A stretch of 64,000 nt of DNA from Octopus vulgaris (taxonomy: Eukaryota). Positions 1 to 64,000 of this stretch are shown here, in pieces (positions within the stretch are counted from its first letter, which is position 1; each line of letters begins with the position of its first letter). The notes under the pieces are model-generated. The model saw only the letters and a list, made by a program, of their open reading frames with translations, made no database searches and had not been told where the DNA came from. The translations under genes and the position numbers were made by a program. The stretch is from positions 48,980,001-49,044,000 of the forward strand of contig OX597825.1 of NCBI GenBank assembly GCA_951406725.2, given 5' to 3'.

Positions 1-779
1 TAAATGAAAGCATAGTGTTGATCGATTATGAGTTCTGCTATACCTTCGAAGGCCTATTCTTGTAGAGACGTATTAGTTAGAGACTACTACGGACTGACAC
101 ACGTTATACTAAGATGTTTATGAGGTGGTTTGTGAATTGCGTTTCGGCCTCTGTTACAGAGATACATGCTGATTTAAATACCTTGTATCCCCTGCTGTTA
201 GCTTACTTGCCTTTTAAATCTGTCCTTAGCAAGATCCTCACATAAGTTTGGGTTATTCTTGTAGTCTTTCAAGATTACTTTCAGTACAACTTAAAATCTT
301 TTAGGAGACACATCAACACAGCATTTTCTTTCCTTATGCCCATTATAACTTGGTTTGGGCTAACTAGAGTCAGGATTACTGACAATATATTCAACACAAA
401 GCAGGAGAATTTGCTCCAGTTTCTTAAACAAAGTGACTGCATCGCTACAACTATGGATCTCTGTGTAGTGAATTCCATCCTACAATTTTAGACTAGGATT
501 TTAGTATGAAGGATATAAATAGTGTCAGCATCATAAAGGAAATAAAAGAAAATGGGTTGTTGACACATTATAAACTGTAACTTTTGGCATCAATTTTAAA
601 ATCTACAATCTATGCTGCATTTTTTTCAAATGCAGCACATGCCATGACGCAATTTCGTAAGTTACTTCAACAGGCAAACAAACGGTGAACTTCTCCGATA
701 TTTATACATGCTAACTTACTGGCATATATACTTACGCATATATATATATGCATAGATACGCAAATGCATAAAAGCTCAA

Positions 780-930
780 GTGTGGCTATGTGGTAAGAAG
801 TTTGACTTTCAACTTAAAGTTTTCGGGTTCAGTTTCACTGCGTGGCATCTTGGGCGTGTATCTACCAAATCTCCGGGCCGCCCAAAGCTTTGTGGATTTA
901 TCCTGTACTCAGAAACTGAGAGAAACCGTT
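780..930 (+). mobile_element. tRNA-derived SINE family 1, degenerate 5' part
   Basis: TGTGGCTATGTGGTAAGAAG (A-box-like), GGGTTCAGTTTCACTGCGTGGCATCTTGGGC (B-box-like plus body); aligns by eye to the full copy at 26803-27221. Confidence 0.8.
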
Positions 931-1023
931 CGTGTCTGTCTGTCAATCTGTCTGTTTGTCCATCGGTCCGTCTTTCTGTCACTCTGTCCGTCTGTCTGTC
1001 TCACTGTCCGTCTATTCGCCAAC

Positions 1024-1100
<77 letters not shown>
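1024..1100. repeat. (TATC)n microsatellite preceded by degenerate (TGTC)n
   Basis: Direct tandem tetranucleotide run. Confidence 0.98.
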
Positions 1101-1101
<1 letters not shown>

Positions 1102-1159
1102 GTCTTTTCTATGTGTCTATCTGTCTGTCTATCTATCCTCAACAATAGATGGTAGTATG

Positions 1160-2212
1160 TTCTAAAGAAAGCAATTAAAGCAGAATCGGTTAGATATAGT
1201 AAAGCACTAGCGATAGATCGAAATAGAATAGAGGGAGACCTAGTTAAGTAATTAGAAGAGGAACACAGAAGTGGCATCGCGTCCAACGTGCTGGCGGCCA
1301 GGTTGGCCCTCGACCAAGACTTCAACGCCAAACACGAAGGATGAATTGTCAGAGCTATGATGCATGCCCTGAGAAACGAAGTAATTGGAGTCGCCCGAGA
1401 GGCCCGAGTGTTGGAGGTGCAACAAGGAAACAAACCCACCATTAGGTCTCTGATATGAAAAGGGGCGCAAATTACTCGAGCCTTTCAACAGCACTTTGCC
1501 CGACTGTTCGGGAAAACTGGTGGGTCGGAATGCAGGGTGAACTTTAGTGCCTACCTGCATGGTCTGCCACGATTCTCAGAAAGAGAGGCTGCAGACGTAC
1601 GGGTTGCGATGGCAGGCTGCGCAAAAGACAAGTCACCAGGTTTGGGTGGTCTGCCCTACATGCTTTATTGTCATATGCCAGACTTGTTTGGAAGCGTTTG
1701 GGCAGCAGTCTACTGCAACTGGCAGTAAAACGGGAGTATCCCCAGTTTTGTGAGCCAAGGAGCGGTGGCACTGCTAAAGAAAGTTCCAAACAAGGGAAAC
1801 GTCAAAGATTACTTTAGGCCTATCACTCTGCTCAACGTAGATTTGAAGATTTTGGCCATGCTATCCGAGAGGCTAGCGCTTGTCATCGAGAAACTGGTCG
1901 ACAAGACGCAAATTTGCGCCGTACCGAGCAGGTGTATCCATGACATCCTCTATCTGATGCGCTACATTATAAAGTAGTTAAGGAACCTGGCATGGGTGTG
2001 GCGCAGATCAATTTCGATTAATCAAAAGCTTTCAATAGGGTCGACCATCGTTACTTGGAGGCTGGCCTTAGAGCGGCTGGTTTCGGTCCCGTCTTCCGCA
2101 GGTGGATCACTGCCTTATACAGCGGGATCCGCTCGGTAGTTCGCGTACATAGTCATCCATCTAGTCCATTTAACATCACGCGTTCGGTCCGTTAAGTATG
2201 CCCCCTCTCCTC
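1160..2212 (+). mobile_element. Decayed L1/Tx1-type LINE reverse transcriptase fragment
   Basis: Broken frames give KSPGLGGLPY, FRPITLLNVDLKILA, NFD*SKAFNRVDHRYL and RSVR*VCPLS (RT motifs through the QGCPLS equivalent); many stops and frameshifts. Confidence 0.9.
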
Positions 2213-2689
2213 TCATAATACCTGTGAGAGGAAGTAGGAAGTTTATAGTTGCTGGAGATATTCGCTCCTCAGACTGGTTTGGTTGGGGGCCCCATGACAG
2301 GGTTTATGCAGGGTTTGTGGTCTTTGCGTAACTCGTTTGGTGTAGGAACATCATTGTTGGATGCTTAGACATTGTGTGCCGTCCTTTTTATTGGTTGGAG
2401 TGTGTTGCACTACATTCGCATGTGTGCATTGAGGAGTTTTTCCACTCTTTCATCTCCCCGTGGTGCAACTTCTCTCATGCTACTGATGTGTTGTTGTATG
2501 GTCTGGACATAGTTCTGTGGGCTGTCTACTCACAGCTGCCAGACTTCTCGGTAGAGAGGCACACTAATTCTCTGTTCCTAATTCGCTGTTTCAGAAAATA
2601 CTTTGACACAAATTAAATTTAAATGTTGAAGTGAATCTAACGGATTTTTGTGTGTTCTTAAATGGCTTGCAATCATCTTCCACGCTACA

Positions 2690-3192
<503 letters not shown>

Positions 3193-3267
<75 letters not shown>

Positions 3268-3268
3268 T
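3193..3268. repeat. (GA)n microsatellite
   Basis: Direct dinucleotide run. Confidence 0.98.
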
Positions 3269-3524
3269 ATACAAAAAGAAAACGTAAAAGAGAGAGAGCT
3301 GTTCCTTCTTCCATGAATAACATTTTAATGTATTTCGAAAGTATAATAACTTTTGATATCAGTAAGTGATGTTGGTTAATTTGAAGAATATCTCTCACGT
3401 AAATATTCGATTTATTTCCCTGGTTAATTAAACTTTATTTCATTTGTGAGCTCTTCAACGAAAACGATTAGTTATAATTAGCTGAAATTAATAATAAGTA
3501 AGAAACTATACATTTAATTAGAAG

Positions 3525-3935
3525 GGAATTAGGATAACACAACATGCTATTTCTGCAGCTGTACTTTTGATATAACTTGACCGTTCTCAAAATGTTAAAT
3601 CTATTGAGCTAAGTTTGCAGAGTTTAGAAATTCTTGAAATAGAAGAGAAAGAAAAGAAAACTCTGGTGCTGCAGAAAATTAAATACAGTAATTGTTCTTT
3701 ACATGAATTAGGTTGCAAATATGTCATCAAATTTCTGCCAGGTAATATGTAGGTGGTGCTTGAAATTGCTCTATAATGTTTGCAGCTTAGTAAAGATGGA
3801 GTGCTTGAAATATCGGACACATATGTTCAAGGCTATCCGGCAACGTCTTATTAACTTATAGGAGAGGATTCGATTCACTCAAAAGGCAGCAGCAATATAT
3901 TTTACTGCGAAAAAATTACTATATGAAACCACATT
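3525..3935 (+). pseudogene. Possible decayed leucine-rich-repeat (ribonuclease-inhibitor/NLR-like) coding remnant
   Basis: One frame reads GIRITQHAISAAVLLI*LDRSQNVKSIELS...LQKIKYSNCSLHELGCKYVIKFLPGNM*VVLEIAL*CLQLSKDGVLEIS, resembling LxxLxLxxCxLxxxGCxxL RI-type LRRs; stops are TAA/TAG, consistent with C>T changes of Gln codons. Confidence 0.35.
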
Positions 3936-5628
3936 CCTATTGATGACTTCAAAGACATTATTTTTATATGACTTAGAGAAGAAAGAAAAATGACGTGTGT
4001 CATTTGTTTAGAATATCCAACACTAGCAGGAGGAAATATTTTATTTTCAGTTCGGAGACGTTCGGAATATTTACAACAAATGTCCAAGCTGCACACGTAG
4101 AACCCAAGGCCCAGGTGGGTATATTAAACCACCTGCTTTAACATGATACGTTTATGAGAAGAGTTTATTAGAATATGTTCCACATTTCTTCAGTATTATT
4201 TGTAGCACAAAGTATTTCTCTATCTCACCACACAATAACTCCACGTTATATCAATTTCTTTTAAATTTTAGAATTTATATTTAAATAACATGTGTGTGTA
4301 TTATTAGTTAATCCTAAGTTACCTCTAATTCTGCAAAAAATGATGAAAATTATTCAAGTCATGGAATTACCATGTTTTTCGAGGTTAGTGTATTTAAAAC
4401 CACGCTATTATCTAAGACGGTGCGATATGATGCGAAAGATTTCTGGACTGCTATCTTCTGCAGATGAAAAGACTCTATAGAACCTTCGACATTGAATGTA
4501 GCATAATTGTTCATATACCAAACTGTGTATATGCTTATAGTTCATGTATCAGTGAGTTGTTGATAATCAGTAGAAATATCAGTGAACTTTAGTAGAGGGA
4601 GTCTTTGTTCTACATACTCAGTGTGAAAGTATCACTTAATGATAATATCATGATAAATAATACAAAGGAACATTCAATTTATTACTTTCACTCCGGAAAG
4701 ATTGAAGACACCCGTTTGACTTTTAGCTGATTTCTGTCACTGCTTCAGCAATCGACATATTAATCGAATTTGATCAACGATGCAAGAAGGATGATGGCAG
4801 AGTTGCGAAGGAATAATTGAAAACAATATTACATTTAGATTTTATGAATCATAGTAATTCATGTATCGTATTCAATTATGTAATTCTCATTTTGTAGATA
4901 TGGCTAGCCACCGCAAATCTAATAAACACATATTAGCGCATGTCTATATGTTCAACTGATTCATATATCCATATGAATATATTAATAGGAGGATCGGATG
5001 ACACACTGTACACTGAAAACAATGAGCTTTAATGAAAACAAGGACGTCCCTCGTCTAGTTGGTTGGCTGCTCCAGCAATGCTGACTCCATAGTAAGTTTA
5101 ACAAAAATCGAAATCCGTTCATAATTTACGGTCATTTTAAAGAATTCTCTCTTGAACTTGAAAAGGAGAGCATATACCAACTATCAGACACTGGCTATTA
5201 GGAGGAGAATTGTCTATATCTATGCATGCAGACACTTTAAATGACCCCGAGAAGAGTGTTTCATTTGAACCCGTCTTCAGAGAGGAACAAACTGCCATTG
5301 TCAACAAGTGTTTGCCAGATAATTTCGAGGGGTGGTGCATTAAAGTAGCATTTTGTGAATGTTCATATAAAGTATGAAGTACGAATGTACTCTAAGTACA
5401 GGAGATTTCCTCGGCCAGATTAGAAAAAGGGGGAAAATATGCAAGCATATATCCTTCACTTTATTGAATGAACAAAATGTCTTCGTTACATTATAGCACC
5501 ACTACATTTTTTTCAAAAGACGAAAAAGTAGTTTCACCATTCCATAGCAAAATAATTATATTACACTTTAATAATCTTTGATATCTTGGCATCCGAAGTA
5601 GCTAGAGATGCGTTTAACATAACAGCAA

Positions 5629-5662
<34 letters not shown>

Positions 5663-5779
5663 CACCCGGGAATTTATTGCTTTTATTACTGACTAATATC
5701 ACAGGTATTAATATAAACACTAGCCCACTTATTGTGGATCTTTATCTCAAGCCCCCGATGGAAAATATATCGCATGTTG

Positions 5780-5862
<83 letters not shown>

Positions 5863-5920
5863 TGTATAATTATTATAATTATATGAAAAGAAAAATACGA
5901 ACTACTACAGTATATGCATA

Positions 5921-6247
5921 TCTATATCAATATCTATAAGGCTGAAATGCGAGAAAGTTGTTTGATTTCTTGGTTATTTGTCTCATTTTGGGAATGAACG
6001 GTTTAAGGGGCGGTAGATGGGGTCGAATTGGCCCCAAAATGTACACTGGAGTAAAATGGGGTGGGCAATGGTTTGAGGAGGGTTGAAAATCGCTCGGGAC
6101 TCTGTTTGGTTGCCATGATGAGGAATGTGGGAAACATTCAGATTTATGGGATAGACAGGGTGCGCTGTTTGAATAATGGTGGGAGATAACACGCACAAAA
6201 CAACACCACCTCTGAAACCCGAGCGAAGCACAGGTTAAAATAGCTAG
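5921..6247 (+). mobile_element. Short non-autonomous Helitron-like element
   Basis: Starts A|TCTATATC; ends with subterminal hairpin AACCCGAGC-GAA-GCACAGGTT (6216-6236) then GCTAG at 6243-6247; GC-richer than flanks. The base after CTAG is A, not the canonical T. Confidence 0.65.
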
Positions 6248-7011
6248 ACTATCTATATTTGCAGTGTAATATATGGACTCATAGAATCATGTGGCCACCA
6301 TAGAAAGTTCTAATGAACCCTGATAACAGTGAGCATAGTAATCAAGTATTAAGTAATATAATGGTGAGTTGAATGCAGTGGAAATTTAGGGAATCCAGTC
6401 GATTAAATTATTGCACGAGGAGTTTATAAACCATAAAAAAGTCAGGAGTTATGGGAGATGAGCATATTTATTTAACCACTTGTTATTCCAAGGATTATGG
6501 TAGTTTCACAACTTTCATCATGTAATAATAATTTTACTGTATAATAAATTATTTTACATGCTTACACTAATATGTATGTTACACATTGTATAATACAATT
6601 GTATACTTACAAAAGAAAGCTAGCTCATCAGATCATTAGAAAATCTTGGTTAAACTAGTGCTTCAGCAAAATTTTCCATTTAATATATACAATACTTTTA
6701 AATTATTGGTGTATTGCAGTCCGGTCTGTTACATTTAATGCCTGTTTTCGACACCTGCTTCTTTTCTGTATCAATCAAGTCTCTAAATCTTCCAAAGTCA
6801 CTCTGAGACTTTCTATTGAGTACGAAGAAGGAGCTAGTTCTGTAGACCTGCACAGAAATGATTGTCATTCTTCACGGAAGGTACGTTACGTTAGCGCCTA
6901 CCATACGAGCACCAGCAATTTGACCTCTTTGAAAGTCCGACAGATCTGTCATTTTAATGAATTTTAATTACCTTTTTCTGATGATATCTGAAAAGAAACA
7001 GAAATTCTCTG

Positions 7012-7044
<33 letters not shown>

Positions 7045-9160
7045 GCATATATATATATGGTATATTTATATATGTATATATATGCGTATGTTTGTGTGTA
7101 TACATTGTGTTTGTCTGACTGTATGTATGTACGCATGCATGCATGTATATATGCGCGTTACGAGGTACTTATGTATGCGTTACTATGGCTGGAGATAACC
7201 TGTACGATGCAACCGGAGATGCAACAAACAACAGTCAAATCACTTTGATATCATTTACCATTTTCACAGCGGAAGGAAATATTCTACAATGGTAGCAGAG
7301 GTACGTTACATCTGGAACAAGATGGGATAATCATTAACATAAAATCTCTGAATCACGGGTCTACTTGATTAGTGCTGTCCTGCAGTTACAAAAAAAGAAG
7401 TTACTCCTACCACGTTATTCTTAGTATTTCAAATTTTCATAAATCTTATTCCACTTTACATGTATTTGCTGCAGGCTTAACCCTTTTAAGATCAACAACC
7501 TAAGTAAAATACTCAAGTAATAGTAACAAATAAAATATTCATGCAAATCGTTTCCGATATACTTATCTATCATTGCATTTTACAGATAATCTCTCGTTAT
7601 TAATATTCTTTAATGTATTTCAAGTTGCATGTTCCCACATCACACCATAATATTCTCTTTTGCGGGTTGAGCCTGTACAATGTTGATCAATACAAATAGG
7701 TCACTCTACCCGATTTAATGACTAATGGCATTTTATTGCTTTGCTATCCCTACAGACATTCTATCATTCGAGATTGTTTCGCTACGGGTAAGCAGCTAAT
7801 CTCTGTTTAGAGCAGACATTACATTCACAGGTATTTTATGATAATACTAATAATTCTTACTTTCCGAACTAATGGTTTTACTATAATAATTGAAGATTCA
7901 CAGAACAGCATTGTCTCGGATTAGTAAATATGGATACATACGCATATGAATATGTCAATGTCTGTACGTACGTACTTATGTATGTGTCTGTGACTGTGCT
8001 TGTATGTGTATGTGTGTGTGTGTGTGTGTGTGTGTACAAATCTAACAATAGATATGATTGCATTATTGCTTGTAAGAATGTGAGAGTATGAGATATTTAC
8101 ATATATCTCTGTTAGACTTAAAATAAACTATAGTGATATCGAAATTTCAGAGGTAATAGGCTGCATACATCTATAAAATCAGATGTTATGTATAAATACG
8201 TATTATCTTAAATACACTTTAATACTTACACACGCACGAACAAACACATCAGAACAACAGTAGTCAATCATGATCGACGTTGCAGTATGTACCATACTTT
8301 CACTAGATGTTATAAGTGGGATAGCAGTTTAAAGAAATCAAGTACACCCCTCGGCCCTTTCTCAAGTGACTCAAACATAGACAGTAAAGATGATATATTC
8401 TAATATCATACAAGACATATTCTGGACTTATATACATTATCTTTCCTTCGAGAAAAAGTAAAACAAAACTAAAAAAATTAAAACAAATGGCTCGTGGCAA
8501 TTGCAACCAACTCTAAATGAGGAAGTTGGGGTAGTCACCGAAGCTAACATGCTATTAAGGAAAAGATTGTCTCACCATCTAGACATAAGAGGACAGCTCA
8601 AAGCGCTTGTTTCAGCTGCAATAGGTATCATCAGTGTAGCAGTTTCTTTGTTTTGAATTCACATTAGTGAACTTGTAAAAGTAACAATACATTTATTCCG
8701 TGTTTAAAAATACATATGTATCACATGCCGGAATAAACACAGAGCTAGCCTTGTGAGAATATACTCCGTAGATAATAAAAGAATATTCTGTCGTTAGAAG
8801 TATGAAGCAATCTGATTGGATTCATCTTTCATTAAATATACGCCCATGAACATTTACAACTCCCTCTAACGACTGAAGGTTTTATGAATAACGCAAAGAA
8901 GACGTTGCTAATACAAGTTGCATTATAGTACAAGGCTGCCTTACCGATGCTTTATAAACAAAGTTTATTTGACGTACATATAGTGATAATGACAACAGAA
9001 CCAATCTTATCTATCTAACCTAACCTCAATAGCCTCGTCACTATCCATCGCTCTGCTGCTAGTTAAGCATAACCACGCTTCTCAGTCTCCACTTATCCAT
9101 ATGTTTTCCACGTGTAGATTCTATTTTATTTTTAAAACCTATTTCTATTATATATATATA

Positions 9161-10431
9161 TAGTGGGGTTGGACAAAGTAATGGAAACACCTAGCATCAT
9201 AGCATCATAATTTTGAAATATCTATAAAACTGTCAAAAGCTTGTTTATTTTTAGGTTTTGATTTATCATTAGTGTTGCTTCATATGTTTTGCTAAAATTG
9301 CTGTTTAGTTTCAGATATCATCAGGAAAATGTAGTTAAAATTCATTAAAATGACAGAATAATCGGACTTTCAAAGATGTCAAATTGTTGATGCTCGTGTG
9401 GTAGGCGCTAGCGTAATGAAAACAGCCGAAATATTTGGGGTATCATGAAGTACTATCTCTATAGTAATGACAGGCTTTGAGAAAGAGGGAAAAAAACCCT
9501 CGTCGAAACAAAACTCCGGAAGAAAATTAAAACTTTCAGATAAGGACCGTCGTATTCTTACGAGAATTGTTAGAAAGGATCACAAATGTACAGCTCCCAA
9601 AATTACTGCAGAGCTTAATGACCATCTCGAGAACCCAGTTTCCACAAAAACTGCTTGCCGAGAGCTGCGCAAAGTCGGATTTCACGGGAGGGCTGCAATC
9701 AGGAAACCACTACTTTCAAAAGCAAACGTTGCAAAGCGTTTAGAGTGGAGTAAAACCCTATAGAATTGGTCCGTAGAACAGTGGAAGAATTATTTTCTCG
9801 GACGAGTCATGCTCTACCATATTTCCGACCACCGGCCTAGTATACGTGTGGAGACAGCCAAAAGGAGCATTTGGCCCAGACTGCCTTCTCCCAACTATTA
9901 AACATGGAGGAGTATCTGTGATGATATTGGTGGGGGCTATATCTTGGAAATCCGCCGGCCCAATGGTTTCCCTTCATGACAGAATTAACAGTCATGACTA
10001 TTTAGGTATTTTAGCTGATCAAATTCATCCTATGATTGCGAAACTGTTTCCGGAGGGAATCGCAATCTTTCAGTATGATAATGCACCAATTCACACAGCT
10101 AAAGTTGTTACTGAATGGCACAAGGAACATTTTAGTGAAGTTGAACATCTTATCTGGCCACCACAGTCCCAAGATTTCAATATTATTGAACATTTATGGT
10201 GCACTTTAGAAAATGTAAGGAGTCGATATCCTCTACCAACATCATCACAAGAACTGGAGACTGCTTTCGCTGACGAAAGGACAAAAATTCCTTTGGAAGC
10301 AATTCAAAGTTCGTAGGAATCCATACCTCATAGAATTCAAGCTGTAATTATTACCAAAGGCGGTCCTACCTCATATTAAAATTAATTTGTTTCAAATTTT
10401 AAGGTGTTTCCATTATTTTGTCCAACACCTG
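9161..10431 (+). mobile_element. Full-length, inactivated Tc1-family transposon with DD36E spacing (Incomer-like)
   Basis: ~30-bp TIRs (GTTGGACAAAGTAATGGAAACACCT / AGGTGTTTCCATTATTTTGTCCAAC) in TA context; transposase from ~9350 with FSDES, FQYDNAPIH and SQDFNIIEHLW; 36 residues counted between the second D and E; stops and frameshifts. Confidence 0.92.
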
Positions 10432-10844
10432 TATATATATAGACATTTACATTGTTAGATTGTTACTCATGTAAATATATGCATAGAGTCAAAGGCAGGC
10501 ACAGATTGATACACATGCATATACATACATACATGCATACGTACATGCACACATACATTCATGCTTGTAGAAATGTATAAAAAAATGTATACATATATAG
10601 AATAATCCAAATATTATTGTGGAGCTAAGAGAAAAAAAAGACAATATTTAATGGAGATTTAATGACTAGTCGCTAAAGTCTTGAAAATGTATGTAGAAAG
10701 TTGGACATAAATGCACAAATGCATTTTCTCTCTCTGCTTTTTTCTCTCCCTATCTATCTCTCTTTTCCATTCATATATACGTATACACACATATAAATGT
10801 AATTTTATATATAACGCCTTTTCACGTATACACACATAAATGCG

Positions 10845-10898
<54 letters not shown>

Positions 10899-10912
10899 GT
10901 ACACGCATACAT

Positions 10913-10949
<37 letters not shown>

Positions 10950-13518
10950 CATATATATTTATATATTGTTAGATTGATATATAGATAGATACATACATAT
11001 ATATATATATACATATGTATATATGCTTGTATATAATTCGTAATATAACAGAATGCACGCATATATACATGTAAGTATATAAAAATGTGCTTTTATTTCC
11101 TATACATTTAAGTATTGATGCTTGTGTATATGTATATATACATGTGTCTAAATATGTATGTATGCATATATCATCCACTTTAATATTTTTGCTCACTAGT
11201 AATTCTTCCATTGATTTATTTAATTCTATATAACATTAACAGTGGAATGTTTATTTCTTCCGGTTTGTTTCAATTACACCTTTACTGTATAATCATGTCT
11301 CGCTAAGAAGCTACTTACTTTACGCATACTATAATACCATGGATGAGACTTTTTTCCCGTTAAATCTATTGTGATTTCCTTGCAAAATTTTGCACATTAA
11401 GATCAAACAAAAACAGAAAAATTTGCAAGCACATATAAAATTTTCAAACACATGTATTTGAAATTGCTGATTTTATTTTATTGATTTATAGAAGTAAATT
11501 ATAGTATTCTCTGTTATTTATAATTTTCTTATGTTTCTCCATTAATTCTTAATATTTGTATTAGAAGCTCGTCTTCAACACTAGCAACGATATACGATAT
11601 TATCGAATAATGATGTTGTTTGGTTTGTTGAGCAGACTTCGGTTACAAGATAATTGGATGGTTGTTTACATACATATATGCTAAACTACCAAATCGATGG
11701 TACATATGTGCGTTTTAGTTTCTAGATCGATACGGATGAAAATGTAAAATGTTTAAATTTATTTATTTATTTTTATGTATGATCCGTTTGTCTGTTGATT
11801 GATTATATTACCAATATTACATATATCTGTGTTTTTGTCGATGGACCAATTCGGGAAATAGTGAAGGGATGGCCGAGTGTATAACGTTTCAGTTTCGTTG
11901 CCCTATAGATTAAATATTCATATTAGCTATACATGTTTCTTTCTGATGAAATCTTCACATTTTATTTTACATTACCTCAGCTGATGTGAGATGCCTTTTA
12001 TTATTTCTTTCAAGGTTGAATTAATCTGTCACCTGGTTGATATCAATAGAGAGCCACTGGATGTTCTTAGAGGTGTTCCCTCAAAAGCAAGCATCCGATT
12101 TGAGGAAAAATAATTCCCTTCCTCCCCTTGGTCAGTGAAATCCTGTAAAATCAGTCTCATGGGCGATAACGTTCCTCCATTTAAAATAAGCGTTAAAATA
12201 AAAAACGATTTTACCTGATACTTCCAGTTTGTCTAGTCTGCTTAGTGCCGGTGTATAAAATTATAGGTGTTAATAACTGGCAGAGTCCATAATATTTCAG
12301 AATATCGAATAAAGAATTGATACTTCGTAACTGGTTTTGAGATATAACCAAGACTTTATTTGCGTATTTTTAGTCCGCCTTGCTGAGTTCAATCACAAAT
12401 TATTTTATACGACAAGGCAACAACCTACGAGATTCTATATTTATGCAGAAGTCATGTTTCATTTCATGGTGTTTCTTTATAGCATATAATTTCTGACAAA
12501 ACTATGAAGTAAATCGCTTTTATTAAATTCTAATATCTGCGAATCGCCTTGTTAGCTATATTTCTATTCCCCGAAACTTCAGTGTTCAGTGTTGAGCTTA
12601 AGGTAGAGATAATTCTCTATACGTTTAAAATAGATCTGCAAATGTTAAAGCAAAAGATTGAGTTCAACAAGTGCAGGAATTTGAGAATGGAATGTAACTG
12701 AAACACGAAACAAAAGTATGACCGAAAATAGCGGTAGATTATAACTGAAATAGTTTCAGTTATAATCCACTTCCAGTTTGGTTCAAATGTATTATAGCCT
12801 CCACCGAGCTTCTAACGTTGCAAGTATTAAATATTATAAACCCAGAATTCTGTCACTTGCTGCGAGGTGAATGGGATATGAGATTAACATTATGTTTTAG
12901 ATTTAAAATCATTCTTCTTTCTAATGCATTTAAAAAGAATTCTTATATATTAATATCCAGAATTTCTTTAATAATCATCATTTGAATATGAATTCTGCAA
13001 ACTTTAGTGTTAGCTGGTAATCTATCAAGTTATCACATCCGGTGAGAATTTACTTGAGATATTTTGAAAATGTTAATTTCCATTTTATTCAATAGCCTTT
13101 AAACTTGAAGCATTATCGGAACCCAGTAGCCGTTTCGATGTAGAGAAATAATATGGAGGCCCTAAAATCTTATAAAATACTGTATTTATGAAGACTTAGG
13201 AGATTTTGATATGAAGTTGTTCACCGCTTTTCGGTATTACATTTCTAAATGTGACATGATAGCAATGTTGATACTGCAGAGTCGAATATAACTGGTATGA
13301 TTGATAAACGGTATGATTATGTGTTTGCAGTCAACGTAAAAATAAAGTCACTGACAACAATCAAAATTCAATATAAAAACAATAAGAAATATAAAAATAT
13401 GTGCGACACAAAATCAGACTGTTCTAATTATACAATTTCCACAACCTACCGTCAGTTTAGATATCAATGAAGACACCATAAATATCAGTGGTAAATATAT
13501 ATATATATATATTCTATG

Positions 13519-13531
13519 AATAATAATAATG

Positions 13532-13585
<54 letters not shown>
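13519..13585. repeat. (AAT)n microsatellite
   Basis: Direct trinucleotide run. Confidence 0.97.
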
Positions 13586-13587
<2 letters not shown>

Positions 13588-14136
13588 GATGCAGTACCAG
13601 GCAGTGGCTCTCATGGCTTCTGATCTTAACTGATTGGAAGTGTTATCATGTACATTGTTTTGTCTTGGTATAAAAGATGGGCTACAGCAAATATTCTGCT
13701 CAATACCACAGATTTGCTTGTCAGTTGTTTGACCTTAACCAGTTGAGCATGTCCCTTAGTGGCTGACGATATGTGCATCTCTGATCACGAGCAGAAGTAG
13801 TGGGGGAGCATCATAGCCATGTGTTGAGAGGGATTCTTTGGGGTTTGAATAGTTCACCTCTGGAAACATGGGTGGTTCTTTCAACATCCTTAAACAACTC
13901 TTATTCAGGGACCGTTTGAGCGGGATGGGCTACTCAACCTGAAGAAAATTCTAACTGGGCCCCACCTGCAAGGTCATGTGCTGTTTATCTTGATATGAGA
14001 TCACCATGTCGCGCACATATGGTTGTGATGCATGTGCCTGGTGTACCTTTATCAGACGGGTAGTCATGATGGGTATATTGGGTTTCGTATATTTTACCCC
14101 AGTGTCACTTTGATGGCATGAACTGCTCTCTCACTC
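13586..14136 (+). mobile_element. ~550-bp non-coding interspersed repeat embedded in (AAT)n; probable non-autonomous retroposon
   Basis: Second diverged copy at 37682-38187; both end ...CTGCTCTCTCACTC directly before (AAT)n; no tRNA-like head, no convincing ORF. Orientation inferred from the shared end and tail. Confidence 0.75.
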
Positions 14137-14150
14137 AATAATAATAATAA

Positions 14151-14884
14151 GTGGATGACTAAAAGTGATTTAAAACCGGAAACGGAGGTTCTAATCTGTG
14201 CTGCCCAAGAGCAAGCACTAAGAACGAATTACATCAAATACAGAATAGACAACACATCAGAAAGTGATAAGTGTATCATCTGTAGACAAATTATGAAACC
14301 ATATGCCATATTACCAGTCAATGTACACCACTAACTCAGAAAGAATATAAGAGACGTCATAACAATATTGCAAGGATTGTCCATTGGGCACTTTGCAACA
14401 ATTATGGACTTGACAGAGCAAAAAAGTGGAATCATCGAAAACGATAATGCAAAGATCCTATGTGATTTTATGATTCAGTGTGACCATGAGATAGAGAATA
14501 GGAAACCACACAGAGTGTTAACTGAGAAAGAAAGAAAATGATGCTGGATCATAGATATAGCATGCCCAGCTGACAACAAAGTATGCGATAAAGAAGAAAG
14601 AAAAGTCGACAGATATAACAGGCTAACTCCGGAGGTTAAGCAGTTGTGGTCGTTGAAAAAGGTGGTAGTAGTACCAATAATTGTCGCAGCCTAGGGAGCA
14701 GTGAGTAAGAAATTTGAGAAGTACATGGCTGCAATAAGGCTGGCGCCCTTTCAGAAAACAGCACTGCATGGAACCGCTCGAATACCCCGGAAGGTGCTCG
14801 AAAAATAAGATGTGTTACCTTTTTCACTGTTAGTGAACAGCTGACACCGTAGTACATCTCCAGTGCTAGAAGCTGTGCAAAGGC
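14151..14884 (+). mobile_element. 5'-truncated R4/Dong-clade non-LTR retrotransposon (zinc knuckle plus restriction-like endonuclease)
   Basis: LKPETEVLICAAQEQALRTNY, CIIC...HITSQC, YKRRHNNIARIVHW, IIDIACPAD, VVVPIIVAALG; flanked by (AAT)n on both sides. Confidence 0.9.
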
Positions 14885-14888
14885 AATG

Positions 14889-14967
<79 letters not shown>

Positions 14968-14981
14968 TGATGATGATGATG

Positions 14982-15048
<67 letters not shown>
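14885..15048. repeat. (AAT)n microsatellite with (GAT)n interruption; tail or target of the R4/Dong copy
   Basis: Direct trinucleotide run. Confidence 0.97.
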
Positions 15049-15049
<1 letters not shown>

Positions 15050-15055
15050 CTTTTT

Positions 15056-15430
15056 ATAAGCTTAAAGCTTATAAGTGATCACCGTGTATTGACTATACAA
15101 AATAGTTAAATATTGGGGCGTATAAGCCCTCGATTGGAAAAATGTGGGTTTAGTGGGTTTCCTGTACATGTGGGAATCGAGTCAACACCTCTGTGTCTTC
15201 ACGAACTCAGATTTCTGTGTTCTTGCGACGAGGAATTTTAGTTCTTAAATCTGAGGGAAAGAGACAAGGTTCGTATAATGATAGCACATTTGTTGCGAAA
15301 ACACAGAGGTGTGATTTCAGGTCCATGCCCATGGAAAATCAACATTTTCCTGTCGAAGGTTTATATGTTCCAAATTTAGACTATTTCGTTTAGTCAAGAC
15401 ATTGTGACCGCTAATAAGCTTTAAGCTTAT
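15056..15430. repeat. Old imperfect fold-back (inverted repeat), ~375 bp
   Basis: ATAAGCTTAAAGCTTAT at the left end versus ATAAGCTTTAAGCTTAT at the right; inner ACACCTCTGTGT / ACACAGAGGTGT; colinear complementarity between them. Confidence 0.8.
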
Positions 15431-15506
15431 TCAAATATCAATAATATTAATTACAGAGTTGTAAAATACACAGCACCGCTTATCAAATCTATCATCGCAG
15501 AAAAAA

Positions 15507-15560
<54 letters not shown>

Positions 15561-15693
15561 CCGTGACCGACCAGGCTATCAGATGTTGCTACACATCGCT
15601 GATCACAGTGCGCTTTGCATTGTTTTAGCGTTCAAATGACGCCACCCCGCTGGCTAAGCGAGCAGGCCAACAGAAGACAGAGTGAGAGAAATT
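15561..15693 (-). mobile_element. SINE family 2, 3' portion
   Basis: Matches 54110-54245 (GTGACCGA.CAGGCTAT.AGATGTTGCTACA...CCACCCCGCTGGCTAA). Confidence 0.8.
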
Positions 15694-15700
15694 TGCGTCG

Positions 15701-15832
15701 AAAGAAATAAGTGAAATACTTACTTATACCCATGGAAGAAGTGAACACTAAGTCATGAGCACAATTATGTGTGCTCATGACTTAGTGATCACTTATTCCA
15801 TGGGTATAAGTAAGTATTTCACTTATTTCTTT
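15701..15832. repeat. Near-perfect DNA hairpin (~63-bp arms) next to a hammerhead motif
   Basis: AAAGAAATAAGTGAAATACTTACTTATACCCATGGAA...CTAAGTCATGAGCACA / TGTGCTCATGACTTAG...TTCCATGGGTATAAGTAAGTATTTCACTTATTTCTTT. Confidence 0.95.
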
Positions 15833-15840
15833 GCCGCATT

Positions 15841-15894
15841 TATCACTGATGAAGGGAAGGTTCTTATGAACTAACTCTGAAATCGGGTCTGATA
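15841..15894 (+). ncRNA. Type I hammerhead ribozyme motif (PLE pseudo-LTR type)
   Basis: Stem I TATCA/TGATA; CTGATGA; stem II AGGG-aa-GGTTC-ttat-GAACT-aa-CTCT; GAAA; minimal stem III; GTC cleavage triplet at 15887-15889. Confidence 0.8.
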
Positions 15895-16041
15895 TGGTAA
15901 TAACGGGATTTTTTAGAAATTTATGTCGGCTTTCTTCGAAACACGGGCTTGTAGTGATAAATTACATGGTTATTGAGGTTGTGTCTATTTTCGGCATATT
16001 TTAGCATTAGAGTTTTTTCTTTTGCGCTTACTTATAAATTG

Positions 16042-16121
<80 letters not shown>

Positions 16122-16209
16122 TATTATTATTATTATTATTTGAGGGCAGATTATTCATAACTTACAGGGAAAAATTCAATTTAGAAATACTAAATCAAAT
16201 TTCACAATA

Positions 16210-16256
<47 letters not shown>

Positions 16257-16539
16257 TAATAAAAAACACCTTCTATCAATTCAAAATGAAGAATTAAATT
16301 ACACCATCTAGAAAATTACATATAATAGAAATTTTAAAATTAAAATAACAATAATATACCGATGATTAAGTAAATTGCAAAATAATAATAAAAACGTATA
16401 TATTTGTTTGGATTTTGTATTATATTGGGATTAATATTTAGCTGTTTTGTTAATATTGTTATTGAATTACTAATAGGGGTCTGCTAGTTGTAGTTGGGTG
16501 ACTTCATGGTAGTTTCTCCATAAGTTTATTTAGTGCATT

Positions 16540-17090
16540 TCCTGACAGTGTTCGAATGTGGGTCTGGAGACTGTGATAAAAAATTTGATGTGAAAAGATT
16601 GCAGCCAACCAAGAAACGCGGCAGATATTCTGTAATTGTCTGGGGAACAATTTGGAGCAATGGTTGATAAGAGCTGGTGGAGTGTGAGGGAAACACAAAC
16701 TCAGATAAATATGAGTCGATATTGCAGAAAGGATGCCTTCCAATCTTCTCCAGAGGTGAAAGGATAAAAGAAGACTCTTTATTTAAGGTAGATTGGGCTC
16801 CTTACCACACGGTTAAAATGATCCAAGGTTTGTTGGATGAGAATGGCATTAAAAAGTTTCCATGGCCAAGCCAGTCTCCAGATATGAAACCCAATGAACA
16901 TCACAGGGACATAATGGACAGGACATTTCATAAAAAGAAAGTATATTCAAACCCAGATCTTTTTTGTTTTGACATTAATGTATGAAACGTGGCAAGAAAT
17001 TCCGCAAGAGAATATTCGTCATCTGGTCAGCAATATGTCTAACAGAGTCCTTGCATTGAGAAATACAAAGAGAATGTCTACTAGATATAA
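16540..17090 (+). mobile_element. Tc1-family (DD34E) transposase 3' fragment
   Basis: NSDKYESIL...FKVDWAPYHT...WPSQSPDMKPNEH with 34 residues between D and E; no TIR recognised. Confidence 0.8.
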
Positions 17091-17249
17091 AATAATCATA
17101 TCAATAAATAATTTGAATGATAATTTCAGATTTAAATAAATTTTAATGATTATATGGATGTCTATTTATTTCTGTCATATTTGTGTAGATACGTACACAT
17201 GCATACATGGAAATACCTACATATTAACATACACACACCCAGGAGCGCA

Positions 17250-17282
<33 letters not shown>

Positions 17283-17309
17283 CTATGTATGTATGTATGT
17301 ATAATCACA

Positions 17310-17775
17310 ACAGAAGAAAACTTCATGGGAAAAGTCTCTTTCCATCCATTACAACCTTCTATGAATACTCGCCCGTCTTATCAAGAGTTCCAGAAGGCAA
17401 TGAAACGTATGAAAACAAGAAAAGCTCCGGAAACTGACAGATTCCCATTTGGCTTACTGCAACATAAAGTACTGGTGCTGCAAAACAAACTCTTCGCCCT
17501 GTTTCTGAAGATGTTGAAGGCACATGAAATCTGAAAGAGGTATATTCAAAAAAGAAAATAGAAAATTCTGTGGAATCTATCCTGGAATATCGTTACTTGC
17601 TGTTGTAAGATATTTGCTTGAATACCCAAGAATCGTTTCCAGTCCATCTCGTAAGGAGTCCCTCAAAAATCCCAATATGGTTTCTGAGCATCCCGTTGAA
17701 CCATCGACATGATCTTCTGAGCCAGTGTATTCCTTTCTTTTCTATGCTCTTGAACAGGCTTTTGACGGTGTACTA
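17310..17775 (+). mobile_element. RTE-type LINE reverse transcriptase fragment
   Basis: PSYQEFQKAMKRMKTRKAPETD, IFKKENRKFCGIYPGISLL, QYGF...TIDMIF, AFDGV. Confidence 0.75.
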
Positions 17776-17789
17776 ATCCGGTGTACTGT

Positions 17790-17975
17790 CTTTTACTTCT
17801 TTCAGTTATTAGACTGCAGCAATTCTGGGATACTGTGCTGAAGAATTTTTAGTCGAATTCATCGGCCCGAGTCTATCGTAGAAGGCACTGGCCCAAGTTA
17901 CCACCCATTGAAAATGAACCTGAAGCCATGTTACTGAGAAGCAAACTTCTTACGACACATCTACAGCTGCGCATA
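17790..17975 (-). mobile_element. SINE family 1, internally deleted degenerate copy
   Basis: TTTTACTTCTTTCAGTTATTAGACTGC tail and CACTGGCCCAAG...GAACC...GCAAACTTCTTAC head match the reverse complement of 26803-27221. Confidence 0.6.
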
Positions 17976-18529
17976 TATTTAAATCAATTACGATAAAATA
18001 TTGCGAAATAAAGAACATGCAAAAATATATTGATCTTGCAGTTATAATATATTACATACTAAAGAATGATATCTGAGTTAAGTATTGTATAAATTATTAT
18101 TGAATATTTTTCTATCATTTATGGCACAGACAACAGTAGTATTCATATGTAATAAAAATGCAAATCATCCAGTCTTTCTTAAATGTACATGCATGTGTGC
18201 CTGTGTGTGTGTGTGTGTTTGTGCATGAGTTTAGAGGAACATATTATCCGGGCGGGCACCGTGGCAGCTCTCAATTATGCTTTAAATTACGGCTAACCGT
18301 ATCAATTAGTATTTATCATCTATGACTAACAGGAGTTTCCACTAACCTTGTAAATTCCTCCGATGTGTAATTCTGTGTTTGCTTCACTTGGTGGTAATAT
18401 CTGGAACGTATATTTGCGATAATTATAACGATAGCGAATATGGAGTCCAGTACATTCTCAGAATCTTCTGTGCTGCTTCGTTAAATGGTCTTTCAACCAA
18501 CTTGGATCGAAGCGAACGGAAAAAGAGGT

Positions 18530-19190
18530 TGTAGAGCGAATGCTAAGTGCTAAAAGTCTGTCTCTCTAAACTTCCATGTCAATTGTCAGGAACTAACTGA
18601 TCGCGTTCTTGGAATATAATTATTTGCTCTCGGACACCCAGCATGGCTTCCGTTCAGGAAACAGTTGCTTTTATACAGCAACTGCAGTATTATAAATGGG
18701 TCAAACGTGGATGTGATATATCTTGATTTTGCAAAGGCTTTCGATAAAGTTGATCATGGGATGAAATGTCACATGTTATAGCGAATTAGTCGGAAAACTG
18801 GGATAGTGGTTACATGACTTCTTAAAAGACAGGAGCTAGACTGTGGAAGCCACAGACGAGACAGTAATAGAGTTTATGGTGGTTCTGTAGGACATGCCGT
18901 CAGTTACACAGACAACCACACTTACTAGCTATGCCAACGACACAAATATAATATAGGTAGTCAAAGAACCTTCCGGTGCTAATCTTCCACACATGTAATT
19001 TCATGCAAGAACATTTCGAGGTTTCTTTCAGCTGGTTTGTGCTAACATGCTGCAACAAAGATACTTTAAACCAAAAGAAGCAGCAACTCGTGAGTCAAGT
19101 ACATTAAGTGATCTGGGGATTGAAATGAGCAACAACGCTTGGTTTCACGTGTATAAAACCAAGATATGGACGAAGCTCAAAACAGGGCAG
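18530..19190 (+). mobile_element. Decayed APE-type LINE RT fragment (CR1/L2/Jockey-like)
   Basis: TQHGFRSGNSC, VDVIYLDFAKAFDKVDHG, WLHDFLKDR, SYANDT. Confidence 0.85.
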
Positions 19191-19224
19191 CAGTGTTGAA
19201 CTCCCCCTTCATGAGGCACTCCCC

Positions 19225-19267
<43 letters not shown>

Positions 19268-19352
19268 TATATATGCGGGGCGCGGTGAATAAACTGGCAT
19301 CTAAATTACACAAAAGTTAAAATGACATTAACATCTCATTTTAGCAGATATA

Positions 19353-21598
19353 TCAGGTCATCCCGTAAGTTCTGTCCGTAAGTTCTGCAGTTGTTGTGTA
19401 AAGCAACTTCTTTCTGAACGGAAGCCATGCTGGGTATCCGAGAGGAAGGCATTATATTCAAATAACGCGGTCAGTTAATTCCTGACAATGTATTTCATGA
19501 CTTTACTGACATGGAAGTTTAGAGAGACAGGTTTATAACTCTTAGCATTCGCTCTACTACCTCCTTTATGGATAGGATATATTATGTCGTACTTTAACTT
19601 CCGGTTGCGAGGAAGCTTTTGGAAGAGTATTTGTAGTGGTCTTTCAAGAGTCCCTTCGCTTTTCTTCAGGAGGATTTCTGGGAATCCATCAGAGCCAGTG
19701 GCTGAGTTTAAGGTCATTTTCATCAACAGCTGATATTACATCAGATTATTGCGTTTCGATGTTATCGATAATTGCCATCACTTTGTTTAGAGCTGTTGTC
19801 CCACAGAATTCATCGGACATGGCTATTTGCAAGTGTCCCATCGGACACATTTAGCGTTTCACTTAACATCTGAAGTAAACTCTTTTTCAAATCTATCTAT
19901 AGAGGGCTTTATGGTTTAGTTTTAGAATGTTTACAACCCCGGCTACCCTCTCTGTTCTTTCCTTCTCATGACAGTGTTGAGTTCACTTTCAATCTTAAGT
20001 AGCGTTTACTTGAGATATTATTAATTACTATCCTTTAGTGACCACTTGTCGTCTCATTAGAACCTTTCTTGTCGTCTCATTAGAAACTTTCTATCGAGAG
20101 GAACTATGATTTTCTGTCGGTTTGATATTCTCTCTGGAGCAAACTTGCTGCTTATGTTATGCACGATTGTTATAATGTCTTATAGCTTTATGTCAATATC
20201 TTACGTAGACCAACTTAGTTTCATGACCTCTTTTTTTATACCCGTCCAATCTTTATGAAAGTTCAGACTGAAAAGAGTTGAGTGCTTCTAGTAGCCTGCA
20301 TATCTGTTCTCTGTGAACCGTACATGTTAGCTCTATTAAATTATGGTCTGAGATAATCGCCGGTGTCTCCTTAATATTATGGATGAGCGACGCATTATAT
20401 GTGAAGCAAATGTTCAGGACATTTCCACCCCTTGTTGGTGGAACACTATTTCTTCCATAAAGGCCATAAGTGTGATGTCGAGCGCAGACTCTACTTGCTT
20501 CTGTTTATGCAATGGCATGCCTGATACAAGGCGGCTCTCAGGCCATTCAACATTATGGAAGTTGAAGTTTCCTTGAAGAAATATGTGAAGGCTGACAACT
20601 AGATTGTTTTATACTTCTTCCATCTTTTTGAGGCTCATTTCGAATGAGTCCCCATAATTTGGTACATGTATATTGCCATTGCCATAGCGCATTGTCCTGA
20701 TGAAACATCACTCCTTTTCGATTCTTTATTTCTTCAAAGCTTGGTTCAAACGCTCTAATTGCTGACAGTAGACTTGAACATTGATTGTGGCATTAGGTGG
20801 TAACAATTCAAAGTAAATTACTCCTTTGCAATCCCACCAGATGGAGAGAAGAAACTTTTTCCCATAAAGTCTCATTCTCGGTTGTGGTTGAGCTCTTCCC
20901 CCTTTACCAAACCACTGTTTCCAACATTTAACATTTCGATAGGACATCCATTTTTCATCACCAGTCACAAGTCTATCCAAAAAGGGTGAAATGAGTTTGC
21001 GAAAATGGAGAGAAGAGCAGATGTCAACTCAGGATTTGCGGTTGCTTTCGGACACTTCATGAGGCACCCATTTTCCGTGTTTAGGAACCTTTCCAAGTTG
21101 TTGAAGATGACGATGAACAGTTGTATGGTTTGAAGTAAGCTTTATTTCCAGTTCTTCAACTGGTAATGCAGGATTTTCTTCAAGTAATGCCTCAAGGAGC
21201 TTATCATCAAACTCAACTGGACGTCCTGTTCGATCTTCATCTGCAAGACTGAAATCTCCACTTCTGAATTTTGCAAACCATTTTCTGTAAGTTCTTTTAT
21301 TCAAACATTCGTTCCCATAAACTGAGTGTATGCTTCGAGTCGCTTCGGTTGCAGTGTTTCATTTTTGTACTCATAAAGTATTATGTGCCTCAAATGTTTT
21401 TTGGGATACTTCCATGATAGAAAAGGCTTTAATGAAGGAAATTTTAATTCTAATATTGTGTAAAATAATATTTAATTAGTTCAAATGTACACAAATGCAT
21501 AGAAATAATTTTAAATTCCATTAGACATTATAAAATACTATTAAATTTCCTTCAATTTTAAAATGGTCAAATTGGACTGAACTTAGGAAATGACCTGA
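19353..21598 (-). mobile_element. Mariner element bounded by TIRs; 3' half of transposase replaced by a LINE segment
   Basis: TA|TCAGGTCATCCCGTAAGTTCTGTCC versus GGACTGAACTTAGGAAATGACCTGA|TA; transposase ~21415 to ~20685 with KWFAKFRSGDF, WVPHEV, LVTGDEKW and FHQDNA, after which homology stops. Confidence 0.88.
19386..20682 (-). mobile_element. LINE fragment (APE endonuclease end plus RT start), same family as 18530-19190
   Basis: GNFNFHNVEW and SDHNLIE (APE); SATGSDGFPEILLK and PIHKGGSRANAKSYKPVSL (RT); 19386-19555 is homologous to the reverse complement of ~18530-18690. Confidence 0.85.
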
Positions 21599-21657
21599 TA
21601 TATTTATATAAATATGTGTTTATATCTCAAAATAAGCAACAAGGATATCCAAAGGTA

Positions 21658-21746
21658 ATGCAGTACGGTCGTTTCATGCAACTCAATTTAATTGAACAAT
21701 GCAATCATTACATCAATTTAAAATGCAGAGCTATCTTCAGCTGCAC
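21658..21746 (-). ncRNA. Degenerate type I hammerhead ribozyme motif
   Basis: Minus strand: GTGCAG-CTGAAGA-TAGCTC...GAGTTGCAT-GAAAC-GACC-GTA-CTGCAT; stem I pairs well, base of stem II imperfect. Confidence 0.55.
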
Positions 21747-22089
21747 AAAAACATAGAATTTAATTCAACTAGAACAGATGGACACATTCTGGATAATTGC
21801 TTTTTCCTACCTCAATTGAGATAAAAGTTTGGTATATACTCAAAAGTATTCATGAAATTTATGAATACATAGTCTTCTGATTATATGCTATTTAGGTAAT
21901 ATTAGATTACTATAAATGTTGGTAAGCGCAATGTCTTAATTTTTCGGATGGCTTGTATGTAATTGTATAACTGTATTTCTGTATTTGTTTTTTCTGTATT
22001 GTGTGAAGACATCCTGATGGGGGAAGTGACAGTTTTAAAAATATGAAATATACCATATTACTTGGCACGTCTCTATAAGTGTGTGTGTG

Positions 22090-22143
<54 letters not shown>

Positions 22144-22261
22144 TAAATAATGAGGGAGAAAAAGTGAATATTAATTTAATTAATATCAATTTAAAACCAG
22201 TAGCCTAGCATACAAAAATCTGAAAAATCAGAGAAAATTCTAATACATGTGTATATATAAA

Positions 22262-22903
22262 GGCTAAAAAACCACAAACTGGTCAGCCGTATGCTAGAAG
22301 TAGATCCCCTACGATCAAACTACAAAGAAAAGAATGTTCTCTAGGGAAAAATTCAGCGGACACCAGAACAATATACGGGCAAGACAGATGAAAATTATAT
22401 AAAAAACAAGAATTACTTGCAGGACGACGGTTTCGCCTATTAACGAATGAATCACTTACGTAATCTCTGGTCCGTAGGCTCGTCAGTACGATCGTTCCAA
22501 AGATAATATAATTTGTAAATCATTTACTGCAGATTTTGCTTCCGGAATTTTAGCGCGCCAGAACTCAGATATTTGAAATTAACCACAATGTAATCGGTGA
22601 AACTAAGCACATGTCTGTTTTTATACGGAAAACTGGTGGTTAGTTTTACAAATTATATTACCTGTAGAACGATCGTACTGACGAGCTTACGGACGAGGGA
22701 TTTTGTAAGTGATTCATTCATTAACAGAAGAAACCACCAGTCTGGGAGTAATTCTTGTTTTTTATATAATTTTTTTCTGTCTTGCCCACATATTGTTCTG
22801 GTGTCCGCTGAATTTTTCTCTTGAGAACATTCTTTTCTTTGTAGTTTGATCATAGGTGATCTACTTCTAGCATACGGCTGACCACTTAGTAGTTTCTTAG
22901 CTC
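22262..22903. mobile_element. Fold-back element (arms ~22262-22519 and ~22645-22903); probable inverted pair of PLE pseudo-LTRs
   Basis: TGGTCAGCCGTATGCTAGAAGTAGATC / GATCTACTTCTAGCATACGGCTGACCA with colinear arms; each arm holds a hammerhead-like motif; microsatellite flanks. Confidence 0.85.
22418..22490 (-). ncRNA. Hammerhead ribozyme motif in the left arm (more degenerate mirror at 22674-22746, + strand)
   Basis: CGTA-CTGACGA-GCCTA...TAGGC-GAAAC-CGTC-GTC-cTGC; stem II perfect 5 bp, stem I off by one nucleotide. Confidence 0.65.
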
Positions 22904-22908
22904 TTTAA

Positions 22909-22976
<68 letters not shown>

Positions 22977-22977
22977 A

Positions 22978-23009
<32 letters not shown>

Positions 23010-23011
23010 GG

Positions 23012-23429
23012 GGTAAAATATGAAAAATCAACGAAAATGCATATTGCAGATAGAAAAAGGCTATTTATGACAGGTAGTGACAAATATATACATTTAGATT
23101 GACTGAGGTAGTAATACGAGTCATAAAGGTCATTATTATGAGATGATTATAAGATGATAATAATAATAAAGTAAGAGAAGAAAACGAACCAACTGGTTTA
23201 CGCGAAGGCTATTTATCGTTTTTGATGAATAGCCTTCGCGTAAACCAATCGGTTTGTTTTGTTCTCTTAATTTATTATTATTATCATCTTATAATCATCT
23301 CATGATAATGACCTTTATGACTCGTATTACTACCTCAGTCAATCTAAATGTATATATTTGTCACTACCTGTCATAAATAGCCTTTTTCTATCTGCAATAT
23401 GCATTTTCGTCGATTTTTCATATTTTACC
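23012..23429. repeat. Near-perfect 418-bp palindrome with a 6-nt loop at 23218-23223
   Basis: Arms of ~206 bp are reverse complements with only scattered mismatches; lies between (TA)n runs. Confidence 0.97.
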
Positions 23430-23475
23430 TAACATTTCCACGTGTATTTTATATTTTCTTTTCGTAACATATTTC

Positions 23476-23554
<79 letters not shown>

Positions 23555-23615
23555 CACACATACATACATACATACATACATACATACATACATACATACA
23601 TACATACATACATAC

Positions 23616-23659
<44 letters not shown>

Positions 23660-23777
23660 TGTTATATTTCGGAATGGTCACATTGCCAGTTTAGTCAATA
23701 GAAACACACACACTATATATTTGGTGTTATTTTGCTTCAGTGTTATTTAATTTTTACATTAATCTTAATCTTATTTC

Positions 23778-23822
23778 GGCCAGAGTTCTTTCGTCACACT
23801 CCTGTGACCGCATCAGTGGTCC
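23778..23822 (-). ncRNA. Minimal hammerhead ribozyme motif in the inverted pseudo-LTR
   Basis: GGACCA-CTGATGC-G-GTCAC-AGGAGT-GTGAC-GAAA-GAAC-TC-TGGCC; core variant at position 9; absent from the right arm. Confidence 0.65.
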
Positions 23823-24020
23823 TTTGTTTTCTTCTCTTCTTTCTTATTTGTGTCTCTCCTTACTAACCGTCAGCCATTTTGTATTTCTATTGTATCTCTA
23901 TGTGCGTCTACGTTTATTTAGTGTGTGTGTGGGGGATGCCTGTAATATTTGTATTTTCTGTTTATATATGTTCATGTAATATGTATTTTGTTTTTGTTGT
24001 TTTTGTTTATTCTTATTTTG

Positions 24021-24875
24021 ATGGCAGACCTCGTCAGAATAATGAGAAATGTGTCACGCATGTGCGAGCCCACAGAGTTAAAGAGACACATACAATATTT
24101 CATTCACCGCATGCAGTTCTCAGGTTACAGCCATAAAGAAAGGATCAGAGTATACAAAGGAGCATGAAGAAATTTGATAATATATTATGTAATGATAGGA
24201 ATGGGATTTGCCCACTCTATAGGAACAAGTCATGGAACACTATAGAAAGGAGAAAAAAGAAAATAGGGAAGGCCAACTCTTGGTATGATAGCCATAAATA
24301 CCAGAGTGTCATGTTCGTTGACACAACCCCTGGAGGTGAACTGGCGTACCGCTTTAGAAGGACCCTAGACAAACTTAAGCTAAGAATTAAGGTTGTTGAA
24401 AAGCCAGGCAACCCTATCAAATCTATAATTGGTAGAACCTATCCTTTTAGTAGAACCCTCTGTACGGATAAGTACTGTATGTAGATTTAGCCCACAAACA
24501 AACTGTAAAGCCAGAAATGTAGTCTATAGTATAAGATGTATAGAGGGACGACGCAGTAACAAGACAACGACATACGTAGGGGAAACGGCAAGAAGCATAG
24601 GAGAGCGGGTAAATGTACATTGGAGACAACTCAAGGAAGGTAAAAGCTCATCGATTCTGTACCAACACGCCGAACAGGAACACGGGGGATCAATCAATAA
24701 CATAGAAATTAAAATATTGTCCACACATAGAACAGATGCAACAATTAGACAAATTACAGAAGCTACACACATAATAGAAAATAAACCTAGCCTGAATAGA
24801 AAACTAGAATGGAGCACTAGCGCACACCAAGACGATAGAGGATCCCGAAAAAATAATAAATACACAGATAAATAA
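24021..24875 (+). pseudogene. PLE ORF 3' part (RT thumb/linker plus GIY-YIG endonuclease), two frameshifts
   Basis: RMQFSGYS, PLYRNKSW, NVVYSIRC...YVGETARSIGERVNVH, ILYQHAEQEH, RQITEATHI...PSLNRKLEW. Confidence 0.9.
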
Positions 24876-25406
24876 ACAAATAGAAATAAATAACTATATA
24901 TATATATATTTTTTTCGATTCGATTTATTATTATTATTAGTAGTATTGTTGTTATACATACATACATACAAGCATATGTAATGATAATAATAAGTGGATG
25001 TAAACACATGAACAAAATAAGAATAAACAAAAACAACAAAAACAAAATACATATTACATGAACATATATAAACAGAAGATACAAATATTAAAGGCATCCC
25101 CCCCACATACACACACTAAATAAACATAGACGCACATAGAGATACAATAGAAATACAAAATGGCTGACGGTTAGTAAGGAGAGACACAAATAAGAAAGAA
25201 GAGAAGAAAACAAAGGACCACTTTCTGGCCGAAATAAGATTAAGATTAATGTAAAAAATAAATAACACTGAAGAAAAATAACACCAAATATATAGTGCGT
25301 GTGTTTTTATTGGCTAAACTGGCAATATGACCATTCCGAAATATAACAATATCTGTTTCAACACACGACTTCACATAAAAAATCTTGCACAACAAATATT
25401 TAAACG

Positions 25407-25465
<59 letters not shown>

Positions 25466-25859
25466 GTATATGTATCACTCTCATATGTCTATCCACACAT
25501 ATGTTATATCTAGGGAGATTAAGTCTGTTTGAATGCCTCATTTATTGATTACACTCACCGGGTCATTTTCCACTCAGTTTCTTTTTCTAAAATTTTCGTT
25601 GGTTCTTGCAGTTTCTTTAATAGTTGCTGAATCTGTACATTATCAGAGCTGTTTCCCTTCTATTTATTTGTTCGCTTGTGTGCATGTATGTTCGTTCCTG
25701 TACAGTTGTATAGACATGTGTATATATGCATGCATGTATGTGTGTGCGCATATGCATATGTATACATGTGTACGTTTGTATGAATGCATTCTGCGCATTC
25801 ATGAATAATATGAACATGTGAGCGTGTTAATCAATAAGGCATTGAAACAGAAGGTCTCT

Positions 25860-25970
25860 CCCCAGCCATAGGCTATAGTTGAAGACACTTGCCCAAGGCG
25901 CCACGCAGTCGGAACCCAGAACCATGTGTTTGGTAACGAAGCTACGTAACACACAGCCACTCCTGCACCC
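25860..25970 (-). mobile_element. SINE family 1 head
   Basis: Reverse complement GGTGCAGGAGTGGCTGTGTGTTACGTAGCTTC...CTTGGGCAAGTGTCTTC. Confidence 0.8.
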
Positions 25971-26285
25971 ATACACACACACACACACACACACAAATAT
26001 ATATATATACATACATATATATATATGTATGCATAAATATAGATAAATAGATAGATAGATTTATGTATGAATATGTATGTATGTATGTGTGTGTATAAAT
26101 ATTCAGTTATGTGTCTGTGTATATTCAGGTATGTATACGTCTATATGTCTGTCTGTATTCAGGTATGCATATGTGCATGTATACGTGTGTGTGTATGTAT
26201 TCAGGTATGTATATGTGTATGTATACTTGTTTGTGTCAGTGAATATAATTATACATATATATGCATGTATTTATGTATGTCTCTA

Positions 26286-26665
26286 TAGGTGATAATATTA
26301 ACATTTCCCGGACTAGTTCTGTAGCGCGGCAGCGTATGACAGCGCATGGCTGCGGGCGCATTGAGAGCTAGCAGTGACATTCATGAGGCAGTGTGCCGAC
26401 TGACATTGCTGTGTTTACTTCGGAAGCTGAGTAAGTATTGCTCTTGTTATCACTTTTATGCTGTAGTCTACGATAGTATTATGGAGAAAATTTGGAAAAA
26501 AAGCCAACTTAAAATTTTGCTTTAAACTTCGAAAGTCTGCTACAGAGATATTGAGCATATTTCAACAAAGTTACATCGATGAGGCAATGGATCGTACGCA
26601 ATGGTTGGAGTGATGGCACAGGCCCTTCAAATGCGTACAACGAGGGCGCAGCATTAGGTGTGAGT
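26286..26665 (+). mobile_element. Mariner-like transposon 5' fragment
   Basis: KANLKFCFKLRKSATEILSIFQQSYIDEAMDRTQW resembles the mariner N-terminal HTH; only one putative end seen. Confidence 0.65.
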
Positions 26666-26697
26666 CGTCGATAATCTTTATAAACATATATATATCC

Positions 26698-26739
<42 letters not shown>

Positions 26740-26802
26740 TCGATAATCTTTATACACATATATATATATATCCATATGTATATATATAATCATATATATA
26801 TA

Positions 26803-27221
26803 GGCGCAGGAGTGGCTGTGTGGTAAGTAGCTTGCCAACCAACCACATGGTTCCGGGTTCAGTCCCACTGCGTGGTATCTTGGGCAAGTGTCTTCTGCTA
26901 TAGCCCCGGGCCGACCAATGCCTTGTGAGTGGATTTGGTAGACGGAAACTGAAAGAAGCCTGTCGTATATATGTATATATATATATGTGTGTGTATGTGT
27001 GTGTGTGTTTGTGTGTGTGTGTTTGTTCCCCTAGCATTGCTTGACTACCGATGCTGGTGTATTTTCGTCCCCGTCACTTAGCGGTTCGGCAAAAAGAGAC
27101 CGATAGAATAAGGACTGGGCTTACAAAGCATAAGTCCCGGGGTCGATTTGCTCGACTAAAGGCGGTGCTCCAGCATGGCCGCAGTCAAATGCCTGAAACA
27201 AGTAAAAGAGTAAAAGAGTAA
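26803..27221 (+). mobile_element. SINE family 1, full-length copy with internal (TA)n(TG)n tract
   Basis: A box TGGCTGTGTGG (26813-26823), B box GGTTCAGTCCC (26856-26866), internal microsatellite 26966-27022, 3' GGCGGTGCTCCAGCATGGCCGCAGTC and (GTAAAAGA)n tail. Confidence 0.92.
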
Positions 27222-27228
27222 TATATTC

Positions 27229-27261
<33 letters not shown>

Positions 27262-27262
<1 letters not shown>

Positions 27263-27430
27263 GTGTGTGTCTCTTTGTGTCTGTTTTCCTCCTCCCACCT
27301 CCGCTTGACAAGTGGTGTTGCTTCTTTCATAACTCCGTAGCAAAATAGTTCTTTGATCGATTTCTTCGTCGAAACACTTCAAGGCGGTGCCCCAGGGTGG
27401 CGCAGTCAAATGACTGAAACAAGTAAAAAA
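27262..27430 (+). mobile_element. SINE family 1, 3' half
   Basis: CCGCTTGACAAGTGGTGTTG...GGCGGTGCCCCAGGGTGGCGCAGTCAAATGACTGAAACAAGTAAA. Confidence 0.75.
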
Positions 27431-27946
27431 AAGATAAACCGATAAAATATATACATAATACAGAGGCATTATATATTACGTATATTATCTAGAAACAATA
27501 TAAGTCTATCCTTGTGTGTTTTTGCACATGCGTGCGTGCGTGTGTGTGCGTGTTTCTGTGTTTCGTTACAGCCTTCTTTGATATATATTCTAATAAAATC
27601 TAGTGTTGTATATTATCTAGTCTATTTCTTATTTTTTGATATCCACTTTTTTTGAAAGCAAACTATAATGAATTTCTCTAGAGGTTAAGAAAATGTCGAC
27701 TTTATAAACATTTAAAAAATATTACAAACTATTTTCAAATAAAAACTTTAATTAATGATGGTTGACAATCCTTCAAACGTTTGAAAATAGTGTTTCCATA
27801 ATGAAAACTGCTTTACCGTATAAATTAACTTTTCGTTGTATTTTCTTTTTATGTAATAGCTTTTTAATAAAGACAACTTGAGAAGATTAAGGTGAATTTT
27901 ATTTTAAAGAGAAACCTTTTTAATAGTTCCAAATTATTTTTCAAAT

Positions 27947-28170
27947 GGCGCAATGGCCTAGTGGTTAGGGCAGCGGACTCGCGGTCGCAGGATCGCGGTT
28001 TCGGTTCTCAGACCGGGCGTTGTGTGTGTTTATTGAGCGAAAACACCTAAAAGCTCTACGAGGCTCCGGCAGGGGGTGGTGATCCCTGCTGTACTCTTTC
28101 ACCACAATGGCGGTGCCCCAGCATGGCCACAGCTCAAGAGCTGAAACTGGAAAAACAAAAAAAACAAAAA
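27947..28170 (+). mobile_element. tRNA-derived SINE family 2 head and body with family-1-like 3' end
   Basis: GGCGCAATGGCCTAGTGGTTAGGGCAGCGGACTCGCGG (A box), GGTTTCGGTTCTC (B-box-like); body matches reverse complement of 54245-54343; ends GGCGGTGCCCCAGCATGGCCACAGC...TGAAAC plus A-rich tail. Confidence 0.88.
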
Positions 28171-31100
28171 CAAACAAATCTCATGTCAGATAGTAAAATT
28201 TAGGAAAATATAATTCTGCCCATTTTCTTTAATTTTCTTTTTACTCCAATATTTCTGTAATATATTAGGAATTTAAAGCAATGAAACATTTTTTTGCGTT
28301 TGATATTCTATAGGTTATTTATGTTTGAAAAATCCTCATTTACAATTTTAATATCCTTCGAACCTCAGATATTCCATATGTAGTTTACCGTCAGAAATGC
28401 TGTAACATTACTTTAAGGAAGGGCATTTGTTTCTGTACTTATCTAATGAATTTTTGTCGGTGTTAATGACATTAGTATCATTTATCGTCTCCTACGGGTG
28501 AGATATAATCCTTCTCCTGGGGAGGACGCTCTTCTTTCATAGAATACTCTTCAGTTGACCATTCGATTTCAAATAAAATGTTATGAGTTACTGAAGTTGT
28601 AATAACAATGCAAATTCTATTGCATTTCATAACATGCGTTTCGAGAATAAAAACAAGCAAGGTGAAATGTAGAACGTGCAAACATTAGCACAACTATATT
28701 TCATAATACTGCAGAAATTTACAACCGGTTGAGCATTGATGCTGACAAATTATAAAATATTTAAAGCATAATTATATTATATAGATACTAGAACAAGGGA
28801 AATAATTGTACTTATATGCAGAACAGCGTGAATTGAACAATGTCTATACCTTTTCTTATGCAGCTGTTGGTCCGAAGATAAGGATTACTCGGTATGATTT
28901 GTGGAGTGGATAGCTGTAAGTCAGAAGTAAATGCGTGTAATGTATGTGATTTGAATTATCGAATGATACAGTTAATGAAGTAAATCGGTTAGAAAAATAC
29001 ATTTTGTAAGGAGTTTCAACGGAACGAAAGAAATAGGAAGGGTGAAAATTTGCATCGATGTTCTGACGGACAAGATTCAAATTAAAATCTTGGATAAAAC
29101 TGAAGTTTGGCGAGTACATATAGTTTTTAACCTGCCCGTTAAAAATAATTGTATCTTCTTTAAAACAAGCGTCTCGTGTATCTGTGTGGAGAGTTGTTGG
29201 CAAAGTGAAATACATTATCCTTCATAGTATCTATATCTTTTATCACCCCAGAATAAAATATTTATGGAAATATTGAAGTGAAAAGAGGCCAACTCAGCGG
29301 AGTTGAATCGATGAAGTGCTAAGTTTTTTTGATATGATGCACAACTTTTTTACATCCTCGTTCTAAGTTAAACTACTGCTTGAATAGACTGGTAGTAAAT
29401 CAATAAAATAATTATATTTTCTCTAGTAGTATAAAACATTCAAATAACATAGAGCCACTTTAAATTTATAGTCATTTGACATTGCAGAAAATGATAATTT
29501 ATGTAGATGAAAGTACCCAAATTTGTACAAAACCAAATCAATATAGACAACTTATATGGATATTGTTAATTCTACAATGTGATATTTATGATTCAAATGG
29601 TAAGATATTTGCTTCCTAAGCCAAAGAAGCCATTTATGTGTTGCAGCTGGCTGCTTTGTTTCATTGTAGTACAGTGACGAAGATAAGTTACAAAGCACTT
29701 CCCGGAAAAGAGACAAGGATGTAGAGAATAAAGATAACACGCTAAATATACAATCTGATAAAATAATGAGAACGAATAAATGAAACACGAAGAAGCTTCT
29801 ACGAAAGATCTGAACATGGATTTTGATGATTTATACAGCCATTGTGTAACACATTGCGAACCTAGAGCTCATCTGACATCTTAGCAATATACAACTCGTC
29901 TAACGCCTGATAATGCACAGTAGAAGTGCGGACAAGTAAAGAAAGCTCACAATATATTTTGTTTAACATCTGATCACTACAGCTGGTCTCATGCATCAAT
30001 AAGAAACTTAATACATTATTAACATAGATAAATTAACACTAAATAATTTACAACTAGTCTCATGCTCTACGAAAATACAGTTAGTCTAAAATTTTACCAA
30101 TGCTCAAGGAGCAATGTATAGTTACCTATAAATAGAAAGTAAATTCCACACCTTTACTATTGTGAATCTTAACAATGAGCATCTAGTTCAGTACCTTTAC
30201 TCTAAACAGCTGGTTCTGTGCCGTAACTCTGAACAGGTGGTTCAATGCATTAAGAATAAACAGCTACTTCAGCACCTTAGCAATATGTCACACAATGACC
30301 ATTACGGTATTTTGATTCTAGTAAATAAAATTCTCTGATGATGTTTAATTCAGTGTTATTCCTTTTAACGAGTGTTTTACTTCGCCCCAGTATAGAAGGC
30401 AATTATACTTTTCATATTAATATAGTTTACAAAAGTATTATGTTGAAGTGAAATAACAGATTGGATCCAAAATTTCTAAGAGAATCAAATGGCCGAAAAT
30501 TACATCAATTTAAACAACACTCGTTGAAAGTTTAATATCACCTATTACGTAATCCAATATATTAATTTCAACTTATAAATAATAGAGATGACTTATTTCA
30601 TCAAGAAATACAAAATATTAACTGAGAATTACAATCTAAATATCAAATGTAATATTGCTAATTAATTATATTAAAAGGATGTTTGCTTTAAATTTTAAAC
30701 CAATAATTTACACTACATACTTAAATAGACTTTCATTTTAGGAGTTTTCAGGACGGTTATTGAAAATATCAATTTATAACATTGCTAATAACAATATATT
30801 AAACCGTATATTAAATGCAAAACTCATAAACAATAGGAAAATATTATTTAGGTTTATTATTACGGAAATTTATTTAAATTAGATTTATATCATAGACAGC
30901 TGATTTGTTTCAAGAAACTGAAGAACCGGGGTTTCCGTTCTTGTCATTGGCACTACACTGTGACCATGGCCTATACAACTACAAATAACTAACAGCGTAG
31001 CAAAGCTGATGAATATATTCGTTTGCCCGTAATAGTCTTTGACTTGATTGACAATTAACGATATATTAAAGCTTTAGGATCAAAGCATTGTATCCGGTTT

Positions 31101-31636
31101 AGGAAGCAATTTTGAAATAATCAAGAATCATTTGAGCTCAATTACGAAATAATGTATTTAACTAATTTAAATTCTAGTGTAAACCTATTATATTTTATAT
31201 TAGTAAAGTAATGGGAGTTAAGAAACGAATTGGGTTGTATGAACTATTCTGTATATGTATTGGAGTACATATGTAAACCGCGAAAAGAGACATACAGCAC
31301 CCTCTTGGCGCTAATCTGGAAACATTAACTACAGCAGGAAATGGAAAATCCCTTCCAAGACCAAACCCTACATTAACGAGTCAAAGATGTTCGATATATT
31401 TACTGGTAAATCTGTACCTTTGAAAGAACATCTGGTTAAGTTCCAGGAACGAGACATCTATATCCACATTCTAAAAAATAGATCTTGTCGGAAACTAAAG
31501 ATAGATCACTGGACACATCTTAAACCATTCGAAACCAGTTTACGTAATTTGATATGCATATTAGTTGTAATATCCGTTATCTCTCCTGTGTTTTTCTATC
31601 TGCGTTCTGTTCTTCTACTATATGAACATTCACGCG

Positions 31637-31680
<44 letters not shown>

Positions 31681-31968
31681 TTTATATTTATATATATATA
31701 CATGTGTGTGTAGTAAAGCAAAACGACGATTAATCTTAACTTTTGAAAATAATTTTCTTAATTTATCAAATATGTGGAAATTCATTAATCTTGTTGGAAG
31801 CTTATAAAAATATGTTAAAAAGAACATATATTTCTCTCAATATATGAACGATGGCATAATCATCGACTAAAAAATACTCATTTCAGAATCGGACAGATAG
31901 ACAAATGACCAGATCTTTCCGAATGGAATTTTTGAAATGGAAAATGCGCGCGCACACAAATACACAGA

Positions 31969-32043
<75 letters not shown>

Positions 32044-34144
32044 ATATATTTTTATTGGTGCATATACGTACATGTTTGTTGGTCAGTATGTACGTTTGCA
32101 TATATACTAACTTATATGCATATCTAAGTGAGGATATTAATGTGTGTGTAAAAGTATGCAAATAGAAAATTCTATATTTGTATATTCTCACACACACGTC
32201 CACATGCACATACATGTGTCTATATGCTAGTAGATTAGGTCTTCTACCTTACGCATTTCTCTGGACGTAACAGTAGCGTCATGTCGTTCAGCGTCTGCAT
32301 TTGTCTACAATATCACAATATAAATTAAAGTAGCCACACTAGAAAAGGCTCAGGGAGATCTAACAGATAAATATATTACCATAATATTTTAGTTCCATCC
32401 ATTCCAAAACACTCAGTATCAAATTACATATTAGAAATCAAATAACATTATGACTAGTTCAATCTCATTCTGCCCAGAAAGCTTTTAAAGTAGTAATTAA
32501 CAATTTCCAATTTTTTCTCTGAAGTATGATGCAAATAAGACAAAATATTAACTTTGCAGTGTCTAACTATTTAGCTAAAAATTAAGATCAAATCTAAATG
32601 ATTTGTAACACTTTTAAATAGAAACATCCAAAATAATTTTGTTAAAAACTTCTAGAAACTTCGAACATTATCAAAAAGAGAAACAGAATTATCATTTATA
32701 GAAATAAGCTCTTCGGTGTTTCGTAGTAATGTTGCTCTTTTATTCTAAAATTGTTTATATTTAAATATAAATGTAAATTTTTAAAACATTAAATTTCTTC
32801 CAGGATTTAATAGTCATATCTTTGTATAATTGTGTAATTAAGACGGAAAATCAATATATAATCAATAAAACATTTTAGAATCCATAAATATTTGGAAGTT
32901 TTGATAATTAGTTATATCAATTAAAAGATTATTGATTTAAATTGCCTGACATCTCTGGCTAAGTTTACACATAAAGATATTTTGAAATTTTTATATTTAC
33001 ATACGATAAAAACGTTCACGTTTTAAATTTAATCACGAATATGTAGAAAGCACACGGATCAATAAAACAATTAGGCGATTTGAATTATAGAGACGTGTAA
33101 ATAAGCTGGTCATTTGTTTTTTCTTAATTCAAGAATTTGTTTCTTTTGGAGGGGTGAGAGTTTTGCAATCAAAACGTGATACGAATATTTTTGTTTGTTT
33201 TTCAGATATTCTAATTGAAAACTTACTAATTACCAATATACGAATTAAAAATTGGTAAAGGAGATTGTAAGAAGAGTAGAAATTTGTTTTGTAATTAGAT
33301 GACATAAAAATATTTGTCAATTTCATAACGTTTTTGGGTAAACATTACGTGAAGTGAGATTTAAGTCTTAAGTCTTACTATAAGAAAGATAACAAATAGA
33401 GATACATATCACAGAAGGAAAAACTGGAATAAGCAAGACAGGAGGAAACACATGGGAGAGAGAATCGATGATAAGATCACAGAATGTGTGAAGAAAGAAT
33501 TTGATAGACGCATAAATAAAAAATACGAATCCAATCAAACGTGATCAAATAAATAACGCGTATATTCAATTGGCAAAAAAATAACAATTCTCAAGTACAT
33601 CAATCTGTTTCATTACACATTTTCACCTCAAGAATCTTGCAAGACAAAGACATAAACGTATGTATACAGAATATATGACGGGTTCAGTACCGTCAGTAAT
33701 ATAAACGACACTGTAGAAAGGCTTTAAAATGTTTCCAGGGTATAAATGTTTGACGTTTCTGGATGTATTTCCTCTCAACACTACCTGGAATATGTAAAAA
33801 GAATATCCTAAAGTGAGACAACCTTCTTATTATGATTTTAGGTTAAAATATTTTCAGTTCAAATTATCTACTTAGGTTTTGAGGCAAATACAGGCGGTAT
33901 TTGGAAACTTTACCATTAAAAGCGGAAGAAAGTGAAAGAAATACTATTAAATAAACATAGAAAACATGAAAAATAATTAAATTACATTTTAAAACGAATG
34001 AAAATGAATGAGGAAAGTTATAAGGTTCCCAATGGAAATACGTAAGAGAATCAGTTGATAGAGAAATCTAAAACCAATATACATATATAATTCAAGAAAT
34101 AAGTTTTTATAAATACTAACTCAAAAATCTGCATAGCTCACTCA

Positions 34145-34145
<1 letters not shown>

Positions 34146-34242
<97 letters not shown>
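34146..34242. repeat. (TATC)n microsatellite
   Basis: Direct tetranucleotide run. Confidence 0.98.
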
Positions 34243-34243
<1 letters not shown>

Positions 34244-34973
34244 TTATTTATCTATCTGTCTAGGTAGATGTACATACATACCTTATATATAAATATATAA
34301 CCATAAATTTGTACATACATGCATATATACATACATGTGTGTATATGAATGTGTGTGTGTGTGTGTGTAGGAAAATGGGAAAACTCTGAAGGCAAAATCC
34401 AAATCTCGAAAACATGAAATACATAACGTATGATGTTGTAAATGAGTGTCAAAGAAATATTGATAGTCTTTGAAATCGTCTATTAAAGAATTATTAAAAT
34501 AATGTATTCAGAAAGATAACATGTCTTTTCTTTTTCTATATTTATAATAGATTGATAATTGAATCATGAAGAAAAATGAAGTATTTTGTGATACCATAAT
34601 ATATATATTTAGAGGCAACGTCATGCGGTAAATGAAGTATATTGTGATATAATGCCATAATATATGAGGTTGGTGCAAAAGGGTGTGTTATAAACGCTTT
34701 GGCAGATAACTGCTCCTAGATATTATTATTGGTACATGTTAGATATGGCCGCCTCTAATATTGTACACTTGAATTTTCACATATGCTTGTATTTCTACAT
34801 ACTCACTAGAATGATGGTTACTTTATTTAGAAATAAGTTAAGTCATTGGTGATTTTTCGCTTATTCCTTGCAAAAAATATTTGCTGATCATCTAATTATT
34901 ATTGTATCTTTCAATAAGAATGATAAATTCATCTTCCCTTATTTCCTAATTCTCTCTGTGTGTGTGTGTGTAG

Positions 34974-35034
<61 letters not shown>

Positions 35035-35637
35035 CATACAAACATATCTATATAAATACACGCAAACACATGTATACATACGTATATGTATGTTTGTGTG
35101 TCTGTGTAGGTGAGGGTGAGAGAATGTATGCCTTCCTTTTCGATAACCAATGCTTTTTAATGTAAGTAAATGGAAGAAAACAGGCGACAAAGCAGTCACA
35201 TAAGGGTAAACAATGAGAAACATATGGCTGCACTGTTACAAGGCATGTCTGAGAGATACATCATAAGAAGACAATAGGGAATAACTAAACTCTAATCATT
35301 TTTATCACTGTGAAAAGTTATACTATGTTGCTTTAAAATTAATGAATTTGTCATATTGTTTTTATGTGTCTCTCTGTTTACGATATTATATTCTCATAAA
35401 CCACGTAATATTTCACTCCAGTGTAAAATGTTTAGTATTATAACTTGTATAATTATGCTTTACAAGTTTTATTAAAAAGGTATGGCTATTGTAAAGCAAT
35501 ATAACTTCTAACCATAAAAGTAATGTATCGGAAAATATTGCGAAACGTAGCACACGTGGTACTCACATACATACACACACATCCAAACAAACATATGTGT
35601 ATGTGTGTGTGTGTGGGAGTGTGTGTATAAATCCCCC

Positions 35638-35671
<34 letters not shown>

Positions 35672-35761
35672 GTATATATAATATACATATATATTTGCGT
35701 GTGTGTTTATGGTTGTATACGAATTCAGTCATACCTAAGATGTGAGCCACTACATGTGTAT

Positions 35762-35801
<40 letters not shown>

Positions 35802-35960
35802 GTACATACATATATATAATATATATGCATATATATGTATATATGTGTGTGTACGTGTGTGCGTGTTAGAAGTAATGTGAGGAGTAGGGGAAAATTATAC
35901 TAGTGAAGAGAATAATAATATTAAGAGTAATTACGTAGTGGGGCGCAAGTAATAATAATA

Positions 35961-36336
35961 CAGGGTATAGCATTAAGATCTCCCACATTGTGAATGAAAA
36001 TAAAAAGAGGACGCAACCATCCAGGAAAAAATCTATTATATTTAAGAAAAATAAATCAGCTTATTGCACTGGTTTTAAAAGGTTTTTAGGCAAATGGCGG
36101 CCGTTGTCGGCAATACTTTTATACAGTCATTCGCAGAAGTTCTCCATGACTCTCCGTGTCATCTCAGATGGTATTGCGTTGATTTCCTCAGGAACCTCTT
36201 CATTCAAATTCTCAAGAGTTTGAGGACGATGTTGGAAAACTTTTTCCCTTAGTTATCCCCAAAGGAAAAGTCACAAGGCCTTAAATCTGGTGACCCTGTC
36301 TCCTCCAAATGTGAGAAATTTTTATGCTCCACCCTG
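35961..36336 (-). mobile_element. Internally deleted Tc1/mariner-superfamily element (maT/rosa-like), 376 bp
   Basis: TA|CAGGGTATAGCATTAAGATCTCCCACATT versus AATGTGAGAAATTTTTATGCTCCACCCTG|TA; minus strand keeps SPDLRPCDF / FLWG*LREKVFQHRPQTL...NGRHL. Confidence 0.85.
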
Positions 36337-36357
36337 TAGTAATAAAAGTAATACTAC

Positions 36358-37340
36358 TGCATGGAAAATATGCGTTCCGTAGCAAACAAGCTGATGTAGA
36401 CCTGAAGCCTACCAATCAGTGGCTATGTACCTCCCGAAAATTAATATTAATAATAAAATAACATCAATAATAAGTAGCATCACTTGCTCAACACTTGGAA
36501 ATGGCTAAGAAAAAGTGATCTGAAAGGATGTACTGTGGCATTGATATGCAGCGCTTAAGAAGAATCTCTGAGAACTAATTACACCAGGTTCCAAATAGAT
36601 AAGAGCAGTGAATCGCTGCTTTGTAGGATATGTGGCAGCTGAAACGAAACAATCTCTCATATTGTGAGTGAGTGTTGCAAGCTGGCCCAAATGCACTACA
36701 AAAGGAGGCACGATAACGTGGCTAGGTTCGTCCAGTGGAGGTTATATGAAAAGTACGGCCAGAACAGAGCACGGAAAGGGTACGAACATAAATCAGGAGT
36801 CACCGAGAACAAGGAATATAGGATACTGTGGGATTTTACCATAAAATGTGACTCCCTAATCGATGCTCGGAGGCAAGATATTGTATATCTTGTCTATACC
36901 AAATACAATACCTTGTGGTAGATAAGGAAAACAGGCAATCAATATTATTCCCAATACCTGGGAATGCACGTCTAAGTGACAAAGAAAAGATTGAAAAACA
37001 CAGACTCCTGAAAGACCAAATTGCAAGAATGTGGAGTGTGGAGTAAGAGGAGAATATCTGTCATTCCAGTAGTTGTACGAGCACTAGGAACACTAACAAC
37101 CAGGTTCGAGAAATATGTCAGAGAAATCGGAATTGACATGAGAGCAGAGCAAGCCCCCAAAAGTGCTCTGCGAAGGACAGCTAGAATTTCCATATTGGTA
37201 ATTTGATGTTGAATGTCTTCCATGATAATTAAAACCAATTATAATGTGCGGAAAGAGACCCTGTAATATCTCTGAAAACAGGCTGCTGTCCGCTCTCACA
37301 GATTCTACCAAAACAAACGTGACCGAGCGTTCTGAGAAGT
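36358..37340 (+). mobile_element. R4/Dong-clade fragments (two abutting pieces)
   Basis: HGKYAFRSKQADVDLKPTNQWL (36358-36436); then WLRKSDLK, ETISHIVSECCKLAQMHYKRRHDNVARFVQW, ILWDFTIKCD, VIPVVVRALG. Confidence 0.88.
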
Positions 37341-37364
37341 AAAACAACAACAACAACAATCATG

Positions 37365-37681
37365 ATAATAGCAAGAGCAATACGAAAGAATTGATGGTTA
37401 ACAGAACTGGAGCAAGAAGCGATTAAAAGAACATCAGGTGATGCTGGGCATAAGAGAAACGAAAGTGGTATAGTGGAAGGGATAGACAATTGTTCCCAAG
37501 AGTATATTACCGTGAATTGTGTTATAGTGGAGATCAGTGACTACTTAAACAATGAAGACCAATTAGTAATAAACAGAAATTGTGGATCTATTAAATACAG
37601 AATGGACAGAATTTATGTGCAACTTTAAGAAGGCTAACCAATGGAATCTGAATCAAGAGGCAAGTAAAGTCAATAATGTAT
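37365..37681 (+). mobile_element. Probable R4/Dong N-terminal region fragment
   Basis: ARAIRKN*WLTELEQEAIKR and FKKANQWNLNQEASKVNNVL resemble the pre-RT region of R4-clade ORFs. Confidence 0.55.
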
Positions 37682-38187
37682 TGATTGGATGTGTTATCAT
37701 GTACATTGTTTTGTCTTGGTATAAAAGATTGGCTACAGCAAATATTCTGTTCAATACCACAGATTTGCTTGACAGTTGTTTGATCATAACCAGTTGACCA
37801 TGTCTCTTAGTGACTGACGATATGTGCATCTCTGATCACGAGCAGAAGTAGTGGAGAAGCATCACAGCCGTGTGTTGAAAGGAAGTCTTGGAGGTTTGGA
37901 AAGTTCACCTTTGGAAACATGGGTGGTTCATTCAACATTCTTAAACAATCCCTAATTAGGGAGCTTTTGAGTAGGATGGGCTACTCGACCAGAAGAAAAT
38001 TGTAATTTGGCCCCACCTGCAATGTCATGCGCTGTTTATCTTGATATGAGATCACCATGTCGCGCATATATGGTTGTGATGCATGTGCTTGGTGTACCCT
38101 TATCAGACAGTTAGTCATGATGGGTATACTGGGCTTCGTATATTTTACCCCAGTGTCACTTTGATGACATGCACTGCTCTCTCACTC
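37682..38187 (+). mobile_element. Second copy of the (AAT)n-associated non-coding retroposon
   Basis: Colinear with 13631-14136; lacks the first ~45 nt of that copy. Confidence 0.85.
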
Positions 38188-38191
38188 AATG

Positions 38192-38265
<74 letters not shown>

Positions 38266-38282
38266 TATTATTATTATTATTA

Positions 38283-38341
<59 letters not shown>

Positions 38342-38343
38342 TA
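38188..38343. repeat. (AAT)n switching to (ATT)n: inverted microsatellite
   Basis: Strand switch at ~38264. Confidence 0.97.
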
Positions 38344-38819
38344 TAATGGAGTCGTCGTTAAATACAGTAGAGATGTCATTCTCTTGATTGGTTTGAACCC
38401 ACTATTGCTTTTGTGAATTTGATATGTTCCTATATTCGGTCATGCTGTATTTTCTAATCTGTGTTCTTTTACTTTATCAGATACGATATGTTCTCGAGCT
38501 AAACTAGGATCAACATAATCAGCAATTTATATCTACCAATCCACCAAAAAATCATGAGCATTGATGAGAATTATTTGTTAATGGAATAGTGAAAGAGAGA
38601 GGTGAGGAAAACGCGATAGATAGACAGTGAAATGTGTGGAAGAGTGGGAGAGAGAGAAAGAGAGAGTCAGACGGATAGAAATAGAGAGAAAGAAAAAGAG
38701 AGATATAGAGAGAGCGAAAGACAAAAGGACCGAAGAAAGTGATGGAAGTTGCAGTGTAAAGGGAAAATTTTAAAAGATGTAAGGCTAGAAGTATAGGCTA
38801 GAGCAAAGATGTGTTCATG

Positions 38820-39570
38820 GTAACAAAGTGGATATAGAGTAAATATACCAAACCTTTAGCACAAACCTTTTAAAGTCATCACTGGATGTCGATTCTATAA
38901 CCACCACGAATGCTGGACGAAATACCACATCTTCTGATCATTGAAACTGAAAATGCCCTGAAATCGATAGAAACCGACAAGACTTCCAGGAAAAATGGTA
39001 TCACAACAAGATCCGGAGGTGAGGAGCTGTGGAAATCTCTAGTTCTACGCTTCAGTAGATAAAATATCCTGACTGTTGAATGAGTGAAATGTCATCGTGC
39101 TTCATGGGAAGGGTGATAAAGTAGTTTTAAAAAAACCTAAGGTTCCATATGCCTTTCGTTTCAAATCTATAAGTTGTTTGTAAAAGTAATAATCACTGGA
39201 CTATCAAAACAACTTGGCGAGAGAGCAAGCTTGTTACCATACGAATTATAGTACAATGGATCACGTATTCACTTTAACACAACTCATAGGACGAGCGAAC
39301 GAATACAAGTTTCCTTTGTGTATCGCTTTTGTTTAGGAAACGACATTCGATAGTGTCGAAGTGAACGCAGAGCTGAAATCTCTAGAAAAGCAAGGTGCCA
39401 AGGTGCTCTACATCAAACAGCTGAAAGATGCCAACTCTGGATGCTCAACAGCAATAGCACTGCGCTCACCACCAGTAAGGGTCCTAGATGAGAAGGGTGT
39501 CAAACAAGGAGTTACTATCTCTCCAAAGCTCATGACCACATGTCTAAAAATTGTTATAATAGATATCGAA
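38820..39570 (+). mobile_element. RTE-type LINE RT fragment
   Basis: STMDHVFTLTQLIGRANEYKFPLCIAFV*ETTFDSVE, KGVKQGVTISPKL. Confidence 0.85.
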
Positions 39571-39717
39571 AGCATGCAAACACATACACAAAAAAGCCCC
39601 ACAAGGACACATATATGTAGATATACACAGATATGTAGATATACACATATGAACACGTGCACATACACTAATGCATAAAAACGTGCACACATGTATATAC
39701 ATGTATAAAAATGTATA

Positions 39718-40800
39718 CAGGGTGCATTCCATAAGTGTCGAGGCTTTCAGGAGTGACATTTATTAATATCAAAAACATTCAAAGCTCTAATCTTTAAAGT
39801 ATGACCCCTTGACACTCCAGCGACTTCTTGAAAGTCCCATAGAAGTTCATGAAAGTGAAGGCGTCCATGACCCTTGCCACAGCTCTTTCAGCTTCTCTAG
39901 TAATTTGAGAGTAACCGAACTTTCCAGGGTCCAAGGTCTGGACTGTAAGGAGGGTAAGCAACAGTTTTGGTGCCCAACTCTGTCAAGTAGTTGGTTGCCA
40001 GAATAGAATAGTGGGCTTGTGCATTGTCTTGATGCCGGTGCCACCCACCTGAATGGAAGAACACAGGCTTTTGCAGTGAAATCTCATCCTGAAATCTGTC
40101 AGAGCTTCCGTTAAGAAGACTTTGTTGACCCATTAGTCAGACAGAAAACTGTGGATGTAGATGATGCAATTACTGTCAGAAAACGGGATCATCATATGCT
40201 CCCTACTGGGCTTGATTTTCCTGGCTTTCTTTGGTCTGGAGAAGCCAGGATGTTTTCATTGAGAACACTGTGTCTTAATCTCTGGATCGTGACATTAGAT
40301 TTAACCTTCGTCGGATGTTACTAGAAACTCAAGGACTCTATATTTGTAGGTAATGAGATCAACCATTTACCCGCTGACACCGCGCCTTTCCCTGTGTTCG
40401 TCATTGAACACCCTCGGAACAAATTTAGTATGAATCTTGCACATGTTGAAATCTTCATCAATAATTCTGTGTAAAGTTACCACACGAACTCTAACCTGCA
40501 TAATAATTATCTTTATAGATACACGATAATCTTTACACGGAAAATTGTGAATTTTCTCTACCAACAGAGTTTCTCACGATCTTCTCCTTCCAGCATCTCT
40601 CATCGTATCTCATTTCCTCTCTACCCATTTTGAACCACTTGTGCCAGTGAAAATAGAAGCTAGGCTCATGCAAGTTGATGTGTAAGCTGTCTTAAGCATT
40701 TCAGTCGTTTCTGCAGCTCTTTCGCCCAGTTTAACACAAAAGCTTATTGTAGAGCGAACTTCCAAATTGTTTTTACGTCCTGACTGTATTCTGTGACGCT
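39718..40800 (-). mobile_element. Decayed mariner element, one TIR recognised
   Basis: TA|CAGGGTGCATTCCATAAG end; FCVKLGERAAETTEML, KFVPRVF, HQDNAQAH, YPPYSPDLGP. Confidence 0.85.
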
Positions 40801-43800
40801 TTCAAAGTTAAAAACTAGAACATCTTATAAGATTGCATACGCCAAAATGGGGAAGCTACGTTTGGTTTGAAGACAACAATAAAGGAATGAATCAGCAAAG
40901 GGGCTCGGATGTCATACGAGTAAAAGCCAAGATCAGTTTTTAAAGGAATTCTCTGTCTAAAACTCAGACACCTATTTCAAACGAAACTCAGAGAAATACA
41001 GAAAAGGTAGTGACAGCTGAAAACAACAGAGCTTCAGAACCATGCTAAAGCTTTTATTCTGAAGAACTTAAATAAATACTTGTCTCAGACAGGACCAACA
41101 CCCTGATACATCCACAACTTATCCTTGAATATTGACAGGGACAATTTTTGTCACTGTTGAATAGGAATTCTGCAAGATCTGAAGATCTCTTGAGAAATGT
41201 CCCACATTATTCCCAATAAGTATGTATGAATGGACAACCATATTTTTGAAAGTTTGAAAATATAATCAACATCGGGGAACTCGGATATTAAGTGGTTTGT
41301 TAAAGTACAAATTCAGTTCTTGGGACAGTTTTCCCCTACCTATTCCTTTTCTTTCTTTTAGTCTAGAAAAAATCAGATGAAGTAGGATCTAGAAATGGAC
41401 AACCTCCGCCAAGTTTAGGTGCCCAAAGTCCATCGTATATCTCGATTGCATCCCTAAGAATTTGCTATAAGGAGATGATAGCCCATGATAAACAAACCGA
41501 AATATATCCTATTCAAAAATAACTTTTGATAAGTTAACAGTTTCGTCGCACACTGCGACCTTGTATTATGTATCTATTTTTGTTAGTATGCGTTTACGTA
41601 ATCATTTACTAGGAACTGAAATTGCTCTTTTCTTGCTATAGTTACATGGTTGATGATTCTTCTACTACATGAATTACCTATTATACTTCTCTTTCCTTTG
41701 TTCGCATCAATAAAGATTCATATTCATATACACACATCACCACACACATTTCTGAGTCAAGACTGATAGAATGTTTACTTTATTATTTTGCCTGGAATAC
41801 GTTCCTTACCATTTAGTAATCACCAATTTGCAATCAACGGCTTTTAAAAAGGAATTGATTCGGCCTTTTTTCAGAAAAGAAGAAATGTCACTTTATACTA
41901 GTAGAATTAGTGATCTTCTCAATTATCGGTGATATTCCCGATCTATTTCATTATAACTAATTTTCTTAAATGATTAAAAGAGAAGGTGGCTAAAATTACA
42001 TGATTGTATTGGTAAAAGATTTGCCATAAAACGTTAGCCATTACGAAATTCTATCATTTGCAGCGTTTTCTTAATTAGTTATAATATCAGCCATCAAACT
42101 GAATTAAGCTAAAATTGTATAATAATATAAAATGTATTAACGAAGATTTATCATTGAATTATTAAATCTGACAATTATATCAGCACTTATCAAATGAAAA
42201 TGAAATAAATTCGGAAGTTTTCTTCCATTCATTCCCGGCATGTATTTGATATTTGTGTTTATTTAAGGACATCTGTCATCGTTTAAAGCGTTAACATCAT
42301 TTTCGTTGATGCTGTAATGAAAATTGATTAAGATGACGGCCAACCTATAAATGATATACTCGTCGATGATATCTTTGGGATTAATTATAATTATATTTGG
42401 TTTTCTTTAGGATAACGAAGCATGATTAATATAAAAATTTGTACCATTAATTATCGATCGTTTAGATGTGATAAAATGTAGTACAAACATTCTAGTAGCC
42501 TACACAAGTGATCTCCAATAATCATATGATATTAAGAAGTCCTACTTTTAAAAAGCTGATGCCACCAACTTGTCATTATGTCATATAATTTTAGCCATAA
42601 AAGTATTTCTTATTTAGAAATAAGTTTTGACTACGAGTTCAGACTGACAGTTTAGAAATCAACTTTAAAACAAGATGGCTCTTGAGTTTGTCGTCAAAAT
42701 CTCATCGTTAATTCAACAGGAAGTTCATTTTGTATCAGACAAAGCGTTCTGTATCAAGGAATCATTATTTAAAAAGAAAAATTATAAGTGATCTGAAGAG
42801 AATGAAATTTAAAGGGTTATATTTTAAATTTACGTCCTGACGTTTGTTGGATGACTTACGAAATGCATTATATTCAATGAATTAATCGTGTAGTTGCGAG
42901 TAATTTTAATGCTTATTTAATTTTATATCTGTCTAGATCAGATTATCTCCAGCTAGAATGTTGACCCTGATAATAAGAACGAAATTATACACTAGAAATA
43001 ACAACTAATACTTTAAATATATTGAAAAAGAATACTAAATATAAGGAAGGAGGGTGGAAAAGAATGTGAGAGATAAATAAACTGAGATGAAGGACAGGGA
43101 GAGAGAGGGGTGGAGAGAAAGAGAGAGTGAGAAAGATAGAGAATCAAGCAGTAAATTTACAGTGTTATGAGTTTAGAGTAACAACAGAAAATGATCATTT
43201 CTGTCAAACGTAACTAGATACCGTCTATTCGAAACAGTAGTAGGTGGGTCTGATTTATGCAAGTACTCAAAATGTAATGCTCAGAAAGCCACCACCTTGG
43301 GTTCCTCCGTCGAGAGCGCTCCATCGAGGTCTAAGACACCAGAACATCGAGTGGGTGTCCCTCCTTCAAGCAAAGTGATTCCTTTGTAAGCAGTACATGA
43401 ATCAGAATTGTGAAGCCAACTTACGACCTTCCGACAAATTCCTAGAACCTGCTTTTCTTTATTAGATCAGTGTACTCTGCCTATCCCACCCCATATTTCA
43501 GATCCGGAAACAAATCACCAAAGGATCCACCCAATCTCACCCTGCATTCCACTAATAGGAGTTTCTCTTTGGAAAGGAAACGTTTCATGGCCTTTTTTGA
43601 AAAGTAATTACACCCACTAGCAATCAACAGCTAGGTATCGCTGTGGGCACTTTCCCACAGGTTCAGTCGAGGGACGGGCCTATGTAGCACAGACCCATGC
43701 TGCCACGAATAAGTCTTGCTTACACCATTGTCTTTGATTCTCTTGACACTTGGCCTGAGCCGTCACAATTTCAACTCAGCCACAAAAGAAGCCTATGTTT

Positions 43801-44929
43801 AGTACCCATGATGCCAGCACTCTAAAGACCCTGCAATTCTGTAGGGTGTTTCATTGGTAATCTACAAGGACGTGACCGATCTCCTTTGCCATAAGACCAG
43901 TGCTGGAATACAAAGTACAGCGATGCAGGTCAGGACGTTTTCACCAGAAACCAGCAATGCGATATCTGTTGCTTTGGTGAAGTCCAGAAGCATCACTCCA
44001 CTTTCGCTTCAAGCGCAGCTCCCAAAAGAACGGAAAACGATCTCATATCCCGTTCTGTCAACCCCAGGCGATACAGTTTTTAATTAATTGACCATGTAAT
44101 CTATCCTTCCTGATATATTACCTACCACCACTACCACCACCACCACCACCACCAATCATCAACTTCCTTGGGAGTGTTCTCTCTATTTAGCATACAAAGC
44201 TCTTGTTAATGCAGTGCTACGGGTTGTTGGCAATAGCATAATTTTGTGTCGCCTTTCTGAGCTCTCAACTATGATATTATGGGGTCAAGGTTTCGTCTTG
44301 GTTTTAGCTCCCTTGCTCACTACATATATTTAACATGGTCATGATATTTACGATCATGTCATATTTATAACAAAAAATCTTTTGATTGCTCGGAAATTCT
44401 AATCACCCAAAAGTAAAGATATTTGTACCTAATAAAATTATGTAAAGGGTAACACTATGATTCCTGAATTCCTGGTAATAAAACAGTAAAGGCAGACAGA
44501 TAAGAAAGACATGTTTCTGTATCACTTGCATATTATACAGCATCATTTAAAAAAAATTTTTTCATCCCGAGAATTTTTGCGACCCCAGGTATTCAATATG
44601 AAATAAAACATACAAATAAATACATAAATCATTAGATTTTCTGTTGAACAATATACATATAAAAAATTAGTTATGTTATTTGTTAAATAATACATACACT
44701 GAAATTCAAGTGTTTTTATTTACTTTAATCCATAGTTTGAGAAGCGCTGTTATACAGCTACACTTTGCTTGCCATTAGGATGATGGAGATACATATACAT
44801 ACACTACAAGCAACACTACATATTATGCGGTCAATACAGTCAATACAGTAGGAAAAGATAAAGTAAACACTGCGTTTTACGGAATAGATGTTCGCAATAA
44901 AAATAAGAGAAATAAAATAATAACAATTG

Positions 44930-45135
44930 TTTCAAATATTTGGGACAAGGCCAGCAATTTTGTGAGGAAACGCTAGCTTATTACATCGACCCTAGTGCTG
45001 AACTGGTACCTATTTCATCGACCTCGAAAGAATGATAGGAAAGTTCGACCTCGGTGAATTTACACTCAGAACTTGAAGACGGACGATGCTGCTAAGCATT
45101 TTGCCCGGTGTGCTAACGATTCTGCCAGCTCCCCA
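44930..45135 (-). mobile_element. SINE family 3 (Meta-SINE-like central domain)
   Basis: Reverse complement matches 48012-48222 (GAGCTGGCAGAATCGTTAGCA...GAGGTCGA...GGTCGATGAAATAGGTACCAG). Confidence 0.8.
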
Positions 45136-45595
45136 CCGTACCATGCATTAAATAGTAAATGATACAAGACGTAAACACTTCAAAGTTTTGCCCCCATTAA
45201 TGATATGGCCGAACAAAGCTAGTTATCTTTCTTACTACTTCAAATGTAGAGAGATGTCTACTGCATACGATACTAGAAAGAATGGGAACCTATACCTGTC
45301 ACAAATGCGACACGAATCTACTATTTTGATAAGAAAATATTACACATTTACAAATAGGCCTAACTGATGTGTTTCGTTAGTCTAATACTACTATTTTCTT
45401 TCTCCCCCTATCTTTCTATTTTTCTGTCTGTCTGTCTGTCTCTCTCTTCTTTCCTCTCCTTCTCTGTCTGCTTTTCCCATTTGATACTTTGCTTCTACCT
45501 GTCCTTGCTTAAATTTCGGCTCTATAGCTCTGTCTTTCTTTCTCTTTATCTATCTGTCTGTCTATATGTCTGTATGTTTGTCTGTCCATCTATAT

Positions 45596-45600
45596 ATCTG

Positions 45601-45696
<96 letters not shown>

Positions 45697-45708
45697 GCTA
45701 TCTATCTA

Positions 45709-45752
<44 letters not shown>

Positions 45753-45765
45753 TCCATCTATCTAT
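45596..45765. repeat. (TATC)n/(TGTC)n compound microsatellite
   Basis: Direct tetranucleotide runs. Confidence 0.97.
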
Positions 45766-46939
45766 CCATTCACCTATCAGTGTATATATCAGCACACAGT
45801 CTAATCTGCCTATCGATCTACATGTTTAGTAAATGTATATCTATTTGTATGTTTTCTATTACATTGCAAAGGATATTTGTTGAATAAACTCAGAATTGTT
45901 TTCTTTCCGTATTCGTCTTTCGCGATGAATCTGATACAGGCACCAGCAGAAAACCAAAAAGGAATAACAATCCTAGACAAACGAGAAGAGGAATATAAGT
46001 CAGCGCTGATTGTATGTTCTTTGATGAATATACCATTATGGTGCCGTCGTTTGTTTAAGCAAAGCACGGAAAGTAATTATTTTCCACTTCAGGCATTGTT
46101 AGTCATCTCTTGTACTGACACAACAAAGTGTGCTTCAAAAAGATGTATTTCGAGATTGCATCAACCAGCTAATGTTATCCGGATTTTTAGAAAGCTAATG
46201 ACCGCAGGGTAAAAAATATCGATTATGTAGTCTCTTCATAATTTCAGAGTGTATGCACAGGTATTCATCTGCAAATGACAGAACTAACAGTTATTAAAGA
46301 GATAATATCTTACGTTCCAGAAAAATAGCAATAACGACCAGTGAGAGATAAGTTACAAACATGTAATAAACAGTAAATAATCTGTGAAAATGGAAGAGCC
46401 ATCACTTGTGTTCTTTGATTTACCTCTCCAAGTATCAAAGGCTATGATAGGGAATAAATAATACAGTAGAAAATGGGAAATAGCGTTTGTTAATAATATA
46501 ATTCGTTGGCGAAAGCGCGAAGCAATCGACTGGGCAGTGTTTCAACGTCAGCGTTATAGATACGAGTTCCTATCTCTGCAGAAGTAACATTATTTACGTG
46601 GTTATAACACTACGAATACATATGGCCCGAATATTTGGTAAAATCATATGTGAGAAGAAACAAAGAAATTTTGAGAATGTGACACTTGTATGAGGTAAAT
46701 TAATAATTCATTGTTAATCTAATCTCACAGAAAATTAGCTCTCTATTAGATCTGATTGGAAACATAGATTTGAAATAAGGTCTAAGAAGATATAGGGCAA
46801 GTTGCAAGTTACTGTTGATGATTTTGTCTTGAAGCACCATCTAACATTGTAAACATCATGTGGAATTGAGAAGAGTCACATATAGATGAGTAGGAGAAAT
46901 GATCTGGCCCGATGATGAATATTCTTTAATAATTTCACA

Positions 46940-47120
46940 TGGGCACGAAGTCAGGCATTTAGATCAGGAAATTATATCGACACTAGTATTTAAGTGGTAT
47001 CTTATTTTAACGACCCAGGAATATGAACGACAGGATCGCCCACTGCGGGACCTGACTCAGAGCTAAAAACATGTTAGTTAATACCATAATTTTTTTTGTC
47101 AGACGCTCTAACGATTATAA
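46940..47120 (-). mobile_element. SINE family 3, highly degenerate
   Basis: GGTATCTTATTTTAACGACCC...CTCTAACGATT aligns weakly to 44930-45135. Confidence 0.5.
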
Positions 47121-48011
47121 CCATCTACTAATTATTGATGGTAAGTTGAATAAAATAAGTTTTTACGTTCAGAGACCAAGTAGGCTATTAACATTAAACT
47201 TGAGACTATCAATTTAGGAACATATCTTTAAAAACCTTATGGTTTTTTTACCACCTCAGTTCAATATGGAGACATGAATGAACATCACATAAACACTCAA
47301 ATCAATACTAATAACATGGTCTCCGTTATTCTTAAAATGGCGAAACTTATTCAGACTTCTACAGACTTTATATACTTCGTATACTAACTATCTGTGATTT
47401 GAATACACCTTCAACATATAAAAATGTTTATTCTTTCTAAATCAAGGTAAATTGGCATTAGAAATTTTGATACAGATATAAAATTTTGATTTCTCTTTCT
47501 AATCACAAGCAACTTGCATGAGTCCGCACTTCTTCAATAAATATATTTAAATGCAATTAGTTTTATTGGAAATCTTAATCCATTAAACAAGATCATCGTA
47601 TTACTCTCAGCATATTCAATATTATGCGTTCACGAGAGACGTAAATATATTTTCCTCTAATTTGTGTTTCATTCCTATTCGAATTTTAATCTCCTCAGTA
47701 TATATCTCAGGTAACGAAATCCCTATTTGTCTCAAAAGCTGTTTCAACTTCTGATATCAGATAAAGGAATGAATTATTTGTTTGCGAAGCTTACGTTTGA
47801 CATGTTTTACCTATACAATAGTAAAAGAAATCTGAATTATCACTGATGTTATGTAAAGATGCGCTTTCTCGTTCCAGGTTCCTCACAAAATTGCCAAAGA
47901 AATATAAATGGAAGCTGCTCATTTATTAAGAGGCAATAAATTTCTTTCAATATTAAGTATATGTTTCACGCCTTGTGCCTATAAGAGAAAGTAATATCAA
48001 ATTTACATTTA

Positions 48012-48452
48012 GGCGACGAGCTGGTGGAATCGTTAGCATACGGGGCAAAACACATAGCGACATTTCGTCGGTCTCTACATTGTGGGTTCAAATGCTACCG
48101 GGGTCGACTTTACCTTTCATCCTTTCACGGTCGATAAGATAAATACCAGTTGAAAACTGGGTCGATCTAATCGTCTTACATCTCTCCCGAAATTGCTGCC
48201 TTTGAGCCAACATTTGAAGCTAATATTAAATATATGTTTTCAATGCTGACAGAATCGTTAGCAAGCTGGGCAAAATGCTTAGCGGCATTTCATCCATCTT
48301 TAATCCTAAGATCAAATTCCGCTGAGATTGACTTTGTTCTTATACCTCTTCAGGGACGATAAAATAAGTACCAGTTAATCACTGGGGTTGATGCAGCCGA
48401 CTAGCTCCCTTCCTCTATTTGTCTGGCATTGTGACAAAATTTGAAACCAATA
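48012..48452 (+). mobile_element. Two tandem SINE family 3 copies (48012-48222 and ~48245-48452)
   Basis: Each has GAATCGTTAGCA..GGGCAAAA, a B-box-like segment, GTCGACTTTACCTTTCATCCTTTC.CGGTCGATAA.ATAA.TACCAG-like central domain and TTTGAA.C.AAT end. Confidence 0.85.
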
Positions 48453-50845
48453 TTAAGTATGTTTAAATCAGAACTTCATTTATTCTCGCAACTGAAAATT
48501 AACCATTCTTTGGTATGGATATCTGTACATTGGGATGACTGTCTACACACATGGCAGCAAATATATGAAGGATTCTTTAGATACCATAAACGAGCAAGTC
48601 CATAGCTATTTTGTATCATACTCTGCTTTTTCCGAAACGTCATTGTGTCGAAGCGTTCACAGTTAGAGATCAAAACTACATTTTTTTACAGCGATATTAA
48701 ACTCAACAGAATTAGAATTCTTTTCTAGGAAATGAAGACTGAACGGTAAATATATATTTTACTCACTAATCTGACTATATCGAAAGTAAATGAAAAGGAG
48801 ATAATATCTCATTATATCTCATTACATCTTCTTACCTAGAAAATCAAGCAACACAGATACAACGCTCCCGCCATTTCTTTGTCATAACTACAAAATTATC
48901 TTTTGCATTACTCAATTTCAATTTACCAGAATAGTTCTCGTTTCTAAAGCTTTGCATCCAGTATTATGAAGTCACATAACTCTGTAGTTTTGAAAGATAT
49001 TAAATAACACTGTAGATTGGTAAATATTATATGACTGTGTATTATTGTTTGGCCAACCAGCTTTAGAGAAATTTGATTTCTCATATAATGAAACTTCTAT
49101 AGGATTTTGTTCAAAATGTGTCTATTCCATTACCAATATATGTATGTATATATATAACATTTGTCAGAGTTCCTTTTCTAGTGTTTATACAAAGTATATG
49201 AAACCCAGGCTCACCTAACAAATGCTTCCTTTGGCAAAAAAATCAGATAAATTAATCGCAGAACTAAAACGTTTATTATGAACTGAAAGTGTAGCATACA
49301 GAAATCACCATTATCTTGATGTGACAAATAAATACCTCTACATACAGTTGAAATTTGATAAAACGGTCAGTACTGTTTGTGTAACATATCTACTCTCTTA
49401 GGCATGCTAAAGTGATGTTAATACTATCTCGATTGTTTTATCAATTTAGAATTCTGCTTGCGAATTCTAAACTGCGATCTTGTTAAACAAACTAGTTATT
49501 GTCACTAGAGTTGGTATAATTTACTTTAGGACCGAAGTTTTGTAAACTGAAAGTTGGTTATGTACTCATTCTGAAACACAGAAATCTACATACAATCCTT
49601 CCACCCTACAACATCAGTCCACCGGAATTTCCTACTCAAAGTTTCTGCAGTCGTTGATGAAAAGCTATTCAATGCTTATTTAATATGTCGTTTCTTCTAA
49701 TCTCAGATTGGTGAAGCGGTTGACGAAACCATACCCACCTATACTACTAAGTATATCTGTCACGCTCCCTACACATAAAATTGAAGCCATAAACAGAAGA
49801 CTTCAGAAATATTGAACTTCAAACGAAGCTTATCTATGTAACATAATTTATGATAAAGTATATTCTTTTTTTAGTAATATCGTGATTGTATCCGTCGGGA
49901 GAAAGGTAAATGATAGAAATAGCAAACTCCTAGTCGAAGAACAGACAAAAACAGTATTTAAGATATGGTCATGCGTCTGATTAAATAATTTTTTCAGGAG
50001 GTCATCTAGATTTTGGTTTCGCTTATATTTGTCTAATCTGTATTATCTATTATATGGAACTTCAATATACCATTAGATGATAAAACCTACGTCGTTATTT
50101 TCACAAAATTACAGCCTGTAAAATTCTATATAAAAACATACGAAATTAATGACTGAAGTAATGTGAGAAGTATTGTATAATTAAGTATTGCGTTTTCTTT
50201 AGCGTAAGAAAAGGTATTTCATTTATGTTCTGTATTATAGGTTTTGTATTTGAGACTGAACGTCATAGTTGATGTAATTTCACTCTATTTTTCAGATGAA
50301 TAGCAGTTTCTTCGTTATCTGCAACAAATATACACTTAGAAAATAAAAGGACGCAATTGTTTCTGTTCTACTATATTATTTTCTTTACACTATTGAAATA
50401 TCTCAATAATTAGGCTATACGTGATAAAGTAGGAGTTGAGATTTCAAATAGATATAAAGCTGAAGTGTTAGGAATAGTGAGTATTTTTGGTTATTGTATA
50501 GTGTTTCAGCTGATATTGAATTGATGACTCAAATGGAATCGATATTCAAGCAAGAAAATGCATAACAGTTATTTTTTACCGAAGGCCGTTTCAACTCTAA
50601 TGCTATAAAATGTGATAGACATTAGTAGATGCATATATAAATAAAACTACATACATTTAGTATCATCATACCAAATGCAATAATACTTTCAAGTGCAAAT
50701 GAGACTTCTTGTATTGGTTGCAAAGATACTATTCATGTTAAGAGTTATTGATTGTGAAGATTGTGATAATCTGTTTCAAACAACAAAATTTTAGTCACGG
50801 ACGAAGCACAATATGTCCTAAAATGGAGAAACTGTAAACATCTAT

Positions 50846-51012
50846 AGGTGCAGGAGTGCTTTTGTGGTAAGAAGCTTGCTTCCCAACCATATCCTTCCGG
50901 ATTTAGTCCCGCTCTGTGGCATCTTAGACGAGTATGTTTTTTTACAGTAGCCTAGGGCCGACCAAAGCTGGTGACTGGATTTGGTAGACGGAAACTGAAA
51001 GAAGCTCGTCGT
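50846..51012 (+). mobile_element. SINE family 1, 5' half
   Basis: GGTGCAGGAGTGCTTTTGTGGTAAGAAGCTTG...GGATTTGGTAGACGGAAACTGAAAGAAGC. Confidence 0.85.
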
Positions 51013-51372
51013 TTATATACATCGTTGTTATTATGCAAAAGTGTCGTAAGTTCATAACGTTGCTTTTTCAGAAAACTAAAATATAGTTTCTGCTCAACAA
51101 TAATACTTTGTTGGGTGCATAAAATCGTAACTTCATGCATGTATGATATTTTCAGTCAGAAATATCTTTGCCAAACTGTTGTGTGTGGAACTTATTACAC
51201 TTTTGAAAAATGCTAACTCATTGTACTACACTTTGACAATTTTTATCTGAAGCAGCTGGAGATACGATAGTTTTCCCAAAAGAACCGGCTAGTGCAAGCA
51301 AAATTAAATACTGAAAGAAAAAAGACGCATTTGGCCAAAATTGGACATACGACCATTTAACATAATAGCAAC

Positions 51373-51447
<75 letters not shown>

Positions 51448-51497
51448 AAATAAATGAAAGAATGGAGTCAAACGACGATTTAACAAAATTCCTTTAT

Positions 51498-51578
51498 TCT
51501 CGACATATGTTTCGAAGACTGCATATTCTTAATTCCGAAGGAATAAAGGGTGCATTATGCTGCCTTCACATCAGGAAA
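51498..51578 (-). ncRNA. Type I hammerhead ribozyme, left-arm copy
   Basis: Reverse complement of 53761-53841 with one difference in stem II. Confidence 0.8.
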
Positions 51579-52236
51579 GACAAGGAACTTATGTCAGCAC
51601 CATGACGAACAAAAACGTTTAGATGACTGCCCACACGGTGTCCATAGTGATACTGAGTGTTTCTTTAAAATATTCCGTTATAAGCAGTGACGTCAAAATT
51701 GGTTGGATGGAGAAGATTCTAAAAAGTTCAAGAGTTCAAAAATGGTTGGAAGGGGAAAGTTCTAAGAATAGGAAGGTGACAGAGTGCAAGTCGTATGTAT
51801 GGGGATGCGTTGTTGTTTGCTTTTGCTAAAGAGATTGAGTGCCTATGTGTGTGTATGTATATAACTGTATTCGTGTCTATGTGTGTGTGTGTGTGTGTGC
51901 GTTATTGTGTTTGTGGGGAGATAAATGCCAAATGCATCTAGTGGTGAAGTGACAGGTTTGTGTCTGTGTGTTTGATTGTGCTTATGATACAGAGAGGGAG
52001 AGGGAGAGGGGGAGTAGTAGCCCTACATGTAACGGAGTATAAAAAATATATGCTTCTCAGGATAAGAAAACTAATAACAATAGAAATAGTGAGAATAATG
52101 ATTTCAGCTCTAACAACGTCGGCACCACTATACTTAAGAAAAATAATTTACGGACCAGGGGAGGCAATCGACAACCAACCCCAATTTTCCAGCACAGAAA
52201 TAAATATTCCCTTTAATGTAACTGAACAATTCTTAG

Positions 52237-53220
52237 TCCACAAAGAACTATATCTGGTTTGTCATACCTTTCGGAAAACAAATCAAGTCAAACCTTCCTT
52301 TGCAATTCCGTGAAGCCGTGGCTAGGAACTTTCCCAGGAATTCTAGGTATTACTCTACTATCAATTCACATAAGGTAAGGATTGCATTCTCTAACACTAG
52401 AAATCTATCGCAAATTATTGCCTCCCATAACAAGCTGCTAAACAAGGATTCTTCACCCGGGAGTTACGACACTATTCTTACCAATTCCAACCAAACATAC
52501 AATAATAATAATAGAAATAGTATTGATAATAGCAACATTAATAACAACGTTGGCATTAACAATGGTAATATTATTAATAATATTAGTCGGATTATTAACA
52601 GTGGTAGTGTTAGTGGTAACAACGACAGCATTTCTAATAACAGTGATAGTATTGATGATAACAACGGCAGCATTTCTATAGCCAGGGATATTGCCGGCGA
52701 TAGTACAATTAATAATAATAACAATAATATGAATAGTATAGTGGTCAGTGCTAGCAATGATATTAACACCAATCATAACAATAAAAACTCCGTCTTAGTC
52801 TCGGAGGTAAACCCTAACAGATTAAAGTTCTTGTCCAGTAATTCCAAAATTAGAAATTCCATTTACCAGTGTAAAATTTCTTCTGGTACCGGTGTCTTCT
52901 TCTATATTGGGGCGACTACTTCTAAATTATCCCAGAGGATTTCCAATCATTATTCAACTTTCCGAGATAAGAGGAAACAACAAAGTACAGGACTAAGTAA
53001 ATTAGTTTGGCGTCTTAAGGACAGCAATATAACTTTCAAGCTGGAATGGTCCATATTGTCTGTATCCTTTCCTTTTGATAAGGGCAGAAAATCTTGTGGC
53101 GTCTGTAATTCCGAGCTTTTCTATATACTTTTCGCCAAATTCCCTTTGGTAAACACAATGGTAGAAAAATCCTATAGGTGCGTGCACTGGCAGAAACACA
53201 CCTTCCACTCATATGAATGA
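52237..53220 (+). CDS. PLE ORF 3' part: RT thumb end, Asn-rich linker, GIY-YIG endonuclease (Naiad/Chlamys-like by motif); lacks RT core
   Basis: YIWFVIPF...NFP...KVRIAFSNTRNLSQIIASHNK; NSIYQC...FYIGATT...RISNHYSTF...STGLSKLVWRLK...WSIL...CGVCNSE...CVH; uninterrupted from 52237 to the stop. Confidence 0.88.
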   Translation, partial: STKNYIWFVIPFGKQIKSNLPLQFREAVARNFPRNSRYYSTINSHKVRIAFSNTRNLSQIIASHNKLLNKDSSPGSYDTILTNSNQTYNNNNRNSIDNSNINNNVGINNGNIINNISRIINSGSVSGNNDSISNNSDSIDDNNGSISIARDIAGDSTINNNNNNMNSIVVSASNDINTNHNNKNSVLVSEVNPNRLKFLSSNSKIRNSIYQCKISSGTGVFFYIGATTSKLSQRISNHYSTFRDKRKQQSTGLSKLVWRLKDSNITFKLEWSILSVSFPFDKGRKSCGVCNSELFYILFAKFPLVNTMVEKSYRCVHWQKHTFHSYE

Positions 53221-53760
53221 TGATTAATATAGATAACCTCCTTGAATTTAATAATTTGGTTCCACTTCTACAACACCACCATAGACAAATTTTTTTATAC
53301 TCCGTTACATGTAGGCTACTACCAAATTCGTTGGGGTATGTTTTACCATTGTCTCTCTACCTCTCTCTCTCTCTCCCTCTCTCTATCATAAGCACAATCA
53401 AACACACAGACACAAACCTGTCACTTCACCACTAAATGTATTTGGCATTTATCTCCCCACATACACAATCACGCTCACACACACACACACTTAGACACGA
53501 ATACAGTTATATACATACACACATATATGCACATCCCCATACATACGACTTGCACTCTGTCACCTTCCTATTCTTAGAACTTTCCCCTTCCAACCATTTT
53601 TGAACTCTTGAACTTTTTAGAATCTTCTCCATCCAACCAATTTTGACGTCACTGCTTATAACGGAATATTTTAAAGAAACACTCATTATCACTATGGACT
53701 CCGTGTGGGCAGTCATCTAAACGTTTTTGTTCGTCATGGTGCTGACATAAGTTCCTTGTC

Positions 53761-53841
53761 TTTCCTGATGTGAAGGCGGCATAATGCACCCTTTATTCCT
53801 TCGGAATTAAGAATATGCAGTCTTCGAAACATATGTCGAGA
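53761..53841 (+). ncRNA. Type I hammerhead ribozyme, right-arm copy
   Basis: Stem I TTTC/GAGA; CTGATGT; long stem II GAAGGCGGCATA/TATGCAGTCTTC; GAAAC-ATAT-GTC. Confidence 0.8.
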
Positions 53842-54036
53842 ATAAAGGAATTTTGTTAAATCGTCGTTCGACTCCATTCTTTCATTTATTTATAGTAAAA
53901 AAAACACACACATTTCCACACGTAAGCACGTGATTTCTGCCCTTGGCATGTAGCTTCAACCGTGTTTTCTGACGTGAATTTGCTACCCGGGTATCGGTTA
54001 ACTGAATTATCCATACTAGGATAATTCATTCAGCTA

Positions 54037-54100
<64 letters not shown>

Positions 54101-54109
54101 CCATGATTA

Positions 54110-54343
54110 TTGTGACCGATCAGGCTATTAGATGTTGCTACATATCGCTGGTCACAATGCGCTTCGCATTGTTTTAGCCTTCAAATGACACCACCCCGCT
54201 GGCTAAACGAGCACGCCAACAGAAGAAAGAGCGAAAGAAAGTTGTGGCGGAAGAGTACAACAAGGATCGCCACCACCCCCTGCCTGAGCCTCGTGGAGCT
54301 TTAGATGCTTTCGCGCAATAAACACTCACAACGCCCGGTCTGG
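54110..54343 (-). mobile_element. SINE family 2 lacking its tRNA-like 5' end, fused to a mariner
   Basis: Matches 28010-28105 and 15561-15693; joins mariner sequence at ...CCCGGTCTGG|TGCAACTTTGG. Confidence 0.85.
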
Positions 54344-55052
54344 TGCAACTTTGGCTTCGGGAAGTGCCGTAGAGCTTCGTTGGCGTCCAACCACTGTGCT
54401 GAGCGTCGCCGGTTGTCGTAAAGAATCCACTTTTCATCGCAAGTCACAATCCGGTCGAGAAACGAGTCGTTCTGGTTGCGTAAAAGAAGGGAAGACGACA
54501 CTTCAAAACAGCATTGCTTTTGGTTGTCGTTCAATTCGTGCGGCACCCATGTCTCAAGTATTTTTGTTTGTCCAATATCTTTCAAGTGGCTTGAAATTGT
54601 CGTATACGTTACGTCTAATCCAGAAGCAAGCTTTCGAACAGTTGTGCGTAGATTGGCTTCGACTAAGGCTCTTAGTTGATCGTTTTCAACATCCGATGGC
54701 CGACCACTACGCTTATCCTCTTCAAGACTCTCGTCACCGCTACGAAATTTCTTGAACCACCGTTGTGCTGTACATTCAGTAGTGGTTCCTGGACGAAACG
54801 CATCGTTGATATCGCAAGCTGTTTCAGCAGCTTTTCGGCCTAGCTTGAACTGGAATATTGTACGAATTTGCTTTTTGTCCATGCTGTATTCAACGTTCCG
54901 TAAAAGTGGCGTAATTATTCAAAAAGAAAAAGGGCCAAAAACGGGATTTAAACTGATATATAAAGTCAAAGTAATTTAGCGAAAATTAATTTGAAAATAC
55001 TTAATTTAAAACCAAAATTTTAAATTCTGCAAGAACTTTCTTGACAACCTAA
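54340..55052 (-). mobile_element. Mariner element, 5' half
   Basis: End GCAAGAACTTTCTTGACAACCTAA|TA; [13 protein letters not shown]...[11 protein letters not shown]...WVPHEL...[13 protein letters not shown]...PKPKLHQ, then truncated. Confidence 0.92.
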
Positions 55053-55075
55053 TACACTACACTATATCCCTCCAT

Positions 55076-55106
<31 letters not shown>

Positions 55107-56525
55107 CATACATCTGTGCGTGCATGCGTGTGTAAATGTGTGTGCATTTCGATAAAATGATCCGTTAATTTATTAGATTGATAAAAATATGTATTCTTAT
55201 TTATCCCGAAATATTTAATATGTTTAAATTTTCAATGATTAATTTTGGCAAATTAGAATCCTTTATATACACATTGGTACGCTGATGAATTGAAAGATTC
55301 TACATGAATTTTAATTAGTTCATAAAGAAGGAATAATTTCTAAACTTAAGTTAATATCAAAATCAATATCAGAAACAATATTATAACTGGTATACAACTG
55401 AAGATGACAATGTGAAAATATTGTTCTTGAATTCATTTTCATATCTTTAATAGAAAAGTAATCAACGTAGAATTTAATTTATGTGGTTTATAGATGACTG
55501 CCAAACTATACAATAGAGAAACATGAACTTTAATTCTCCCTTTTGTTTTACTTGATATGTATGTGCACGCATATGTCAGTATGTATGTTGTTTTTGGGTA
55601 TGGATCTGTATGCGAGCATGTATATGTGCATGTGTATGTGTGTGTGTATGTGAGTGTATGTGCGTGTGTACGTGTGTATGTCTGTGTGTGTGATACCACG
55701 AATTAAATTTTGAAGTAAGTGACATATGAAAAATTTCACATATCATAATAGTGAAAGGAAATAATTGTTTTGTCGAAAGGAAGTATTTTCTTTATAATTT
55801 AATTTAACATTTTTGAAATTACATTCGTGTATAATATTTCATACGCTACATATAGACCACAAGTCGTAATCTGATCTTTGAAAAGTCGTATAATTTCTGT
55901 GAAATGGCGTCGAATACTATTTTATCAAATTTCTGATAGAAAAAGGGTCTGTCATGCAATTAGAAAAATACATTGGAATACTTACAAATAATGTTAGAGT
56001 CAGGCTGCAGTTTTATAAAGCAAACGGCATTTTGTACTTGTACCTTTTAAAGTTGTTCTCATAATCAAATATGTTGTCACTGGAACTTCACTGACACTTT
56101 CAACAAAACTTATATGTTAGCCGAAACGAACTTCATGTGTTGTCTATGCACACATATACGATATGTGTGCGTATGTGTGTGTGCATGTGTGTGTATGTGT
56201 GTGTGTCTGTGTGCGTGTGCGTATGAGTGTGTGTGTGTGTGTGTAGCAGAGTTTAAAGCCCCAGCTTTCGACTTTCCCAGAGGAAGGACACTGCATTGTC
56301 CAAAATTGTGATTTTCCACTCCTTCTGCAAGTTCTTTGTACTCTATCGATTTTCCTACATAATATAAATCATTCCACAGGTCAACAGCAACCACTTCAAG
56401 TACCTGTTTGGCCATATAAATGTGTGCATCTATATTCGTATATGTGTGTATACATGTATATACATATATACATATATATGTGTGTGCGTATATATGTGTG
56501 TATATATATTTAGACATATGTATAA

Positions 56526-56575
<50 letters not shown>

Positions 56576-56791
56576 TATGACAGGTAATGGTGTAAGTATG
56601 ACCCAAAGGTGCCAGGTAATGCTGAGTAAGTGCTATGGATAGACCATAGTTAAGCTCCAGGTTCGGTGATTTTCCGAATAAGGAGTCCAACGTAGGTCAT
56701 ATATCAGCGTGTGTATATATAGAAAAATTTTTTTCAGAATGAGATAACAAAACCAAGGCCGAGAAGATTTTAGAACATTTATAAATAGAAG

Positions 56792-56841
56792 GTCTGACAT
56801 CTGTTTCCAGGATATTTATAGTATATCCCATCATCGGAGAC
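56792..56841 (-). ncRNA. Type I hammerhead ribozyme motif with one core substitution
   Basis: GTCT-CCGATGA-TGGGATAT-ACTATAA-ATATCCTG-GAAAC-AGAT-GTC-AGAC; stems I and II pair fully, U4 is C. Confidence 0.75.
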
Positions 56842-57263
56842 GGTGTTAGAGAAAGGTTAAGCAATACTTAATTCAGATAAGATAGGAAATAGAGAGTGAA
56901 GCAATGAAAATAAATGTGAGATATGCAGGGACATCGCATTTGTAGACTCATTATTTAGGCAGAATGGTATACACATAAGATTCCAATACCTTGTGAGTAA
57001 AATCCAATGGTATCTAAAAATTGGTCATTCCAAGTATAGAGTTTGTACACGGTGCTATTGAATCAAAGATTTTATTTAAAGAGACTTAAAGTAGGGAATG
57101 TATTTGTAAGGTCAAATCGAAAACAGGAAGAGACGAATAAAGAAAAGAGAGAAAAAAAAGAAAAAAAATGGAAGAGAGAAATAAAGAAATGAAAGAAAAC
57201 AAGGAGAGAGATAATAAGGAGACATTTACCAGTTAGTGGTCAGACAAGATAAATTGAAAGATG

Positions 57264-57525
57264 GAATGGGGAGATGAGAGTAATGCATAGAGAAAGGTAT
57301 TAGAATGGGGAGATGAGGGTGATAGCGAGAGAAAGGTATTAGAATGGGGAAATGAGGGTGATAGCGAGAGAAAGGTATTAGAGTGGGGAAATGAGGGTGA
57401 TATAGAGAGAAAGATAAAAGGAATGGGGGTGATAGAGAGAGAGGGAGTGAGTAAAGGAGTGTCATTTATGTAGTGATAGAGAGAGAGGGAGTGAGTAAAG
57501 GAGTGTCATCTATGTAGTGATAGAG
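57264..57525. repeat. Minisatellites in the left arm: ~4 x 39 bp, then 2 x 45 bp
   Basis: Unit GAATGGGGAGATGAGGGTGATAGCGAGAGAAAGGTATTA at 57264, 57303, 57342, 57381; GTGATAGAGAGAGAGGGAGTGAGTAAAGGAGTGTCAT duplicated. Confidence 0.9.
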
Positions 57526-58049
57526 TCTAAGTGATAGGGCAGAGAGAGGGGCAGTAGTATGGAATGAAGATTTTGGAATATAGATTAGGTGGTTGGACAG
57601 GTCAGTGCTTACTAAGAGAAGAAAGTAGATATGTGAATACGTATACATATCTATATATTAGGCATGTATATATATATTTATACAGATGTTTATGTATATC
57701 AATATCTACATAGTTAACTCGTAGTCATGTGTGTATGTACACATGCACACCCATATATACTTGTATCTGTATGTATTATCGCCCCTGTATACGCAAGTAT
57801 ACATACATTGCATACATACATTCACACATACACACATACATACATGCACACACACACATACATATACACACACATATGCATGCAAGCATATACACAGGAA
57901 TATAATTAGATGGTTATGATATTCGAGTATGAGTGAGGAATTAGAAAGAGATTAAGAGTTAAAATGTAGATTTATAAGGTTACTGGGATTACCAAAGAGG
58001 TATTGTGGAAATATACTGTATGGTCGTTTAGGCATTTGGATTTGTGGTA

Positions 58050-58430
58050 GAATTTGAATGTGTGAGAAAATCGATGGTTGCATATGCTCAGTGCCTCATT
58101 ATGTTTATTTAGCAGTGCTGGAGTGCTGTGCTTTAATATGTGAAGTGCCTCCTTCAGGCAAGGTTTGCAGGTTGAACGTTGACCAAGGTAGGGAAGACCC
58201 GAGTCCAGTATGGACCATGATAGAGTATAGGGTATATTTGTATTTTTGAGATGATGTATGTGGTTGGCGAATGTTGTAGATTTACTATGTTTATCGTATC
58301 TAAAATAATGGAGGTGAGCGTCATATCATTGCTTAAAATATTTGTTTGATCCTATGTACATGGCTGTAAGAGTTGTGTAATAGATTAAGGACAGTGCATT
58401 TGTAAAGTACATTATATCTTCTGCAATTCT
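58050..58430 (-). pseudogene. PLE GIY-YIG endonuclease remnant (Naiad/Chlamys-like)
   Basis: DIMY...AMYIGSNKYFKQ*YDAH...KSTTFANHIHHLKNTNIPYTLSWSIL...TCKPCLKEALHIL...LLNKHNEALSICNHR. Confidence 0.8.
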
Positions 58431-59649
58431 TCTATTTCTGAACACAGTCCCCAAAACTCACCTAATTGTAATTGCCGTCCTGGGATCATCTGCCCGTTAC
58501 AAACCCATTGCAGAAGATATAATGTAATTTACGAATGCACTGTCCTGAATCTATTTCACAACTCTAAAGCACTGCTAAATAAACATGATGAGGCACTAAG
58601 CATATGCAACCACCACTGTTTTCACACATTCAAACTCTACCACAAATCCAAACGCCTAAACGACCATACAGTATATTTCAACAATACCCGTTAGATGATC
58701 CCAATAATTTTATAAATCTATATTTTAACTCTTAATACTTATCTAATTCCTCACTCATACTCGAATATCACAGCCATCTAATTATATTCGTGTGTATATG
58801 CGTGCATGTATATGTGCGTGTATATGTTTGTAAGTGCATGTATGTATGTATATGTGTATGTGTGAATGTATGTATGTATGCAAGATATGTACACCTGCGT
58901 AAATAGGGGCGATAATACATAGAGATACACGTATATATGGGTGTGCATATGCACATATACATATGACTACGAGTTGTATATATAGATATTTATATGTATA
59001 AACATCTGTATATATGTATATATATATGTACTAAGTACTGATCTGTCCAACCCCCTAATCTATATTCCTAAATTCTTCTTTCCATACTTCTACCCCTCTC
59101 TCTGCCCCATCACGTAGACTCTATCATTACATAACTGACACTCCTTAACTTTATATACCTCTGACTCTATCACCCCATCCCTCCGATCTTTTTACACTCT
59201 AATACCGTTCTCTTTCAATCACTCTCGTCTCCTCATTCCTACTTTCAAATTATCTTGACTGTCTACTAACTGGTAAACTTTCCCTTATTATCTCCGTCCT
59301 TGGTTTTTCTTTTTTCTTTCTTTTCTTTATTCTTTTCTTCCTTTTTTCTCTTTTTTCTTCTATTTTTACTCTTTTCTTTATTTTCGATTTGATCTTACAA
59401 ATACATTCCCTACTTTTAGGTCACTTTATACCATTCTGTCTAAATAATGGATCTACAAATGCAAAATCCCTGTATATCTCACATCTATTTTCATGCATCC
59501 ACTTCACTCTCTATTTCGTATCATATCTAAATTAACTATTGCTTCACCATCTTCTCACACCGTATCCTGGAAACAGCTGTGAGATCTTCCATTTAAAAAT
59601 GTCCTATAATCTTGTCAGCCTTGGTTTTTTATTTCACTCTCAATATATT

Positions 59650-59721
<72 letters not shown>

Positions 59722-60513
59722 GTCTGTGTGTGTGTATGTATGTATGTATCTATATATGCATGTATACACGCGCACACATAGTTGAAAAAGGAAGAGAATG
59801 ACTTCACTGGCAGTTCTAGCAAATTTAATTTTTAATAATACAATTTTACAGTTTGGTTTCTAGAATTAATAAGTTCTTTATTAACTTCGGTGGAGTGATT
59901 TTTTGAAAGATTCCTTGTTAACTTTTCTGGAGATATTTCTCGCATTCGTCGGCAGCGATTGTCAAACTGATCTTAGGTTGTGTTGTGCCGTGTGATTCTA
60001 CGTATAAAAGATTTGGGTGTGTATGAAATGGGGACAGGGCTTGTTCAGTGTGGGAATGAAAGTGTGTAGAGGAACAAGAGCTGAAAGAAAGCAGTAAATG
60101 ATAAAAACAAGATAATGGATTGAGAGTGGAGTTGGGAGGTGGTTGGGTGTTTAAAGAGTTTTGTATGAATGGCTTGTAAAAGTGCCCTCTTGCTGGTTCC
60201 ATTTGAATAGTTGACCTTTGGGGAAAACATAATCGTCAGATGTTTTACAAATTCTTTTCATATGCCTGAATCAAGTATCTTAATTTCATAAGGATAAACT
60301 TCAATAATTTTCTATGTAAAAGATGAGTTTAGGCGTGTCTGTGTGTGTGGGGGTGGTGTTAAGGAGGTTTAAGAGTCATATCTTTTGATAAAAAGGAGAT
60401 GATAGCAGAGAGAAAAAATATGGTTAATTTTGGAATGTTTGCTGATAGAAATGTATTTTTTATATTGGCTTGCTAGCTCATATATTTACTTCCCTACATA
60501 GAAACTTAGAAAA

Positions 60514-60585
<72 letters not shown>

Positions 60586-60689
60586 CACACATGCATATAT
60601 ACATGCATACATACATCTACATATACATACATATATATGCATGCGCACATACATATGAATACACATATATGCATATACACACATAGAAA

Positions 60690-63455
60690 AAGCAGCGGGA
60701 CGTGCGTGAAAAACTCTTTGAATTATGGAAGTCTAATACAACTGAAGAGGAATTAAAATCTAAGAAAATCCTGGAGTCAAGAACACAATGGCTACAAGAA
60801 TATAAAAAGAACATGGGAAAGGCCAACTAAAACCCAGAAAACAAACACATAAGAAGCTGTCAAATTTGGGACAATTCCAAAACGTAAGAAATGAAGAATG
60901 ATCAAGCAATAAACAAACTTCAACCAGAGATCGGAAAATCCCAAGCTTACAATTATACATAGTCCAAACACCAAACACCAGAGCCAGATATAACTACCGT
61001 TAAAACCCCAAGAACAATTACAATAGACAAAATCGAAGATATATGAAGAACGAACGGAACAACAGAAGAACCAAATCCCCATATATCAACCATCAAACAA
61101 AACTGTACTGTTCAGAAAATTATCAACACGAAATGCCAGCGAACAGAATATTTCAGTACAATAGAAACACCCCTATCCAAAATAGGAATTATTCTTTAGG
61201 ACAAGGTACCTACCATCAAATGAAAGAAAACAGAAAAAACCGACCCTTCAAATGACACGTGGCGAGGAAAACCCACAGACACCAAAAGTAATCAACTTAT
61301 CGGCGAAGAAATTAGCGTAACAGTAACTCAAATTGTTATAAAATAGACTGAAGTTCACACCTACCCCGAAAGCAGATCAAGCCGATCTCATAAGAGAAAC
61401 AGAAGGTTTTTATCGAAAATTACGTCCAGGAGTATTCTTTGGAGAATACGAGGTCGAATCACTGGTGAAATACACAAAAGTCCTTCAAACCCCCGCTAAA
61501 TATAGCCAGACACCTGGAAGAATACATAGCCTGCCTACGATATCGGCACAGTGAAATATTGCAGAGACGAAACACAAACCAAACATCCCTACAGACCAAC
61601 TGATAGCACTATACAATCTAGAAAAAACTCCTCAATAATAAAATTAAAACAAAAAAAAAATACTGACCAACACAGTGCAATCGTCATCATGGACAAAAGC
61701 CATTAAGACGACATGGTCCCAGAACAGTTGAATTTCGATGGTTTTACAGGAAAATCAACAAATGTGAAGAAAGAAATTCGATGATTCGACTAGGTAAACT
61801 GATGACAATGTACAAAAATAAACTCACGCTAAAGGAAATCAATTGCTTAACCAACTTCGAAGTGAAAACCAGCAATTTTTATAGATTACCGAAAGTTTAC
61901 AAATCCAAAGAAATCCAAAACAACATAGAAGGCAAAAATAAATAGTATTCCGATGTACAAAAAGCGATAGATTTATAATTACGCCTAATTGTTGCTGGTC
62001 CAACCTGAAGAACACAAAGTCTAAGCAACTTATTAGACATCATTCTGAACCTACCATGTAAAAAAGTGCCAAGCTACATCAGATATGATATGGATTCCTG
62101 AACTATATCCCCTCATAAGTACACCAAAACACAATCTTAGTCAGCTTTGACGTAACAAGCTTATATACTAACATTCCACTCGACTTAGGAATTGAAGCTG
62201 TTGAAGTCTGGATTACAGGATGCCCAGTTTCCATTTCAGAGAGATTTCCTAAAGAGTTTATTTTGGAAGCGCTCTAATTAATATTGGAGAAAAACCACAT
62301 CTTCATTGACAACGAACTGTATTTACATTTAAAAGGAATGGCCATGGCCACGGAAGTAGCCCCAGCATATGCAGCACTTGTTATGGGTTACCTAGAGGCA
62401 AAACTCTGTTACTAGCTGCAGGAAGCGTTCAGTCACGACTTCGCCGCCTACATTAATAACACTGGAAACGTTACCTAGACGATTACTTCATCTTGAAGAC
62501 CAAGAAAACCTGCAAAGGTTTTACTCCATCATAAGCAGCAATACAATTTACACTGGATTATAGTAGTAAGGAACTACCTTTTCTGGATATCCTTATTTCT
62601 AAAGGAGGGAAATTATCGAAACAGACTTATTTTACAAACCAACAGACACACACTAGTACTTAAATTTCCGATCTGCACTGCTCTCATCTACAAAAAGGAA
62701 CATTCCCTTTATCATAAAAAGATACATCTGCACAATGGTATAAAAACACACTACAGGAAAAAGATAATATGAACTAAAATGGCTCCTTAAAAGACAAGAA
62801 TATCCGGTGAACTTCATTAATACGGCCATCTCTAAGATCCAGAATATTCCAGTGCCAACACTGAGAAAAACAAACCAACAAAATAAAAAGGAAAAACAGT
62901 CATTTCTTTTGTCGTCACTCACAACCCAAGTAACTGCAACTCTGTGAAATTGAAAGCCGCCATACAATATCTCCCAATTCTCCAACAACCCTCCAGAATG
63001 AATTCACTCATAAAAGACTCATAATTCACTCAATAATATATAGCAAGTACCAAGAACCCAACATAAAAAAACTGCTCACCAAGGTGAAATTTACCTCTAA
63101 CATTGAAACAATGCAAGTTAAGAAATCGAGGACTCTCGATGTAGAACTTGTGAATGCATTGAAGAGCGTAGACAAATTGTTAAAAATATTGTAATTTTCA
63201 AAGTTAAAGCAAACATTAATTGCAGAACAAAAAAAAAAAAATTACTGTGCAAATTGCCCACAATGTAAAGAATATTACATTGCTGAAACCGGAACGGCTC
63301 TATATGACAGATTTCGTGTACATAAACAACAAATTGGAGACATCCTTGCCTGTAACACGACTTGTGGTGAAAACTTTGCATCATTGCGGAAAGAGGAAAT
63401 TCACAATCTTCCCCTTCTTTAAGTTATGGTCGGACAAGGAACATTTCATTCATTA
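60690..63455 (+). mobile_element. Near full-length, heavily decayed Penelope-like element ORF (Neptune-like by linker cysteines)
   Basis: KVINLS...LKFTPTP, FYRLPKVYK, LVSFDVTSLYTNIP, KGMAMATEVAPAYA, WKRYLDDYF, LPFLDI, FYKPTDTH, RCRTCEC, CPQCKEYYIAETG...RFRVHK; numerous stops and frameshifts. The 5' boundary is uncertain. Confidence 0.92.
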
Positions 63456-63599
63456 GAATGTGCAAGCCACAACTAAATACACACACACACACACACAAAA
63501 ATAGTATCCCACCACCCAATAACGGGATTATCCCTTTGCTTTAATAAAAGATGCATATGTCGAAACAGAAGTGGATGATACACACACTTTCAATCTTTC

Positions 63600-63640
63600 G
63601 ATCGTTGAAGAGACGAACAACCGTCGGAGATACACTACTA
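63600..63640 (+). ncRNA. Possible decayed hammerhead remnant in the PLE 3' region
   Basis: TTGAAGA-GACG-AACAAC-CGTC-GGAGA: perfect stem II with both core strands mutated; sits where a pseudo-LTR ribozyme is expected. Confidence 0.3.
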
Positions 63641-64000
63641 TTTCACTAATCACCTTCCTCCACAATGTATATGTGAACTTAAATAATTGAGTATTGTAGG
63701 TACGTATACATGTGTGTGTACGTATGCATGTGTATGTAGGTATATATAAATATACAGGTGTCAAAACACGGGCCCCGCTGTACCCTACCTAATCTCTCCT
63801 TCCACGTGACCGGTGTCCAGCCATCCATCTTTCTTTCTTGCCCTTACAGCCGATCTTCAACACCTCTTATGCCCATCTCCTATGTTACTGCCTTTAGGCT
63901 TTCCCTTCATACATGCCAGCTCAATTTGATTTCTTCTCGATCGAAACACGTCTGTGGTTATTTTCTTGTTTGTTTTCGTAATTGTGTACCATGTTCTCCA

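Follow-up and report, generated by a model that had tools for sequence, protein, structure and literature searches.

Seven inverted repeats beside TA microsatellites in an Octopus vulgaris contig share the layout of PLE insertions

Insertions of EN+ Penelope-type retroelements (PLEs) are described as a 5′-truncated copy with an adjacent inverted copy, a tail at one end and a bias toward (TA)n (PMC8557442), and Hydra-1_Obim likewise prefers (TA)n. That PLEs carry hammerheads and form inverted copies was treated as established in the preliminary description of this locus, and the architecture as such is described in the Fig. 2 legend and text of Craig 2021 (PMC8557442), where the formation of the inverted copy still counts among the open questions. 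Self-priming was proposed by Arkhipova et al. 2013, who and read palindromes at inverted junctions accordingly (PMC3846280). In vitro, an anole PLE cleaves and extends both strands with an AT-rich preference; its two start sites bracket the tail, and hammerhead cleavage is not needed (PMC11167929).

Shorter relatives are also on record. The accessible text of Cervera and de la Pena 2014 (PMC4209133) describes opposite-strand minimal hammerhead pairs 100–700 bp apart in Schistosoma PLEs, probably related to truncated PLEs; this is the layout of our element C, but that text, unlike the present work, holds no analysis of axes, tails or flanks. Non-LTR retrozymes (PMC7229834; bioRxiv 10.64898/2026.07.22.740005) are likewise short and non-coding, with a type I hammerhead and a link to PLE pseudo-LTRs, but they are head-to-tail tandems with circular RNAs, whereas the octopus elements are head-to-head pairs known from DNA alone. 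MITEs and fold-back DNA transposons have short non-coding inverted repeats in common with the octopus elements, which differ in their one-sided family tail, variable axis (in C), hammerhead and absence of a clean target-site duplication. A repeat study of O. vulgaris used MiteFinderII and listed MITE families, with ribozymes unmentioned in its main text. Our literature search, with subscription papers and Dfam/Repbase outside it, found no paper on ORF-less PLE palindromes or on octopus PLE hammerheads beyond Hydra-1_Obim.

We analysed a 64,000-nt stretch of O. vulgaris DNA (GCA_951406725.2, contig OX597825.1, positions 48,980,001–49,044,000; hereafter the window). All seven inverted repeats reported there earlier, here called A to G, were located as arm pairs about where they had been placed (Table 1). 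Their arms differ by 3–18% substitutions and by indels of up to 247 nt. In 7/7 elements one arm is followed by 50–216 nt and then by a (TA)n run of at least eight units; such a run lies within 210 nt on a given side of 8% of window positions. Two control inverted repeats, H (a LINE RT fragment) and I (two Tc1 copies), which we examined and excluded from the series, lie 1060–2527 nt from the nearest such run. An inverted 5′-truncated copy adjoins in all seven; an ORF or a hammerhead sets the polarity of all but A and D.

The shared architecture thus holds for arm, inverted arm, one-sided tail and (TA)n throughout. The expected microsatellite on the tail-less flank is lacking in B, whose left end adjoins a fragment of another repeat (15561–15700, again at 54055–54254) that we take to be a SINE. 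The tails had been called short and unique. A one-sided extension beyond the arm is present in every element, but repeated sequence was demonstrated for the C and D tails: that of C is family sequence and that of D has a second copy in the window. At the window's 90 TA-run edges, no second copy was found of any tail but that of D. The ends of the elements sit in microsatellites, where a target-site duplication cannot be told. As for the claim that the elements are mutually unrelated, it stands at the nucleotide level, where eight 3′ queries drawn from them matched other elements over only 13–31 nt, but not at the protein level, where F and G are related with 33% identity.

With EN+ PLEs (PMC8557442, PMC3846280) the octopus elements share the truncated and inverted copies, the tail at one end and the (TA)n; a hammerhead near the 3′ end is common to B, F, G and the C family majority, and F also shares an N-rich ORF insert. 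They differ in tail length (30–40 bp published, 49–144 nt here and about 200 in B), in that four cases are ORF-less, and in that neither direct pseudo-LTR nor partial tandem PLE copies occur among the seven. Head-to-tail tandem units of these elements are also absent from the window, and the C contigs described below contain a single 38-nt joint that goes back. We conclude that the seven repeats have the layout of PLE insertions and that each is likely, with a probability of roughly 0.6, to consist of two shortened cDNAs joined head-to-head in a TA microsatellite.

Table 1. Positions of the elements and their parts in the window
Feature	Positions	Strand	Remarks
A arm pair	15050–15200, 15297–15430		18% substitutions
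A tail-less arm	15050–15200	-	inverted-repeat arm; adjoins (AAT)n 14885–15049
A second arm and ~80-nt tail	15297–15509	+	arm to ~15430; ends at (TA)n 15510
B arm pair	15701–15763, 15770–15832		3.2% substitutions; 6-nt loop
B near-perfect hairpin	15701–15832	.	arms 63 nt, loop 6 nt
B type I hammerhead-like motif	15846–15889	+	strict descriptor; outside hairpin; no Rfam match
C arm pair	22248–22519, 22645–22917		11.8% substitutions; spacer 125 nt
C tail, 106 nt	22142–22247	-	family sequence; ends at (TA)n 22090–22140
C tail-bearing arm	22248–22519	-	inverted-repeat arm
C type I hammerhead, decayed in window copy	22422–22486	-	Rfam local match; family majority letters
C spacer	22520–22644	+	part of tail-less copy (contig bridges)
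C tail-less arm	22645–22917	+	ends in (AC)n(TA)n
D arm pair	23012–23217, 23224–23429		3.9% substitutions; 6-nt loop
D near-perfect hairpin	23012–23429	.	arms 206 nt, loop 6 nt
D tail, 49 nt	23430–23478	+	ends at (TA)n
Second copy of D tail	9105–9147	+	35/43 letters alike; also ends at TA run
E arm pair	23656–24020, 25013–25352		3.3% substitutions; spacer 992 nt
E tail-less inverted arm	23656–24020	-	decayed hammerhead-like motif 23816–23783
E PLE ORF 3′ end	24015–24875	+	CX4CXXC linker, GIY-YIG; frameshifted
E sense arm and 54-nt tail	25013–25406	+	arm to 25352, hammerhead core deleted; tail to (TA)n
F arm pair	51445–52052, 53280–53894		3.1% substitutions; spacer 1227 nt
F tail-less inverted arm	51445–52052	-	hammerhead 51574–51502
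F Hydra-type GIY-YIG ORF relic	52237–53220	+	asparagine-rich insert
F sense arm and 144-nt tail	53280–54038	+	arm to 53894; hammerhead 53765–53837, long helix II; tail to (TA)n
G arm pair	56714–58427, 58507–59659		13.4% substitutions; spacer 79 nt
G probable tail, 143 nt	56571–56713	-	adjoins (TA)n; weak match to Hydra tail hairpin
G arm	56714–58427	-	Hydra-type GIY-YIG relic; hammerhead 56837–56796
G spacer and tail-less arm	58428–59651	+	CNCR...CPL frame on +; several arm deletions; ends at (TA)n 59652

The GIY-YIG sequence reported in three elements proved to be GIY-YIG/PLE coding relics, located in E, F and G. The E relic is 81–100% identical to residues 604–800 of an O. vulgaris RT protein (P0001), and by this match an RT-bearing PLE protein has its 3′ end in the E spacer. 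F and G match the full-length Hydra-type proteins P0045 and P0110 (HMMER, E 1e-17 to 1e-6); a word-index protein search with the F nuclease gave no match. The RT core is truncated away in all three elements, and the region of the RWK/DKT motifs is missing from F and G; in their relatives, DKT is present in P0045 and P0110 and RWR in P0045. The nuclease relics of F and G align with the Hydra clade, G has its CNCR...CPL motif, and the (TA)n target is common to both; the hammerheads of F and G, with a long helix II, a 2–3-bp helix III and a core substitution, and the truncated RT motifs set them apart. Judged by the protein matches and by motifs compared by eye with the published alignment, F and G fit the Hydra clade. 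An identification as Neptune was dropped, as the Craig alignment pointed to Hydra. Six-frame comparison of A, B, C and D with 151 PLE proteins gave no match.

Five type I hammerheads, all pointing outward, had been claimed. All five do point outward; those of B, F and G are clear, those of C and E decayed (read by eye), and Rfam finds none in the whole window at E≤1. Local Hammerhead_1 scans gave 15.9 bits in F and 13.5 bits in C, both weak beside the gathering score of 34, and no match in G or B. Our strict descriptor found four sites, two in F and one each in B and G, whereas 40 shuffles averaged 0.15. When 34 Hydra hammerheads were made into a model, it matched only B (E 2.8) among the seven elements, those of F and G falling below the E=5 level. 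Its best match in the window, 9285–9332 (E 0.005), was rejected: it lies within a Tc1 copy and lacks helix II. Neither the strict descriptor nor the Hydra model supports a hammerhead in A.

We also examined 80 Hydra-type loci from metagenomes, 56 of them with at least 300 nt downstream. A hammerhead lies 3′ of the nuclease in 38 of these 56, about 75–550 nt past it. A GCTC...GAGCAC hairpin that starts 40–68 nt past the hammerhead is present in 20/32 loci (background, 35/1547 windows), and 6 of the 12 loci without it end in a microsatellite 22–52 nt past the hammerhead, which suggests two end classes. One locus (L057) has the order TA, arm, ORF, arm, tail, TA. An inverted repeat surrounds the nuclease in only 5/80 loci, a count that short assemblies may lower.

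Element C is a multi-copy family in public contigs of four organisms (one run each, 815–1380 contigs placed per run). Its tail is joined to its arm in 4 among the 32 contig pieces listed, one per run, with at least 31 letters on each side, and the family's majority letters, read by eye, restore helix III, the cleavage triplet and a 5-bp helix I. The boundary 22644/22645 is bridged by 3 among these 32 pieces and 22519/22520 by none. Among the 15 joints listed, eight connect opposite strands; one is the natural spacer-to-arm join and the remaining seven all fold back at different places, each joint being one contig per run at 80% likeness, with head-to-head and tail-to-tail not distinguished. 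Whether fold-back axes are fixed or variable across copies had been posed as the deciding point, and for C they are variable. Contig depth, which is not copy number, drops steeply from the tail toward the axis when summed over runs. A depth step near the cleavage site (22408–22426) was set aside, since it may only reflect mismatches of the window copy there. The contigs and protein matches linked C to no ORF, and no RNA set was listed with a match to it, a result uninformative about expression.

The variable axis and the family-wide tail make a fixed self-copying palindrome or a MITE unlikely for C, and the proposed self-propagating fold-back class is not supported in its fixed-axis form. C lacks the fixed ends and size, with terminal inverted repeats, of a MITE, as its family runs past the inverted repeat on one side only. 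A more general account, in which the ORF-less hairpins are MITEs, fold-back elements or fixed-axis palindromes that prefer the neighbourhood of TA runs, draws on D, which is readable as terminal repeats with TA near both sides, on A, which beyond its layout carries no PLE mark, and on the Tc1/mariner copies with TA ends that are common in the window. We regard it as highly improbable, given the behaviour of C, the position of the B hammerhead outside its hairpin, the recurrence at another TA run of sequence outside the D repeat, and a layout that passes by degrees into that of E, F and G.

The second copy of the D tail scores 54, against 40 for the best of 100 shuffles. A possible broken hammerhead relic at the D axis (23217–23187, minus strand) came from a descriptor designed after seeing D and was not recovered by the Hydra model; a hammerhead is not supported in D. 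Metagenome contigs contained no match to a 24-letter pattern from D, and six 12-letter D words are absent from the Craig supplement. With its tail repeated at another TA run, D is a plausible PLE truncation product, as is B, which has a hammerhead and continues past it to a (TA)n at 16042. The proposal that the ORF-less palindromes are such products is supported for C, by its variable joints, family tail and restored hammerhead, and is plausible for B and D.

Fold-back during sequencing or assembly is a negligible prospect as the origin of the hairpins. Among the runs listed, none holds more than 28% of C's words, as an artefact would allow, but the arm differences and indels, the one-sided tails and the fold-back joints in independent public runs all speak against it.

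In three further C junctions the starts of the long copy fall no more than 8 nt apart, at 22542, 22549 and 22550 (22200>22549 in two runs, 22260>22542 and 22422>22550). They hint at a defined 5′ end, that of a solo pseudo-LTR or a short non-autonomous unit. C, and perhaps B and D, might then be a unit some 0.48 kb long that descends from a PLE pseudo-LTR, has a fixed 5′ end of its own and, in the manner of a monomeric non-LTR retrozyme, bears a hammerhead; it would be transcribed alone and often inserted head-to-head by PLE protein in trans. The window copy starts its long copy at nearly the same place as the three joints, contig depth rises at 22541–22559, C has no coding match, and non-autonomous PLE derivatives are published (Chlamys, PMC8557442; retrozymes, bioRxiv 10.64898/2026.07.22.740005). 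We nevertheless hold this account to be unlikely. A fixed 5′ end would also be expected of an autonomous PLE, through pseudo-LTR transcription and an internal RT start nearby; the 225 ORF-less nt upstream of the C hammerhead are ordinary, given the nuclease–hammerhead distances of Hydra loci; one C contig carries 520 unaligned letters upstream; and the window holds no tandem copies. That C itself represents a non-autonomous hammerhead retroelement, about 0.48 kb long and fixed at its 5′ end, present in several octopus-like genomes and inserted head-to-head by a Penelope-type protein, is a tentative suggestion of low probability. The proposed class survives in this weaker form, in which a PLE would mobilise short linear units whose 5′ end is defined.

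The spacers bear on how the two arms arose. In E and F they read with the copy that bears the tail, in C (contigs) and G (coding frame) with the one that lacks it, and such mixed polarity is the pattern expected of two independently stopped cDNAs. The second arm could instead have formed by snap-back, the first cDNA of the same PLE priming itself, as the 6-nt loops of B and D and six letters at the E axis that fit both arm and ORF would suggest. Snap-back of a tail-bearing cDNA cannot, however, account for C and G, where the copy lacking the tail extends further 5′. Since the tail would have to come from a second primer, snap-back becomes one version of the two-primer model; we consider it quite unlikely. 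The spacers of C and G thus favour two separately primed cDNAs over simple snap-back, although both elements are old (12–13% arm divergence) and a tail could have been lost later.

In the two-cDNA reading, which we prefer, a PLE protein would nick both strands of a TA microsatellite, once per insertion, and two cDNAs, one with the tail and one without, would be primed at separate start sites close to the 3′ end of the element. The two shortened cDNAs would then be joined head-to-head. In the ORF-less hairpins both may have stopped early or run off the 5′ end of a short template. We infer the same course of events for the octopus copies, and the membership of A, B and D in the series. The hairpins would be dead-end products, and the hammerhead would travel with the PLE 3′ region as a passenger. 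Several observations count against this reading: the 6-nt loops of B and D, which two random truncations would rarely give; the three C joints at 22542–22550, which do not fit random truncation; A, which lacks a hammerhead and has an (AAT)n flank; the failure of the Hydra model to recover the D relic; the inverted repeats in only 5/80 metagenome loci; and the lack of any contig or protein match tying A, B, C or D to an ORF.

The gene-free hairpins are likely the shortest cases of PLE insertion and not a new element class; the octopus fold-back insertions offer a useful test bed, not a new system. Short insertions record the start and stop of both cDNAs, and tallying spacer polarity, 5′ ends and tail boundaries across the genome would test two-primer against snap-back synthesis and would also show whether hammerhead cleavage sets template ends. 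If C is indeed a non-autonomous element, its junction polarity and a conserved tail hairpin would make two-primer reverse transcription by a PLE dimer readable from genomic sequence. More broadly, short cephalopod hairpins that MITE finders would call may be the ends of PLEs.

All seven inverted repeats of the preliminary description (A to G, tabulated below) are present in the window, which has 34.5% GC, abundant microsatellites, and Tc1/mariner and LINE relics. Read fold-back, named earlier as a possible origin of the hairpins, is ruled against by arm substitutions of 3.1–18.3% and by indels that reach 247 nt in G. Spacers are shortest in B and D (6 nt) and longest in F (1227 nt). A (TA)n run with n of at least 8 is reached 50–216 nt beyond one arm in all seven elements; for comparison, 8% of positions have such a run no more than 210 nt away on a given side, and two control inverted repeats, H and I, are more than 1 kb from one. 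In C to G the opposite, tail-less end has TA or AC/TA repeats, in A it has (AAT)n, and in B another repeat adjoins it. The layout claimed for the set (microsatellite, arm, spacer or ORF relic, inverted arm, one-sided tail, (TA)n) thus holds for the one-sided extension throughout, but not for the microsatellite at B's other end. A wider inverted-repeat scan of the window found H, I, and dispersed-repeat pairs, none with this layout.

Inverted repeats and other repeats in the window, with substitution divergence between arms
Feature	Position	Divergence or identity	Remarks
A	15050-15430	18.3%	
B	15701-15832	3.2%	
C	22248-22917	11.8%	
D	23012-23429	3.9%	
E	23656-25352	3.3%	
F	51445-53894	3.1%	
G	56714-59659	13.4%	
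H, inverted duplication of LINE RT fragment	18521-18720 and 19349-19567	13%	TA run inside spacer; not PLE layout
I, inverted repeat of two Tc1 copies			
Tc1 element, near-complete	9150-10441		in TA run; 40-bp terminal repeats; 5' part mimics hammerhead core
Tc1, second 5' fragment, inverted	6600-7006		
Direct repeat, 520 bp	13631-14150 and 37682-38201	91% identity	

GIY-YIG sequence, earlier read in three elements, was confirmed in E, F, and G. The E spacer is 81–100% identical to residues 604–800 of P0001, an Octopus vulgaris RT-domain protein and the sole protein match for E, and a GIY-YIG-like frame continues beyond. This match makes an octopus the probable host. F matches Pfam GIY-YIG weakly and below the cut-off (E 0.0033), and a HMMER search with its nuclease returned 2478 relatives at E ≤ 0.001. 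Two long relatives, P0045 and P0110, match both F and G, and carry RT motifs and DKT, listed as a mark of the Hydra clade of Penelope-like elements (PLEs) by Craig et al. 2021 (PMC8557442). By eye, the CNCR...CPL stretch of G and the F nuclease fit the Hydra rows of that paper's alignment. Six-frame translations of A to D had no match among 151 PLE proteins. Upstream of the F nuclease is an asparagine-rich in-frame insert (52480–52790), also present in the relative P0002 and resembling the N-rich inserts of Adineta PLEs. Another PLE RT relic (2239–2594, minus) is ~50% identical to P0001, and a frame at 61667–61945 (plus) resembles, by eye, yet another PLE RT.

Hammerheads had been assigned to five elements. 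An Rfam search of the whole window found none; of four local scans, two gave weak Hammerhead_1 matches (F, 15.9 bits; C, 13.5 bits). A descriptor search found four sites, all within B, F, and G, against a mean of 0.15 per shuffle (40 shuffles). By eye, E keeps helix II and a nearly complete core in decayed form. The hammerhead of C is decayed in the window copy and restored by family majority: the majority letters at 22418, 22423, 22424, and 22427, found in all four runs, give by eye a 3-bp helix III, a GUC site, and a 5-bp helix I. No hammerhead was found in A. The D fold-back axis has 6-bp and 4-bp helices at Hydra-like spacing with a broken core; its descriptor was designed after D was seen and also matches three other non-microsatellite places, and a model built from 34 Hydra hammerheads gave no match to D. 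A D-axis hammerhead relic is only a lead.

For comparison we used the best 80 of 344 Hydra-type loci from metagenome contigs. A sense hammerhead occurs in 38 of the 56 with at least 300 nt downstream, and an inverted repeat surrounds the nuclease in 5 of the 80; one locus, L057, has the complete layout of the window elements. After removal of 3 too-short loci from 35 with hammerheads, a conserved GCTC...GAGCAC hairpin starts 40–68 nt past the cleavage site in 20 of 32 (background 35/1547), counts that are not independent, some loci being near-duplicates. Among the 12 loci without it, 6 end in a microsatellite at 22–52 nt. These positions point to two classes of 3' end, the hairpin being within the tail. 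It is a candidate signal for RT start sites. The hairpin lies mostly 40–80 nt past the hammerhead, and several copies without it stop just short of it. In locus L045 (1128–1346), a near-perfect inverted repeat contains two hammerheads arranged tail-to-tail, opposite to the usual polarity; it may be an assembly fold-back.

The D tail has a second copy at 9105–9147 (35/43 letters alike; score 54, against shuffled maxima of 28.5 ± 3.2, best 40 among 100). This copy also ends at a TA run. The D tail is thus a repeated sequence, which is not predicted if D is read as a MITE. The tails of the other six elements have no second copy within the window. CACAYG, a motif picked after inspection of the tails, occurs no more than 25 nt from the tail start in four of seven elements (C, E, F, G; window rate 0.015 per 25 nt) and recalls the AC-rich start region of an anole PLE; D has CCACG at the corresponding position.

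Parts of C occur in 20 of the 24 runs listed, under four organism codes, with at most 28% of C words per run. We aligned 815–1380 contigs per run from four runs to 22142–22684 at 80% likeness. Among the 32 pieces listed (4526 further), 4 span the junction of tail and arm, 3 that of spacer and right arm, and none crosses the C axis of the window copy with 31 letters each side. Strand changes account for 8 among 15 of the 16 joints, each taken from one contig per run and joint with direction not given. One, 22478/22681, is the natural passage of the C spacer into the arm; the other seven lie at seven different places, one common to two runs. In three long skips (22200>22549, 22260>22542, 22422>22550) the long copy starts nearly where it does in the window copy, and the inverted partner is cut at varied points; four further joints are short. 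Judged from these contigs, the C axis is variable, as the preliminary description expected of truncation products and not of self-propagating palindromes, and the C tail belongs to the element, which may have a defined 5' end near 22545–22550. No ORF upstream of C was seen in the aligned contigs. Summed contig depth, which is not copy number, drops ~fourfold at 22408–22426, near the C hammerhead cleavage site; this may be a mapping effect or reflect cleavage-set 5' ends.

The inverted repeats are real and largely accounted for by known PLE biology. PLE insertions have a 5'-truncated copy in inverted orientation at their 5' end and a 30–40 bp tail, often at one end, with a (TA)n bias; Hydra-1_Obim is listed (Craig et al. 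2021, PMC8557442). Cervera and de la Pena 2014 (PMC4209133) reported opposite-strand hammerhead pairs 100–700 bp apart and saw in them a probable relation to truncated PLEs. Pseudo-LTRs both inverted and solo, N-rich inserts, and a model based on self-priming have been described (Arkhipova et al. 2013, PMC3846280). A PLE protein cleaves and extends both strands, two RT start sites flank the tail, a dimer is predicted, and insertion proceeds without hammerhead activity (Frangieh et al. 2024, PMC11167929). Pseudo-LTRs are given as the origin of tandem retrozymes in a 2026 preprint (10.64898/2026.07.22.740005); further literature is at PMC7229834, PMC13282606, PMC5753468, and PMC8969392. We consider C, E, F, and G very probably PLE-derived and B and D probably so, with A only slightly favoured.

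We place the probability that two-primer insertion produced these elements at roughly 0.6. A TA run would be nicked on both strands, two cDNAs would initiate, one at the tail-less and one at the tail-bearing site, each would end early or at the template end, and the two would be joined head-to-head. In E and F the spacer is collinear with the tail-bearing copy, in C and G with the tail-less one. Snap-back, in which the tail-bearing strand folds and copies itself, cannot alone yield the latter arrangement, although later tail loss is possible in the older copies C and G. In B and D the 6-nt loops are compatible with snap-back or with two cDNAs running off a single fixed 5' end. With two-primer insertion as the preferred reading, the remaining point of interest, a modest one, is the possible defined 5' end in family C.

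Follow-up and report, generated by a model that had tools for sequence, protein, structure and literature searches.

A dead Penelope-like element with head-to-head arms

Within the 64,000-nucleotide stretch of Octopus vulgaris DNA analysed here (the window), the locus at 23469-25406 is a dead, 5'-truncated copy of a Penelope-like retrotransposon, with its pseudo-LTR arms arranged head-to-head. One pseudo-LTR lies 3' of the open reading frame (ORF) and an inverted, 5'-truncated copy lies at the 5' end, an arrangement that defines Penelope-like elements of the EN+ kind, and both ends of the element are embedded in (TA)n. The locus is made up of the following parts.

23469..23655, no strand: (TA)n/(CA)n microsatellite tract, left flank (from the sequence)
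23656..24021, minus strand: left arm, an inverted, 5'-truncated pseudo-LTR copy (from the arm alignment)
23778..23822, minus strand: intact minimal type I hammerhead-like motif in the left arm, predicted only (from folding and alignment)
24015..24020, plus strand: inversion joint, six bases that the left arm shares with the coding frame, where they encode Ile-Leu of protein P0005
24015..24875, plus strand: 5'-truncated ORF remnant with two frameshifts, comprising the end of the reverse transcriptase (RT), a Cys-rich linker and a GIY-YIG-like endonuclease (from tblastn)
24876..25012, plus strand: stretch from the ORF stop to the right arm, with many short repeats, missing in the left arm (from the sequence)
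25013..25352, plus strand: right arm, the pseudo-LTR copy 3' of the ORF, in the ORF sense (from the arm alignment)
25215..25230, plus strand: deletion scar with both stem I strands, C3-U4, an extra T at 25223 and U16.1-C17; net 29 nt missing
25353..25406, plus strand: A/C-rich 54-nt extension at the right end only, followed by (TA)n (from the sequence)

The microsatellite tract is the likely insertion target; a bias towards microsatellites is known for Penelope-like elements (PMC8557442). Judging by the letters themselves, the six-base overlap at 24015..24020 is likely the microhomology at which the inversion joint formed, and the stretch at 24876..25012 is likely the 5' part of the pseudo-LTR. 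By analogy, the 54-nt extension would likely be the optional 'tail' of Penelope-like insertions, which measures 30-40 nt in described cases (PMC8557442, PMC11167929). A Penelope-like protein tested in vitro cut both target strands and extended each of them, starting at two sites that bound the tail (PMC11167929), and because both strands can be extended, the two arms are likely to be separate cDNAs.

The initial annotation took the arms to be pseudo-LTR copies of a Penelope-like element, and the ORF that they flank bears this out. In tblastn, the remnant is 100% identical over 50 aa, 94% over 106 aa and 81% over 42 aa to P0005, an 803-aa Octopus vulgaris protein named in the database as RT-domain containing, which also carries an Asn/Ser-rich N-terminus. 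The Pfam RVT_1 match to P0005 falls below the cut-off (E 0.004), and three ORF frames of the window copy, including the endonuclease frame, gave zero Pfam matches; we take the endonuclease to be of the GIY-YIG kind from a motif recognised by eye. The linker of P0005 reads C-x4-C-x2-C, and the window copy is frameshifted at this point. Neptune-type elements carry the linker motif CX2-5CxxC before the endonuclease (PMC8557442), and by this criterion the element would be of the Neptune type, a clade assignment made from the linker.

Comparison with Pen2/Pen2a of Adineta vaga (PMC3846280) and with the Neptune clade (PMC8557442) reveals these shared features: 5' truncation, an inverted truncated arm at the 5' end, a putative optional tail at one end, a likely microsatellite target, a Cys-rich linker between RT and endonuclease, and copies disabled by internal deletions. 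The locus differs from these systems, as described in the two papers, in that its one-sided extension is 54 nt rather than 30-40, and in that its deletion lacks microhomology, carries a 1-nt insertion and falls on a hammerhead.

The surrounding (TA)n tracts hold further fold-back repeats, at 22253-22912, 23012-23429, 15701-15832 and 18521-19567, among them a 206-bp near-perfect palindrome with a 6-nt centre directly left of the element. A hammerhead descriptor found nothing in these fold-backs. An exact 24-letter pattern from the arm had 0 matches in viral contigs and 0 in metagenome contigs.

The scar and the hammerhead-like motif

Alignment of the left arm (23656-24021, reversed) with the right arm (25013-25352) gave 336 columns. 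Across them the arms differ by 11 substitutions (3.3%); a C/CA run holds a 4-nt indel, and a single large gap accounts for 30 nt out and 1 in (net 29). The initial annotation had described near-identical inverted arms with a single large indel, which is correct. It had also found the right site for the scar, but began it one base early, at 25214 instead of 25215. Its account of the loss, as 30 nt that make up almost exactly the core with stems II and III, was close, and was right that stem I is left; the net loss, however, is 29 nt, and C3-U4, U16.1-C17 and the cut site remain as well. The scar thus retains both stem I strands, with C3-U4 on its 5' side and U16.1-C17 plus the scissile C17/U1.1 joint on its 3' side. 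Its letters can be read either as 30 nt out with a T in at 25223, or as 29 nt out with a C-to-T change beside the joint. The arm comparison reveals no microhomology at the joint, the 107 columns preceding the gap contain 0 substitutions, and the scar string at 25215-25230 occurs once in the window with up to 2 mismatches allowed.

How unusual is the position of the gap? A random 30-nt gap in the right arm would overlap the core 20% of the time. Placements with both ends no more than 2 nt from the inner edges of stem I make up 3 of 948 (0.3%), and those within 3 nt make up 9 of 948, odds that are post hoc and refer to a single case, chosen by eye out of a family that thousands of contigs represent in each run. 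The scar joint also has a 6-nt inverted copy 30 nt upstream; random deletion-insertions in the arm yield a 6-nt motif in 7-11% of cases and a 4-nt motif in 50%. When the arm is folded as DNA, the motif reaches -5.0/-4.5 kcal/mol, while windows off the motif never fall below -2.8, and no other DNA hairpin in the arm is as stable as stem II.

The left-arm motif is laid out like a minimal type I hammerhead, with self-cleavage predicted only. Stem I consists of 3 bp, a bulge and 2 bp, and the core begins at 23816. An extra G precedes a 6-bp stem II (G10.1-C11.1), which is followed by GAAA; stem III has 2 bp and an AA loop, the triplet is CUC, and the predicted cut lies between 23783 and 23782. Core position 9 (window 23810) is C rather than A, while the remaining positions of the CUGAnGA...GAAA...UH core match. 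Changes at A9 reduce hammerhead activity. Identification of the motif as a hammerhead in the initial annotation is supported in so far as the motif is hammerhead-like. Rfam reported no hammerhead match, either at the gathering score or up to E 10, and the sub-gathering matches it did give were all driven by microsatellites. The folding energy of the motif lies within the range of shuffled sequences (z -0.18 to -1.47). A loose hammerhead descriptor gave 12 matches in the window versus 2-8 in 5 shuffles and, because the shuffles also give matches, it was applied only to motifs inside arm pairs.

The traits of the minimal type are present: an extra base between positions 9 and 10.1, G10.1-C11.1, a long helix II and a short helix I. 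These features, together with a tiny helix III, a location in the pseudo-LTR and the sense of the ORF, are shared with the metazoan minimal hammerheads (min-HHR), for which motif pairs on opposite strands have also been noted (PMC4209133). In contrast to the min-HHR described there, position 9 is C in this copy and in most of the family depth, and the AA of loop 3 is not palindromic. In a dimer, A15.1-U16.1 and G15.2-C16.2 would pair, while the AA loop would give two A-A mismatches. The window holds no other copy of the element family, and so no same-strand pairing partner for the surviving motif. Single minimal hammerheads have been described as failing to cleave, and dimers as cleaving little or weakly (PMC4209133). 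Our literature search found no cleavage data for a C9 (A9C) core, and a value for it is absent from the accessible portions of PMC3088659, PMC9901934, PMC6765202 and bioRxiv 10.64898/2026.07.22.740005.

These details bear on one origin put forward in the initial annotation, repair after RNA self-cleavage. That the RNA cut itself, was trimmed and rejoined, and was then reverse transcribed is extremely improbable. The 3' end of the gap does lie 2 nt from the predicted cut site, and tailing of a trimmed end could account for added U's. However, trimming of the 5' cleavage product would start with U16.1-C17, yet these two bases, and the cut site after them, are retained and still joined to U1.1. 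Furthermore, uncut RNA served as the main insertion substrate in the system of PMC11167929, and the core is non-consensus at position 9.

Family copies and control pairs

Twenty public runs (9 studies, four organisms) contain part of the element, with no RNA run among those listed, and family contigs were taken from four of them. The contigs aligned to the left arm numbered 7629, 5709, 4181 and 2654 in the four runs, and those continuing from 25224 into hammerhead sequence numbered 47, 33, 36 and 29. Because family contigs carry the hammerhead segment, an insertion into the left arm is ruled out and the right arm is the derived state that carries the deletion, as the initial annotation had it. 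Compared with the flanking bin, family contigs cover the motif at 0.2-1.7 times the depth. None of the contigs listed bridges the scar in any of the four runs (of which 76%, 80%, the whole and 98% were read), nor do the family contigs listed include a 29-30 nt gap at a share of at least 1%; considering that contigs drop rare variants, the missing scar indicates neither absence nor error.

By depth, as distinct from copy number, C is the majority base at position 9 of the family, with A at 16-32% in the four runs; U at position 17 accounts for 9-33%. A very large family may thus have spread with a non-consensus C9 core. Both arms of our copy have aged. Of the 11 sites that distinguish the two arms, 4 have a left-arm base other than that of the family majority; the remaining 7 comprise one family polymorphism, the junction base and five sites without a tabulated family allele. 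At 23730 and at 23834 both arms carry the same allele, one that is not the majority or plurality allele of the family, as would fit a single template lineage. The family contigs aligned to 23656-24060 also contain many strand-switch joints within the pseudo-LTR; one of these joins 23950 to 23834 across 8 intervening letters and is present in runs of three organisms, and another, 23793/23936, in runs of two. Such recurrent joints suggest insertions common to several species.

Is the ribozyme a preferred site of deletion, a question that the initial annotation raised? The window contains two more inverted-arm Penelope-like insertions, from other families and with hammerhead-like motifs, which served as controls. 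Pair B (51449-53890) has 13 substitutions in 522 columns (2.5%) and one 32-nt gap in one arm, far from the hammerhead. Its hammerhead cores, at 51574 on the minus strand and 53765 on the plus strand, are whole in both arms; position 9 is U, the stem II region is branched and 54 nt long, and helix III is palindromic. Pair B also has a one-sided extension on the right, and in its ORF (52237-53220, plus strand) the GIY-YIG domain (Pfam E 0.003) is preceded by an asparagine-rich stretch, which resembles the N-rich inserts described for Adineta Penelopes (PMC3846280). Pair C (about 56700-59650) is older, with arms of about 1 kb that may derive from different templates and that differ by 123 substitutions in 903 columns (13.6%). 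It contains 8 gaps of at least 14 nt, one of which (26 nt, with ragged ends) removes the 5' half of the hammerhead; its left motif, at 56837 on the minus strand, has C at position 4, and the half-deleted motif is the right one, near 59563.

With the selected case left out, 1 of the 9 control gaps of at least 14 nt falls on a hammerhead versus 0.76 expected, and 1 of 5 versus about 0.5 expected without the four tandem-repeat gaps of pair C. For all three pairs, 2 of 10 gaps overlap the core versus 0.95 expected. Large gaps occur at 1 per 11, 1 per 13 and 1 per 15-31 substitutions in the three pairs, similar rates that fit decay over time. The controls therefore lean against a preferred deletion site, with a counter-hint from the family: 4 of the 5 skips listed in family contigs overlap the core versus 2.1 expected (P about 0.09), each skip being a single contig with a short side of 22-28 letters.

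The counter-hint touches on a second proposal of the initial annotation, that RT skipped across the folded ribozyme. In its most explicit form, RT left its template at U16.1 when it copied the right arm, resumed at U4 and added one untemplated base, or else it copied an RNA whose source element already carried the scar. The gap ends fall at the top of stem I, on bases that are adjacent in the fold (placement odds of 0.3-0.9%), and the added T corresponds to A on the cDNA, where A is a common untemplated addition. The probable origin of the arms as separate cDNAs (PMC11167929) and the 4 of 5 family skips on the core point the same way. But a hairpin skip occurs at the base of the hairpin and should have removed stem I, both strands of which remain, and RT would probably have unwound stem I before reaching the joint. 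Moreover, none of the five other ribozyme-overlapping gaps (four family skips and one in pair C) keeps both stem I strands or shares the ends of the scar, and gap numbers rise with arm divergence across the three pairs. We regard an RT jump as unlikely.

A third suggestion, selection against a cleaving motif on a transcribed plus strand, can also be compared with the control pairs. Here, a deletion made by DNA repair would have been kept because a cleaving hammerhead on the transcribed plus strand harmed a host transcript. The plus-strand motif is broken in 2 of the 3 pairs and the minus-strand motif in 0 of 3, a difference that is not beyond chance at this sample size. Pair B, however, retains a whole plus-strand motif. 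C stands at position 9 in the left motif and in most of the family by depth, single minimal hammerheads do not cleave and dimers do so little (PMC4209133), and the window lacks a same-strand family copy. In read-through RNA the arms would likely pair with one another, blocking the fold. Finally, no host gene was recognised in the window: Pfam applied to 213 of 218 filtered frames gave only Tc1/mariner transposases and one sub-threshold zinc-finger match, in a scan that would miss short or domain-less exons; the remaining five frames were covered by separate Pfam scans. The transposase remnants lie at 9449-10313 on the plus strand and at 20729-21358 and 54304-54918 on the minus strand. Taken with these points, selection is a very unlikely cause of the loss.

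For all 10 gaps of at least 14 nt in the three pairs, it is the right arm that lacks the bases (25223, 53532 and 59029-59563), regardless of which arm the ORF is linked to. Perhaps, then, an inverted repeat was assembled or base-called wrongly here, and nanopore reads do miss bases in inverted duplicates (PMC7229812). Nonetheless, the gap has clean flanks, with 0 substitutions in the 107 columns before it, and an error of this kind would be expected to affect the second arms of both strands and to do so without one sharp joint. An artefact of this sort is highly unlikely.

Origin and meaning of the scar

In our best reading, a single DNA deletion that followed insertion probably removed the predicted hammerhead core from the right arm. 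The two arms would have begun as near-identical cDNA copies, joined at the 6-nt microhomology, and would then have aged in place until the right arm broke and was rejoined with one added T. The deletion could have arisen from repair of the break by end joining, or from slippage near the stem II hairpin; this hairpin may raise the local odds of breakage or slippage, and ribozyme function would play no part. A deletion accompanied by a small (1-nt) insertion is a signature of end joining. Deletions that disable Penelope copies have been described (PMC3846280). One specific route, slippage between two ACT repeats flanking stem II, was rejected, since it predicts a scar 2 nt shorter than the actual one.

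Junctions formed by SD-MMEJ, for which the criteria are a repeat motif of at least 4 nt that spans the joint and lies within 30 nt (PMC5728401), resemble the scar in combining a deletion, a short insertion and an inverted motif of that size and distance. Formally, the 6-nt inverted motif falls within these criteria, but random cases often do so too. Unlike the junctions described in that study, the scar is one natural joint without a known break, and its 6-nt motif turns up in 7-11% of random cases.

Counting against DNA deletion are the placement of the gap (0.3-0.9%), the 4 of 5 family skips on the core, the lack of microhomology at the joint and the small control of just two elements, in one of which (pair C) the arms may have had separate templates, and the right-arm bias of all 10 gaps is left unexplained. 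Tidy-looking scars would nevertheless be expected in a family so large, with roughly one gap of this kind in each young arm pair (both of the two here), and these would be the ones that a reader picks out. In our literature search, which covered few subscription papers, excision of a hammerhead core from pseudo-LTR arms was not found.

A broader idea is that the RTs of Penelope-like elements jump the three-way junction of their own hammerhead, so that pseudo-LTRs lacking the ribozyme and keeping both stem I strands arise repeatedly. We consider this quite unlikely. If it were true, RT jumping would be a route to ribozyme loss in whole lineages (such as Naiads), and the resulting scars would be a fossil record of the RNA fold during copying. 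Likewise, if the same breakpoints recurred across the family, deletion maps would provide in vivo evidence of a hammerhead that is folded while its RNA is being reverse transcribed, and would be relevant to the role that the ribozyme plays in Penelope-like elements. For now the finding is of little importance, a single decay scar in a single dead transposon copy. The better lead is the C that most of the family, by depth, seems to carry at the conserved core position 9.
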